Assembly (NCBI GenBank): GCA_025594325.1
Contig: JANHCV010000005.1
Span: 806,001 to 870,000, forward strand
Direction of reading: 5' to 3'
Length of the DNA: 64,000 bases
DNA from: Blastocladiella emersonii ATCC 22665
Lineage: Eukaryota > Fungi > Blastocladiomycota
A program made the translations under genes and the position numbers. Shown piece by piece: positions 1-64,000 of this stretch (its first letter is position 1; each line of letters begins with the position of its first letter). The notes below the pieces were generated by a model. That model saw only the letters and a program-made list of their open reading frames with translations, was not told the origin of the DNA and searched no databases.

Positions 1-342
1 GGGGTTCATTGATATGCATGTGCTTTACCATTGTGACAGGCGTGTAGAGTTGAGAGGGTTGGAGGAGAGAGAAGGAGAGGCGGAGGGAGGAGGGGCGCGG
101 CGGGTTTTGACCGTGGACGCGATGGCGACACGGCGATACGCCACACGACACGACATCGACGCGTCAGCACCGACCCGCCGCTGACTGAGCCACCACCCGC
201 ACGTTCGAGAAGAAACGACCGTTCACATCAATGACGACTCGAATGACAAAAGGAAGACGGGAGCACAAAACGACAGGGTAGGTAGGTAGCGCGAAAAAGG
301 CGGGGGCGAGGAGAGGCAATGAAGCAGCGACGATCGAAAAAC

Positions 343-1269
343 TTACTCGTCTCCGCCCTTCCAGTCCTTGGAGATCTTGAAGGACCAGTCCCACTCGAGG
401 TGGACCTGGTTGTCGTCGTCGACAAACTTGCTGCGCACCTCGTACAGGCCACGCGCGAGCATGCCCGACGGCGCCTCCTCGGCGTGGAACTTCTTTTCGT
501 AGATCTCGGCGTTCGGGCCGTACGAGCCCAGCATTTCCTCGACGCGGTCGACTACACGCGTGGCGTGGGTTAGGGTCGGGATGCGGGGAGGAGAGGGAGT
601 GGTGGAGGTGGGGCGTACCGCGGATGCCCTTGCGCTTGACAACGTGCAGGTACTTGAGGCCCGACACGACGTCGTGCTGGATGCTACACGTTTGCGCGCG
701 TCAGCGGTTCGATTGACGCGCGGTGGGACGAGAGCGGCGTACCGGAAGCGGATCTTGAGGCGGTACTCGGTGCCCTCCTTGATGCTCACGACCGTCTTGC
801 GGACGGCCTCGACGTTGTCTACAAGTCGCGCGAAGATCAGATGCTGCGCGATGAGATTCACACGCGGTGACGACGAACCGGCAGTCGAGAGATCGAGCAC
901 GACATCGTCGCGGTCCTTGACCTCCATGGCGAGGGCCAGGACAACGACCTTGCGGGGGTCGTCCGAGGGGTTCACTAGACAGCACACGCGCGTCAGGCAG
1001 GTCGCGGGAGCGATCGACGTGTCCGCATCGACTGCGTACCGGCCTTGGAAGCTACACACGGCGAACGGCGTGAGTCTCCATCGCATGAGGCGGATCGGCT
1101 CCCACGAAGTCGTACCGCCAATGCCGAGACTCTCCTTCCACTTGCGCAGCGACTCGTCCTCCTGGTCGAGCTGGGCGAGCTCCTCGACCGTCTTCTTGGC
1201 GGGCGCCTTGTACCCGGCGGTCTGCGTGGGCGCGAGCTCGTCCGTGGACGTGACAGCGTTATCGGCCAT
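343..1269 (-). CDS. RDI1: Rho GDP-dissociation inhibitor (multi-exon)
   Basis: RhoGDI motifs: YKAPAKKTVEELAQLDQEDESLRKWKESL, IKEGTEYRLKIRF, GLKYLHVVKRKGIR (in another frame, so a separate exon), EEMLGSYGP, EEAPSGMLARG, HLEWDWSFKISKDW. Several short GT-AG introns. Confidence 0.95.
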   Translation of the reverse strand: MADNAVTSTDELAPTQTAGYKAPAKKTVEELAQLDQEDESLRKWKESLGIGGTTSWEPIRLMRWRLTPFAVCSFQGRYAVDADTSIAPATCLTRVCCLVNPSDDPRKVVVLALAMEVKDRDDVVLDLSTAGSSSPRVNLIAQHLIFARLVDNVEAVRKTVVSIKEGTEYRLKIRFRYAALVPPRVNRTADARKRVASSTTSCRASSTCTLSSARASAVRPTSTTPSPPRIPTLTHATRVVDRVEEMLGSYGPNAEIYEKKFHAEEAPSGMLARGLYEVRSKFVDDDNQVHLEWDWSFKISKDWKGGDE

Positions 1270-1816
1270 GATGATGGAGTTGTGGTGGGTGGTTGTAGCG
1301 GTCTTCTACTCGTGCGCAAGGCGAGCAGCGAGCCGTGGTGGTGGTGAGTGCCGATCCCTTGCGAGCTGGCGGGCACTGCGCGCGCGGCGCGTGCGAGTCC
1401 TCGCGGCCGCGGCCCTGGACCACGAGTGGGCGATCGCGCCGTCGCCGACAAGTAGAATGCATGGAAAGGAGGCGTCTGTACCTCGCGCCGGTCGAGGGTA
1501 GCAGGTCGGCGGCGGCGGGGAGGGAGAGAGGGGGCGGCGGCGCGAAGCGAACGGTGGCGGGGCCGTTCCGTTCCGCTCTCCGGCGAGCAACGCGCTGCTC
1601 GCGCCGCACGAGCGCGCCACTCATTTCAGTCACCTGAGGCACCCGCCACACGCATCGCTGCGGCTTCTGAACCGCGTCAACCGCGACCGCGACCTGCTTC
1701 CCTTGGTCGCTGGCCGTTCTCGCTCTCCCGCCCTCCTCATCGCTCCAAACTGCAACGCATCGCACCAAGCCGGACTTGCTGCACATTTATCCATCCTCCC
1801 ACGCAACAACAACAAC

Positions 1817-3366
1817 ATGGGTCTCGTTCTCTCCACGGGGCTCTCCGTGGGCTCCATGCTCGCCACGCAGGCCGCGTGCTGCTTCTCGAGCGGTGCGTCT
1901 TTGCGGCGTAAGCTCCATGGCATCGCGCACTCATCCCCATCCCTCTAGCGGCGTGCCGGTGCATCGGCAGCATCAACTGCGCGTCCTCGACGGCGACGCG
2001 CGCGGCGTACTCGTTCCTGTTCCTGGTGAACGCGGTCATTTCGTGGATCATGCTATCCGATTTCGTGGGCAAGAAGCTCGCGAGCATCACGCACGGGTAC
2101 CTCGAGCTCAACTGCACCGAGTGCTACGGGGTGCTCGCGGTACAGCGCGTGTGTTTCACGCTGACGCTGTTCCACAGCGTCATGGCCGCGCTGCTCGTCG
2201 GCGTCGAGACGTCGCGCGACCGCCGCGCCGGGTGGCAGAACGGGTTCTGGGGGCCCAAGCTGATCCTGTGGCTCGGCGTCGCCGTGGCGTGCTTTTTCGT
2301 GCCGAACGAGTTCTTCATCGGGTACAGCAACTACGTCGCTCTGATCGGCGCGGGCGCCTTTGTTCTGCTGCAGCTCATGCTCCTCATCGACTTTGCGCAC
2401 ACGTTCTCGGAGCGGCTCATCATCAACTACGAGGAGACCGAGTCCAAGGCGTCCATGGTCACCCTCATCGGCGTGACGGTCGGCCTGCTCGTGCTGGGCG
2501 TAACCGCCACGGGCGTCATGTACGGCTTCTTTGCCGGCGACGGGTGCTCGCTCAACCAGTTCTTCATCACCTTCAACCTGATCCTGTGCCTGATCGCGTG
2601 CATCCTGTCGGTCACGCCGCAGATCCAGGAGCAGAACCCGCGGTCCGGGCTCACGCAGGTCTCGATCGTCGTCGCCTACGCGTCGTACCTCGTCATGTCG
2701 GCCGTCGCCAACGAGCCCGCCGACGCGGGCACCTGCAACCCGCTCCTCGCCGCGCGCGGGTCGCAGACCGCCACGGTCGTGGTCGGCGCCCTGTTCACGT
2801 TCCTCGCGATCCTGTACTCGACGTCCACGGCCGCGGTCCAGGGCCGCCGCATCCTCGGGCACGACGTCGACCGCGACGCCGAGGAGGCCAGCGTCCCGCT
2901 CCTCCAGGCGCAGCAGCCCGATGCCGCCGCCGTTATTGCGGATGTCGACCCGGCGCTCCAGGCGGCCGTTGCCAGCGGCGCGCTGCCCGCGTCGGCGCTC
3001 CTCAACGCGACGCGGACGACTTCCACCAACGCGGGCGGGAACACGACGACCAACGTGGTGATCGTCCGCGCGGGCCCGAACGACGAGTACCCGACCGAGG
3101 ACGAGGCGCACGGGGTCGCGTACAGCTACGCCTTCTTCCACGTGGTGTTTGCGCTGGCCGCCATGTACCTCGCGATGCTGCTGACCAACTGGAACGCGGT
3201 GACGATCGTGGGCCGCGCGCCCGCCGGCGACGACGGGTTGTTGGTTGAGGTCGGCAAGTCCTGGGCCGCGGTCTGGGTCAAGATCGTGTCGTCGTGGCTC
3301 GTCATTGCCCTGTACGGGTGGACGCTGCTCGGGCCCGTGGTGCTCACGGATCGCGACTGGAACTGA
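1817..3366 (+). CDS. TMS1: Serinc/TMS1-family membrane protein (serine incorporator)
   Basis: ATG 1817; intron 1893-1948 restores the frame into the 2026..3366 ORF. Motifs: CSSTATR-like N-terminus, QNGFWGPK, QLMLLIDFAH, NPRSGLTQ, YSYAFFHVVFALAAMYLAMLLTNW, WVKIVSSW, WTLLGPVVLTDRDW. Confidence 0.95.
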
Positions 3367-3456
3367 TTTGGGGGAGGGGATGGAATCAAAGCGTGTGCGT
3401 GCTTTATGACTATTCACAAGGGGGGGGGGGGGGAGGGGGGCGGGCTGAGGACAAAA

Positions 3457-3984
3457 TCAGGCCTTGTTGTACTCGTCGAGCTCGGGCATCTTGAGAATCT
3501 TGCGCCCGTGGTTCTTGGCCACCTCCTGGATCATGCCCAAAATCTCGCGGTTGATATGCTCGGGCACATTGGTCTTCTTGAACGTGGCCCAGTAGTAGAT
3601 ATCCCAGTCGTTCTCCGTCAGCAGCGCGTCGTACGCCTCGAGCTGCGGCCGCGACAGCGTCGCCAGGTGGTTGGCCGCAAACGTCGACAGAATCAGGTCG
3701 CACTCGAGGATCCCGCGCTTGCGCGACTGCCACAGCAGACGGCTGCGCTTGGCCTCGGTCGCCTCGTCGGCGCGCACCACGGGACGGAACACCGGCGGCT
3801 CGTATTCCGCATCGGTCGGCGGGTGCAGGTCCCACGGGTCCGTCACCGCGGGCGTCTCCTTGGGCGGCGGCGGCGGCGTCTGGTTGGCGGTCGCGAAGCC
3901 GCGGACGAGGGCCGGGCGCGCGAGGCGGAGCGGCGCGGACATGCGCGCGGCGGCACAGGTCGTGGCGCGGAACAGGAGTGACAT
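3457..3984 (-). CDS. SDH5: Succinate dehydrogenase assembly factor 2 (Sdh5/SDHAF2), mitochondrial
   Basis: Arg/Ala-rich presequence; RLLWQSRKRGILECDLILSTFA and YDALLTENDWDIYYWAT are Sdh5 family signatures. Confidence 0.93.
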   Translation of the reverse strand: MSLLFRATTCAAARMSAPLRLARPALVRGFATANQTPPPPPKETPAVTDPWDLHPPTDAEYEPPVFRPVVRADEATEAKRSRLLWQSRKRGILECDLILSTFAANHLATLSRPQLEAYDALLTENDWDIYYWATFKKTNVPEHINREILGMIQEVAKNHGRKILKMPELDEYNKA

Positions 3985-4812
3985 GGTGTTGATTGCGTCG
4001 TGTATACAAGTAGAGCAAGGAGGCGTTGTTGCGTGCAGTGTTCCGTTGCAAGGGGGTCGGCGGGCTCTTGAGGTCGGAGCGGAGACGCGTGCACGGCCGA
4101 TGGACGCGGCGACTGATCTCTCCCCGAAACACCGTCACATGCACCGCCACGTGCCGTCTCGCACCCCGCTGCGAGACACTCGTGCGTGCGTGCGAGCGGC
4201 CGCGCGCGCGACGCGAGACGTTTCGGGTCGCGCTGCGTCCTTCTCGAAGCTGGCCGAAGGGGACATGTATCTTGGACTCGCCCATGTCTCCGACCAGAGA
4301 GGAGGACCCGCGAGACGCGTCGCGTCGCGTCGCGTCGTCCCTGCCCGCCCGCCACTCGAGGAGGCGGAGAGCCTCGGGGGTCGTGTCGTGTTGCCTCGAG
4401 CGCCACCGTTCGCCAAGATATGTGTGCTCGAGCTCGCTCGCCCGCGCGCCGACTCAAAATTAAAAGCGTGTGAGCTGTCCCTGGTGACGCGAGCGCCTAG
4501 AACACTTCCGCGGCAAGCCACCGCGCGCGCCGACCCCTCCTCCCCCTCACATCCGCTCCCCTCTCCCTCCCCTCTCTCCCTTGCGCCCAACGCAACTCGG
4601 TGCAACCGCCCTCCCACTCCCTGCCCGCGCACCACGGGCACCCACGACTCTCACGCACCGACGCTGAGGTGTGCTGCAGCCCGCGCGTCGCTGCCGCCGC
4701 TGCTCCCGTTTTTTGACTCGCGCGCCCACTCGCTCGCCTCGCTCGACTTGCACCAACTCGCATCATCACCAAACCATACATTAATATTGCACCCTCAGTT
4801 GCCGCCGCAGTC

Positions 4813-7314
4813 ATGGTCGAGTTCACGTTCACGCCCAACGCTGTGCCGGGTACTCGCCGCCGTCCCATCGCGGCACCGCGCGCCCACTGACGCACTCGCC
4901 GTCGTGTAGTCATCACGACCATCATGGGCCTGTTCCTCGTCCTCTTCGGCCTGTCGTCGGCTGTCGTCAAGGAGCGCCTGTACCTGTCCGAGGCCGTGCT
5001 GACCACACTCATCGGGTCGCTCGTCGGACCGCACGTCCTCGCGCTCTTCGTCCCGCAGGCGTGGCCCGACCTCAACTCGATTCTTCTCGAGACCTCGCGC
5101 CTCGTCATCGCCATGCAGATCATGGCCGCCGTCGTGTGCCTGCCCGTCCAGTACTACAAGATCCACTGGAAGTCCATTGCCGTCCTGCTCGTCCCCGTCA
5201 TGACGGCCTCCTGGCTCGTCTCGGCGGGCATCGTGTACTGGCTGCTGCCCGTCACGCCGGTACGTTTTGGGGGTGGTTCTGGAAGCGAGCGGCGTCGGAC
5301 GCTAATTTGGTCCCTCGGTGATCCCGTGTAGCTCCTCGCTCTGGCTATCGGCGGAACGGTACGGCCCCTCCCTGGCCACGCGGGCATCTACGTCCTCGAG
5401 ACTGATCGCTTGCTTTCCGTGTGTAGCTCGCGCCAACCGATCCTGTACGCCCGTGTCGTGCTCGATACGCGACGAGACTGTGTGAGCTGACGCGCCACTT
5501 CCGTCCTCGGACTAGATTCTCGCCAACTCAATCGTCAAGGGCCGCTTCGCCGACCGCCACGTCCCGCGCCATGTCCGCCACCTGCTGTCCGGCGAGAGGT
5601 ACCTTCGCGCCCTTGCTTCGCGCACCCATCGCACTGCTCACCCTCCTTCCCCCGGGCCAGTGCGTGTAACGACTCGACGGCCGCCCTCTTCATCCAACTG
5701 CCGCTGCTCCTCATCAAGTACAATAGCGACGCCGGCCACGTCACCTTCGACTTCTTCATCTGGGTCGTCCTCTACGAGATGATCGTCGGCGCCGTCTACG
5801 GCGTCATCATCGGCTACGCCGCTCGCCGCGCGCTCAAGTACGCAGAGGAACACGATCTCATCGACCAGGAGAACTTCCTCTCGTTTGCGATCGCGCTCTC
5901 GGTACGCTGGCTTGCACCGCGATGGGGATTGTGCGGCGGCTGACGTGGGATTGTGTGTAGATCTTCATCGACGGCTCGTCGCTGCTGCTCCACCTCAACG
6001 ACTTTGTCGCCGTCCTCACCGGCGCCATCGCGTTCAGCTGGGACGGCTCGTTCTACGAGGTCACCAAGACCAGCCAGATCCAGGAGGTGCTCGACAACCT
6101 GTACGTTTCTCGCGCGGTGGCACGCACACGCAATCCTCCCCGTGCTCACCACCACCCTCGCTCCCCGCGTGCGTGTGTGTAGTGCCAACGCGTGGTTCTT
6201 CGTGTTCAACGGCGCCATCATCCCGTGGCCGCAGATCTTCAACGGGTCCATTGCCTTCTGGCGCTATGTCGTGACCGCGCTCCTAATCCTGATCCTGCGC
6301 CGCATTCCCGTCACGGCCGTGTGCTACAAGGTGCTCCCCTCGCTGACCAACATCAAGGAAGCCATGTTCGTCGGCCACTTCGGCCCCATCGCCGCGGGCG
6401 CCATCTACTACATGGCCTTCGTCCGCAACGCCCTCAACAAGAACTCGCCGCCCATCCCGGACGTCCCCGACTCGCTCCTGTACCCGGAACTCGAACCCAT
6501 CGTCTCCTTCATGGTCGTCGCCTCGATCCTCGTCCACGGGTGCACCGTGCCCATGTTCAAGCTCGGCACCGTCGCCGTCCGCACCCTCTCCGCGGGGTCC
6601 TCGCTCGGCCGCCGGTCGCGCTCCATTGGCCGCGCGTCGACCACGCCCCGCGCGCCTCTCTCGGGCGTCTTCTCCGTCTCGGCACCCATCAACGCTCGCC
6701 CGCTGTACGGACCAGGCACCGTCCTCGCCGCCAACGCCGACTCGCTCGGCAGCGCCGCCGGCGCCGCGCTGCTCCAGGAGGCCGGCATGGCGGCGGGCCC
6801 GTCGGCGGGGAGCCGAGGCGTGTCGGCCGACCTACTCCGCAAGTCCATGGTCGGCAGCAACTACGGTGGCGCCGACACGGACGGCGGCGACGAGTTTGCC
6901 GACGACGTCGCCGGCGGGTTCCCCGTCACGGCGACGAGCAAGTTCCACGTCGTGAGTCCAACAACAGGGACCGGCGGCGGCGGCTTCGGCGGTGGAGGGC
7001 CAGGCGCACCGATCCCGTTCACGCAGCGCGAGACGACCATCGAGATCCGCCTCAACGCGTCGGTCCCGCCACGCGCCGGGTCGCCCGCCATCCCGCTCGT
7101 CAGCACGTCGGTGACGCAGCCGCTCCAGCTCGTCCCGCTGCAGCCGATCCAGCTCACGCGGCCAAGTGTTGTTGAAGAGGATGAGATTGTGCCCGCGCCA
7201 GCGGTCCTCGAGACCGGGTACCCGCTGAGCGCCGCCGACAGCCAGGAGACGGTCACGGAAGAGCCGAGTGCCGCGGGTGGTGTTGCGGAGAAGAAGCCGC
7301 CATCTCCGCTGTGA
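4813..7314 (+). CDS. NHA1: Fungal CPA1 Na+/H+ antiporter (Nha1/Sod2 family), multi-exon, with disordered C-terminal tail
   Basis: VKERLYLSEA, LLVPVMTASWL, TDP...ANSIVKGRFADRHVP, ESACND, F+WDG, LILRRIP, EAMFVGHFGPIAAGAIYY, SILVHG motifs spread over several exons. The ATG at 4813 is inferred from a small first exon. Confidence 0.88.
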
Positions 7315-7656
7315 GCATTATACATTTGATACGACGTGACCTTGATCCGATGCATGATCCGGACTCCCGACCGCGTCCATGGTTCGGTGCAACGCATTGA
7401 CCACGCGACGGACACAAGCCGTGGTCAACGTCTCGTCGGCTTATGAACGCAATGCGCCGCGGTGGTCGCCTCATGAACTGAGAGGTCAGGGCTGGTGGCC
7501 ACGCCACCCCGGGGCCAAGACCCTGACGCCGAAGCGAGTATTTCTGGGGCCCGCGATGGCGACGACGAGCCAGTATAAAGACTTCGAACGCCCCCGTGCG
7601 GGCCGAAAGCAAGTCCTGAAATCCCTTCATAACGCATGAACTAGACGTTAGCAACG

Positions 7657-8789
7657 ATGGCATCGACCCGCGCCCTTGTTCTCTTGACACTTGTCGCCGC
7701 CGCCCTGCTCGGCCAGGCGCACGCGTGGTCCGCGTTCGGTACGCCCATCGCAGTGCTGCGCCACCAAGCGCGCATTCACCGACACGACACCTCCCCGCAC
7801 GTGTAGGCCACTCGGCGGTCGCGTCCATCGCCAACACGTTCCTGTGCAAGCGCACGCAGGCGCGAATCACAGCGCTGCTGGCCGCGACCAACGACACGTC
7901 GCTCGCGCAGGTCGCGCCGTGGGCCGACGTGATTCGCCGCGAGCGGCCCGAGACGGGCAAGCTCCACTTCATTCCCAAGTACGTTATCCCTCCCGGCCCG
8001 CGCGACTCGTGACGCGGATGCTGACTCTCCCCGCGAAACAGCCAGGACACGCCGCACGAGGGCAAGTGCGCCTTCGACGTGGTCAAGGACTGCCCCGACC
8101 AGGCGTGCGTGTACGGCGCGATCGCGACCAACGTGGCGACGATCCGCAACGCGACGGCGACGCCCGTGCAGCGCAGCGAGGCGACCAAGTTCCTCGTCCA
8201 CTTTGTCGGCGACCTGCACCAGCCGCTGCACGCGACCTCGTTCCTCCTCGGCGGGAACACGCTCAACGTGACCTTCGGCGTCAACGCCACCACGCAGGCC
8301 GCCATCAAGACCAACCTGCACTCGGCGTGGGACTTTTCGATCCCGAACAAGACCGTCACCACGCTGCACGGCGGGTCGTACGATACCTGGATCTCCTCGC
8401 TCGTCGACCGCATCCACGGCGAGTGGCGCGCCGAGGCCCGCGGGTGGACCAAGTGCACCGAGCGCCTCCCGCGCAGTATGGCGCACCTGTGTCCCGTCGA
8501 GTGGTCGCGCGAGTCGAACGCCCTCAACTGCGCCGTCGTCTTCAAGGCCGCAGACTTCAACGCGACTATTGACGCCGCCAAGCAGAACGCGACCGCGGCA
8601 AACCTCGTTGATGTCAGTAACGAGTACTGGGAGGCGACCCGCGACACTGTTGACAAGCAGATCGCCCGCGCGGGCGTCCGGCTCGCCGCCGCGCTCGAGA
8701 CCGTGTTCACGCCCGTCCGCGGCGCGCCGCGCGAGTCGGTCGATGGCGGTGAGGCTGCGGCAGTGGACCCGGTTGGTGACCAGATTTAG
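7657..8789 (+). CDS. Secreted S1/P1 nuclease
   Basis: Signal peptide followed by W-S-A-F-G/H at the mature N-terminus; WADVIR, LHF, KFLVHFVGDLHQPLH, GGN, NLHSAWD, QIARAGVRLAAALE. Two introns. Confidence 0.92.
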
Positions 8790-9080
8790 GGTGGGCTGCG
8801 GGAGACTTGTGAATAGACTTGATGCACATTGATTCAACGTAGAAAGTATAGTAATTTGAGCTCCAAGATGAAGCGACGCTTCCAGGTCTGGTCTGGAGGA
8901 TGAGGACGCGCTGCGCCACTCACGTGTAGCACAGTAACGCGAACAGTAAGGTCTGTAAGCCGACTTTGACGGCGATCTGCTGGGTCAACGTAACGTTCTT
9001 TTACTGTTCGTCTCTATATGTGCTTGCCACGACGACGGGTGAGCCTTCTGCTCCAGCATCTCCACTAGTTTTCTGACAAG

Positions 9081-10073
9081 ATGATGACCAGCACCTACAA
9101 TGACAACAATCCCGCCAAGCGCCCGGTCACTGGCGCCTTCGCGCAACCGTCCATCGCAGAGACGCCAGCTCGCGCCATTCCGGGACCTGTCGGGGGCTCC
9201 TTCTCGCCCGTCGCTTCCTGCGCGGACGTCGAGGCGTGGGCTCGCGCGAACTTCCCAGTCGCGCCCGACAAGATCAAGCAGCTGTACCTGTCCTGGGAGT
9301 CGTTGCCGTGGACTGAAGCAGGTGGTTTCAAGCTCTCCTTCCCGAGCTACCTGGCGACGCTCGGCGATATCGCTGGGTACCACACGGCACTCGAGCAGGT
9401 CGCCATCTCCGACCCCACCGTGACCGCGGTCCGCGAGTCCATCATGCAGTGGGCGAATCTCTCCGCTCCCGGTGGCGCGAGCAACAAGTTCAACTCGATT
9501 CACGGCAACGTCGAGGTCACGTACTTCGAGTACCACGCCCTCGTCGCTGCGCTTTCCCTCGATCAGCCAACCATCAACCTGCTGCTCGAAAACGAGGTGT
9601 TCGGCGTCTCGCATGCTCGTCTCAACGAGCTGACACTTGGCTTGCAGCTGCAGCGGCAGCTCGTTGACTCATGGAGCAACTCGGACCTCGCGCCGTGGGA
9701 CATGGCCAACGCCATCGAGTGGTTCGATACCGCGTACGGCATCCACCTCGATTCCACGCTCTACCCAAGCTTCGCCGGCGCGCTCGCCACGAGACCAGCA
9801 CTCGCGGACCGGTTCCTCTTGCTCTTCAACTGGTTCGATCGTCCCGCGCTCAAGAGCGGGAGCGCCAGGCCCGCCGAAGTGGCGTGTGGGCTGCACCACA
9901 CGCTGTGCGCCTTCGCGCGAGCGGAGCTCCCCGCGCCGATCCAGCATTGCGTCAACGCTGGCGTCGTCACCAAGGAGCACTTGTTGATTCTTATTTCCGA
10001 ACTGCCAAAAGCGTCGCGACTTTTGGCGAGCTTCTTGGCGATGCTGGAGGCGATGCCTCGGAGTACCGAGTGA
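9081..10073 (+). CDS. Unknown family, copy A (lacks the F-box-like N-terminus)
   Basis: 330-aa ORF sharing VTYFEYHALVAA..LD..T..LLL.N..FGV, APWD and F....RF.LL..WFD motifs with the three downstream copies. Confidence 0.75.
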   Translation: MMTSTYNDNNPAKRPVTGAFAQPSIAETPARAIPGPVGGSFSPVASCADVEAWARANFPVAPDKIKQLYLSWESLPWTEAGGFKLSFPSYLATLGDIAGYHTALEQVAISDPTVTAVRESIMQWANLSAPGGASNKFNSIHGNVEVTYFEYHALVAALSLDQPTINLLLENEVFGVSHARLNELTLGLQLQRQLVDSWSNSDLAPWDMANAIEWFDTAYGIHLDSTLYPSFAGALATRPALADRFLLLFNWFDRPALKSGSARPAEVACGLHHTLCAFARAELPAPIQHCVNAGVVTKEHLLILISELPKASRLLASFLAMLEAMPRSTE

Positions 10074-10332
10074 GATAACGTAGTGCCCTTGTACATAAAT
10101 GCACATTCTTGCCCGTTTGAAACTATTGGGCGGTGAAACAAGTGCACGATGATCGGGGAAGTGTGGAGACGCGTCGCGCCACACACGTGGTCTTGGCGAA
10201 ACGGAGCCGCGTGAGTGACGCGGACGCGATGCGCTTTCGTGTTCCCCTGATCCCACGGTCCAAGCAGCCCGCTTACTGTTCTGGTTCGCCTTTCTCCGCT
10301 CAAAAGTGCACACCGCCCCGCGCTGGAACTCT

Positions 10333-11460
10333 ATGCAGAAGTCAGCCCAGCCCATGGAATCGCTTTCACTGTCGCCAAAACTCCTCGAGCGTGTCGCGCT
10401 TCTCGCGCTCCCGCGTCGCGACATCGCGGTGTCATCCAAGGCCTTTGCGACAGCTCTCGCGTCGCCGGCTTGCACTGCGACATGGATTCGCCGCGCCTTT
10501 TCTCGCTGCCACTCTGTCAAGTACATTGAGGGCATCGCGCTCTTCTTCAACCTGTGGGTCGACTTTCTCCACACGCGCTTTTCGCCCTCGCGGCTCCAGC
10601 ACTACGGCCACCACCCGTTCACGGCGCCCGTCATCGACCTACTGTACAAGGTGTGGGCCCCGCTGCGCGAATGCGACATGCGGTTCACCTTTCCCATCTA
10701 CTTTCTCGTGAACGGAGACCGTACGACATTCGAAAACGGACTCGAAGCGCTCGTCAAGCATGATTCGATTGCGATCGCGTGCAGTGAGCCGGTCAGTATC
10801 TGGAGCGGCCTGGTCTACCTCGGCGACAACATGGAGCACTACAAGCTCGCCAAGGCCGGGCTCGACGTGACCTTCTTCGAGTTTCTCGCGCTCGTCGCCG
10901 CTTGCTCGCTCGACCGCACGACGCTCAATACGCTACTCGACGACGACCGGTTCGGCGTGACTCCCGCCCGAATGTACGAGATCAGCATGGACGTGCAGGC
11001 GCAGGGCCGCCTCGCCGAGGCGTGGCGCGACTCAGACGCGGCGCCGTGGGACCTCGTCGACACGCTCGAGTGGTTCGAGGCCGAGTACTACGTCGCACTC
11101 GACCGCGAGCGGTTTCCGACGCTCGCCGGGGCGCTCGCGCCCAAGCACAACCAGGCGGCGCGCTTCTTCATGCTTCTCGAACACTTTGATGTGCCCGCGA
11201 TGGACAAGTCGAGGAAGGAGGCCATGGCCAAGAGTGTCACCCAAGCCCTGTGCAACTATGCGCGCGAGAACCAGCTCGCTCCTATCGAAGCATGCAGCAA
11301 GCTCGGGCTGATCCACAAGTCCTCGTGGCCCGCCATCCTTGACGCCGCGTCGCCGAAGGCTTGTCAAGCGCTTGAGATGATGCGTGAGTGTTCAAGTGTG
11401 CCGTGCGCTTCGGGTCCAACCAAGACGTCAACCGGAACCAAGGGGAAGTTGGCTCTGTAA
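10333..11460 (+). CDS. Unknown family, copy B, with F-box-like N-terminus
   Basis: Intact ORF. N-terminus LSPKLLERVALLALPRRDIAVSSKAF...ATWI; colinear with copies C and D. Confidence 0.75.
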   Translation: MQKSAQPMESLSLSPKLLERVALLALPRRDIAVSSKAFATALASPACTATWIRRAFSRCHSVKYIEGIALFFNLWVDFLHTRFSPSRLQHYGHHPFTAPVIDLLYKVWAPLRECDMRFTFPIYFLVNGDRTTFENGLEALVKHDSIAIACSEPVSIWSGLVYLGDNMEHYKLAKAGLDVTFFEFLALVAACSLDRTTLNTLLDDDRFGVTPARMYEISMDVQAQGRLAEAWRDSDAAPWDLVDTLEWFEAEYYVALDRERFPTLAGALAPKHNQAARFFMLLEHFDVPAMDKSRKEAMAKSVTQALCNYARENQLAPIEACSKLGLIHKSSWPAILDAASPKACQALEMMRECSSVPCASGPTKTSTGTKGKLAL

Positions 11461-11522
11461 TGGTTGAGCTAATTCGGCTATTTGACCACTCAAAATTGCT
11501 CCCACACGGCGCAAGCGCCCTG

Positions 11523-11586
11523 CGTGGCGGGCATTAGCCCTTGATTGAAGACCAAACGCAAAGCGTTTAGGTAGCTCAAGCACAAT
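11523..11586 (+). repeat. Dispersed 64-bp element, homologous to the Helentron-like right end at 53043-53109
   Basis: Manual alignment: 46 of 56 positions identical over 11531-11586, plus a shared CGTGGCGG upstream; hairpin retained. Confidence 0.8.
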
Positions 11587-11824
11587 CATTGTAAATGCCA
11601 TCGTTTCTGCGGGCAATAATCCCTTCCTCGAAGGGACGCATGTGGTGAAGCGGAGACGCGCCGCGCCACCCATGTGATGCTCGCATACCTTGAGGCGCGA
11701 GCATGCAGCGTGCCCGACGCACACGCATGCACACAAGAAAGCACTCGCCAAAAGTGCCGGTCCGCCGCTGTTCTCAAAAGCGTGTTCAAACTGGCTCTCC
11801 TCCTCCTGCAGCACAAGCTATATC

Positions 11825-12934
11825 ATGTCGCAGCCAATGGAATCCTCGTTTACGCTGGACCTGCTTGAGCAAGTTGTGCTCCTCGCGCATCCCAACTGCA
11901 AAGTTGCTGCAGCGTTGTCGGCTTTTACGACCGCTGTGAGGTCCCCGCCCTGCGCTGCTATGTGGATTCGCGGGGCATTCTCTCGCTTCCAGTCGTTCAT
12001 CAACATCACTGCACCCTCTCGCAGCCTCAATGCGTGGGTCGAGTTCATCCATTCGCGATTCTCGCCCACTACCGTGTCGCGAATCGAAGCGAATGTCAGC
12101 AACCATTCGTTCATGCCAGCCGCCCTCAACAGGCTGTACAAGCACTGGGCTCAACTGCGGGGGACCGATATCTGGTTCGTCCTCCCCATCCACTTTATTG
12201 TCAGCGGTGACTATGTAACGTTCTGCAGCACTCTTGACTCGCTCGTCAAGCACGACCCGACCGCAGTTGCATGTCGCGAGACGTTCGTTTCGTGGGCCAA
12301 TCTAACGTACTTTGCCGGCAGCATGCAGCCCTACATGAACGCTCAGGCCGGACTTGACGTTACCTATTTCGAGATTCTCGCCTTCGTGGCCGCCGCATCG
12401 CTCAACCGCGTGACCCTTGACACCTTGCTCAACAACGAACGATATGGCGGGTCCAGGTCAAATGTACGAGATGTGCGTCGACGGCCAGGCCCAGAGGCAC
12501 CTTGCCGAGTCGTGGTCCAACTCGGCTTCGGCTCCTTGGGACCTCGTTGACACACTTGGATGGTTTGAAGCTGAGTGTTACGTCTCGCTCGACCGCGACC
12601 GCTTTCCTACGCTCGCTGGCGCGATGGCGTACAAGGGTGACCATGCGGCACGCTTCATTATGCTTCTCGACTGGCTTGACTTGCACGAGATGAGCTCCGC
12701 GAACAAGAGGTGACGACCAAGAGCCTCACCGACGCCCTGTCCAACTACGCGCGCAGCGGCCAGATCCCACCGATCGAAAAATGCAACCAACTCCGACTTA
12801 TCCACCACACCGCCTGGCCGGATATCCTCAAGGAAGCGTTGCCGAGTGTGATGGACAGCCTCCAGGCGATGCGTGAATGGGCGAACGGATCAAGCTTGAT
12901 TGCTCCAGCAAAGCCAGTGTCCGAGGAAAGTTGA
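11825..12934 (+). pseudogene. Unknown family, copy C (two frameshifts)
   Basis: Homology to copy B runs across three ORFs (11690.., 12417.., 12710..), with frameshifts near 12450 and 12708. Pseudogene or assembly error. Confidence 0.72.
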
Positions 12935-13236
12935 TGGGTGCATGCGCTGCAGCGTTTCGTGCCGTGTCCCTCGCACGCGTATCACAGCCGATATGTCTTT
13001 TGCCCTTGTCGATTTTCAATTTCAAATAGTTGTTGGTTGATCACGACGCGCTCATGTCAGGGAGATTGTGAACAGTAAGCCTCGCTAAGCTTGCCAATTG
13101 AACAGGAGGGTGTGCAGCTTACTGTGAGATTGAGCGTTGACAAACAGTGAAAATGTGAACAGCTTTCACTTAAAATGTTCGTACAGCGCGGAAACTTCAC
13201 TTGCTCTCTCTCTTCGCTGGCATCATCTCCAACATC

Positions 13237-15250
13237 ATGTATCTCCCCCTCGAAATCCTCGAACGCGTCACACAGTTGTCGGCTCCGCGAAGCTTCATCC
13301 CGGCCTCGTCAAGTACCTTCAGGGTCTCCGCCAAAACCACGTCATGCGTCGTCAGCTGGCTCGTACGCGCTTCAATGGAGTCAGCAGCGGCTCGGATCAC
13401 GACCACACCGAGCTCCCGGCGCTATAGCCTCTGTTCATCCTACCTCGGCGGTCCAGCGGCATGGACCACGTTTCTCCACAGTTACTTCATGGTCGATTAC
13501 GTCCGTCGGCACGAGCACCCATTTACGCAGCCCGTCGTTCAGAAGCTGTACCTGATTTGGGCGCGCAATAACACGAAGCGCGCGGCAACGCTCATGTTCC
13601 CCCACAAAATCTCGCCAGAGTACAACAACATCTACTCCACGCCCAAGTTCGTGGTCGCCTTTGGGGACATGGCCATGTACCGCATCACTTTACTGTTGAT
13701 GACCCAGTTGTGTCCCGGAGCGGCTACTGTCGTCTCGGACATCACCACTTGGTCAAAGCTTGGCCAACTCGACGGCCACCACGGCCAAGTTGCGCGGTTT
13801 AACATCGCGCTCAACGTGAGCGCCACGTACTTCGAGTACCACGCTCTCGCCGCGACCATGGCCCTCGATCATGAAACTCTCAAGCTGCTTCTGGGCAACC
13901 CCGCGTTCGGCGTCACTTCTACTCGCGTTTCGGAGCTTACGCAGCATCACATGGCGCAGGAGATGCTCGCCGCGTCTTGGAAGGCAAGCACGCTTGCGCC
14001 GTGGGACTTTTCTGCCTCACTTGCCCACTTGAACTCCGGTTCCGCTGGCTCACCAAACCTTCCGCACCAGCTTACGTACCCGGCAGCAATCAAGTCCAGC
14101 TCGAGTGACGCTGCGCGCTTCCTGACCCTTCTCAACGAGTTTGACACTCCGACGCACTTTATTCCAGCGGCCCGTGATGCTTTCGCGAGAAGCATTGCAC
14201 ATAGCCTGACGGCGTTCGCGCACACCAACCGAATGGCGCCCATCTACCGGTGCCGCAACATGGACTTGATCGAGCTCAACGCGTGGCCGGAGCTGCTGCG
14301 GGAGGGCTTGCCGAATGCGCGGCAGGCGCTCGTTGCGCTCATCAGGATTGGGTTCCGATCAACGAACATCTCTCTATTGCAGAAAAGGGTACGACTCGTC
14401 GCTAGTCACATCCACCGACTACACTGCTGACTGTATCACTCGCAATTCTGTAGCGTTCGACAGAGCGTCCTGCTCCACACAGTCCGATCTGAAATCGCTG
14501 GTGCAAGCCTGCATCGCCCTTGGGCTTCCGCTCAAGTCATTGGTGACGCGCCTTCTATCCTCATCTCCACGGTCGCACATGTTCGTGACCCTCGTGGACT
14601 TGATTGACGACGTGCTGCCGTTCGACACGCTTCTCGAGCGTCTTGCAGAAGCGGTAACCAAGGCGCCGGCAAGTGTCACCCCCGTTGCCGTTGTTCGCAT
14701 CTTGGCGTATCCGCACGGAAAAGGACGCAGCCTGCGCGAATGCCTTGCCTTTTTCGCGGCCGATGGTCGAGAGCTTCAGCGCTCAACGATCTTCGGTAAG
14801 CTCCTGGAGGCGACCGCATCGGACCCGCTCGTGCCAGGTTTCGCGGCTACGACGTTCGCCTTCATGGATGCGTTTGGAGGCCTCCTCAACAAGCGCAACA
14901 GCAAGTTGGCTTCGACGCTTCGTCAAGTCTATTCAGCAAGTTTGCTGGTTGAGATGGATGACGATCAAGGCGAGCTGTCCGATCGCATTCACGCGGCGCT
15001 CAAGACTCTCTTCGTTCGCCTCGTTACGTACGACCCGCACTTCGTGGCGTTGCGCGTGATCCCGTGGACTATGAACGTTCCTGCATGGGTGTGGCGCCTC
15101 TACAACTCGCACACGGAGGCACTAACCTCCAGACTCTCTGTTCCCGGGGCCGAGTACGCGTTGCGCAAGAAGCGGAGCCTCCGTGACGACGTTGGCGCAC
15201 ATGCGATTCTTCGCGCGTACCCCAGGCTCGATGAAACGGAAGAACAGTGA
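13237..15250 (+). CDS. Unknown family, copy D, plus a probable second exon encoding a helical extension (about 14454-15250)
   Basis: MYLPLEILERVTQL F-box-like start and family motifs. Strong donor GTACGA at 14389, branch GCTGAC at 14426, TAG acceptor at 14453; this splice is out of frame (see findings). Confidence 0.65.
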
Positions 15251-16171
15251 TTCCTCGACGAATTCGATAAAAAATGGTTTTCGAGCATCGATCCTCTTCG
15301 CTAAAGCTGCTCAACGAAAAGGGAGCCTCACCGATCGACGCGCTGCGCCACATCACATGTTCAGTGGCGCAGCGCGGAAGTCGCTTCGCATGGCTGGACT
15401 TGCTCTTTTGTGGGGACGCCGGTCCCGGCACCCAACTATCGAGGCCAAGTCCGTCGGGCCGTTTCAGACGATCCTCAAGCCCGTCGTTCGGCCAAGGCCG
15501 CCCTTAACGAGGAGCGCTGCAGGTGAGCGGTCCCGCCTCGTCTTGCTCGAGCACGGCGATAGAAGTCACACGCGCTTCGAGTTTCTTGCGGCAGAAAACC
15601 ACACGAAAGTGTGTTTGGTCGACTGTTGCGTGTTGGTCGAGATGGTGTTGCGCAGCTCGCGAGAAGCGAGCTCAAAGTTCTTGGTCAGACCGCGTCTTGC
15701 CGCAGTATACGGCCTCGGCCATGGGACATCCACGCGGCCGGCTGGCGTAGAACATCGCAGCGCAGCGCAGCGCGCACGCTCCTCGTATCCACGGACAAGC
15801 ATGGAGCATCACTCCATGGCGCGGTGCGAGAGCTCGTGGTCCGACCGCACGCCCTGACGAGGATGTCCCATGAACGGGAAGAACACGGCGCCGCTAGAGT
15901 GGCTAGACTCACACTGATCCGGGTTCGACGAGAGGCCGCGTCAGAAGAAGGACCGAAGCGAGCGTTCGTTCAGGTCTGCCCGGGCTTCGCGGAGGAGGCT
16001 CAGGGCACGTAGTGACGTCACGCCAGTGTTACGTGGGCTCTATTTGCGTCACTTGCGCGAGTGCGGGGAGAGAGAGAGGAGGGATCGCGACGGCGCCGAG
16101 AATAGCGCCACAAGGCCGGCGGAGAGAGACGGGAGACGCGTCGCGGTGTGGCGCGTGTGGCGTGCGCGTCA

Positions 16172-16221
16172 CGTTCCGCCGACCCGCCGCGCGTTCCGCC
16201 GACCCGCCGCGCGTTCCGCCG
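16172..16221 (+). repeat. 20-bp tandem repeat x2.5 (CGTTCCGCCGACCCGCCGCG) upstream of the GATA gene
   Basis: Seen directly in the sequence. Confidence 0.85.
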
Positions 16222-17088
16222 CCGTTCGCTCGTGGCGCGCCGCCCCGATGCCGGAGCGACCTCGACCGCCCCTCTCCTCCTCTCCGCCGAGGCCCCGCAC
16301 TCCCTGCATCGCGCCGACGGACCCGTCTCCCACGCCGTGCCCCTGCCACGACGCGAGCGAGCGCCGCATCGCCGACCCGCCGCCGCCGCGCGCCGCCCTC
16401 CCCCGCGTCCCCGATCGCGCCATCGCGTCGCCGGACCGAGAACGGCCGCGCCTCCTCGCGCGCCTTGTGACTGCGATCGCCGCGAACTGCGCCACGCCGT
16501 GTCTCGCCGGCCGCGCCCGCTGCCCGCTGCCCACGTCGCATCTCCCCGCGTCCTGCACCACTCGCACGCAGCGACAACCACGGCCCGGTCCATCGTTCGC
16601 TGTCCCTGCGAGATTTCGGCATTTCCCGGCTTCACCTGCTGCTACCCGCTGTGCCTTCCGACGCGGACGCGTCAAGGGAAAGCGTTTGCCCGAGCCGCCC
16701 CGGTCCCCACCAACGCCGACCCGTCCTACGCTTCGCGCGTCACGTCGCGTCGCCATCCTCACCGTGGCCCGTGCTGCTTGCTCCGCCGCCGCCGCGTCCC
16801 CAGGTCGCGCTCTTGCCGCCCACCCTCGAGTTCGGCCGAGCGGCCCGTCCCGCTGCCGTTCGATTTCGCCGTGTCGTTCCGAGCTGTCGGCCGGTGACTC
16901 GCCCTTCACCTCCGCTGCTCTGACATCCGTCCCGACTCGCTCTCCCTCTTCCGTTCCTTCTGCTCCGTTGTTTTCCGTCCTGGGGCCGACTTATACCCTC
17001 CCTCCACCCGCCCCTCATCGGCTCTCCTCCCCGCCGACCCACCGACCCACCCACTCGACGCGCCGCGCCACCACCACCCGCCGTCACC

Positions 17089-19319
17089 ATGGCGTTTCCC
17101 TTCTTCTTCGGCAGCCGCAACGACCGTAAGAAGCCCACCGGCAATGCCGCCCAGCCCGCCCCCGCGGCGCCCGGCGCGCCCGCCGCCCCCGAGTACTACG
17201 CCGAGCCGCTGACGCTGCCCGGGATCGTCATGCCCGGCACTGCGCAGCAGCCGTCGCACCAGCAGCAGCAGCAGCTCCCGCCGCCCGTGGGCAACGGCCA
17301 CGCGCGGTTCCCGTCCTCGTCGTCGGGCCTGCACGGCCAGCCGCCCCAGCAGCAGCAGCCGCTCTACGCCCAGGACTATTCCATCACGGGCGTCCCGCTG
17401 CACCACACGCACCAGCAGCAACAGCAGCAACACGTCTACCACCATCAGCAGCAGCAGCAGCAGCAGCACCAGTTCCCGCCACCCTCCGCGTCGCCCGGCA
17501 CCTCGCTCGGCTTCTCGGGCTACTCGCACCCGTACCAGCAGCAGCCACCGTCGCAGCAGCAGTCGCAGTACACGTACGGCGGCGGTAACAACAACAACAG
17601 CAGCGCGTCAACGTCGGGCTACTCGACGTCCAACACCACCCCGAACGCCTACCCGATCCCCGGGCCCTACAACAACAACGCGGGCTCGACCGTCCCGACC
17701 ACGCCCGTCGAGAGCTCGTACGGCGGCGGCCTCTCGGGCTCGTACCACGCGCCCACCACCCCGACCACGCCCGGCAGCCTCAGCACCGCCCTAGGCAACA
17801 GCCTCCACGTCTCGGCCAACCCGAACGCGCAGCCGGCGCCCGGCGTCGCGGCATCCGACGCACACAGCGTCCGGTCCCGCGCGTCCGATACCTGGAGCGT
17901 CCGCTCGCGCCGCAGCAGTCTCGCAGCGTCGATTGGCGGGATTGACGACATCACCGAGGACACGATTGACGAGGTGCGCGCGCGCTCTCGCTGCGCTGGC
18001 ATCGCGCGGCTCGCGGTTCGCTCACTGCCCTCGCTCGCCTCGTGTAGATCATCAACGCGGCCAACGAGATCGCGCAGATCGCCGCCTCGTGCAAACCCTC
18101 GTCGCCCGCGTTTGTCCAGCTGCAGCAGCAGCGCCAGGCGTCCGCCGCCTCCGCTGCGGGTGGCCCGTCGTCGTCGCTGCCCGATGGCTCAGCAACACCG
18201 GGCGGCGGCGGTCCGCCACCCACCTCGGTCGCCGACCTCATCACCACGCCCACCGGGTCCAAACTCGTCGTCCAGATGACGCGCCTCACCATGGACCTGT
18301 TCGCCACGGTCCGCCGCGTCCGCGAGGAGGTCAGCATCGCGTGCCACTGGGACGACGACAGCACCGAGCTCGACGAGATGGAGGAGATCCGGCGTCGGCG
18401 GTACCTCGGGTCCGCGTCCGCGTCGGCCGCGCGCAAGGCGGGGGTACGTTTATGCTGTTGCTGCTGATCGTGTGGGAGTTCCGGTGGCTGACACTGCATC
18501 CGTGTGTAGACGAAGCCTCGGTCCGGAAAGGGTGCCGCGCGGCCCGACCAAAAGTGTACCAGCTGTGGGACCTCGTCGACGCCCGAGTGGCGGCGCGGGC
18601 CCGAAGGTCGCGGGACCCTGTGCAACGTACGCTATTAATTGATCGAATTCCGCGATCGAGACCCATCAACTGACCTCTCGCTCTCATGTCTAGGCGTGTG
18701 GTTTGCACTACTCGAAAATGCAAAAGGCCAAGAAGAAGGCCGCCGCTACGACGCCCACAGGCGGCACCACGAGCGAGCCCATGGCGACCGACACCGCCGC
18801 CGCCGCTCCAACGGCACCGCCACGCCCTTCCTCGACCTCCAACTCCGTCAACGGCCCCGCGCCTACGACTGCTCAGGCACTCGCACTGGCACCGGCACCG
18901 GGTCCCGCGCCAGGAACCGAGCAGTACGCGCAGGCCCCGCCGCCGCCACCACCACCCGCAGCGCACGGCCACAACGACCAGCAGCCGCAGCACTACCAGC
19001 AACCGTACTATCAGCCGCCGCCGCCGCCGCAGCAGCAGCAGCCGTACCACCCGCTCCAGCACCCAGCGCACGACGGGACCGCGGCCGGGATCTCGACCGC
19101 GGCCGCGTCGACGGCCTCCTTCTCGTCGTCGGGGCCCGGGTTCGTCGTCATGCCCTCGGGGGTCCCGCAGCAGCACCAGCACTCACACCCGCAGCACCAT
19201 CAGCAGCAACAGCAGCCGCACCAGCTCCCGCCCGTCTCGGCTGTCCTGTCGATCCCCACATCCGAACCCATGGGAGGCGGCGGGAACCAGCAACAGCAGC
19301 AGCAGCACCAGTACTTCAT

Positions 19320-19357
<38 letters not shown>

Positions 19358-19467
19358 CGCACTACAGTACCGCCTCGATGATGATCCCGGCCAACTCGTC
19401 GCCACATCAGGGATACCTCGGCCAGTACCACAATAGCGGAGGCGGTGGGAGTGGTGGGCATGGATGA
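17089..19467 (+). CDS. GATA-type zinc-finger transcription factor (C-X2-C-X18-C-X2-C) with polyQ regions, multi-exon
   Basis: [24 protein letters not shown][14 protein letters not shown]; Q/P/H-rich flanks; introns with GT..AG. Confidence 0.9.
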
Positions 19468-20069
19468 CGCGTGCCAGTACCTGGCATATTGCATGAACGA
19501 AAGAAGAAATACACACACATGCACTCTCACATCGGATGGATCGAGTCGGTGAGCTCGTCGCGCAGGCACGACCCGGCTGCGCGGAAAGCTCACACGGCTG
19601 TCTCGCACGAGACAGCTGCGCGAGACATCACATGATCGCGTTGCGCCACTCGGAGGCTCACCGCGAGTCCCACATACAAAGTTGCGTACACCCAGCATGT
19701 CCGAGCGTGCGGCTGCCAAATCGAGACCGCTAGCACGCACGGGTACTGCACAGCTCATTCGAGTGCTGCCTCGCGCTGCCCCCCGCGGTCCCGACTTCCG
19801 CGTTCCCAACACCATGACGACGACATTTAATGATTCGCGAGTCTAGGACTGAGAAAAATCCAGTTTCGTAGACGCCACCAACTTGAGTGGCACAACGCGT
19901 CCCCGCGCGCGCCGATCGCTCATCCGCCGCATCCTGTGCTCGGTCATCGCGGCACGGGACGCGAAAGCTCACACGCTTGGCGGCGGCGGCGGCTCCATCC
20001 CGCTCGAGCTCACCGAAGCCGCTTCTCGCAAAGGAAGTCACCGACTCTTGCTGCGAAACCTTCCGACAC

Positions 20070-20373
20070 CATGAAACGCTCGACCAAATCCCCGCTGGCC
20101 ATGACCGCGATCGCCGTCGGCACGGTGCTCGCCTTGTCGTTGCTCGTGGTCGTCGGAGCCATCGCTGGGAGCGGCAGCCGGGCCCTCGTTGTGCTCTCCA
20201 AGTTACCGAGTGCTGTGGCCTACGCCATCTACCTGTACTTGGTCGTCTACAACATTGACAACCTTGCGACAATGTGGCGAGTCGCTGCTGCCCCGTTTCT
20301 CACCGTTCATCAGGCTCAACCTGTACGCTACGCCATCCTCGGAGCACGGTGGCATGATGGAGCAGGAGCCTGA
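20070..20373 (+). other. Small hydrophobic ORF (about 100 aa, two TM-like segments), function unknown; possibly part of a decayed gene
   Basis: AIAVGTVLALSLLVVVGAIAG and AVAYAIYLYLVVY hydrophobic stretches; no recognisable family. Confidence 0.35.
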
Positions 20374-20799
20374 CCATCGATCGCATCGCGAACGTAGCGC
20401 GCCGTCCCCGCCGCGCGCGCTCCCGCCGTGGCCGCGCCGAACGCTGACCGTGCGTGAGCAGCTCAACGTGTCGATGGTGCTCCCGCGCCTCGCGATCTGT
20501 GTTCTTTCACGCTGCCCCCGCGTATTACATGGCCGTGAGTTCGCATCACGCTCGCGGACCGTGAATTCGCAGTACCACTCATGCCCCACTGTGCAGCCCC
20601 TCCAAAAACACTCTCCTCACCCTACGATCTCGGACTTTCCGCTGCGTTCGCGAGAGCGAGAGAGTATCCCTACCCGACGCCGTGTTCCGGGCGAGGCGAC
20701 TAAGGCCAGCGGCCATCGCCGTCCGTGAGATGCAACGGATTTGCCCGCGATCATCGTCACGAAAGCTTGCTCGATGAGCTCGGCGGGTGAGCACCCGTA

Positions 20800-21438
20800 G
20801 TGCTCGTGACTTCGATTTTGGACAACGTGAATCCGACCATGGTCATGATCGAGAACGAGGACGCTGCGCTGTTCGGTGCGAGGCGCCCAGCGACTACGAC
20901 TACTTCAACGTTCCGTGTGGCCGATGCTTTGCGAAGGAATTCCCTTGGTTTGACCGAATCACGAGTGAGTGATCAGAGGACGCCGCGTGTATTCGGTGGA
21001 GCTGTTCGTCATCTTGCTGTGGTGCCCTTCTCCCTCCGACTCATTGAATACGCAGCTCGAGAAAGAGTTCGGGAAGATACCGTACCTCATCCTTCAGATA
21101 TGCGTTAGCCTTCTGTTCCCCACAATCTCCCTGCGGCCACCATGTACATCGCTACCCTCCCTGAAAGACCCGCCGCATCCGGCGACGTTACTGCGCCACC
21201 CGTACGTGGACTGATCCGAGATGAAAGCAAAGAGTTTCCTTAGACTGACCACCGGCTGATGCGTGCTCCCGCCATTCAGGTGCCCGGGCTCGCTCCGCCG
21301 CGCGCGAACAACGCGCAACCAGGCGTGGCCATGGACGAGGACGTTGTGCCGTTCGCGTTCGAGGACGAGGATTTTGCGCTGAGCTACGAGGACGACAACG
21401 GCGACCTGCCGCTGCTGGCCGACGACGAACCCATGTAG
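20800..21438 (+). pseudogene. Small orphan gene, paralog 1 (in-frame TAG at 21106-21108; intron 21202-21279)
   Basis: Aligns with 21686..22155, including a phase-0 intron and an acidic last exon (VPGL...FEDEDFALSYEDDNG). Confidence 0.6.
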
Positions 21439-21685
21439 TCGTGGCTCTCGCTGTAACCAGTCCTTTGCTATAAAGTCGTTCTGCTACAACCGAACTGCAG
21501 TTTGATCACCGTTGAAGTGGCTGTTCGCGGGCGTGGAGAGTGCAACGATAAGCGCGTTGAGCCACAGTCCCATCCATGACTTGCGTCAAACTCCTCGAAC
21601 TCTCTTTCCCCCCATCTGACCTCGTCCCGCTGAATCCCTTGCTCACTGATCCAGGCCGAGCTGACGCCCAAGTTCCCACACTCCC

Positions 21686-22155
21686 ATGTTCATCAAGCGC
21701 AGTGCCGAGCTCATCGCAGTAGTCCCGTTGTACGCGGCGCTCGGTGTTTCCGTCGGCGCCAGCACCGCAGCGTGGATGTGGCGCCTTGAGCAACCAGCGA
21801 CGGCGGGGGAGGAACTCACGCTCGCGAGGCTTCGAAACCATTCCGTCCAACCCCCCCCCCCCCTCGTGCTCGCGCAAGCAGTGATCACAATTCACCTGGC
21901 TTCCCATTTCAAACGTCGCGCCGCGTCTCTGCACTCGACTGGTCCGCCCGTACTGGTACGCTCAGTGTCGTGTGCCGGATGTACTCGTGCTGATCTAACG
22001 TCCTCCGCTATGTGTAGGTACCCGGAACCGCGGTCCTCGCCGCGCCGGTCGCGAACACCGCGCAACCGGCCGTCGGCGTGGTCGCGGACGCGCAAGCCGC
22101 GCCGCCGTTCGAGGACGAGGGAATCGCGTTGAGCGACGACGACGGCAACATGTAA
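21686..22155 (+). CDS. Small orphan gene, paralog 2 (intron 21956-22017)
   Basis: GTACGC donor, CTAAC branch, TGTAG acceptor; spliced exon 2 reads VPGTAVLAAP...FEDEGIALSDDDGNM*. Confidence 0.65.
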
Positions 22156-22654
22156 CCATTGCGATCACTCTTGTTACCGACGCTGCGTGGTAAACATATT
22201 TTTCTGGTAGCAGCTTCTGCCGGCGCGAAGCCGAGTTAAGGGAACATGAGTGTCTCGCGCGTCACGCGCTGCGCCACATCGCGAGACATGAGACGCGCGC
22301 TCGCCCCGACCGACGCCACACCTCCATCCCTCCTCCACTCGAGCCCAACCATGGAATAAGTACAGGTAAAACGTGGTATTGTGAACACACGCCGCGAAGA
22401 ACGGATCAAATCGCATCGAGAGGAACGGGTGAGGCAAGTGAAGAGGGGTAAACGGATGACAGAGTGCGGGGGAGGGCGAGCAGAGGCAGAGACTTGGCAA
22501 ACTTGACAACGATCTTGTGCACTAGAGCAATATGATACAAACAAAAAAAGGGGGGACGTGAGTCCACGCGCGTTCTCACGACGACGAGAGGAGAGAGCGA
22601 GGAAGACGAGACGAGCACCAAAAGAGAACACGCGGGCGGGGCGCGCTTGCTGTA

Positions 22655-25518
22655 TTACAGGTCGGGATCCGAGATGGGCACACCGGGGTGGGCGACCGCG
22701 GCCGCGGCCGTCGTCGTCGCCGCGGCCGCGCTGGCGGGCGGCGACTCGGGCGCGTCGACGAACGGCGCGTGCTGGAACTCGGCCTCCCACCCGGGCAGCC
22801 CGGTGCCGGGGAGCGACTTGTTCTCGCCCGAGTTGGTGAGGAAGCTAAACTTGGACGGCGACGGCGGAATTGAGTCGCTGTCATTCGAGTACTGGTTCGA
22901 GTGCGCGTCCGTCGACGTGCGGAACGGGCTGGATCCCATGAGCGCGGCGCTGGCCCAGTCGAGGTCGCCGCCGCCGGCGCCGGTGCCGAACCCACCACGC
23001 TCGTCGTCGTCGTCCTCGTCGTCGTCAATGGCGACGCCGAACCGGTCGGGGAGGTCGCCCGAGATTTGCTGGCACAGGTACCGGGCAAACTGGTCGGTGG
23101 AGATCCCGCCGGCGACCTCGAGGGCGGCGTCGTCCTGGTCGTCGTCGAGGCCGTACGACGGCGGCGGCGGGTTGGCGAAGGCGCCGGCGGCGTTGGCGTT
23201 GGGCCGCTGCCCGCCGAGCGGCTTGCTCTCGCGTTCGCGCGTCTCGCGGAGCGTGCGGGATGCGTACTCTTGCCAGTCCTCGGACGCGATCTGGTCCTTG
23301 AGGTCGTTGCACGCGTTCTCGTCGCGCTCGAGGAACCCGGCAATCACCTCGGCGATCAGCGTGATGTGGCCCATGTACCCGAGCCGGATCCCCTTGGGCT
23401 GCTCCGACTCGTAGTCGGACGTGCGCTGCGCCCGCGGGATCCGCCGCAGGAGCTGCCCGTCGCGCAGCATGCACATGGCCAGCGGGTAGCTGCGCTCGGG
23501 CAGCCCGTTGACGACCTGCAGCACCATGTCGTACACGATCCCGTGCAGCAGGTTGTTCCACGGGAAGAAGAAGAACAGGTCCAGGCACGTCACCAGGATC
23601 TTGCTCTCGACAAACGCCGATCGCAGCGCCGCCTGCAGCTCCGGACCGTACTGCTTGTTGAGCCACGCCTTGCGCTCGGCCGCCGGCGCACGCGTCGCGC
23701 TGCCGCTGCCGCCCGTCGTCGACCGCGACGACGTGGACGCCGCGACGCCCGCCTGCACCACCTCGTTGAACGAGACGCCGCCCGTACTCGGCGGCGCTGG
23801 CGCGGACTCGCCGGCAGCCGGGAGCGCGTCGGCGAGGTCGCTCTTGAGGCTCTCGAGGGCGGGCGGCTGCGAGATGGACGGCGGCTGGGAGATGGAGCGG
23901 GGCGGCGGGGGCGCTGTATCGACGGCGGGCTCGCCGAGGGCGGGCGGGGGCGAGGGCGTGCTGTTAGGTCCCGAGAGGTGTGCGCCGGGGAGAGGCGAGG
24001 CGGGGAGCGGGGCAGCCATCATGCTGGCGGTCTCGGACTCGCGGATACGCTTGAGCTCGTTGTCGACGTCGCACGGGTCCATGATGGCCTCCTCGATGGC
24101 GCAGCGGAGGAGCTCGGCGAGGAGCTCGCAGAGGCGGAGGCGGGCCTGGCCGAGCGGGAGGCGGCGCGGGATGCCCGGGATGTTCTGCGGGACGGGCAGG
24201 TCGCGCGTCCCAAACCCGTTGTTGAGGAGGACGGCCTGGAAGTCGGGGATGTGCAGGCACAGCTCGCGGATCATGGCGCACAGGTTCATGGGGATGCGGC
24301 GGTCGACGGGCGGCGGGTTGTTGGGGTCGACGGGCTCGCCGTTGAGCAGCATGGCCTGCTGCTGCTGCTGCTGGTTGGCCTGCTGGAACATGACCGACAT
24401 GTCGGCCGAGTTGCGTCGGATCAGCTCGACGAAGATGGCGACGCCGTTGACGAGCGAGGACGCGGCGTTGGGCGCCACGGGGTCGAGCATGTACCCGACG
24501 AGGGTGCCGACGATGCGCTCCGTCTTGAGGTCCGAGACGAGCGGGTTGTCGTCCATGCGGTCGCCCTCGGACGCAATGGCCTGGATCATGGCGATCATGT
24601 CGAGCAGCGCGGCCGACGCCGTGACGTGGGTGTCGGGCGAGTGGGTCGGGTCGAGGTACATGACGAGCATGTCGATGAGCCCCTCGTCGCGCAGCCAGCG
24701 GATCGACCCCTCGAGCTTGCCCTGCGGCAGCTCCTCGATGCCCACGAGCTTGAGCAGCAGGTCCATGATGTTGGCGTTCTCCATGGCGTGCGTCACGACC
24801 CGCCGGATGAAACCCGCGTCGCGCTTGAACAGCTGCAGCGTCGCCTGCGTCTTGCGGATCAGCAGGTTGGACGCGATCTTGGACCAGAAGGCCGCCTGCC
24901 CCGCGTCCGTCGGCACGGGCAGGTGCAGGAACGACAGCAGGTCGTCGACGGCGCCCGGCGCCGCCAGGAACGCGTCGAGCAGCTCGATGCAGTCGGTCGA
25001 GAAGATCTCCGAGACGAGGTACGGGTAGCTACGCGTGGACGTGTGTGCGTGTCAGTGCTGAGTCGTGAACGGTGCGAGCCAGGAGTACGCGTACCGAACT
25101 TTGAGCTTCTCCTGGCGCTCGGCGAGCTCGGCGAGGGTCGGCGACGAGGCCTCCTGCGGCGAGCCCGTCTCGCCCGTAGCAGCAGCCGTACTCGGCGCAG
25201 CAGCATCGCCGGCAGCGGGAGCAGCCGTCGCGGCAGCGGCCGGGTCGGGGATGGCGGGCACGAGGTGCAGCTTGGTCACGTAGGCGAGGAGCTCCTTGAC
25301 GATGGCGGGGCGCGACAGGCTGCGAGGCAGAGTGTGAGATCAAGTTGCTACTGCGACAAGACGAGGCAGAGCACGTACTACTCGATGAGCTTGGGGTTGC
25401 GCGACTTGCACTCCTGCAGCAGGTCGGCCTGGTCGAGCACCTCCTCGAGCGCAATCGGCTCCTTGGCGAGGATGGCGTCAAAGTTGGACGCCGCCTGCAT
25501 GCCAAACTTCCAGAACAT
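22655..25518 (-). CDS. SIT4 phosphatase-associated protein (SAPS/PP6 regulatory subunit)
   Basis: MFWKFG start, LEEVLDQADLLQECKSRNPKLIEY, RYPYLVSEI, FFFFPWNNLLHGIVYD, RLGYMGHITLIA, acidic C-terminus. Confidence 0.93.
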
Positions 25519-25886
25519 GGTGGTGGATGCGCGCGTGGGGGGTTCTCCTGGGTGTCGTTGATGTCGTGGTGGTGGATGAGAGGTCGAATTCGGACGGCAG
25601 GGCGGGTCGGCGGGTCGGATGCGTTGCGGTGCAGCGAGTGCAGAGAGCCGGGCGGGTCTCTCGGCGACGTCGGGGGAGCGAGGAAGGGGGCGAGGGGGAG
25701 GGCAAGGCGCGCGCATGGGACCGGGCGGCGGACGGGGGCGCCCACGCGTCGGCGCGTCGTCACCTGAGATCACTCGCGCCTGAACCAACGCGCCCGCGGG
25801 TGGGTCGATCGAGGTCGCTCGCTTCTTTCGAGGGCGGTGCGTGAGTCAACAAAAGGGGGAATGTATAGTGTGGTAGTGCTCGGGCA

Positions 25887-27143
25887 TCACGCCGTGGGCC
25901 TCAAAGCGGTCCCCGCCGGCGACGCGGAGGCGGACACGGGCGCGGGGGACCGCGGCGACTCAAGCCCGCCGCCGAACATGCCCGCGTCGACGGACAGAGG
26001 CGCGAGCAGCGGCGGAGCCGGCGGCATCGCACCACCCGCCCCCGCCGCAGCCGTCGCGGGCACGGCGCCGGGCTTGGACCGCGCGCGCTGGACGGCGAGC
26101 GCGTCCATCCACCCCTTGGCGTCGTTGCTGCAGCACTCGAGGTAGTAGGTGCGACCGGGGGTGTGGATGAAAAAGTGCTTGGGCGACTTGAGCTCCGGGA
26201 TCGTGCGCATCGACCACGGGATCTCGCCCTTGACGACCATCTTGTCGGCGTCAATGTAGACGAGCCGCGGCGCGTCCGTCAGGATCAGGTACCGCTTCTT
26301 GGCGAACAGGCCCTTGCGCTTGTGCACGAACCCGCCGCGCACAATCAGCTCCGACCCGCGCAGGAACATTTGCCACGGGCTCGTCCGCTTCTGCTCCTCG
26401 AGCGCCGCCGCGCGTTTCGCTGCGTCCTGCGCCGCCTGCTCTGCCGCCGCGTCGGGGATGGTGGGGAGGGCGGCGCGCGCGGGGGACGACGACGCGGGAC
26501 TGCCGCCGCCAAAGTTGAGACCGCTGATCACGGCGTTGAGCGCGGCCATCTCGGGGTCAAATTCGTCCACGTCGCCGTCCATGGACGAGTCGGACAGCGA
26601 AGAGGCCGTGTTGCGCGCCGCCGCAGCGGCCGGGTCGCTCGAGTGCAGGCCCTCAGACGAGTCGGTCGAGGGGAGGAACGGGACGAGCGCGGGCGGCGTC
26701 TGCTTCCACAGGTCGCGCCACTCGAACCCGGCAAAGAACGCGTGGTCCTTGATCTGCGCGATGGTGAGGCGGCGGTCCGGGTCGAGGACGAGGATCTTCT
26801 CGACGAGGTCGCGGGCGACGGGCGGGAAGCCGTCGGGGAACGCGTAGTCGAGCTTGATGATCTTCTGGAACGTCTGGTACTCGTTGGCGCCCTTGAATGG
26901 CGGCTTGCCCGACAGCACCTGGTACAGGATGCACCCAATGGCCCACACGTCGCTCGCGGGGACCGCCGCCTTGTCGTTGAGCAGCTCGGGCGACACGTAC
27001 TCGGCGGTCCCGACAAACGATTTGGTGGACGCGGGCAGCGGCGAGTTGTTGGTGGCGCCGGCGGGGGCCGAGGAGGCGTCGAGCGGGACCGTGATCTTAG
27101 CCGACCCGAAATCGGCGAGCTTGACGTGCATGTCCCTGCTCAG

Positions 27144-27175
<32 letters not shown>

Positions 27176-27734
27176 GAATCCCCTTGCGGTGCAGGTACTC
27201 GATGGCGACGAGGATCTCGGCAATGTAGAAGCGCGTGGCGGTCACGTCGAAGGCGCCGAGGCGGCGGATGTAGGTGAGCAGCTCGCCGCGCTCGGCCAGC
27301 TCCAGCACGAAATACAGCGACTGGCGGTCCTGGAACGTGTAGTAGAGGCGGATCACGAACGGGTGGCGCGTCGTGTGCAGCACGGCCTTCTCCACGTCCA
27401 CGTACTTGACCTTCTTCTCCTTGACGATGTGCTTCTTGTCCAGGATCTTGACGGCAAAGTACCGCCCCGTCGCCGTCTCGCGCGCGCGCACCACGGTCGA
27501 GTACGAGCCCTCGCCGACCGCGGACAGGAACTCGAAGTCGGACACGCCGCGCTTGCGTGGTGCGGCGGCGGCGGCGGTGGCGCCCGAGGATGACGACGAC
27601 GCGGCGCCGGCGTGGTCGCTCGAGTTGGACGTGGTGCGCGACTCGCGCAGCGGCGGCTGCAGCGCGTCGGCCGTGGCCGTTGCCGGCGGTGGTTGTTGTT
27701 GTTGCATGTTGCTGGCACTGGCTGCTGGATCCAT
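25887..27734 (-). CDS. PKH1: 3-phosphoinositide-dependent protein kinase (PDK1/Pkh/Ksg1) with C-terminal PH domain
   Basis: [44 protein letters not shown]; PH domain [16 protein letters not shown]...HTPGRTYYL. Confidence 0.95.
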
Positions 27735-28058
27735 GGCGGGTGGTGGTGGCGAGATGAGAGCGGGTCCCTGGCGAGGAGCGCGCACTCATCGCGGTCGCGA
27801 GGCGCGAGCGAGCAACGGCAACCGAGAACAGAGGCGCGACGCGGAAGAGCGTCACGTGGCGCTGGGGGGCTTGCTAGTCGCGTGCGTTCGCCGCCTTCGC
27901 CCTGCCTCGCCGCGCGCCTTGGCCAACGCCGGCGCCCTCTCTCTCCCTTCCCCCTCGCCAAGCGCACACGCACCGCATAACGCTACGCATCCACGGCGCA
28001 ACCTGCCGCTCTTGCTTCTATCGACCCCCGAGAAGCCACCCGCCGCCGCGCCAGATCG

Positions 28059-31000
28059 ATGGGGAACACGAGCTCGACCACCATCGACCCCGCCCGCAAG
28101 GGCTACCACGTCCTCAAGGTCAGGGACGCCTCGCCCGCCTACGACGCCGGCCTGCTCAGCTACTTTCACTTTATCGTCGCCGTCAACGGCCAGTCGCTGG
28201 CACGTATCCTGGCGTGTGTGCGCGTTCTACCAGCGCTTACCTCTCGACCACCCGACAGGACAATGAGCCCGCCCTGTTCCCCAACACCATCAAGGCGAGC
28301 GTCGACCGGCCCGTGACCCTGACCATCTTCTCGGGCAAGACCAACGACTACGCCGACATCACGCTGACGCCGCGGTGGTGGGCCGACGAGCGCGACGGCC
28401 TGCTCGGGTGCTCGATCCGCTACTGCGACTACGCCGGCGCCCTGATGCACGTCTGGCACATTGTCGAGGTCCTGCCCAACTCGCCCGCCTCGCTCGCGGG
28501 CCTCAACATCGACTCGGACTACATTGTCGGCACCCCGGAACTCGTCCTGCGCGAGCAGCAGGAACTCTACGCCCTGCTCGCCTCGCGCGCCGCCGAGAAC
28601 AAGCCCGTCCGCCTCTTCGTCTACAGCACCGTCCACCGCGCCGTCCGCGACGTCGTCCTCCACCCGCGCCGCGACTGGGGCGGCGAGGGCCTGATTGGTG
28701 CCGAGCTCGGCTACGGCGCTCTCCACAAGATCCCCGTCGACGAAGACTCGCAGTACGAGGACACGGACGACGAGCTGCGCAACGACCCGCTCGCCCCCGC
28801 GACCGTCCCGCCGCCCGCCCTCGCGCCCGCGCCGGCCGCTGCTGCTGCCGCTTCCCCCGTGCCCGTGCCACCGCAGGACGCCGAGCCGCTCCTCCCCGAG
28901 TCCAACCCCGCGGACCTCCAGGTCCTCGCCGAGATCCCCTCGTTCGCTGCGCCCGCACCCTCCAAGTACGCCCGCACCCTCGCCACGGGGCTCCCAACCG
29001 GGCCCGTCGAGGTCAAGCCCGCCACCGAGTACGCCGGCCTCGCCGCCCCGCCCACCGACGCCGTGCTCGCCAAGGCCCGCCGCTCGGTCGATCTCGCGCA
29101 CCCGCCGATCCTCGCCGGCAGCCCCGTCGGCGCGAGCGCGGCGTCCCCGGCCCCGCACGACCACCACCATCACCATGGCTCTGGCTGCGGCCACGATCAC
29201 GACCATCACCATCATCCCGCGCAGCCGCCGATGCAACAGCAGCAGTACTACCCGCAAGGCCCGAGCTCGCCCGCCCCGACCGCGCCCGCGCCCGCCTACG
29301 ACCCCTACAGCCTGCAGCACGCGCCGAGTCCGTACGGCCAGCCGCTCTACAACCAGCAGCAGCCGCCCGTCAACACCTACAGCCCTGCTCCGCACTCGCA
29401 CGCGCACGCTGCGCATGATCACGTACACGGCCACGGCTGCGACCACGACCACGCGCACGACCACGCCCACCACCATCATCACCCTGAGCAGCCACAGCAG
29501 CAGCAGCAGTACTACCAGCAGCCCTACGCCCCCGCCGACCACCAGTACCCGCCCGTCCAGTCATTCGGCCTCTCGCCCATGGCCACCACCATGGCGCCCG
29601 CCCCGCAGACCTTCACCGACGACGCCGTCCCGCTCGTCCCGCTCACCACGCCCGCTGCGGCCGCGAACGATGCTGCGGCCGCCCCGGCGGCCATGTCGCC
29701 GACGTTCGCCACGGACCCGTACCCGCCCTCGTTCGGCGGGCTCGCGCTCCCCGCCAAGACCCCGAGCCCCGACGGGTCTCACCACCACCATCACGATCAT
29801 GGACATTTCCATGCCGAGCAGCAGCAGCACGCCGCGCACTTTGACCACCACCACCATCACGCGCATGAGCAAGACCACGGCGCGGTCTACAAGCCCCCTC
29901 GCGCCGCCGTGAGCCCCGCCGCACACGCCGTGTCGCCCGTCCAGCACCCCGCTGCTCCCCGCGCCGTCTCCCCTCGCGCAGTTTCGCCCGTCGCTGCCGC
30001 TCCCCGCGCTGCGTCCCCGCACGCACCGACGCCCGCGCCCGCGGCCGACCTGACCGTGTCGGCGCCCTCGTACGCCGAGATCGCGCTCCCCTCCGGCACC
30101 AGCCCGACGACGCTCGACGCACCGCAGCCTGACCTCTCGGCCTTCTCGTTCGACCCCGCTGGTCAGTCCGGCGCGTCGTTCTTCGACATCGTCGCGGCTA
30201 ACCCGCCCGCCGCCAACACGTATACGGCGCCGCCGACCCAGGTGTATGCGCCGCCGCAGCCTGTGGCGTCGCCCCCGCAGCCCGCGGTCGCGCCTGCGGT
30301 GCAGAGTCCCGTCCAGCGTGCGGCGTCGGCGGTCTCGGCGCGCGCCGTGAGCCCGGCTCCCTTCGCGGTGGCGGCGACGAGCCCGGTGGTGGCTCCTGCA
30401 CCGGCTGTCGCGGCGCCCGTGAGCCCCATGGTCGCGGCTGCTCCGGTTTCGCCGGCCGTGCGTGCTGCCAGCCCTGCCGCAGCGCCAATCCAGTCCTCGA
30501 GCCCCGCGTTCCCGGCCGCGGCTAGTCCTGCGTTCGCCCCGGCTGCTGCCGTGCCCAAGGCGTTCGTCCCCGCCGAGGCCCGCGCCGCGAGCCCCGCGTT
30601 CGTCCCCGCCGCTGTCCCCAACTTTGTGCCCATCGCCGACGCGCGCGCGGCGAGCCCCGTCGCGCCCGCTCCCGCGGCCGTGTCGCCCGTCGCCGCGCCA
30701 GTTCCGCGCGCTGAGACCGTTTCCCCGGCTCCCGCCCCCGCCGCGACCGAGCCCGTGCCGCGCGCCCTGTCGCCCTTCTCGTCCATCTTCGGCACCGCCG
30801 CCGACGCCGCCGACCCAGCCGCCAACATGTTCGCGCCACAGGTCCCGGCAACCGAGCGCGCGGCGAGTCCCGGCCACTTTGCCCTCTACTCGGCGAGCCC
30901 CGCGGCTCCCACCGCCGCTTCAGCGCCGCCGGCCCGCGCGTTCTCGCCCGTTGAGTCGCTCCCCGCCGCCGCCGCCGCCGCTCCCGTAGTTCCGGCCACC

Positions 31001-32029
31001 GCGCGCGGCCCGTCGCCCGCCCCGCTCGTCGACTTCTCCATGTCGCCGCCGCGCCCGGCCTCGACGACGGTCCCCGCGCCCGGTAACTTCTTCAGCGGCA
31101 GCGCTCCCGCTGCGGCGGACGCCATGTCGGCCTCCAGCCTGTTCGGCGCGTCTGACACGGGCGCCGCGGCGTCGCTGTTCGACTCGTTCGGCGGCGCCGA
31201 CGATCCGTTCGCTGCGATCGCGCCGGCCTCGGTCCCGCTCGCGTCGGCCAACGTGCCGTCGCAGTCGCAGACGCTCGCCGAGCTCGACGCGATGCTCGAC
31301 ACGATGAGTCTCCAGCAGGAGCCCGTCACGGCGCCGGTGCCAATCCCTGGCCTGCACGACGCTGCGGCGGTCGCGAGTCCTGCGGTCGCGCCGGCTCCGG
31401 TCCAGGCCGCAGCGAGCCCGTATGCTGCTCCTACTGCTGCCGCGGCGAGTCCGTTTGCTGCTCCGGCCCCCGCACCGGCCGCTGCCTCGAGCCCGTTCAC
31501 CGCCCCCGCCCCTGCCCCCGTCGCCACGCCCAACTCGTTTGTCCCGCCCACGCCCGCGCCGGCGTACTTCAACCGCTACGGCGCCCCGTCTTCTTCCCCT
31601 GCGCCCGCTGCTCCCGCTGCTGCCGGGAGCCCGTCCGCCGGCGCCGCGTCCTCTCCGGCCCCCGCGGCCGCGCTGTTCGCCAACTCGCCCGACATCTCGG
31701 CCATTTTTGGCGGCAGCCCGTCGACTTCGGCCGCTGCTCCCCCACAGCGCATGGGGACGCCCGGCACGACCTCGCTCCCGCACTCGGCGTCGTGGACGTC
31801 CGCTGGAGGCGCGGCGTCGCCCGCGGCCTCGGCGCTGTTCGGCGCATCGAACGCGGGCGACGCGGCGACGTTCTTTGCGGGTCCGCCCGTCACGGCGACG
31901 CCGCCTCCCCCGCAGGGCGGTGCGGGCGGGATGTCGCGGTCCAGCTCGGGGAACCTGTTCAGCGGCGCGCAGGCGCAGCAAGCGAGTACGTGGAGCACGC
32001 CCGAGAAGGGGACGAATCCCTTCCTGTGA
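28059..32029 (+). CDS. GRH1: GRASP55/65 (Grh1) Golgi stacking protein with very long P/A/S/H-rich tail
   Basis: MGN myristoylation start, GYHVLKV, LLGCSIRYC, VWHIVEVLPNSPASLAGL, WGGEGLIGAELGYGALHKIP. Intron 28200-28258 has a GC donor. Confidence 0.92.
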
Positions 32030-32088
32030 TGAACGAAAATGTACCAGATGTCGATTGCACACGCATATCAAAATGTATTCCCACCCTA

Positions 32089-33092
32089 TCACGCCGATCC
32101 CGCGAGGTACGGCAACGTGACAGCGAGCGTGCGCGTCGCCTTGTCAAACACGGCGTCGCACTTCTCCGCATCCACATCGACGAGCGGGTCGAGCGGCACG
32201 CTGAGCGCGTACAGCGGGTGGTCGATATCGACGCGCGCGGGCTCGATGTCGACGTCAATCTTCTCGGCCGTGTACACGAGCGGGAGCGCGACCGACACCA
32301 CGACGTGGCGCCGCGCCGCGTCGCGCCGCAGCGTGTACGTCGGCCGCTGTTTCGTCGCCGTCGCGATCCCCGCGCGCTGCGGCCGGTAGATGGTGTGCGG
32401 CGCGACGGCGCCCTTGGATTTCATTTTCGGGAGCGAGAAGTCGCGCGAGAGGGACAGCTTGTGCTTCTCCTCGACCCACTCGAGCGCGAGCTCGATCAGG
32501 AAGACCTTGAAGTCCCAGTCGGCCTCGCCCCGCTCGTGCACGTCGCTGTGCACCAGCGCGTCGACGACGAGGCAGGCGCGGCCGGCTACACGGTGTGTGC
32601 CGGGTGTGAGCGAGGCGGTGCACAGGATCGAAGAGCGAACGCACCCTTGTCCGAATCGTCGCGCAGACCCGAGAGGCTCATCGGGACGCGCCACGTCGGC
32701 TTCCCATCTTCCGTCGTCGCCTCGCCCTTGAGCGCGCGCTTGATCTCGTCCTCGGTCGCAACCGGCGGCGCAGGCACGTACGGCGAGTGTGTCATGTTGA
32801 CAAACACCTTGAGCCCTGACGGGTACGACTCGGTCGACTTGGTCAGCGCCGTCTTGACCACGTACCCGCGCAGCGGCGTGATCTCGCTCTTCTCGCGCTC
32901 GACGTGCTCGCGCTGCATCGCCTCGAGCAGGGACTTTTGGAGGCCCGGGTCCGACTCGATGGCCGCCTGCATGATGGCGCGCATCTCGTCGGTCACGGGC
33001 TCGCCGTTGGCCGCGGCAGCGAGCGCGTCGCCCGCGCCCGGGATGCTGCTCAGCGCGGCGAGGTGGTTGGTTTCGCCGGTCGGGGTGGTCAT
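32089..33092 (-). CDS. PIH1-domain protein (R2TP or dynein-assembly co-chaperone family)
   Basis: GYVVKT...KVFVN, WRVPMSLS, FLIELALEWVEE, KMKSKG; C-terminal CS domain AVFDKATRTLAVTLP. One intron near 32590-32647. Confidence 0.85.
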
Positions 33093-33364
33093 GGTTGCAT
33101 CGAGTGGTGGCGGGGTGCGTTGCATGGGAAGCCGGATGGGGAGGAAGAGAGAAAGGAGGCGACGCGCGAAAGGGGCGGACGAGTCGACGCGACTCGGCGC
33201 AGGTGACCCGGTTGCCACGCCCGTCGTGCTCGCTTTTGGTCGCTGTTCGACGTTCCGCGCGACCTTCACCTCGCTCCGCCCTCGGCAACCTTCACGAGGG
33301 CAACGACGACAACGGAGCGCACGACGCACGCACGACCCTGCAACGCATCAACTGACCCTACGCC

Positions 33365-34779
33365 ATGGGCCACGTCAAGACCCCGCACGTCAGCGCGCGC
33401 GTGCAGACCGCCATCGAGCTGTTCATCTCGCAGCTGCGGCGCCGGTATCTACTCTTCGCGGCCCTGCCTGTTGTTGGTCTCCGATCTGACGCAACCATAC
33501 GTGTAGCCAGATCCAGGGCTCGCACGCCGTGTCCGAGAAGATGCTCGACATCCTGCGCATGGTCGTGTCGTCGGGCAAGTGGGGCACCGTCAACGTGCTG
33601 ATCGACCTGATCAAGCTCGTCGGCAAGCGGTGCCAGGACGCCCAGCCCATGGAGCTGTGCACGGGCAACACGGTGCGCCGCCTGCTCAACGTGATCCGCG
33701 AGGAGTGCCACCAGCTGCAGGCCGACGCGCGCGCGGCCGCTACGACGGGCTCTGCGTCCGCCACGTCGGCGCCCATTGCCATTGCGCCGTCCGCGGCGAC
33801 TCCTGCGGCGGCGGCGGGCGACGACGCGGCCCTCAGCCCGACGCACGCGTCGCACCTGCACCACCACCACCACAAGCCGTCCGTCTTCAGCTTGTTCCCC
33901 GACGCCGACACGGACGCCATCGATTTCGCCGCCATCAAGTCGACCACCACCAAGTCGCTGTTCGTCGAGGCCGTCAACGAGATGATCGACGAGCTGCGCG
34001 GCCTGCACGAGTCGATTGCCGCGCAGTCGGTCGCCCACATCCACAGCAACGAGGTGATCCTGACGTGCGGCGACTCCATGACCTCCGAGACCTTCTTCAA
34101 GTACGCGGCCAAGAAGCGCCAGTTCCACGTCATCGTCGTCGAGTCGGCCCCGGCCTTCTCGGGCCAGCGCCTCGCCGCCAAGCTCGCCGCCGCCGGCATC
34201 GAGACCACCGTGATCCCGGACGCGGCCGTCTTCGCCGTCATGTCGCGCGTCAACAAGGTGGTCCTGGGCACGCACGCCGTGCTCGCCAACGGCGGCCTCG
34301 TCGCCGTCGCGGGCGCGTCCACGCTCGCCGCCGCCGCCAAGCACTACGGCGTGCCCGTGGTCGTCGTCGCCGGCCTCTACAAGCTCACGCCGCAGCACCC
34401 GTTTGACCTCGACGTGTTCAACCTCATGACCGCGCCCGCCGCCGTCGCCCCCTACGCCGACCCGGACCTCTCGGCGCGCGCCGAGGTCCTCGCCCCGCAG
34501 TGCGACTACGTCGCGCCCGAACTCGTCTCGCTCTTCATCACCAACGAGGGCGCCTTCGCACCCTCGTACATGTACCGCCTCCTCACCGAGTCGTACCACA
34601 TGGACGACGTCGACCTCGAGCCCAGCCCCGGCGCGTTCGACCGCTTCTTTGCCCAGTCCGAGAAGAAGGCCGCGACGGCTGCGGCCGCGGCCCGGAAATC
34701 GGCTGAGAGCCCAAGTAGCGGCGGCAGCAGCGCACCGGCCGTGGCCGCGGCGGTGGCGGATGACGAGGACGACGAGTAG
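33365..34779 (+). CDS. GCD7: Translation initiation factor eIF2B subunit beta
   Basis: QPMELCTGNTVRRLLNVIREE, HIHSNEVILT, FHVIVVESAP, VFAVMSRVNKVVLGTHAVLANGGL, DYVAPELVSLFITN, PSYMYRLL. Confidence 0.95.
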
Positions 34780-34863
34780 GGCGATAGTTTGAATACATTT
34801 TTGGGACTCCCGCGCTCCCTTGCTAGCTAGTCTTCCACATTCATTGCGAGTGAAGCGGTTCCA

Positions 34864-35586
34864 TTACGCAGTCGCCTTCCACATCCGGATCCCGCCCGCG
34901 AGCCCGCCGACAACGCCGAACAGCGCCACCCAGTTGCCCGGCAGTGGGTAGCTGGGCAGCGACCAGTGGATGGCCATGGGCAGGTCGCACAGCTGCGCGG
35001 TCAAGCGGAGCCGGAGGTCCTTGATCTTGTTGCGAGCGGCGGCGCGGTCGACGCCCTCGCGGCGCGCATCCCGCTGCGCCTCGCGCATCGCCTGGGCGAG
35101 CGACCACAGCTCGAGCGCGATCCACGCGGTCCACGCGATGCAGCTGAGCCGCGACCACCGGTCGAGCGTCAGCGGCGCCATGCGCACGATCCCGTGCGCG
35201 CCCAGCCAGTACATGAGCTCGGCCGGGTGGTACACGAGCATCGTCGCGTTCTGCACGGCCACGCGCAACGTCGGGTTATACTCGACGGGCACCGCGTACT
35301 CGATGCTCGGCACGATCCCGAACACGCGCATCGCGATCCGCGTGTCCGAGAGCGCCGAGACCAGTGCCTTGAGCTGCGCGACCAGCGCGGACTTGGGCCG
35401 CCGCGCGCCCACGTAGTGCGCCACCAGCGACAGCGTGTACACGACGATCCGGAAGACCTTGTCCAGCCCGTACACGTCGCTCGTCAGCTTCGTGAACCGC
35501 TGGAACGTCCGCCGCAGGTGCTTCTCGTACAGCGCCGGCAACAGCGGGAGCGCCGCGGCGGGAGACTTGCCGAGATCCGACGGCAT
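34864..35586 (-). CDS. PEX11: Peroxin PEX11-family protein
   Basis: GLDKVFRIVVYTL, LSDTRIAMRVFG, YHPAELMYWL, WSRLSCIAW, DLPMAIHWS. A short upstream exon is possible. Confidence 0.82.
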   Translation of the reverse strand: MPSDLGKSPAAALPLLPALYEKHLRRTFQRFTKLTSDVYGLDKVFRIVVYTLSLVAHYVGARRPKSALVAQLKALVSALSDTRIAMRVFGIVPSIEYAVPVEYNPTLRVAVQNATMLVYHPAELMYWLGAHGIVRMAPLTLDRWSRLSCIAWTAWIALELWSLAQAMREAQRDARREGVDRAAARNKIKDLRLRLTAQLCDLPMAIHWSLPSYPLPGNWVALFGVVGGLAGGIRMWKATA

Positions 35587-35904
35587 GGTGATGCTGCAAG
35601 CAGGGTGGGCAGGTCAGCACGGCGGCGGCATGGCGGCGTCGGTGGGCCTGGAGGCATACATTTGCAGGTGGTAAGTCTAGTCGTCCAGCGCACAGGGACG
35701 CTCAAAGATGCATGGGTTGAGGGGAGCGGGGGCGGGAGAGAGAAGCGGCCGCCGGCGTTCGGATCGCGCGGCTGACCACCGCGACGGCCGCCGCGGAGTG
35801 ATGTCGCCCGCGCGCCGTGAAAAAATAGTCTCTCCTCCCCTTCCGCGCAAACCATGAAAGCTTGTCTCTCGTGATTCAAAGATGCAACACCATGCAACGC
35901 TCTC

Positions 35905-36677
35905 TTGATGAACGTCGTGGATGCTTACGACCGCGATCGCGCCGTGACGAGCAACCGTCTGCGGCCTGAGGACTCGCTGCGCGGCTTGCACGCGCGGACC
36001 GCGTCTGTTGGCCAGTCGCGAGACATCGGTCGACGCTCGAGTCTTCTGTTCGAGGAGCGAGAGTTGCTTGGAGACACGCGAATGAGCAGTGCTCGGCGGA
36101 GGAGTGGCCGATGAGCTTCGACGTGGGCTCGGAGCGACGTGATACCACGGTGTTGCTTGGCGCGACTTGCCCGTAACCCACGTCCGCTGGCCATTCTCGA
36201 GACCCCGATTGGCGCTCGGGTCGTTCGTTCGATGGGCGAGAGCCGCTTGGAGACACGCAAGCGCGCGGCGCTCAGCGGGCAGCGTTGGGCTTCGACGTGG
36301 CCTCGGAGCGACGTGATGCCACCACCGTGTTGCGTGGCCCATGGTGCCCTTGCATCGCGCGTCCTTCGCTCTCTGACTGGTTTGTGAACGACACTGACTG
36401 GTTTGTGAACGACAATGACCCGGATCGGGGTCGGAAGCGCGTTGGTAGACGCGACTTCGGCGGCGCGCCTCTGCGTTCAGTGCCGCCTCCGATACGACTG
36501 CTGAACGCTTCAAACACGTTGCTTCTCGATGTGCATCGCGTCCTCGAGCCGAATTTGGGTATCACTCCGCCCAGGATCGGCCGGAGTGGCCTGGGGTCTA
36601 GTCAACCACCAGAAACTTCTCCGGCGCCACAGGAGAAGGCCGCACGCGAGCTTGCCCGACGCCCGCCCACCAGGTAG
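35905..36677 (+). pseudogene. Decayed coding region with two ~175-180 bp (about 59-codon) tandem units and a perfect 21-bp duplication at 36373-36414
   Basis: CTTGGAGACACGC at 36067 and 36246; GCTTCGACGTGG at 36115 and 36289; translated units share SRD..RE.LGDT..FDV.SERRD.TTVL; stops and a frameshift are present. Confidence 0.5.
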
Positions 36678-36837
36678 TTTGCCTCACGGTCGCATGAAGA
36701 AAACTTCTCCCCGAGATCGCTGGAAGCTCACCGTCGTTGCGAACGTTGACTGCTCTCCTTCTCCCCTTTGACGTCGTCCGTCCGAACTTGGTGCATCTCG
36801 CTGCCATCGACCTCAAGAACGAAACCATCCCCTCGCC

Positions 36838-37332
36838 ATGACCAACGCCGCCGCCCACAAACCCGTCGTCCTCGCCGCCCTCCTCGTGTCGGCTGTCTTC
36901 CTGATCGCAAGCACGGTCAAGACCGGCTTCCTGTTCAGCTCGTACCAGCCCAATGCCTACCCGGAGTGGATGGACATTTTCAACAAGAACAAGGCGTCGC
37001 GGCAGCCAATCGAGCGCGACACGCTGATCATCCTGGCCGTCGTGAGCGCCATCCAGACCGCGTGGGCGCTGCTCGTCCTTATCGGCCAAATGCTGGCGGG
37101 CAAGGTCAACGGCAGTCCAACGTTCTCTATGTTCGCCTGCTTCCTGTCGTTTGTTGCGGATCTCGCGACCGGAATCCTCGCGGCGACGCTGCACGGGTTC
37201 CCCGAGCCCTACCGCTCGCCCGTGGCTCCGCTGTGCGGGCTCTCAGCCCTCTGCGCGCTGTATCTCATGGTGCAGTACCGCAAGGCTCGCCGCGAGATGT
37301 CGCTGGAGCATGGCGCGGCCGCGAAGGCCTAG
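36838..37332 (+). CDS. Hypothetical membrane protein, 164 aa, about four TM helices
   Basis: Intact ORF with host-like codon usage and four hydrophobic segments. Confidence 0.7.
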   Translation: MTNAAAHKPVVLAALLVSAVFLIASTVKTGFLFSSYQPNAYPEWMDIFNKNKASRQPIERDTLIILAVVSAIQTAWALLVLIGQMLAGKVNGSPTFSMFACFLSFVADLATGILAATLHGFPEPYRSPVAPLCGLSALCALYLMVQYRKARREMSLEHGAAAKA

Positions 37333-37727
37333 GTACAGATGCTCGCTGTCCCGATGATCCGCAGTATAAAATAGACGATTGGTTTTGCTGGACTATTCCA
37401 CGCTTTCGAGAGTTTGAGAGGTTCGCGAGGCTGACCAGCGAAGTGATCGATCGGGCAGCGTGGCGCGACGTGAGTGGCGCAACGCGTCCCGCGTCACTGA
37501 AAATCGAAGCTGGCCGCTCACTTCGCGTGCTTGCGAACGACTTTTTTTTGGCTGAATCAATGAAATGCCATGGGCACAGCTACAAAGCACTGATCGGAAC
37601 CCCGTGGACAACACACGGACAGGTCGCAGCTGCCGGCGGCTCAACTTTGACCTGCGGGACAAACCGGTGACAATCCAGCAGTATCTCCTGACGGAGGCGT
37701 TCAGGGAGTAGAGCTACGAGCTCAATC

Positions 37728-38391
37728 ATGGTTGCAGCGCAAAAAAACGCTAAAAAGAATCCCTCGTTCAGCTCTTGTCCAGTTACTCAACGATCGCACA
37801 ATGCCACTCATGCAAACTTTTACTATGGGCAGTCTGAGCGGACCGACTGCCGCTTCTACGCGGGGATCTGCTCAGGCCAGCGCTCCTACACGTGCACCTG
37901 TGCAGCCTGCCCAGGCTAGCGCTCCTACGCGCGCGCCTATGCAGCCTAGTGGCTGCTGCAGAAACCAACGGCTGGACCTCTCGAATGGTGTCCAAGAGCG
38001 ATGACGGCGACGCCAAGACCATCGAAGGCGCGATTCCTGGCGCGTTCACGGCGCAGCCCGCAACCGCTTCCATCGTGCCACGGCCACAGGCGGACATGCA
38101 GCAGATTCAGCTGTCAAGCAGCTCGGCCGAGACCAAGGTCAAGAAGCTTGAGGCGCAGGTCAGCGATTTGGACTCCAAGCTCAACGCGATCGCGCCGCAG
38201 GTGTTCAATACCATCATCAACTGCAGCGAGAGCGCTTTGAATGGTCCTCGTACGAACTTCCGTGGCAGCAGTTTGGTGGCCGTGACAACTGGTCTGCTGC
38301 ACCAAACCCGTGGAACAAGGTCCCGGCCGCGCCGAACGGGTCGCCCTTGAAGCTTCATCCCGCCGTACTGGCCGTCATCCTGGCCAACGAG
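37728..38391 (+). pseudogene. 5' half of a Gag-like ORF (DIRS/Ngaro-like) interrupted by the MULE
   Basis: Low-complexity repeat AQASAPTRAP(V/M)QP x2, coiled-coil TKVKKLEAQVSDLDSKL, then LHPAVLAVILANE, which continues in frame after the MULE. Frameshifted. Confidence 0.5.
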
Positions 38392-38497
38392 GGCGATTCC
38401 TATTCTGCCCCCCAGCCGGTTATTCTGCCCCCCGCAGCTATTCTGCCCCCTCGGCTATTCTGCCCCCAAGCCACGGTCACATGATATCGCGACGCGT
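38392..38497 (+). repeat. Left TIR, with four TATTCTGCCCCC motifs
   Basis: Reverse complement of 42301-42406, including CGGTCACATGATA and ACGCGT at the same spacing. Confidence 0.92.
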
Positions 38498-39001
38498 CGA
38501 TTTCCCGCGGCCGGCCGCCGTTCTCACGGCCCCGTCGACTTGTACTGACTCCGCAAAAAATCGCACACATAAAAAAGAGTTCATGCAACGTGATGAAAAA
38601 TGCTGAATGAAAAGCTCACGCGAAGCGATGTCGCTGCCAAATGAAAAACGGAAGCGTCTATATTCAACGGGTCGACAGGCTCAACATTTCTTGCTCTTAT
38701 CCAACTCTAGTGCTTCTTTTTGAGCAGCTCCTGGAGCGCGCGCGCGCCGGACGTCATGGGCGCGTTCGCGATCGCCGCGGGCGTGGTCGTGGTGGTCGCC
38801 GTGGCGGTCGCGGCGGTCGAGCGCGCGGCAGTCGTTGACGACAAGGTCGCGAGCTCCGCAGTCGTGACCGCAGTTCTCGAATCAGTTGCGTTTGCTGACT
38901 CGACTGTACCGCGCCGTGCGCGCTTGCGCGCGGGGCCCGAGTTCGCCTTGGCGGAGCTCTTCCGCTTCGCTACACGCTAGATGGTGAGATCCGAACGTCC
39001 C

Positions 39002-42000
39002 TCAAACGCGGCGACCAATCGTACCTTGCGTTGCAAAGTCTTTTGGGCAACTTGCGGGACGAGGAGGAGATTTCGGCGGCCGGCCGCGGTTGCTCCCGTA
39101 CTTTCTGGGCGGGTTGCGGACGTCAGGAAGGCTGTCCGCTCGTCCTTGCACCGGCTGCCGCGCCGCGGGAGCCTTGCCCTTCGCTGCAGCCGGGCCAGGC
39201 TCCTCGTCGTCGTCCGGCGGGAGCTCGCCGTCGTACTCGTCCTTGTCGAGCACAAGGACGTCTGCGTCGGCCGCGTCGAGATCCTCCTCGAGAGCTCTGG
39301 GCGTAGTCGGCCGCACCTGCTCGCGGATCAGCTGCCCGAAATTCGGACCTACAGGCTCGGGCGGCCGCACTTCGCCGCCGTTGCTGTTCTTGCCCAGACT
39401 GCCGTCCTCGCTAGGAAAAATGAAGTCGCGGTCGACCAGGCTCTTGTCCTTGGCCATGAGGTAGGCGTCATCAATCATGCTGAGCGTGAACCACACGTCC
39501 CCGGCGTGATACATCACGGCGAACGCGTGATCGCATGGATAGCCGTGTGTCACGCCGACGCGACACGAGCAGAGAATCGCGCCGTCGTTGAAGACAATGA
39601 GGTAGTAGAGCTCGCGCGACGACCGCCGAACGCCCACCCGCCATACCGATCGGGCGCACTCGTTGTTGGCGAGCTCGCGGAACTGGTCGTACGGCATTTC
39701 CGCGAGATCGCGCTCCTGCAGCCGCACTGGAGTGCAGTTGTGCACGTTTTGCAGACTACTTAAGAGCGCGTTAGCGACGTTTGGAGTGCAGTTTTGCGCG
39801 ATTGCCCTGGCAATGGCGCGTAGGTCCGCATTGAGGTCGCTGAACGAGCGACCCAAATTATTGCGGTACACGGCCTCCATCTTGTTGGCCTGATCCGCTT
39901 CGCGAATGAGCTCGCGGCCGACCGCACTGTCGACCCCCATCAAGCGAGTGTTGGTGTCGAGGCCGAACCGCTTGAGGAGGCCGTTCATGCCCTCGACACG
40001 CGAGCTCGTCGTACAGCCCGCGCGGAAGAAGGTACCAATCGCCCAGGTCGCCCACAGCCGCCGTTTTGGGTGCCAGGTGCGCGTCAGGTAGTTGCAGACG
40101 CGCTTGTCGAGATCCTGCGGCGGTTGACGCCATCGACGCTCAAACTCTTCCTCGGTCTGCGCTCCGTCGACGTAGAGCAAAAACTCGCGAGCGCGCTTGC
40201 GGATCTTCTCAAGATTCGGCGGATCGTCCGCGGTTCGTGGAACCGCCCGCCGACGGCCCCCGTCCCGCATATCGACGGCCACGTTCATGTGCCAGCGGCA
40301 CCCGACGGGTCGCCCATTGGGGAACACCGCTCGCACAGCGTTCTGTGCAGCCTGGTCAAAGTCGGTGATGATGACGAGGTCGGGCAAATCGCGCGAGAAG
40401 TCGATCGCCGCGTCCCCCTCGGTGAACGAGCGCGGATCGAGGTCGAGTCCAATAGGAGCAGCTGGATCTGGCGCGCTGGTGGTACTCGTACTCAAGCTGC
40501 TGTTGCTGGATGAGGACGCCGCAAGCGGCGCGTTGTCGCGCTCGTTGATGGAGCGCGCAGGCGCGTCCGTGTCCGACGCGTTGCTCTGCGCGTCGTCGCG
40601 AGCTGCAATTTGTTGAGTCGTTGCACGGTGAGCGAGTTGGCCGTCGTCTGGGCGATGAGCGAGAACCGAGTGGATCAGCGCATCTGCTGACCTGGCGGGC
40701 AGCGAGCGAGGCGGCATGGTCCAGAGGCCGCGAGCTGCGTACATGGCCAGCCGCGGAGCTGAAAATGCCCATTGGTGGTCCTCGGTGGCCTGCCGCGACA
40801 GGAGCGCTTGCCCGACGAGCCGCGAGTTGAGGTTGCTGTCGATCACGACGAACACGGACAGGTACAGGCCGTACACGTTGGTCTTGTACGTCACGTCCTG
40901 CATGATGACGCGCCCGTGATCCCGCAGCACCTCGAGCTGGGGGCGTCGCACCCAGAATAGTCGACGCGGTACTCGCGTCTTGGGGTCGATGTCGGCGAAC
41001 CACACCGGGTACTCCTGGGGCGAGTCGACGAGCAGCTTGATGAACCTGCTGCGTCGTCGCCCGGCTTGCCGTAGACCGTCTCAGTGACACGCCGACGAGC
41101 GTGCTCGACCTGCTTACGATGGAGCTTGGTCGTGTCGAATCGCCGCTGCAGCTCTGCGTGAATCTCGAACGTCTTGTCCTTGTTCAGCGTCATCTCGACG
41201 ACCGGCTCAATCATGGCGCGGGTACCCGTCACGACGCCATGGATGGGTGCTGGAGGGAGCGGACCCAGCTCGACGCTCTGCGGCGGGATCTCGATACACG
41301 TGTGCTCCCATCTGCACCGACCCACGACGACCCGCGCGGCAACCGAAGGGTCCGGATGCGAGATGACGATACGGAACGGGCAGTTGCGTCGCCTCGAAGG
41401 CTTCGCGCGCTGCCGTTCCTTCGGCTTCTGCTTGTGCACGCCCTCCCTGGAGCAGACGATGACCACGGTCGCAAAGAATGTGTGGTCTTCGCCTACAATC
41501 GAGTCGAGTCGTAGACACGCGCGGTCAGTGCAACTTGGGCCATGCAATGCGCGAGGATCACGTACTCGGTTCCGAATCAAAGATCCGGGCTCCGCGGCCC
41601 TGGAACGCGAGGAACCGCTTCATGGCCTCAATGTCGCAGTCGACACCAGATGCGTGCGGGATAGTGTTTCGCTTCCTATTGCCTTGGAGGCGATACACGA
41701 GCGGCTCGGCGAGGCCAACTTCGCGATGGTGTTGGGCGAGCGCGCGATTCACGTTCTACACGACTCGAACAAGTTATTCAACTTGGACATTCGAGTGCTC
41801 TTGTGCTCGTACCTGATAGAACTGCAGCGCGTCAGCGTCAGAGGTCGGGAGACGTTCAAACGTGATGTCGAACGGCCCGTCGGGTCGACGGATGGTCGTA
41901 GGTTTTGATAGCTTGTCCTGTGTTTGCTGAATGAGTTGGTCGAGCTGCCCGGAGCTCAGCGTAGTCGAAACGCCATGCGAGCCTACACGGCTCGACGCGT

Positions 42001-42010
42001 TAGCGTTCAC
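39002..42010 (-). pseudogene. MULE/FAR1-type DDE transposase with SWIM finger (frameshifted)
   Basis: FAR1-like VCSREG...CPF...HTC; DVTYKTN; IITDFD; CRWH; TTSSRVEGMN; SWIM CSC...GYPCDH. Frameshift near 41055 and further lesions in the 5' part. Confidence 0.9.
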
Positions 42011-42300
42011 GAACCCCTAACGCCATTGAAGGAAATATATTTTTTCTGGGTCAGACTTGCACGCGTCACCGCGTTGGTCGCCTCGATCGGACGCGCTCAG
42101 TGTTTGTCCGATCTGCTTTGACGCGACGCGTGGTGCGCGACGCGTCAAGACGGTCGCGCCGACGGCACTAGGAATCCGCGTAATAATTTCTTAGATTGGA
42201 AATTTCACGCGGAAGCGGTCACTTTTTTTTTCGGTGCGTGCAGCGTGCCACATTTTTTGAGGGAGTTGGGTTTGGTGCGCGGAGTTGAGCTGGGCATTTC

Positions 42301-42406
42301 ACGCGTTTTTTTATCATGTGACCGCGTCTGGACGGCAGAATAACCTGGGGGGCAGAATAGCCGAGGGGGGCAGAATAACCGGCTGGGGGGCAGAATAACC
42401 GCCTCC
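42301..42406 (-). repeat. Right TIR, with GGGGGCAGAATA motifs
   Basis: Inverted copy of the left TIR. Confidence 0.92.
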
Positions 42407-42873
42407 CCAACGAGTACCTCGACCTCCGCGCACTTCGCCCAGACTTCACGCCGAAATCAAGCCAGCTTACCGATCTCGGCTCTCCGATCACCACGATGGC
42501 CGAGTGGCACTCGCTGTTCGAGGTATATCGCACCGCCGTCACAGCTTTCGCGCCGTGGCGGTCCGAGGAACTGGCCGAACACATCCAGCACGTCATGAAG
42601 GAGGCGGACCGGCCCAACTACGCGATCGCCTTTGACGAGGCCGTCCGCAAGACCTTTCACTCGGACAAGAAGCCGGAAAAGCTTATGTTCTGCTACTCGC
42701 TTGCACGCGAGCGGCTCTCGGTGAACCCAGGTAAAACTGTGCTGCAGTGGGTGCTGAACAGCGTGCAGCAGATTGTCACCAAGTTGCTTGCGATGCTCGT
42801 CTCAAGCAACCCTGCCGAGCAAGTCCAAGCCTTGGCTTTGATTGCTTTCCTGTACGTGGTATTCATTTGGTGA
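42407..42873 (+). pseudogene. 3' half of the Gag-like ORF
   Basis: EYLDLRAL...WHSLFEVYRTAVTAFAPWRSEEL...FDEAVR resembles the DIRS/Ngaro ORF1 pattern (recalled from memory, not searched). Confidence 0.5.
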
Positions 42874-43121
42874 TGCCCTTTGTAAAGTGAATATGATGCA
42901 GACGACTTGTTTTCGATCCAACTCTGAGCGGACCACTACCGAGATGAGGTTGAAGAAGCGGGTGGACGCGTCGTACCTCTGGAACAAATCGCGAGGCAGG
43001 GACGCGTCGGGAAATCACGCCATCGTCCACGTGCTCGGTCATCGAGGCGGGCTTCGGTGACGACCAAGCCGCGCGTCTGAGCGACCTCCCAGATGTGTCT
43101 TCCCCTCGCGAAGTGCTACCC

Positions 43122-44973
43122 ATGGACTTGATGCAATCTGATGAAAATGCCACGGATAGGCCAGGCCTCGCTCGGCTCCCGACGGAATTGACGAGCGCGG
43201 TGCTCCAGCTTGCAGAACCGCGCTCCTCGATTGCACTTGCTTCGGCTGTCCTCCACACTTCAGCCTTGGATCAGCCCACTCATCTTGCTTGGATTATCTC
43301 TGTTGCTCAGCGCCTCGCTAAATGGCCCCACCGTGTCTGGTATATGCCCGGACCAGGTCCCGCTGGCAAGCCGTACCTGGGTGACGCCCTGACTTGCCTC
43401 ATCCACGTCGAGCACCACTCGCCGGAACGGGTGAACACTTTAATCGGCGAAGACCCGTTCCAGTATGCTTCGGCTCTCAAACAGATTATCCTTCCACTCG
43501 TTACACACATGTGTCGCCGCATCCGACCGACCGACCTTGAGCGAGACCATTATCGCCAAGCGCTTAAAGACTCGTTTTCCGAGCAGGCTGGCTCGGTGAT
43601 CAAGAGTCCCGTTGCCACGATCACCAGGCTCCTTGTCGCAGGCGTCGTGTTCGGTTGGACCGATTTCGTGCGCCAAGCCCTTGATTTCGTGGTCGCAAAT
43701 TGTCGTTCGCTCCTTGACGCCCGCTTGCACATTGCAGACTGGGCGCGCTGCGTCCAGGGATCCAGATGTACGATGGTCGACTTTGATTGGTTTTATCGTG
43801 TGTCTGCGCTACCGCTGCGAATCGTTGACGCGCTTGCGTACTACTCCGTTGTTGCGTGGCGGGTTCCCAGCTTCCAGCTGCTTCTTGGCGAGCCTCGGTA
43901 CACAGTGGACCAGGCGGCCCTTGTCGCCCTACTTTGTGCCAAAAAAATCATCCGAGTTTGCACTTTAAGCAAACGTGTACTCTGGTGGCCAAGGGAGCGC
44001 TTACGACGCCGCCGCCTTCGAGATTTTTGCGTGGATCTTTGAGCATGGTCCTCACATGCCTTCAAGTATGTGGAAGGCTTACGTCCACGCCGCCGTGTAC
44101 CTCGGTCACCGCATCTTTATCCCGCTTGATGACGAGGAAGAGGAACTCGAATTAGACTCGGAGGACGAGGATGAAGATCTTGAAGCGGAAGCGGCTAACC
44201 GCGAGCAAGGCGAACAATGGCAGTTGGATTTCCTTGCCTCGAAGGACGTGTCGACCGTTCTTGACTTGCTTTTTGGCTCCCCCTCCCCGAGCGACGAGGA
44301 CGAGCGCGCTGTTTGGCTTGCGACGCTCAATATTTCCGAGTTTCTCGCCGCTGCTCTGCAGCATCCACAGGGATGGTTTTCAAGCCAACTGAAACGGGAA
44401 AACGCTGTGCATCTCATTCTCCGTGCTGCGATTCGTCTCATTTTCCGGCCCGACACTGTCTCGCCAGTACCCGGTCAGTTCCGCCTTGTTCGCAATCATC
44501 CTGCCAATCACTGCCGTGACTGCTCTCTCGAGTTCCAGCAACTCTGGCGCAATCTGGTGGAACTGCTTTCCGAGCTGTGCAATTCCGAGCAGCTCCAATC
44601 CCTCCTTCCGCCCTTCCACGACATGTGGTCGCGGCTGTCCAAGCTGATTGAGAATCGAGGCACCGAGTGCACCAACGAGCGATTGTCGTGCAATCCATTG
44701 GCGTCCACCCAGCTTGCTGTTCGCGTCCTTCTTGCGAGTGACGCCAAGCGAGCGCTTGACCTGCTGCGCGTCGAGGTCGACTCTGGCAAAGTCTCGCCCA
44801 ACGCTCTGCGCTTGATTCTCGACGGCGCGCTGGACGGTATCGCGACGCCCGCGATGCTCTCCGATCTCTTCCGCAAGCTCTTTGCTGATTCCAACGCTGA
44901 TCCGTCACGCGCTGACCGCGAGCTCGTCTGTATCGCGCCCAAGGTCGCCTCGCTGATCAAACGCGTGTCGTAA
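43122..44973 (+). pseudogene. F-box-like family, long type, copy 1 (A7 frameshift at 43941, TAA at 43966, internal deletion)
   Basis: LARLPTELTSAVLQLAEPR N-terminus; homologous to copies 2 and 3 across two ORFs. Confidence 0.75.
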
Positions 44974-45538
44974 CTCCCACCCCGCATGTTTATTGGTTCA
45001 TTCAAGAGGCTCCGTTATGTTCCTCGTTCCCTCGTGCGTGACTTTGACTTGAGAAAGTGCGCAATGCCTGCGCGGCTCATATGGAAATCTGAGAGACCCG
45101 TTTTGATTGCGACTGGGAGCGGCCCTTGCTCCATGTCGCGTGATTAACGTATCGCCCATTTTATTTTTACGAAACTGGGCGTGCTGCAGAACGCCGAATG
45201 TAACTGCTGCGTCGCAACGCGTCTCGTCGCTGCAAGGCAAGGTCCGCGCGAAGCGTAAGGGTAACCCGTGGCCGTTTTACAGGTTTTCACAGGTGAGTTT
45301 ACCGGGCCGGCGATCGCGAAATATTAAATTTGTGCTATAACGGCTCCTGGCTGCGTTTTAGTGTGCAACGCGAGACTTGAGATGCGAGACGCGTCGCGAA
45401 AACACGCGAGCGGCCACGTGTGCCCTGCCGGGCTGAGGGACTCACCCTCGCGAGCAGTCCGAGACAGCCGCTCTCGCTCCAGCGCTTGCTCTCTCTCATT
45501 TTTTCGCCCGCCCTGAAGGAACTGGAGCTTGTAACTCA

Positions 45539-47891
45539 ATGCAAACTCATGAAATGGACCCTCGTGACAACCTTTTCGCTCGGCTGCCCGTTGAACTCGT
45601 AAGCGCGACGCTTCGGCTTGCGAAGCCGCGCGTCGTCATCGCGGTCGCCTCAGCATCGCTTCACGCTTTAGCAATTGATGATCCTGTAATTCTCGCTTGG
45701 GCCATCGCGGTTGCAAACCGGATTGCTGTGGCGCCTGGTCTCAAAACAGTAGGCAAGATGTTGGATCACTTTATTGGCACAGCCTCGAGCTTCGCTGGAT
45801 CGCGCTCATCTTCATATTCGACGATCGATCCTTACCGACCAAACAAAGTTCTCGTTGTTCTCGCGACCTACCTGTGTCGCCGCATCCGACTCAGTGACAT
45901 GGAGCCGGAAAAGGTCTCGAAAAGCGTGAGCGACTTTCGTTACGAGCGCGGCGGCTCGATTCTGAAAAGCCCGCTCGTGTGTCTTGCTCAGCTCATTGTT
46001 GAATTTGTCGTCCGTGCACGGACGGATGCCCTCCGCTGCACCCTTGACACAGTCCTCTCCACTTGCCCGCAGCTCATCAATGCTTCCATCGGCTTTTTCG
46101 AGTGGTCCCTGCTCATGTGCGATTGTCGGATTGCCGAGCTCGACGAAGTCTTGCATGACGAGGACATGGACGATGCAGATCACATCCAGTTGCGTTTTGT
46201 CGATGCTCTAGCGTACTTTTCCGTTGTCGCGTGGCAGCCTTCGACGTTTCGCCGGCTTCTCGATGATTCCCGATGCGCCATCAACACGGCCTCACTCGCC
46301 GCTACCCTCTCCACTCGCGCTCCGATGACTGCCGCGCTTATCTCAGCCCCATCCCAAGCGAGCACAACCAACGTAGCAGACATTTTAACGTGGATCTTTG
46401 GTCACTGCCCGGATTTTTCGGAAGAGGCGCGCACTGCGTACGTGCACACCGCCGTCCATGTGGGTCACGAAGCATATATGCCGCTGCTGGCACAGTTTCC
46501 CGACCAAGTCGTTCCGGGGCTTCCTTTCCGCGAGGACCTTCAAGATACACGTCTGCGCCTGTGGTGGTTCTCTGAGCTTAATCACGGATACGGCTACAGC
46601 GATAGCGACATTGTGAATGATGAAAACGACAACAGTGGCGATCACGTTGATGGTGGCCCCACGGCCTATCAACTTGGCAATATTGTCGCTCGCTGGTACG
46701 ACCATTCGCTCTCTATCGACGATCTTTTGCTTTTGGATCGACATGGACTCGTCGCAGCGAAGTGGTGGAAGTTTCTGATTGGCACGGCCATCGCTCAGGG
46801 CCACTTTGACTTCACATGCCGTGTTTGTGAGCGGTGCACACCAGTCGAATGGAGCAATCTCCTTCTCGAGGGTACGACTGCGCCTGCTAACCTGGATTAA
46901 GCGGCCATGACGACTCAATTCACTGGTATCACATGTAGCATACGTTGTGGGCAACGGCGCTTGGGCGCGGGCACGGCCGCGGCATGATGCTGTTTCTCGG
47001 GCCGTGATTCGATTTGCGCTTGTGCCTAGTGTCCATCGAGGCGGAGGCGGGGACAATCCGCTGAGTCTTTCCGACTTTGCCGAGGCCTATTGCAAGGATT
47101 GGCAATTCACGCCTTCGTTCTTGCGCTGGCAGCTCGACTTTCTGTGTTCGTCCGACGTTCACGCTCTCATAGTCGAGTTGCTCGACTCGCCCGTTTCGCA
47201 CTCCGACGACGAACGCGTTATCTGGTCCGCCTTAGCAGATCTAATGTGGCTTCTTGCCGCAGTTTCAACTGCGTCCGGTTATCAGTCCACCAAGTTTTCC
47301 GGATTCTCCAATTTTGTTCAAGAGGTTGACGCCAAACAGCTTTTTCTCCGTGCTGCAATCCGGGCGCTCTTCAAGCCTGATGGTGTCGAGCAATCGCCAA
47401 AACGACTCCGCTACTTTTCCGCGCAGAACGAACAAGTGTGTCGACGCTGTCCGCTCGTGGCTCAGCAGATTTGGCGCGATCTTGTCGACCAGCTGCTCGA
47501 ACTCTGCAGCCCAGATCAGCTTGCGTCGCTCATCCCACCCTTCGACGACGTCTGGGCTCGTATTTGTAAACCCGTCGATGTTTGGGGCAACAGCTGCTCG
47601 CAGGCGTGCAACCCGCTGTATTCGTCCCGACTCGCTGTCCGCGTCCTGCTTTCGAGCGACCCTCAGCCCATGATCGATGCGCTGATGAACGAGGCGGGCT
47701 CGGGCAGTCTTTTGATCACTGCCTTGACTTTGCTGCCCGACGGCGCGTTGGACGGCCTCCTGGCACCCGAGAAGCTGGCCGATCTCGCGCTCAAGTTCAA
47801 GACGGTCTGCAACGCCGATTCGGCGTGGGTTGCCCGTGAACTTGCGCGGGCTGCGCCGAAGATGTCAAAGCTGGCCCAGCTCGATCTATAA
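45539..47891 (+). CDS. F-box-like family, long type, copy 2; apparently intact, two exons (intron 46872-46938)
   Basis: FARLPVELVSATLRLAKPR N-terminus; the GTACGA...TGTAG intron joins ORFs 45539..46900 and 46947..47891 in frame (G|CA TAC GTT GTG). Confidence 0.8.
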
Positions 47892-48404
47892 CGGCTCGCT
47901 GGTGCCCGTTTCCTGTCGATTTGTACTCGTTGCAATATATTTCTATTATTTGGTGCCAAAGCTGCTCCAACTCGCGGTGTGCAACCTGAGAGTCGCGTTG
48001 CGACGACAACAACAACGTGGACGGCGCCGTAAGATTCAACCGCGGCAACGCGAGATGCGCGAACACACGGGCGTGCGAATTGAGGTTTGGTTCTACGCGT
48101 TATCAAGGCGCCCGTGGTCTGCCCGGCCTACTCAATCGTATCGAGGGCTAAAGCCCTCTATTTTTGCCTAGCCGACGCGCGCCCTTGGGATCTGACGTGT
48201 CTCCCTGGCCCACGTGCGTCACGCACGTGTTTCACGCGTTTCATGGGATATAACCAACGCGTCTGAGTCTCCCACCACCAAGCTCTCTCGCCTGCAGTCA
48301 ATCGTGATAGTAACAAAAAAAAAATCAAGTATTGTGAATGAGAGGACAGCAACAACAAAGGAGGGAAACGGAGGAAGTGGAGAGAGGAACACGACGTCGT
48401 TCAG

Positions 48405-49344
48405 TTATCTGCGGCCGCCGCGGCGGCGGCGGCGGCGCTTGGGGACCGCCTCAAACCCGTCCTCGTTGTTGTCACCGCCCTCCTCGGCGGCCATGGCGGC
48501 CGTGCGCTTGGGCGCGTCAGCGGGAACGGCCGTGGCCGACGCGACCTCGCGATCCGTTGTGCCCGCCTCCTCGATTATGGGCGCCGCGAGCGCGACTGTC
48601 GCACTTGAAGTCGACGACGACGACGACGACGACAACGACGACGACGCGGCCGACGACGACGACGCGGCCAACGAGCCAACCGGCGGCCCGGCGGGCTGCA
48701 CGGCGGTTGAGAGCGTTGAGGTTGACGACGACGAGGCGACGGTCGCGTCAACCCGCAAAACGGCGGGCTGCACAGCGGTCGAGGACAACGACAACGCGTT
48801 GGTGATCTGCGGTGCGGCGGTCTGCACAGCGGCCGTCAAGGAGGACAACAAGGCGACGCTGTCGTTGAGCTTGCGCAGGATCCCTGCCATGCGCGTCGTG
48901 AACTTGGGGTCCGAGTCGCCCTCCTTGTCAGACACGTCAAACACGAACCGCGGCTGGCGCACGGGCGAGGACAGCGTCAGCCCTGACAGCGGCGTGGCTG
49001 GGGTCGGCGGGATGGACTCCTGCGGGCAGGCGCCGTACGGGTTGCTGCGGCCCGCGGGACCGCCGTGATGGTGCGCTGGCGGCGGCAGAACGGCCGCCGA
49101 CGATGAGCCCGCGGGACCACTGTGATGGTGATGGTGGGCCGGCGGCGGGACGGCGGGCGCCAATGACAAAGAGGGGGTTGACGGCGGGTTGAAGGACGCG
49201 GCCATCGACGGCTGCTGCGGCGGGACGGCGGGCGTTGACAAAGAGGCAGGCGCCGACGACGAGGAAGAGGGGGTGGAGGGCGGGTTGAAGTGCGAGGCCG
49301 GCGGGGGCATGGCAAGCGCCGTGGGCGCCAAAGGCAGCGGCGCC
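48405..49344 (-). other. 5'-truncated low-complexity ORF (P/S/A/H-rich, basic C-terminus PKRRRRRRGGRR) inside the element, antisense to Rep-Hel
   Basis: Open frame 48405..49544 whose low-complexity part ends at the junction with the Rep-Hel remnant at about 49345; has internal direct repeats. Confidence 0.5.
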
Positions 49345-52300
49345 GTGGAGATTCCCAAGACCATGGCCGCGCTGTTCCTGCACACAGCGACCGCCGGGAT
49401 CTTCTCGCACAAGTTCGCGCCGCTGCTACTGTACCAGGCGATGTGGTGGCTCGACCTCACGGGCGTCACTGCTGACGAGGTGACCGAGCAGGGTGTCGAG
49501 TGCATCGCGAGCACCATCAGCGTCAACAGCAAGCCAATGCTCAACGTCGCGCTGCACGACTACGTGTTCCGCCCGCCCGAGCTCGAGAACCTGTCGTGGT
49601 ACGAGCTTATCTCCTCGTGGTCGCGCGTCAACATGCCGCCGAAAATGCGCGAGGTCCTCGTCAACGGCGGGCGCGTCGTGCCCGCGCAAGCAGAACTTGG
49701 ACCAGCTGCCGACATGCCGCCCGGCACGAGGCTGTCCTTCATGGCCGACCACCCGCTGGCCAAGACGCACGACCTGCTCAAGAACAACGTCAACGTCATG
49801 CCCAAGATCGCCGGGCCGCACATGCCCGACCTGCGCAAGTTTGGCGACGTGCCCAGGTCCAAGGAAAAAGTACTTGCGCATGGCGCTGCTGCTGCTCCGC
49901 CATTTCCGCGTCTCGAGTGACAATCTCGACGAGAACGACTCGGCGATCGCCAAGTTCAAGGCGTTCAAGGAGGGCCTCCAACCCGGCGACCTGGCGCTCA
50001 ACCACCTCGAGTACGCCCAGGGGTACTACTTCAGTCTCGACGGTGCGCGCGCGTACCGTGAGTGCCGCGATCGCGAGAACGCCGAGCTCTCGGCCAGGCT
50101 GTCGCAGGAGGAGCGCGGCGAGCTGTTCGTTCCATCTGGCGACAGCGACCGCAACGCGTCAAGCTCGCGCGCTAAGGCGACCGCCACCGAGGACCCGACT
50201 GCAGAATGGACCATGTTCACTCAGTCGCAGCAGGACATTGCCCTCGATCCGGTCATTGCCGACAACGCCATGAACGGTGCTGGCGCCGAGGTCGCGCCCA
50301 CCGTTAGCGAGCAGAACTTCAAGCTGGTAATCGACGCGCTGGTCCCTGGTGCTGCTGCAGACCTGGTCGACCACCTGCGCCTCCCTCCAGTGCGCCCGTT
50401 CGACGTCAAGGCGGCCGTCCCACCGACGACGCTCAAGGAGCCCATCTCGGCGAACACGCTGAAAAGGTTCCTGGCGCAGCACCGCAGCGCCGCATCTGCA
50501 GCGCCGGCCGCTGCTGGAACAGCTCCTGTCGCTCCGCAAGGCGGGCAGTCGCCGCTCGTCGGCGCGTCAACCACGTCAGACGCTGCTGCTGAGTCGCAGA
50601 TCAGCGTCGATCCCGAAAACGTCATTGAGGACATTCCAGAAGCTCCAGAAGTACCCGCCGCCGACTTTTGGCGCGGTACCTTCGCCGCGAGATCAACGGA
50701 ATCTGCAGCGAAGCGCAAGCGGTTCCTCGTCATGAAGGCTGCGGACTCGCTCAACAACTTTGACCACGCGACTCGCGGCAAGGAGTGGACGGAGGCGGAG
50801 CAGCGCACCAAGCGCACGCCCGCGTAGGCGAGCCCCGCGCAGGTTTCGCTCAAGTTCAACCTGACCAAGGAGCAGCACCGCGCGTTCGTGCTCTTCCTCA
50901 TGCCGCTCATCGCCACGTTCATCGGCGGCGACAGCGGTGTCGCCGAGGCCGCCGCGTCATCGGATCCAGGCGCCCTCGCGTCGGGCCGCGACCGGCCAAA
51001 CGCACCAGCTCTCGCCTCGCTTCCGCCCATGAGCAAGGATCGCTCGCCGATCATTCTCACAGGCTCGGGCGGCACGGGCAAGTCGCGCGTCATTGACGCG
51101 ATCCGGTAGTTTCTCGCGTCCTGGAACCGCGAAAAGTGCATGATGGTCATGGCCATGACGGGCATCGCTGCCGCCAACATTGGCGGTACCACCATCCACG
51201 CCGCGTTCCAGCTCTCGCTCAAGGGGGAGAGTCTCAGCCCCGACATCAAGCGCATCCGCACCGACTCTGCTGTCGCCAGCGCGTGGCAAGGACGTCACGC
51301 CGTGATCATCGACGAGTTCTCCATGTGCGACGCGCAGCTGCTCGGACGGGTCGACGCGAGCCTTCGCGACCTGCGTCGGTGCGACGAGCCGTTTGGCGGC
51401 TGCATCGTCATGCTCGCCGGCGACCATTTGCAGCTTCCACCAGTGAACGGCACGGCGCTGTTCCAGCTACCCGAGGTGCTCGACGATGCGCCAGACTCGT
51501 TCTTCAAGCGGCTGCTCGCGTACGACACCACTGGCGCGAAAAAAAAGAGCACTCGGGCCAGCTCGCGTACTGGCGCGCGCGACGTGTCGTTCGACTCGTG
51601 CGCAGCAACCGGTTCGTCAACGACCCATCATGGGGCAGGTGTCTCGACGCGTTCCGCCTCGACAAGGCCCCCGACGAGCTGCGCCGCCTGCTCGACTCGC
51701 GCACGGCCGCTCGCCTGCGCCAGCTGAGCGACGACCAGGGCAACAACGCGCTCGAGAAGATCCTCCAGACGCGCGAGCTCACAGTCATTGCGCCCGACAA
51801 CTACACGCGTCACACCTTCAACCTGCTGTACACGCGGCTCGCCGCTGCGGACCCAGAACGCGTCGTGTTTCAGATCAAGGCCAGCATCACGCGCAAGAAG
51901 GAGCGAAACGGCGCAACCGTCCGCCTCCCGACTGGCGAAAGGGACCTGTTCCGTCTCGCCGAGGAGCCCCACTCGATCACTCGTTTGCCAACCATCCTCG
52001 AGGTCTTTGTCGGCATGGAAGTGCGCGTCAAGGTCAACCAGTGCGTCGAGAAGGGGTGCGCGAATGGCGCTATCGGCGTCGTGCACCACATCGACTGGTT
52101 TCCGGGCACGACGTTTACCGAGGCCGGCTCGCGCATGTAGTGCCCATCGCGGGAGCCACATACTGTGTGGATCAACCTGCCCGACGCGCCACCTGGCCCT
52201 CAGTTTCCTGGCATGCCGGCCGATTGGCCAGACACGGTCATCCCGCTCGCCATGCAATCGGACGACTTTCTCTACAAGGAGGGCGGTATGACGTCGCGCG

Positions 52301-52902
52301 AGCGAACCGAACCCAAGAAACCCGAGTCCAGCGCACTGTGCGCCAAGATGGTCAAGAACTTCGATACTCACAAGCAGTACAAGGACCACGAAAAGGTCAA
52401 GATCAAGCAGTTCCCAATCGTGCCCGCCTTTGCGATGACGGTGCACGGGGTCCAAGGCGTGACCAAGAACGCCATCATCTTGACGGATCCGTGCCCAGCC
52501 GGCTCGTCTGGATCGATCAACGGGTCGTCGCTGTACGTTGCGCTCTCGCGGCTCCGCGAGAGCGCGTTTCTGTGGGTTCTCCATCCGATCCCGGACAGCG
52601 TGTACGACGCCATGGTCCCTGATCCGCGGGCCGTGGCCGAAGACTTGCGACTCCAGGCGCTAGACGTGTTGACCAAGGGCGCGTTCGCTCACGGACAAAT
52701 CGTTGCGCAAAACCACCCCCGAGTCGCGGAGCTCTTTTGCCACGCGATGCAAGAGCACCGCCAGATCAAGAGCGACAAGGGGGCGAAGCAGAAGGCGCGC
52801 GACCAAGAGTACTCAAGGCGGTATCGCGAGCGTAGGCGCGAGCAGAAGCGCGCTCCAGAATTGCATGAGCAGCGGCGGAGCAAGAGGCTTCGCGAGATTT
52901 AA
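49345..52902 (+). pseudogene. Helitron-type Rep-Hel remnant: post-Rep region plus Pif1 (SF1B) helicase; HUH domain missing
   Basis: EIPKTMAALFL..SHKF, DHPLAKTH, LTKEQHRAF, GSGGTGKS, AMTGIAAANIGGTTIH, IIDEFSM, GDHLQLPPV, NGAIG, QFPIVPAFAMTVHGVQG, YVALSR. In-frame TAGs at 50825, 51107 and 52138; frameshifts near 49865 and 51540. Confidence 0.88.
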
Positions 52903-53295
52903 TGTAAGATTCCATTTGTAGTGTTATAAAGTATACTTAGCTGCTTTCAATTATTTTGGTGTGTGATGGGAACAGAGATGCGACTCCATAATGACGCGCG
53001 ACTGTCAGCGGTACAAAACCTCCCGCGTGTGCCGTGCTCCAACGTGGCGGAGGGCTTTAGCCCTCGATTGAAGACCAGACGCGAAGAGTCTAGGTGGTTC
53101 AAGTAAAATTTGACCATTACGTTTGCAAAACGTCGACTGCACAGAGAGGGACGCGTCGCGAAATCACGCCACATCCACGTGCACATGATGAGCCGAGACA
53201 GCCCCGGCTTCGGCGGCGGCCTGTGGCGGCGTGATCGATCGCAGCTGAGAGACCTCCCCCTCCCAGATGTGTCTTCCCCTCGCGAAGTGCTACCC

Positions 53296-55866
53296 ATGGA
53301 CTTGATGCAATCTGATGAAAATGCCATGGATAGGCCAGGCCTCGCTCGGCTCCCGGTGGAATTGATGAGCATGGTTCTCCAGCTTGTGGAGCCGCGCTCA
53401 ATGATTGGAACCGCTTCAGCTTTCCTCTACACTTCCGTCTTGGATCAGCCTGGTATATGCCCGGACCGAGTCCTGCAAGCAAGCGGTACCTGGGCGATGC
53501 GCTGACTCGGCTCATCCACGTCCATCATCACTGGCCGGAAGGAAAGCGCACCCCGAGCACGGAGCTGCCGTTTGACTATACTCCTGCTCTCCGGCACATC
53601 ATCTTCCCTCTCGCTACGCACATGTGTCGCCGCACCCGATCAAGCGACCTGGAACCAGAGACTTTTGGCCGAGCCCTGGAAGACTCTTTCCTAGAGCAGA
53701 CTAGTTCGGTGCTCTTGAGTCCCGCCGCCGCGCGAGCCCGGCTCCTTGTCGCTGGTGTTTGCTTCGGATGGACCGATTTTCTGCGCCAAGCCCTCAATTT
53801 CGTGGATGCAAACTGTCGCCCGCTCCTCGACACTCGCTTGGATCTTGCAGATTGGCCGCTTTGTGTACAGGAATCCAGATTCACATCGGCCAATTTTGAT
53901 CAGCTCACAGACGTACCTGTACTCCCGTTGCGATTCGTCGACGCGCTCGCCTACTACTCTGTTGTTGCGTGGCGGGTTCCAAGCTTCCAATTGATGCTCC
54001 CCCAATCTCGGTACGGAGTTGATCCAGCGGCTTTAACGACCTTGCTTTGCAACATTTGACCAACGGGGTTCGCACTTCAAGAAACCGTGTACTCGGGTGG
54101 CCAAGGCAACGCGAACGAGGCTATCGAGATCTTCGTGTGGATTTTCGAGCACAGCTCTTCAATGCCTGTGTCGGTTCGCGAAGCCTATGTACACACGGCC
54201 GTCTCACTGGGCCACCGTTTATTCATCCCGCTGCTCAAGCAACTCCCGAACATTGTCAAGGGGGGGGGGCACTTCGGTACCGCCCAGGCATCATGGACTT
54301 TGTCATCGAGGGCTGGTGGTTGCCTGATCCTGCTTCACTTGGCGAGGACAGGGAGTCCTACTATCACCTTGGTGACAGCATCACCCGCTGGTACAACGAG
54401 TCCAGCTTTTCTGTGGACGACCTTGCGTTTTTGGATCAGCACGGCTTGATTGCATCCAAGTGGTGGTATTATTTGATTGGTATTGCAATCACGCGACGCG
54501 ACTTTGACCTTATTGGCCGCGTCTTTGACCAACACACGCTCCAGCCGCGGCAGAAAATGCTCCTTGCAGGTACTGGACTCTGCTATTCCACCTCGGTGCT
54601 GGAATCTTAGCTGACGTACGATTCCACAGCATATAGCGAGGGCCTCTGTTGAGGCAGGGATCACGGCTCAACGATGTGTATTCGAAGTCCCCTCCTCGCT
54701 AGCGGAGTCCCGCTGGGTTATGTACAGCGGCGCCGGCGGACGCGTTGGTGCGCGCCGGGGGCGGTGAGAGACGCGACACGCGTCCTGGCTCGGGGCCTCG
54801 TGCGGCCGCGTGAGGGACGCGTGATCACGCGTCTGTCTCACGCGGGCTGCGAGACAGGCCAGCTGAGGTCAGGACCGGACCCCGAATCCTAACAGCCTCG
54901 ACGAGTATGGGATGTTAATCTACGGCGTTTCTAAGCCCGTACTCCGATTTGCGCTTGTACTCAGTCGTCACCGCGGCGGCGCCAGTGATACTCAGCTTAC
55001 TTTTGGTAGCTTTGCCAAGGTTTGCAGCTCGGACGAGAGCTATTCGTATGATGAAGATGGCGACAATGAAGCAAGCGAGGATGGTGACGAGCCGGACGTG
55101 CTCTCGCAGTGGGATTTTCTCGTCTCAACGGATGTTCGTGCTGTGCTTGCCGAGGTCCTTGACTGTACCGCCTTGAGCGACGCAGATGAACGTAGCACCT
55201 GGTTGACAGCTCTCAGCGTGACCAAGGTTGTTGCCGCCGCCGCTCGAGGGGACTCTGGTGAGTTGGACTGGATCGAGCGCAGCGCGAAAAATAACGACGC
55301 CGCTCACGTCCTTCTTCGCGCCTATATTCGAGCTCTTTTCCCACCCGTCGCTCATTCGACGGCCGAGGGTCATTCTTGCATCAAACGCGACGATCTGGCA
55401 AGCCATTGCAGCGATTGTCCGTTCGAGGGCCAGCAGCTCTGGCGCAGTCTCTTGGAGCTGCTGCTGTGCACCCCAGACAATCTCGAGTCGCTTCTTCCAC
55501 CTTTAAGTGACGTCTGGTCGCGCCTATCAAGACTGCTCCGCGATGATGCTACCGAGTGCACCAACGACCAATCGCCATGCGACCAGTTGGCATCCGTCCA
55601 GCTTGCTGTTCGCGTCCTTATTACGAGTGACGCCGAGCGACTGATCGACATGCTTCGATGCGAGGTCGGCCTTGGCCAGGTTTCGCTTGACGCCTTGCGT
55701 TTGATTCCCGACGGCGCGCTGGACGATCTCGTGGCACCGGAAACGCTATCCGACCTCTTCATCAAGATTTTCGCTGATTCCGACGTTGATCCTGCTCGCG
55801 CTGACCGGGAACTTGCGCGGATTGCGCCAAAAAAAGGCGGCCGAGATGATTAAACGCGTGAAGTAA
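53296..55866 (+). pseudogene. F-box-like family, long type, copy 3 (61-nt deletion, TGA at 54057, G10 and A7 frameshifts, solo-LTR insertion; intron 54570-54629)
   Basis: Colinear with copy 2, including a phase-1 intron at the same position. Confidence 0.8.
54647..54894. mobile_element. Solo LTR, 248 bp, TGTT...AACA termini, 5-bp TSD GCCTC
   Basis: TSD at 54642-54646 and 54895-54899; removing the insertion restores the reading frame (AYSEGL|DEYGMLIYGVSK). Confidence 0.85.
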
Positions 55867-56110
55867 CGCACTTGTCGCAAATCGACCGTTCCGTTGATGA
55901 ATTGGGGATTGATACATGTTCCTTGGTTTCCCTGCAAGCGCTTTTCACTCGTTGACTCGCGTCTTAATAGCGTTCGGAGAGGACGGTGGGATGAAGTGCG
56001 GTCGGCCGCGCCGCGCGTTGGCGCGTCGTTCACATCCCGTGCGCTCGCTCCCACGGCCTGCCGTCCCTTGCTCACCACCAGCCCATGAACCTGCTGCAAC
56101 TTCCGCAAAA

Positions 56111-57124
56111 ATGCTGTCCATGAGCGACTTCAAAGTACTCGAGCGTCTCGGCGAGGGCGCACACGGCGTCGTAGTCCGCGCTCGCGAGCTGTCCACAGGC
56201 CGCACCGTGGCGCTCAAGAAAGTCGGCGTGAAGCCGCACCAGACGCTGCCACTGGCCATCTTCCGCGAGATCAAGGCGCTGCAGCACCTGGACCACCCGA
56301 ACATTATCGCGCTCGACCACGTCTTTGCGCATGGCAGCGCGTTTACGCTGTGCTTTGAGTACCTTCCGCGCGACCTCGCGGGCCTCATCAAGTCGACCCC
56401 CTCAAAGCTTCCGGCGCTGCACGTCAAGACGTGGATGCACATGCTGCTGTCGGGCGTCGAGCACATGCATGCGGTCGGCATCGTGCACCGCGACCTCAAG
56501 CCGGCGAACCTGCTCATCACGGCCGCGGGCACGCTCAAGATTGCCGATTTCGGCCAGGCGCGGCTGCTCCCCCTAGACTCGGACCCACCCGAAGTGCGAT
56601 CCGCGCCGCTCAGCCACCAGGTCGCGACGCGGTGGTACCGGGCGCCCGAGCTGCTGTACGGGGCGCGGCACTACACGCACGCCGTCGACCAGTGGGCCGT
56701 CGGGTGCATCTTTGCCGAGCTGCTCAACGGCGCGCCGCTGTTCCCCGGGCAGAACGATATCGATCAGCTGTACGTCGTCCTGTGCTCGCTCGGCACGCCC
56801 GAGGATGACGAGTGGCCTGTCCGTCTTTCGTGCAGTACGTGATGCGGGTAGCCGTGAGCTGACTCGCGCTGGGGAGTGTAGGACCGCACGTCGCTGCCCG
56901 ACTACCACAAGATTCACTTTCCTCCCTTCCCCAAGAAGAGCATGGCGGACCTGGTGCCCGACGTATCGCCGACGACGCTCGACCTCGTGTCGCGGTTCCT
57001 CGCGTACGACGGGCAGCGGCGCATCTCGGCGACGCCGGCGCTCGCACACGCCTACTTTGACACGCCGCCGTTCCCGTGCGACGTGACCATGAACCCGCTG
57101 CCAATGGACATGTTTTCTTCCTAG
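56111..57124 (+). CDS. CDK20: Cyclin-dependent kinase 20 / CCRK (LF2-like)
   Basis: GEGAHG, REIKALQ, VFAHGSAFTLCFE, HQVATRWYRAPELLYGARHY, ELLNGAPLFPGQNDIDQL, LPDYHKI; intron 56819-56881. Confidence 0.88.
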
Positions 57125-57253
57125 TTGTGCCACCGCGAGAGGAGGCAAAGCGCCCGGCCCGGCGGTCGGTGAGTGAAGGACAGGCGCCGCGCCACTCTGA
57201 CGTGACCGCGTCGAGCGAACGGCTTCCGCTCTCCCCCACCGCAACCGAATGCC

Positions 57254-59335
57254 ATGAATTCTGTAACGCTCTTGCTTCTTTGCTTGTTGATACTCGGTGC
57301 AAATGGTCAGACATCTACATCAACACAGTCTGCTGACCCGAGAGCCGGAAGCTGACGAATCGTCCTTGCGCGTCCCTGCCCGCGCAGGCCAGTCGTACCA
57401 GTACCGGTCAATCTACGCCGACCTGCTCGCCTCGCCATGCGTGCGGCTGCTGAACGCTACGGGTGCCGTGGGATGTTCTGGTACGTTCCCAGCCAACTTC
57501 TCCTCGCGCACCCTCGCTCACGTAGCCGCGGTGTTGTAGCGCCGGCAACGGGCGGGATCTTGTACCCCGTCGGTAACGACGCCGAGTTCAAGGAACTCCT
57601 GTCGAGCTCCACGCTCAGCGACACGTACATGGCGGTCCTCCCACTCGAGCTCGTGACGCGGTCGAACATTGCCGCGGCGCGGGCGTCGGGCAAGGTGTCG
57701 GGCTTCGTCGTGACCGAGTCCAAGGCGCGCGACGGGATCGTGTCGCACGACCGCGCGTGTCCCGACTGCGGGCACGCCGCCGTCAAGGGCGACTGGAACC
57801 CGCGCGGGACGGGGCTCGCGCTGGACGACCTGACGGGGTTCCCGATGTTCGCGCTGTTCAACAGCACGCCCGAGATGCAGCGGTCGCTGGCGAGCGTGGT
57901 GTCCGCGGCGGAGCAGAACCGGCAGCGCAAGTTCGCGACGCCGCCGCTGCTTGCCGCGGAGCTCGACGGGTTCATGTCGGGCGTCGACACCGCGGGCGAC
58001 TGCCTGCGCCGCGGCATGTGCAAGCCCATGGGCGGGCAGTCCGTGTACGCGTCGTACTCCAAGGACTGGAAGGACGACCGCGCCGTGGTCCTAATGACGG
58101 CGACGCTCGACGGCAAGGCGCTGTTCCACGACCTCGCGCAGGGCGCCATGGGCAACCTCGCGGGCGTCGCGGCCCAGCTCACGGCGGCTGCCGCGCTCGC
58201 CCCGCTCGACGTGGCCAAGTGGCGCCGGCACATTGCGTTTGCCCTGTTCACGGGCGAGGCGTGGGGCCATATCGGCTCGCGCGCGTTCGTCCGCGACCTC
58301 GCCGAGTACAAGTGCACGCGCCCGCACACGGAGCCGACGGCTGGGTGCCCGTACTACAAGGCGGCGTGCGCCGCGCCGTGTGTCCAGGACGACACGTTTG
58401 CCACGGCGGGGCTCACCCCCAACAAGGTCTCGCACGTCATTGACGCCAACTGGCTCGGCGGCGCTGCTCCCGGAACCGCTCCGCTGGCCCTCCGCGTGTA
58501 CTCGGCGGGCGCGGGCACGCTGGCCGGCGTCAACGCGACGGCCGCGTTCGGGGCGAACGTGACGCTCGCGGACCCGGCGCGCGGTCTCCCGCCATCTCCG
58601 GCCCTCGCGTTCCTCGACCGCAACCCGGCCGTCCGCGCCGTGTCGCTGACGACCGCCGACGGGGCGTACCCGGCCGAGTACGCGACCGAGTACGACGACG
58701 CGGTGGCTGCGGTGAACCGGACCGACACGGCCGCGACTGTGTGCGCAGCGGCGCAGGTGTTGGCGCGCGCCGCGGCGAACCTCGCGAGCGACGGGGCCGC
58801 GCCGGTGCCGGTGGCCAACTGCACGCTCGCGGCGTCGCTGCTGCGGTGCCTCACTGGCGCGGGCGCCGGCGCCGACGCGTGCCCGCTCGGCCTGCGGTTC
58901 CAGTCGAACGCGCGGGTCTCGTCGTACGCGAGCGTGGCCGTTTACGGCGCGCAGCCGGGCTGGCCCGCGCGCGTCGCCGCGACGTTCCTAGCGAACGCGA
59001 CGGCGTACACGCGCGGCAACGCGTGTAACGCGACCGTGCCGTGCACCGAGGCCGGCGCGTCGTGTGTTGGCGGGACGTGTCTCGTGTCCAACACGCACTA
59101 CCACCTCGCGTTCCCGACGGGGCTCAAGGCCGACCCCGAGACCGGCCGGTGGAGCGTCGTGCCCGGCACCAGCGAGCCCGCGTGGACCGAGTCCGACTGG
59201 GACCGCACCGCGCTGCGGATCTACGCCGTGGCGCCCGCGGGCGTCCAGGTCGCGGAGCTGCTCGTCGGGATCGCGGTTGTCGCGGTCACGGCCGCCGCGG
59301 CGTGGGTCGCGCGGAAGAAGGTCAAGCTCGAGTGA
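57254..59335 (+). CDS. NCSTN: Nicastrin-like protein (gamma-secretase subunit)
   Basis: Signal peptide; PCVRLLNATGAVGC; FTGEAWGHIGSRAFV (DYIGS-equivalent); WTESDW motif; single C-terminal TM helix. Two 5' introns. Confidence 0.85.
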
Positions 59336-59489
59336 TATGCGTGTGGAATATACGGTGGATCGTTCCCGAAGCATGGCGACGGTGTCCGTGACATCACTTG
59401 AGCAGAGTCAACACCGCCGCCGTCTCGCCTGCGCCACACTGGGCCGCCGACAGCTGCGAGACGTGCCGATCGCGACGACAAAGTAGCGC

Positions 59490-60765
59490 ATGAACCACGA
59501 CGTAGCACACACCATGTCAACGAGCAACGTGACCAACCCGCCTGTCCCGCGCCCCGATGACGACGACGACGACTTTGACCTGGCCGAGGCCATGAAGAAG
59601 ATGCGTTCGCGGCTGGGCCCCGACGGCAAGCCGATCGTGCCCAAGTGGGCCATGTCGCCGGAGACGCTCGAGGAGGACATGAACGCGGTGCCGCTGTTCA
59701 TGCGGAGCCTTCCCTCGGACGCGGACGACGCCGAGGCGAACCCGGAGCTCGCCGCGCTGCAGTCGCTCATCTACGACGGGACGCCCGAGGAGATTGCCGA
59801 GAACTTCAAGAACCAGGGCAACGAAATGTACCGCGACGGGCCCAAGTACTACACGCACGCGGTGCAGTTCTACACCAAGGGCATCGACCAGAAGTGCGCC
59901 GACGCCAAGCTCAACTCGGTGCTGTACAGCAACCGCGCGGCTGTTCACTTTGAGCAGGGTAACTTCCGCAAGTGCGTCAACGACTGCATCGAGGCTATCA
60001 AGCTCAACCAGGGCAACGTCAAGGCCTACTTCCGCGCCGGTCGCGCTTACACGCGCCTCGAGCGGTTCAACGAGGCGGTCAGTGCGCTCACCCAGGGTCT
60101 CACGGTACGTTGCATCGGCGGGAGTGCCCCGTGGATCCAAAGACGCTGATCCCGCTCGATCCGCGTAGCTCGATGCCAACAACGGCAGCATGAAGGTGGC
60201 GCTCGAGGAGGCGACCAAGAAGAAGCACGCGGCCGAGCAGGCCGATGCCGAGCGCGCGGCGTCCGCCGCGGCCGCGGCCGCCGCCGAGTCGCAGGTGACG
60301 GCGGCCATCGAGCGGTACGGGATCCAGACGGCGACGCTCGACACGCACAGCGCGCTGCCGTCGGCCGAGTACGCGTCGCACCGGCCGACGTGGGACCGGG
60401 AGACGGACACGCTGACGTTCCCGTGCCTGGTGCTGTACCCGGAGTTCAACCAGTCCGACTTCATCACACACTTCGACGTGCGGTCGACGTTCGCCGAGCA
60501 GCTGCAGCCGATCCTCGACGAGGCGCCCGCGCCGTGGGACCCGAGCCACACGTACCGCAGCAAGGACGTCGATATCTTCTTTTTGACGTTTGACACGGAC
60601 GCCAACAAGCGGCGCCTCGTCAAGGTCGGCAAGAAGCTCAGCCTCCTCACGGTCCTCAAGCTGCCATGGGCCCGCGTCGTCAACGGCGTCGTCGAGTTCC
60701 TCGTGCTCCATCGCACGAACAAGTTCTGCACGGATTACGTCGAGACGTACCGCAAGCGCGCGTGA
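59490..60765 (+). CDS. CNS1: Cns1/TTC4 TPR Hsp70/Hsp90 co-chaperone
   Basis: VPLFM, NPELAALQSLIYDGTPEEIAENFKNQGNE, SNRAA, TPRs, FPCLVLYPEFNQSDFI; intron near 60105-60168. Confidence 0.92.
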
Positions 60766-60828
60766 GGCGGTGGTGTGCGATGTGTGATATAACAAAATAG
60801 TTGATCGTATTAGCGTACAGCTCGCAAC

Positions 60829-62406
60829 TCATGCGCGCGGCGACGAGGTGTGCGTCTCGCGCAGCGCGTGCGACTCTTCGGCGAGGGCGACCGCCGACGT
60901 GCTCGTGAGCGTATCGTTGCTCCCGTGGTCAACGATCCCGCCGCCGCCTTCGCCGTCGCTACCCGACTCGGCGCGGGCGAGCGCACTCGCGGCCTCGCCG
61001 GCCTCGACGTAGCGGCGCAGGTACGGCACGGCCCACCCGCCAATGAACAGCTGGGTGGCGTGGTAGACGAGGAGCGGGAGCGAGTAGAGGCCGATATTCG
61101 GGTCGTTGCGGTAGACGATGCCGATGAGCGGGATCCCGAGCGACAGCGTCTTAGTGGACCCGCAGAAGACGATCGAGACCACGTCCTTGCGAGCGAACCG
61201 GAACACGCGCGCGACGACGAGGCACAGCAGCATCATGATCGGGTAGAAGACCCAGACGAGCCCGATCACGGCCAGGACCGCGCCCGCCGACACCTGCAGC
61301 TTGCCCGACGCGAACGTGTCGCTGAAGGTCGAGTAGACGAGCAGCAGCAGCATGCACGACGACACGGTCGAGAAGTTGACGCGGCGCGCGACCGCCGCCA
61401 CTACCGTTGGCGCGAACACGCGCGCGAGCTGGCCCAGGATCAGCGGGCCGATGACCGTGATGGGCATGTCGATCAGGATCGACACAAAGTTGATGGTGGT
61501 CCGCGCGCCGAGGTACAGGAGGAGCAGCAGCGGGGACACGACGATGCCCAGGATGTTGCCCAGCGTCGCGTTGATGAGCGACACGGCCTCGTTCCCGCGC
61601 GCCGCGTCCGTCATGATCACGTTGGACGAGATGGTCGTCGGCATCGACACGGCGACCACGAAGCCCGCGACTAGCGCGTCGTTGACCGACGTCAGCGACA
61701 TGAGCTTGGCCACGGCATAGCCGAGCGCGGGCGTCACGCCGAAACTGAGCGCCTGGATCACTGTTAGGGGGATGTGAGGTGGTTAGAGGAGGTGTGTGCG
61801 GTGTGAGCGGTGGTGCAGACGACGTACCGACGTGGGCGCGCCAGTGCGAAAAGGCCTGCTTGAGGACCTGGCTCTTGAGGCCGAGGCCCGACAGGAAGAA
61901 GACGACCATGACGGCGCCGTACTTGATCGTGTACTCGGCGTGAATGTAGCCGCCCTAGGTCGGTGCCGCGAGTCGTGAGCACGCCGCTCGCGAATGACGA
62001 GCAGAAGAGCAGCGAGTACCTTTTTGCCGACCTCGGGGATCAGGTACCCCAGGACGATAGCGCACACGACGCCGATGAGGAACCACTGGCGCAGGATCGC
62101 GGCCTTGACGGCGCCGAGGACGGCCATGACGCCGCGCTTGGGCGGTGGCCGGCTCGCGGCCGAGCGCATCGACGCGGCGGCGCCGCCGTTCGGGGTATCA
62201 GGTTTCCCATCAGCCGTCTCGCCGCCGGTGCCTGTCAGCGGCACGTCGTCGTCATCGTTGGCGGTGCGCGAGTCGCCGAGTTGGGACAGCTGCGGCACGG
62301 GCGGGCTATGCGGGGCCACGGGCGTGCTCCCGCTGAACAGCACCACGTCGTCTTCGTGGGCCCGCCTTCCCGCGGCAGAGGCGGGCGGCGGTTGCGAGTG
62401 GTTCAT
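60829..62406 (-). CDS. RCH1: SBF-like bile acid:sodium symporter (SLC10A7/Rch1 family)
   Basis: QWFLIG, FFLSGLGL, QALSFGVTP, MPTTISSNVIMTDAARGN, GNILGIVVSPL, FCGSTKTLSLGIPLI, PLLVYHATQLFIG; two introns. Confidence 0.9.
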
Positions 62407-64000
62407 GGGCGAGGCAGCAGCTGAAGATCAATCACGGTCGGTCGGTTGCAGGGAGTCGTGGGAGCTAAGGTTGCATGCATGCATGGGGCGCGTCCGCGGA
62501 CAGGGCGATGAAGGAGAGGGGAGAGAGCGCGAACGACGCAGGGACATTTGAGCGGGAGGAGGGGGAGGGGCGGGGCGGGCGAGGCCGCGGGTGATCCCTG
62601 CCGCCGATGTGGCGCGCGGCCCCGCTTGTTGAACCGCCTCTCTCCCTGACCGTGGCCGAGCTGTAATGAAGCGCTGCGATGAAGCCGGCCGCGAGAGATT
62701 AAGCGGCGAGTGGAGTGGGAGCGGTCCCGGATCATCACGTAAGGGTCGGGCGGGGTCGGGCGGGGTCGGGCGGCAGCGGCCGAGTCCAAGTCAGAGCTCG
62801 AGTCGGCGCGACGGGCGGATGAGCGCGTCGGCGTGGAGACAGCTGGGCGCCGTGACGCGTCTCCGTGGGAGCAGGGGGGCTAAGTCCCCCCTGGTGGGAG
62901 GCAGGAGACACTTTTGGCGCGTCACCTGATATCTGACGCGTCTCGCAGCCCAAGTTGCAGCCTGTCTCGCAGCCTGTCTAGCAGCTCGCGTTGCTGGCTT
63001 GTCCGATGGTGGCCCTGTTCACTCATGGCTCGCTGCAACTGCAGCACCTAGCCGACAGAGTAGCAGGTGGTGCTGACCGAGCAGCGGTCGATGTCAGCAG
63101 AGTCGGAGGCGCGACCGACAGCCCGTAATACTCCGAGTCGCGCCTGGAGCGTGAGGGACGCGGCTGGCCGCAGCCGCACGCTGCACTCGGATCAAGAGCG
63201 GACAGGCGCTTTGAGCAGCTGACGATGACCTTCACATCTGAGCCTCAGCGACGCCCAATTGCTCCGACCAACGGCGCTCGCTGAGCGAGATCGACGCAGA
63301 GTGAGAACCTTCACCGCCCGTATCGACGTCGAGAGCGGCAGTTGAAACGAATGTCGCGCGTGAGCCGCTGTGATACGAGTCGGCCGTATCACCCGCTGAT
63401 CACCACCAAGCCTCGCTGCTGGCGTATCCGTCGCCGCGTGTCCACCACAATCGCACGCGACGGCATGACCAACGCGTGGCGAGCCTGATAGCCACTGCGA
63501 TTACATGCAGCCTGGGGCCAGATGGAAAGCGCCTCCCTCGCGACGTTTAGGGCAGGTCCTCATCGCCGCCGTCGCGTCGCGATGCGGGCCATGTAGGCCA
63601 TGCAGAGTGCGGACGGCGGCGACGACGACGTCACAGCGGCAGGGAGAGAGGAGGCGCAGCAGGTGGCACCTGCAGAGCGTGCAGGAAACGCGCCGCGCCT
63701 CACTTCGGAGCAGACCGGGTCCGTGTCTCCATCACCGCACGTGAAGGGCGCGTCCCGCTCGCCGCCGACGTCACCGCGCCGCGAACCCGCCGACTTCCAC
63801 GGCGATCGGCCGGCGCGTACGACGCGCGAAGAGGATCAGAAGATGGCCGAGGAGACGGTCAAGGGGTGGGAACCGAGGTGGGCGACACGGCGCGATGCGC
63901 GTGGTGAGGCAGCCGGGCCAATCTCGCTCGAGGGGGCAGGCGGGCGGGCGGGCAAGCGAGATCAGCGGCGGACGCGACGGGTGGGCGGCGCGGGCCATGT

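What the first reader, a model, noticed from the sequence alone, without database searches (positions are those of the whole stretch)
9081..55866. Unannotated F-box-like protein family in two arrays 28 kb apart (seven copies, two sub-types)
Seen: four tandem copies at 9081-15250 and three at 43122-55866. Six begin with an F-box-like helix pattern: LPLEILERVTQLSAPR (D), LSPKLLERVALLALPR (B), FTLDLLEQVVLLAHPN (C), LPTELTSAVLQLAEPR (1), LPVELVSATLRLAKPR (2) and LPVELMSMVLQLVEPR (3). In all but the deleted copy 3 this is followed by a conserved Trp about 22 residues later. The two arrays also share a central motif (ALVAACSLDRTTLNTLLDDDRFGVTPARM vs ALAYFSVVAWQPSTFRRLLDDSRCAINTASL). Copies are highly diverged and several are pseudogenes, which indicates birth-and-death evolution. 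Codon third positions look visibly less GC-rich than in the neighbouring housekeeping genes. Inference: a rapidly evolving set of SCF (Skp1-binding) adaptors with a novel helical recognition domain, possibly for non-self recognition, defence or effector roles. A viral or horizontal origin is an alternative.
Basis: partly seen in the sequence, partly recalled or inferred. Interest (0 to 1): 0.78.

Follow-up and report, generated by a model that had tools for sequence, protein, structure and literature searches.

The report
Fungal F-box-like helical gene superfamily
The two arrays are real, related branches of a very large gene family found only in the water fungus Blastocladiella emersonii. Each protein has a small conserved head that looks weakly like the F-box of ubiquitin-ligase adaptors, followed by a fast-changing helical body, but the F-box identity is not proven and six of the seven copies here are truncated or broken.

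Summary
There are four tandem copies at 9.1-15.3 kb and three at 43.1-55.9 kb, and the quoted motifs and the invariant Trp are present.

The two arrays are homologous. Profile-profile comparison of their first exons gives E 5.5e-8, and E 2.2e-4 with the head removed. They also share a phase-1 intron.

They belong to a superfamily whose 50-residue N-terminal module occurs at 150 or more loci in this genome. An exhaustive search of 1.84 billion proteins found only Blastocladiella emersonii hypothetical proteins.

Intact paralogues evolve at dN/dS of about 0.3, so they are real genes. Here only copy 2 is an intact two-exon gene.

F-box membership is not established:
- No Pfam match reaches the cut-off; there are only recurring sub-threshold PF12937 hits.
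- The module's model matches no solved F-box.
- The Trp sits about 10 residues too late.

The body is an alpha-solenoid with weak ankyrin-like matches.

"Unannotated" is only partly right. GenBank fuses copies A and B into one gene model.

Earlier follow-ups of this scan described the same family on other DNA of this genome and reached the same "F-box unproven" verdict.

The parts
9081..10073 (+). Copy A (family I). A 330-aa ORF that aligns to B only from about residue 104 of B. It has no N-terminal module and no second exon.
   Evidence: It forms residues 1-293 of the GenBank fused model H9P43_004948.
10333..11460 (+). Copy B (family I). An intact exon-1 ORF counted from its first ATG, with the module LSPKLLERVALLALPR...W. 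No second exon follows.
   Evidence: 10441-11457 is the second half of H9P43_004948.
11825..12934 (+). Copy C (family I). An exon-1-only pseudogene read in three frame pieces: 11690-12550, 12417-12713 and a tail to 12934.
13237..14388 (+). Copy D exon 1 (family I) with the module LPLEILERVTQLSAPR...W. The frame changes near 14341, about 45 nt before the donor.
14389..14453 (+). Copy D intron: donor GTACGA, acceptor CTGTAG, 65 nt. It is one base out of phase with the upstream ORF because of the frame change.
   Evidence: Same donor, acceptor and position as paralogue L004.
14454..15250 (+).
   Evidence: 39% identical (E 2.7e-44) to the ORF directly downstream of the family-I paralogue on contig C1.
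43122..44973 (+). Copy 1 (family II). It has one frame change near 43944-44020. An internal loss of about 190 codons and the intron is replaced by an acidic stretch.
45539..46871 (+). Copy 2 exon 1 (family II), intact. It carries the N-terminal module (45554-45769) and the alpha-solenoid body.
46872..46938 (+). Copy 2 intron: 67 nt, phase 1, GTACGA...CTAAC...TGTAG.
   Evidence: The same intron is found in 11 other family-II loci.
46939..47891 (+). Copy 2 exon 2 (family II), a C-terminal helical domain with a conserved Cys-x-x-Cys...Trp.
53296..55853 (+). Copy 3 (family II), a pseudogene. A 60-bp deletion removes the Trp stretch, there are at least two frame changes, and a 258-bp dispersed repeat (54642-54899) lies at the intron position.

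Best explanation
The arrays are two diverged branches of a very large superfamily found only in Blastocladiella emersonii. Its genes have two exons and encode soluble, all-helical proteins of about 650-800 residues.

Shown:
- Each protein starts with a conserved module of about 50 residues and three helices (LPxEL..VL.LA.PR..I.AAS...W).
- A fast-diverging alpha-solenoid follows in exon 1.
- A phase-1 intron separates exon 1 from a C-terminal helical domain that differs between the two branches.
- The family grows by tandem duplication and decays by frameshift, deletion and transposon insertion.
- Intact members are under purifying selection.

Inferred: the conserved head is a docking module, most likely a divergent F-box that binds Skp1, and the variable solenoid binds targets. 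On that reading the proteins would be interchangeable substrate receptors of SCF-type ubiquitin ligases, as in the F-box expansions of nematodes and plants.

In this window only copy 2 could make the full protein.
For: - Homology of the two arrays: hhalign prob 94.8%, E 5.5e-8 over 216 collinear columns. The control against an unrelated alignment gives E 0.65. The body alone gives E 2.2e-4.
- The phase-1 intron G|GTAYG...YAG|C is conserved in both branches.
- The module profile finds 150 loci at E below 1e-8, out of 527 first-look candidates. Exon 1 and exon 2 of family II each give more than 100 matches.
- dN/dS is 0.27-0.40 at dS 0.6-2.0.
- Species restriction: all 15 hits among 1.84 billion representatives are B. 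emersonii ATCC 22665 hypothetical proteins.
- F-box hints: PF12937 is the only Pfam family hit by more than one member. It is hit by 3 of 29 modules (best E 0.028) and by 2 of 10 annotated relatives, in register at the module (E 0.037 and 0.073). The best PDB sequence hit of the family profile is the FBXW7 F-box bound to Skp1, with LP aligned to LP (E 0.19).
- The genome has three Skp1 loci.
- Solenoid body: the AF2 model has pLDDT 85-96 over residues 100-345. Ankyrin-repeat proteins dominate the weak structural matches and the language-model neighbours.
Against: - No member reaches the Pfam cut-off for PF00646 or PF12937. The genome's roughly 40 canonical F-box loci score 25-61 bits, family modules at most about 16.
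- Only 2 of the 150 module loci overlap even weak PF12937 hits.
- The cross-family module profile finds no F-box in the PDB.
- The isolated module's model (pLDDT 77.6, pTM 0.40) has no Foldseek hit and no F-box among the VIA matches, whose best Z is 4.4.
- The invariant Trp lies about 38 residues after Leu-Pro, against about 27 in canonical F-boxes.
- The sub-threshold Pfam hits come from homologous sequences, so together they count as roughly one observation.
- Skp1 binding was not tested.
Confidence: 0.4

Rival explanations
1. The head is not an F-box. It would be a lineage-specific three-helix cap of an ankyrin-like solenoid, and the proteins would be scaffolds or binders that act without the SCF ligase, for example in oligomerisation, localisation or sequestration of targets.
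For: - Every formal F-box test failed or was inconclusive.
- The Trp is displaced.
- In the whole-exon model the head has pLDDT 50-66 and runs straight into the solenoid.
Against: - PF12937 is the only recurrent Pfam hint and it is in register.
- The FBXW7 F-box is the top PDB sequence hit of the family profile.
- A module kept nearly constant at 150 or more loci while the bodies diverge to 25-35% identity points to a common partner.
Confidence: 0.35
2. The family is selfish or foreign in origin. It could have been captured and amplified by mobile elements, or acquired from a giant virus whose genomes hold large F-box and ankyrin families, and it would persist in transposon-rich, low-GC3 islands.
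For: - GC3 is 0.60-0.67 against 0.87-0.95 in neighbours.
- The arrays sit beside a helicase-bearing element (ORFs at 49.5-52.9 kb), and a dispersed repeat is inserted in copy 3.
- The best, non-significant, matches in the viral structure library are Pandoravirus F-box and ankyrin proteins (E 0.04-0.2).
- Most members are missing from the public annotation.
Against: - No transposase, reverse transcriptase or integrase domain.
- Copies are old (30-40% identity) and arranged in tandem rather than dispersed as near-identical copies.
- The spliceosomal intron is conserved.
- No viral or other relative appears in the exhaustive sequence search.
- The viral structure matches have TM 0.1-0.3.
Confidence: 0.12
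3. The copies in this window are non-functional relics, so the arrays have no present function.
For: - Six of the seven copies are truncated, frameshifted, deleted or interrupted.
- GC3 is low.
Against: - Copy 2 is an intact two-exon gene.
- Paralogue pairs elsewhere have dN/dS of about 0.3, so the family as a whole is maintained.
Confidence: 0.13

Closest known systems
F-box proteins (Pfam PF00646, PF12937), and especially the lineage-specific F-box expansions of Caenorhabditis and plants (from my own knowledge of that literature)
   Same: - An N-terminal module of about 45-50 residues that starts Leu-Pro-x-Glu-Leu and has the F-box hydrophobic pattern through helix 1 and the Pro loop.
- A variable protein-binding body.
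- Hundreds of copies in tandem arrays.
- Birth-and-death evolution with many pseudogenes.
   Different: - No member reaches a Pfam cut-off.
- Helix 2 is longer, and the Trp comes about 10 residues later.
- The body and the C-terminal domain match no known F-box-associated domain.
- Skp1 binding is untested.
F-box plus ankyrin proteins: Legionella AnkB and the Pandoravirus F-box and ankyrin families
   Same: A putative F-box-like head followed by an ankyrin-like solenoid. These appear among the best, weak, structural matches (5k34 at Z 5.2; Pandoravirus entries).
   Different: - The matches are not significant.
- There is no sequence similarity.
- No ankyrin Pfam hit and no internal 33-residue repeat were found.
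FEM1 and ZYG11/ZER1 substrate receptors of cullin-2 ligases
   Same: Helical-repeat substrate receptors. FEM1B and FEM1C are among the weak structural matches, and ZYG11/ZER1 clusters are the nearest language-model neighbours of exon 2 (score 0.80).
   Different: All scores are at chance level. Those receptors dock through a C-terminal BC/VHL box, not an N-terminal head.
B. emersonii hypothetical proteins H9P43_007187, H9P43_005077, H9P43_009425, H9P43_007671 and 11 others (GenBank KAI91...)
   Same: True relatives and the only ones known (E 3e-36 to 8e-4). Several include both exons.
   Different: They are distant members, unnamed and unstudied. The family-II copies of this window have no annotated counterpart.

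Membership tests
F-box (PF00646 / PF12937) | Match to the Pfam model at or above the gathering score | tested here: not met
   There were zero hits over the cut-off in 10 window ORFs, 19 family-II proteins, 29 modules and 10 annotated relatives. The best sub-threshold hits are 13-14 bits against a cut-off of 24.3. Whole-genome scans with both models find about 40 canonical loci, none of them in the family.
F-box (PF00646 / PF12937) | Leu-Pro-x-Glu-(Ile/Leu) start with the hydrophobic pattern of helix 1 and a Pro-containing loop, at the N-terminus of the protein | tested here: met
   In alignment A3, Leu-Pro, Leu-Ala and Pro are at least 90% conserved across 29 modules. The PF12937 and FBXW7 alignments are in register on Leu-Pro.
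F-box (PF00646 / PF12937) | Conserved Trp of helix 3 about 25-28 residues after Leu-Pro | tested here: not met
   The invariant Trp lies 38 residues after the Leu of Leu-Pro (A3 columns 11 and 49). Helix 2 is predicted to be 14 residues long.
F-box (PF00646 / PF12937) | Three-helix fold that superposes on solved F-boxes | tested here: inconclusive
   The module model has three helices (13-22, 27-40, 43-59) but pTM 0.40. It has no Foldseek match, and no F-box appears among the VIA matches with Z up to 4.4.
F-box (PF00646 / PF12937) | Binds Skp1 | not testable with these tools
   No complex predictor was available. Three Skp1 loci exist in the genome.
Ankyrin repeat (PF00023 / PF12796) | Pfam match or a detectable repeat of about 33 residues | tested here: not met
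   No ankyrin hit at E up to 10 in 19 members. The hhalign self-comparison finds no internal repeat.
Ankyrin repeat (PF00023 / PF12796) | Solenoid of helix-turn-helix units that superposes on ankyrin domains | tested here: inconclusive
   About 20 of the top 50 VIA matches are ankyrin domains, but at Z 5.0-7.6, below the level that is meaningful for helical repeats. The ESM neighbours are all ankyrin clusters at 0.93-0.94 with a low recognition value.
Transposable element protein | Transposase, reverse transcriptase or integrase domain, or near-identical dispersed copies | tested here: not met
   No such Pfam domain was found. Copies are 25-45% identical and arranged in tandem.

The most novel reading that the evidence does not exclude
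The N-terminal module defines what may be the largest gene family of B. emersonii: 150 to about 500 loci, against 10,031 annotated genes, and almost all of it missing from the public annotation. On this reading it is a fungal counterpart of the nematode and plant F-box expansions, a fast-turnover set of SCF substrate receptors used to watch for non-self such as viruses, transposons or parasites.

A lesser possibility concerns array 1. Copies A, B and C each carry a phase-1 donor-like site compatible with the single downstream exon 14454-15250, so the array could act as a cluster of alternative first exons.
Probability: 0.25. Interest if true: 0.75.

Novelty: new variant of a known kind. Interest (0 to 1): 0.55.

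Why it matters
If the head does bind Skp1, an early-diverging fungus has independently built a set of ubiquitin-ligase adaptors hundreds strong. It would have a body fold of its own and would be absent even from other Blastocladiomycota in the databases. That would extend the pattern of F-box expansion as an innate surveillance system beyond animals and plants.

Whatever the function, there are practical consequences:
- A family of at least 150 loci is largely missing from the B. emersonii reference annotation (10,031 genes, PMC9730499).
- At least one annotated model (H9P43_004948) is a fusion of two tandem copies.
- Gene counts and orthology analyses for this model fungus are therefore biased.

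Tried and rejected
- Pfam on all window copies, 19 family-II proteins and 29 isolated modules gave nothing over the cut-off.
- PDB sequence search with four profiles (A2, A3, A4, A5) gave only chance-level hits, apart from FBXW7 at E 0.19.
- Foldseek of the exon-1 model against the PDB and the viral library found nothing at E below 0.001.
- Foldseek and VIA on the isolated module found no F-box.
- The hhalign self-comparison for internal repeats found none.
- Exon-2 domains of the two branches are not detectably related (E 0.06, prob 0.9%), so I dropped the idea that the whole gene is shared.
- The word-index protein search with copy 2 exon 1 found nothing.
- ESM neighbours of exon 2 (ZYG11/ZER1, score 0.80) are at chance level.
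- I could not build a reference alignment of the genome's canonical F-boxes for profile-profile comparison.
- Spliced (joined) protein models were neither built nor searched. Exons were searched separately, by reference.
Full report
**Source.** The window is contig C17:806001-870000 of a 32.65-Mb, 21-contig genome. Copy B is 100% identical to part of GenBank protein H9P43_004948 of Blastocladiella emersonii ATCC 22665. The published assembly of that strain has 21 contigs and 10,031 annotated genes (PMC9730499). Earlier notes of this scan gave the organism name first, and I confirmed it as above. The arrays lie between ordinary genes: an S1/P1-type nuclease, a Na/H exchanger, a PDK1-like kinase, GRASP, eIF2B, a CDK-like kinase and nicastrin.

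**Observation.** Array 1 holds A (9081-10073), B (10333-11460), C (11825-12934) and D (13237-14388). Array 2 holds copy 1 (43122-44973), copy 2 (45539-47891) and copy 3 (53296-55853).
- Within-array BLASTP E-values run from 1e-14 to 1e-83. Between arrays only the N-termini give weak hits (D against copy 1, E 0.007).
- The six quoted N-terminal strings are there.
- I aligned 72-residue segments from the five window copies that keep the module together with 24 paralogues elsewhere. They align without gaps; Leu-Pro, Leu-Ala and Pro are at least 90% conserved and one Trp is invariant (A3).
- GC3 is 0.60-0.67 in array 2, 0.69-0.82 in array 1 and 0.87-0.95 in six neighbouring genes.

**Are the two arrays related?** Yes.
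- hhalign of family-I exon 1 (A4: B, A, D and a paralogue on contig C1) against family-II exon 1 (A2, 19 sequences) gives probability 94.8% and E 5.5e-8.
- A control against an unrelated alignment gives E 0.65.
- With the head cut off, the bodies still align over 93 columns that end in the central motif, at E 2.2e-4.

**Gene structure.**
- Family II has two exons. In copy 2, exon 1 ends at 46871, a 67-nt phase-1 intron (GTACGA...CTAAC...TGTAG) follows, and exon 2 runs from 46939 to 47891. Eleven other family-II loci have the same phase-1 intron with G|GTAYG and YAG|C.
- Family I has the same intron. The C1 paralogue has a 55-nt phase-1 intron (GTACGC...CTAAC...CGTAG) between its two ORFs.
- ORF 14315-15250 of the window is 39% identical (E 2.7e-44) to that paralogue's second ORF, so 14454-15250 is exon 2 of copy D.
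- The exon-2 domains of the two branches are not detectably related (E 0.06).
Each exon was searched by reference.

**State of the seven copies.**
- A has no head and no exon 2.
- B is an intact exon-1 ORF with no exon 2.
- C is read in three frame pieces and has no exon 2.
- D has the strong donor at 14389 and the acceptor at 14453, but they are one base out of phase. From about 14341 the third frame reads DWVPINEHLSIAEKG, which matches MWVISSMHVTIAYHG of the paralogue, so there is a frame change 45 nt before the donor.
- Copy 1 has one frame change. It has also lost about 190 codons together with the intron.
- Copy 2 is intact.
- Copy 3 has a 60-bp deletion that removes the Trp stretch and at least two frame changes. 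It also carries a 258-bp insert at the intron position that recurs at 89-94% identity on four other contig sites.
- The assembly is from HiFi reads, so most of these breaks are probably real.

**Size and range of the family.**
- Copy 2 exon 1 gives 116 matches in the genome and exon 2 gives 107. Family I gives 16.
- The 72-position head profile gives 150 matches, all at E 9e-9 or better. Only 150 of 527 first-look candidates were scored, so 150 is a lower bound.
- An exhaustive HMMER search of 1.84 billion representative proteins with the family-II profile found 15 proteins. All are hypothetical proteins of B. emersonii ATCC 22665. The best scored only 142 bits, so the close family-II members are not annotated. 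The word-index search with copy 2 found nothing.
- Array 1 is annotated, but wrongly. H9P43_004948 joins A (9081-9959) to B (10441-11457) across a false intron that removes B's head.

**Are these real genes?** Nei-Gojobori estimates on seven paralogue pairs give dN/dS of 0.27-0.40. This includes four pairs with unsaturated dS of 0.63-1.04. The family is therefore kept by selection, though loosely.

**Is the head an F-box?**
For:
- The sequence pattern of helix 1 and the Pro loop fits.
- PF12937 is the only Pfam family hit by more than one sequence. It is hit by 3 of 29 heads (best E 0.028) and 2 of 10 annotated relatives (E 0.037 and 0.073), in register.
- The top PDB sequence hit of the family-II profile is the FBXW7 F-box from its Skp1 complex (E 0.19, Leu-Pro on Leu-Pro).
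- The genome has three Skp1 loci.

Against:
- Nothing reaches a cut-off. Canonical F-boxes of this genome score 25-61 bits, while family heads score at most about 16 bits. Only two head loci overlap any PF12937 hit at E up to 1.
- The cross-family head profile finds no F-box in the PDB.
- The Trp is about 10 residues too far along.
- The AF2 model of the isolated head (pLDDT 77.6, pTM 0.40) matches no F-box.
- Because the sequences are homologous, the repeated Pfam hints amount to about one observation at E near 0.03.

I rate F-box identity at roughly 40%.

**The body.** AF2 predicts exon 1 of copy 2 with pLDDT 85-96 over residues 100-345 and 375-445. The model is stacked helix pairs with short strands between them. 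Foldseek finds nothing significant. VIA-align gives Z 5.0-7.6, with about 20 ankyrin-repeat domains among the top 50 (TRPA1, RNase L, IkB-zeta, Notch, FEM1B, KANK3, DARPins, Legionella AnkB), which is below the level that is meaningful for helical repeats. The language-model neighbours are all ankyrin clusters (0.93-0.94). The best viral-library matches are Pandoravirus F-box and ankyrin proteins (E 0.04-0.2, TM 0.1-0.3). The shared central motif has the spacing of an ankyrin helix pair (AA........L..LL), which is my own reading of the alignment. No ankyrin Pfam hit and no internal repeat was found. I describe the body as an alpha-solenoid that is possibly degenerate ankyrin.

**Mechanism.** Shown: one small head is kept nearly constant at 150 or more loci while the bodies diverge to 25-35% identity, together with tandem birth-and-death and moderate purifying selection. 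Inferred: the head docks to a common partner and the body selects targets. An SCF substrate receptor is the best-fitting known model. The rivals are a non-SCF scaffold, a mobile or viral origin, and decay without function for the copies in this window.

**Relation to earlier work in this scan.** Follow-ups on other DNA of this genome (s1-076306, s1-256196) described the same or a sister family and also left the F-box unproven. My results agree. They add the link between the two branches, the shared intron, the genome-wide head count, the annotation error and the selection estimate.

**Limits.**
- No complex prediction was available.

Noticed in passing
window 9081-11457: GenBank model H9P43_004948 (629 aa) fuses tandem copies A and B. 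It does so across a predicted intron at 9960-10440 that deletes B's N-terminal module, so it is a chimeric annotation.
   Followed up: yes
window 10063, 11384, 12873 and 14453: Copies A, B and C each have a donor-like GT in phase 1 near their 3' ends (GTACCG, GTGAGT, GTGAAT). This is the same phase as the single acceptor before exon 14454-15250, so they could in principle splice to it as alternative first exons. The sites are not at homologous positions, so this may be chance.
   Followed up: partly
window 54642-54899: The 258-bp insert in copy 3 is a dispersed repeat. Full-length copies at 89-94% identity lie on C20, C4 and C16 (two copies).
   Followed up: yes
window 43085-43276 and 53259-53450: The 5' ends of copies 1 and 3 are 88.5% identical over 192 bp, while the rest of the genes is 71-72% identical. 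This suggests local gene conversion.
   Followed up: partly
I did not examine it.
   Followed up: no
G000 C15:2012492-2012704, C1:792512-792658, C1:3199651-3199794: There are three loci with a Skp1 C-terminal domain over the Pfam cut-off. To my knowledge most fungi have one Skp1 gene.
   Followed up: partly
G000 C20:1073624-1341538 (several sites): A cluster of weak PF12937/PF00646 hits covering only model positions 1-30 (15-19 bits) on contig C20. This may be another expanded family with an F-box-like start.
   Followed up: no
family-II exon 2, e.g. window 47430-47480: A Cys-x-x-Cys followed by Gln-Gln-x-Trp is conserved in the C-terminal domain of family II. Cys168 and Trp176 are invariant or nearly so in alignment A5, and the motif is also present in annotated relatives. 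Its role is unknown.
   Followed up: no
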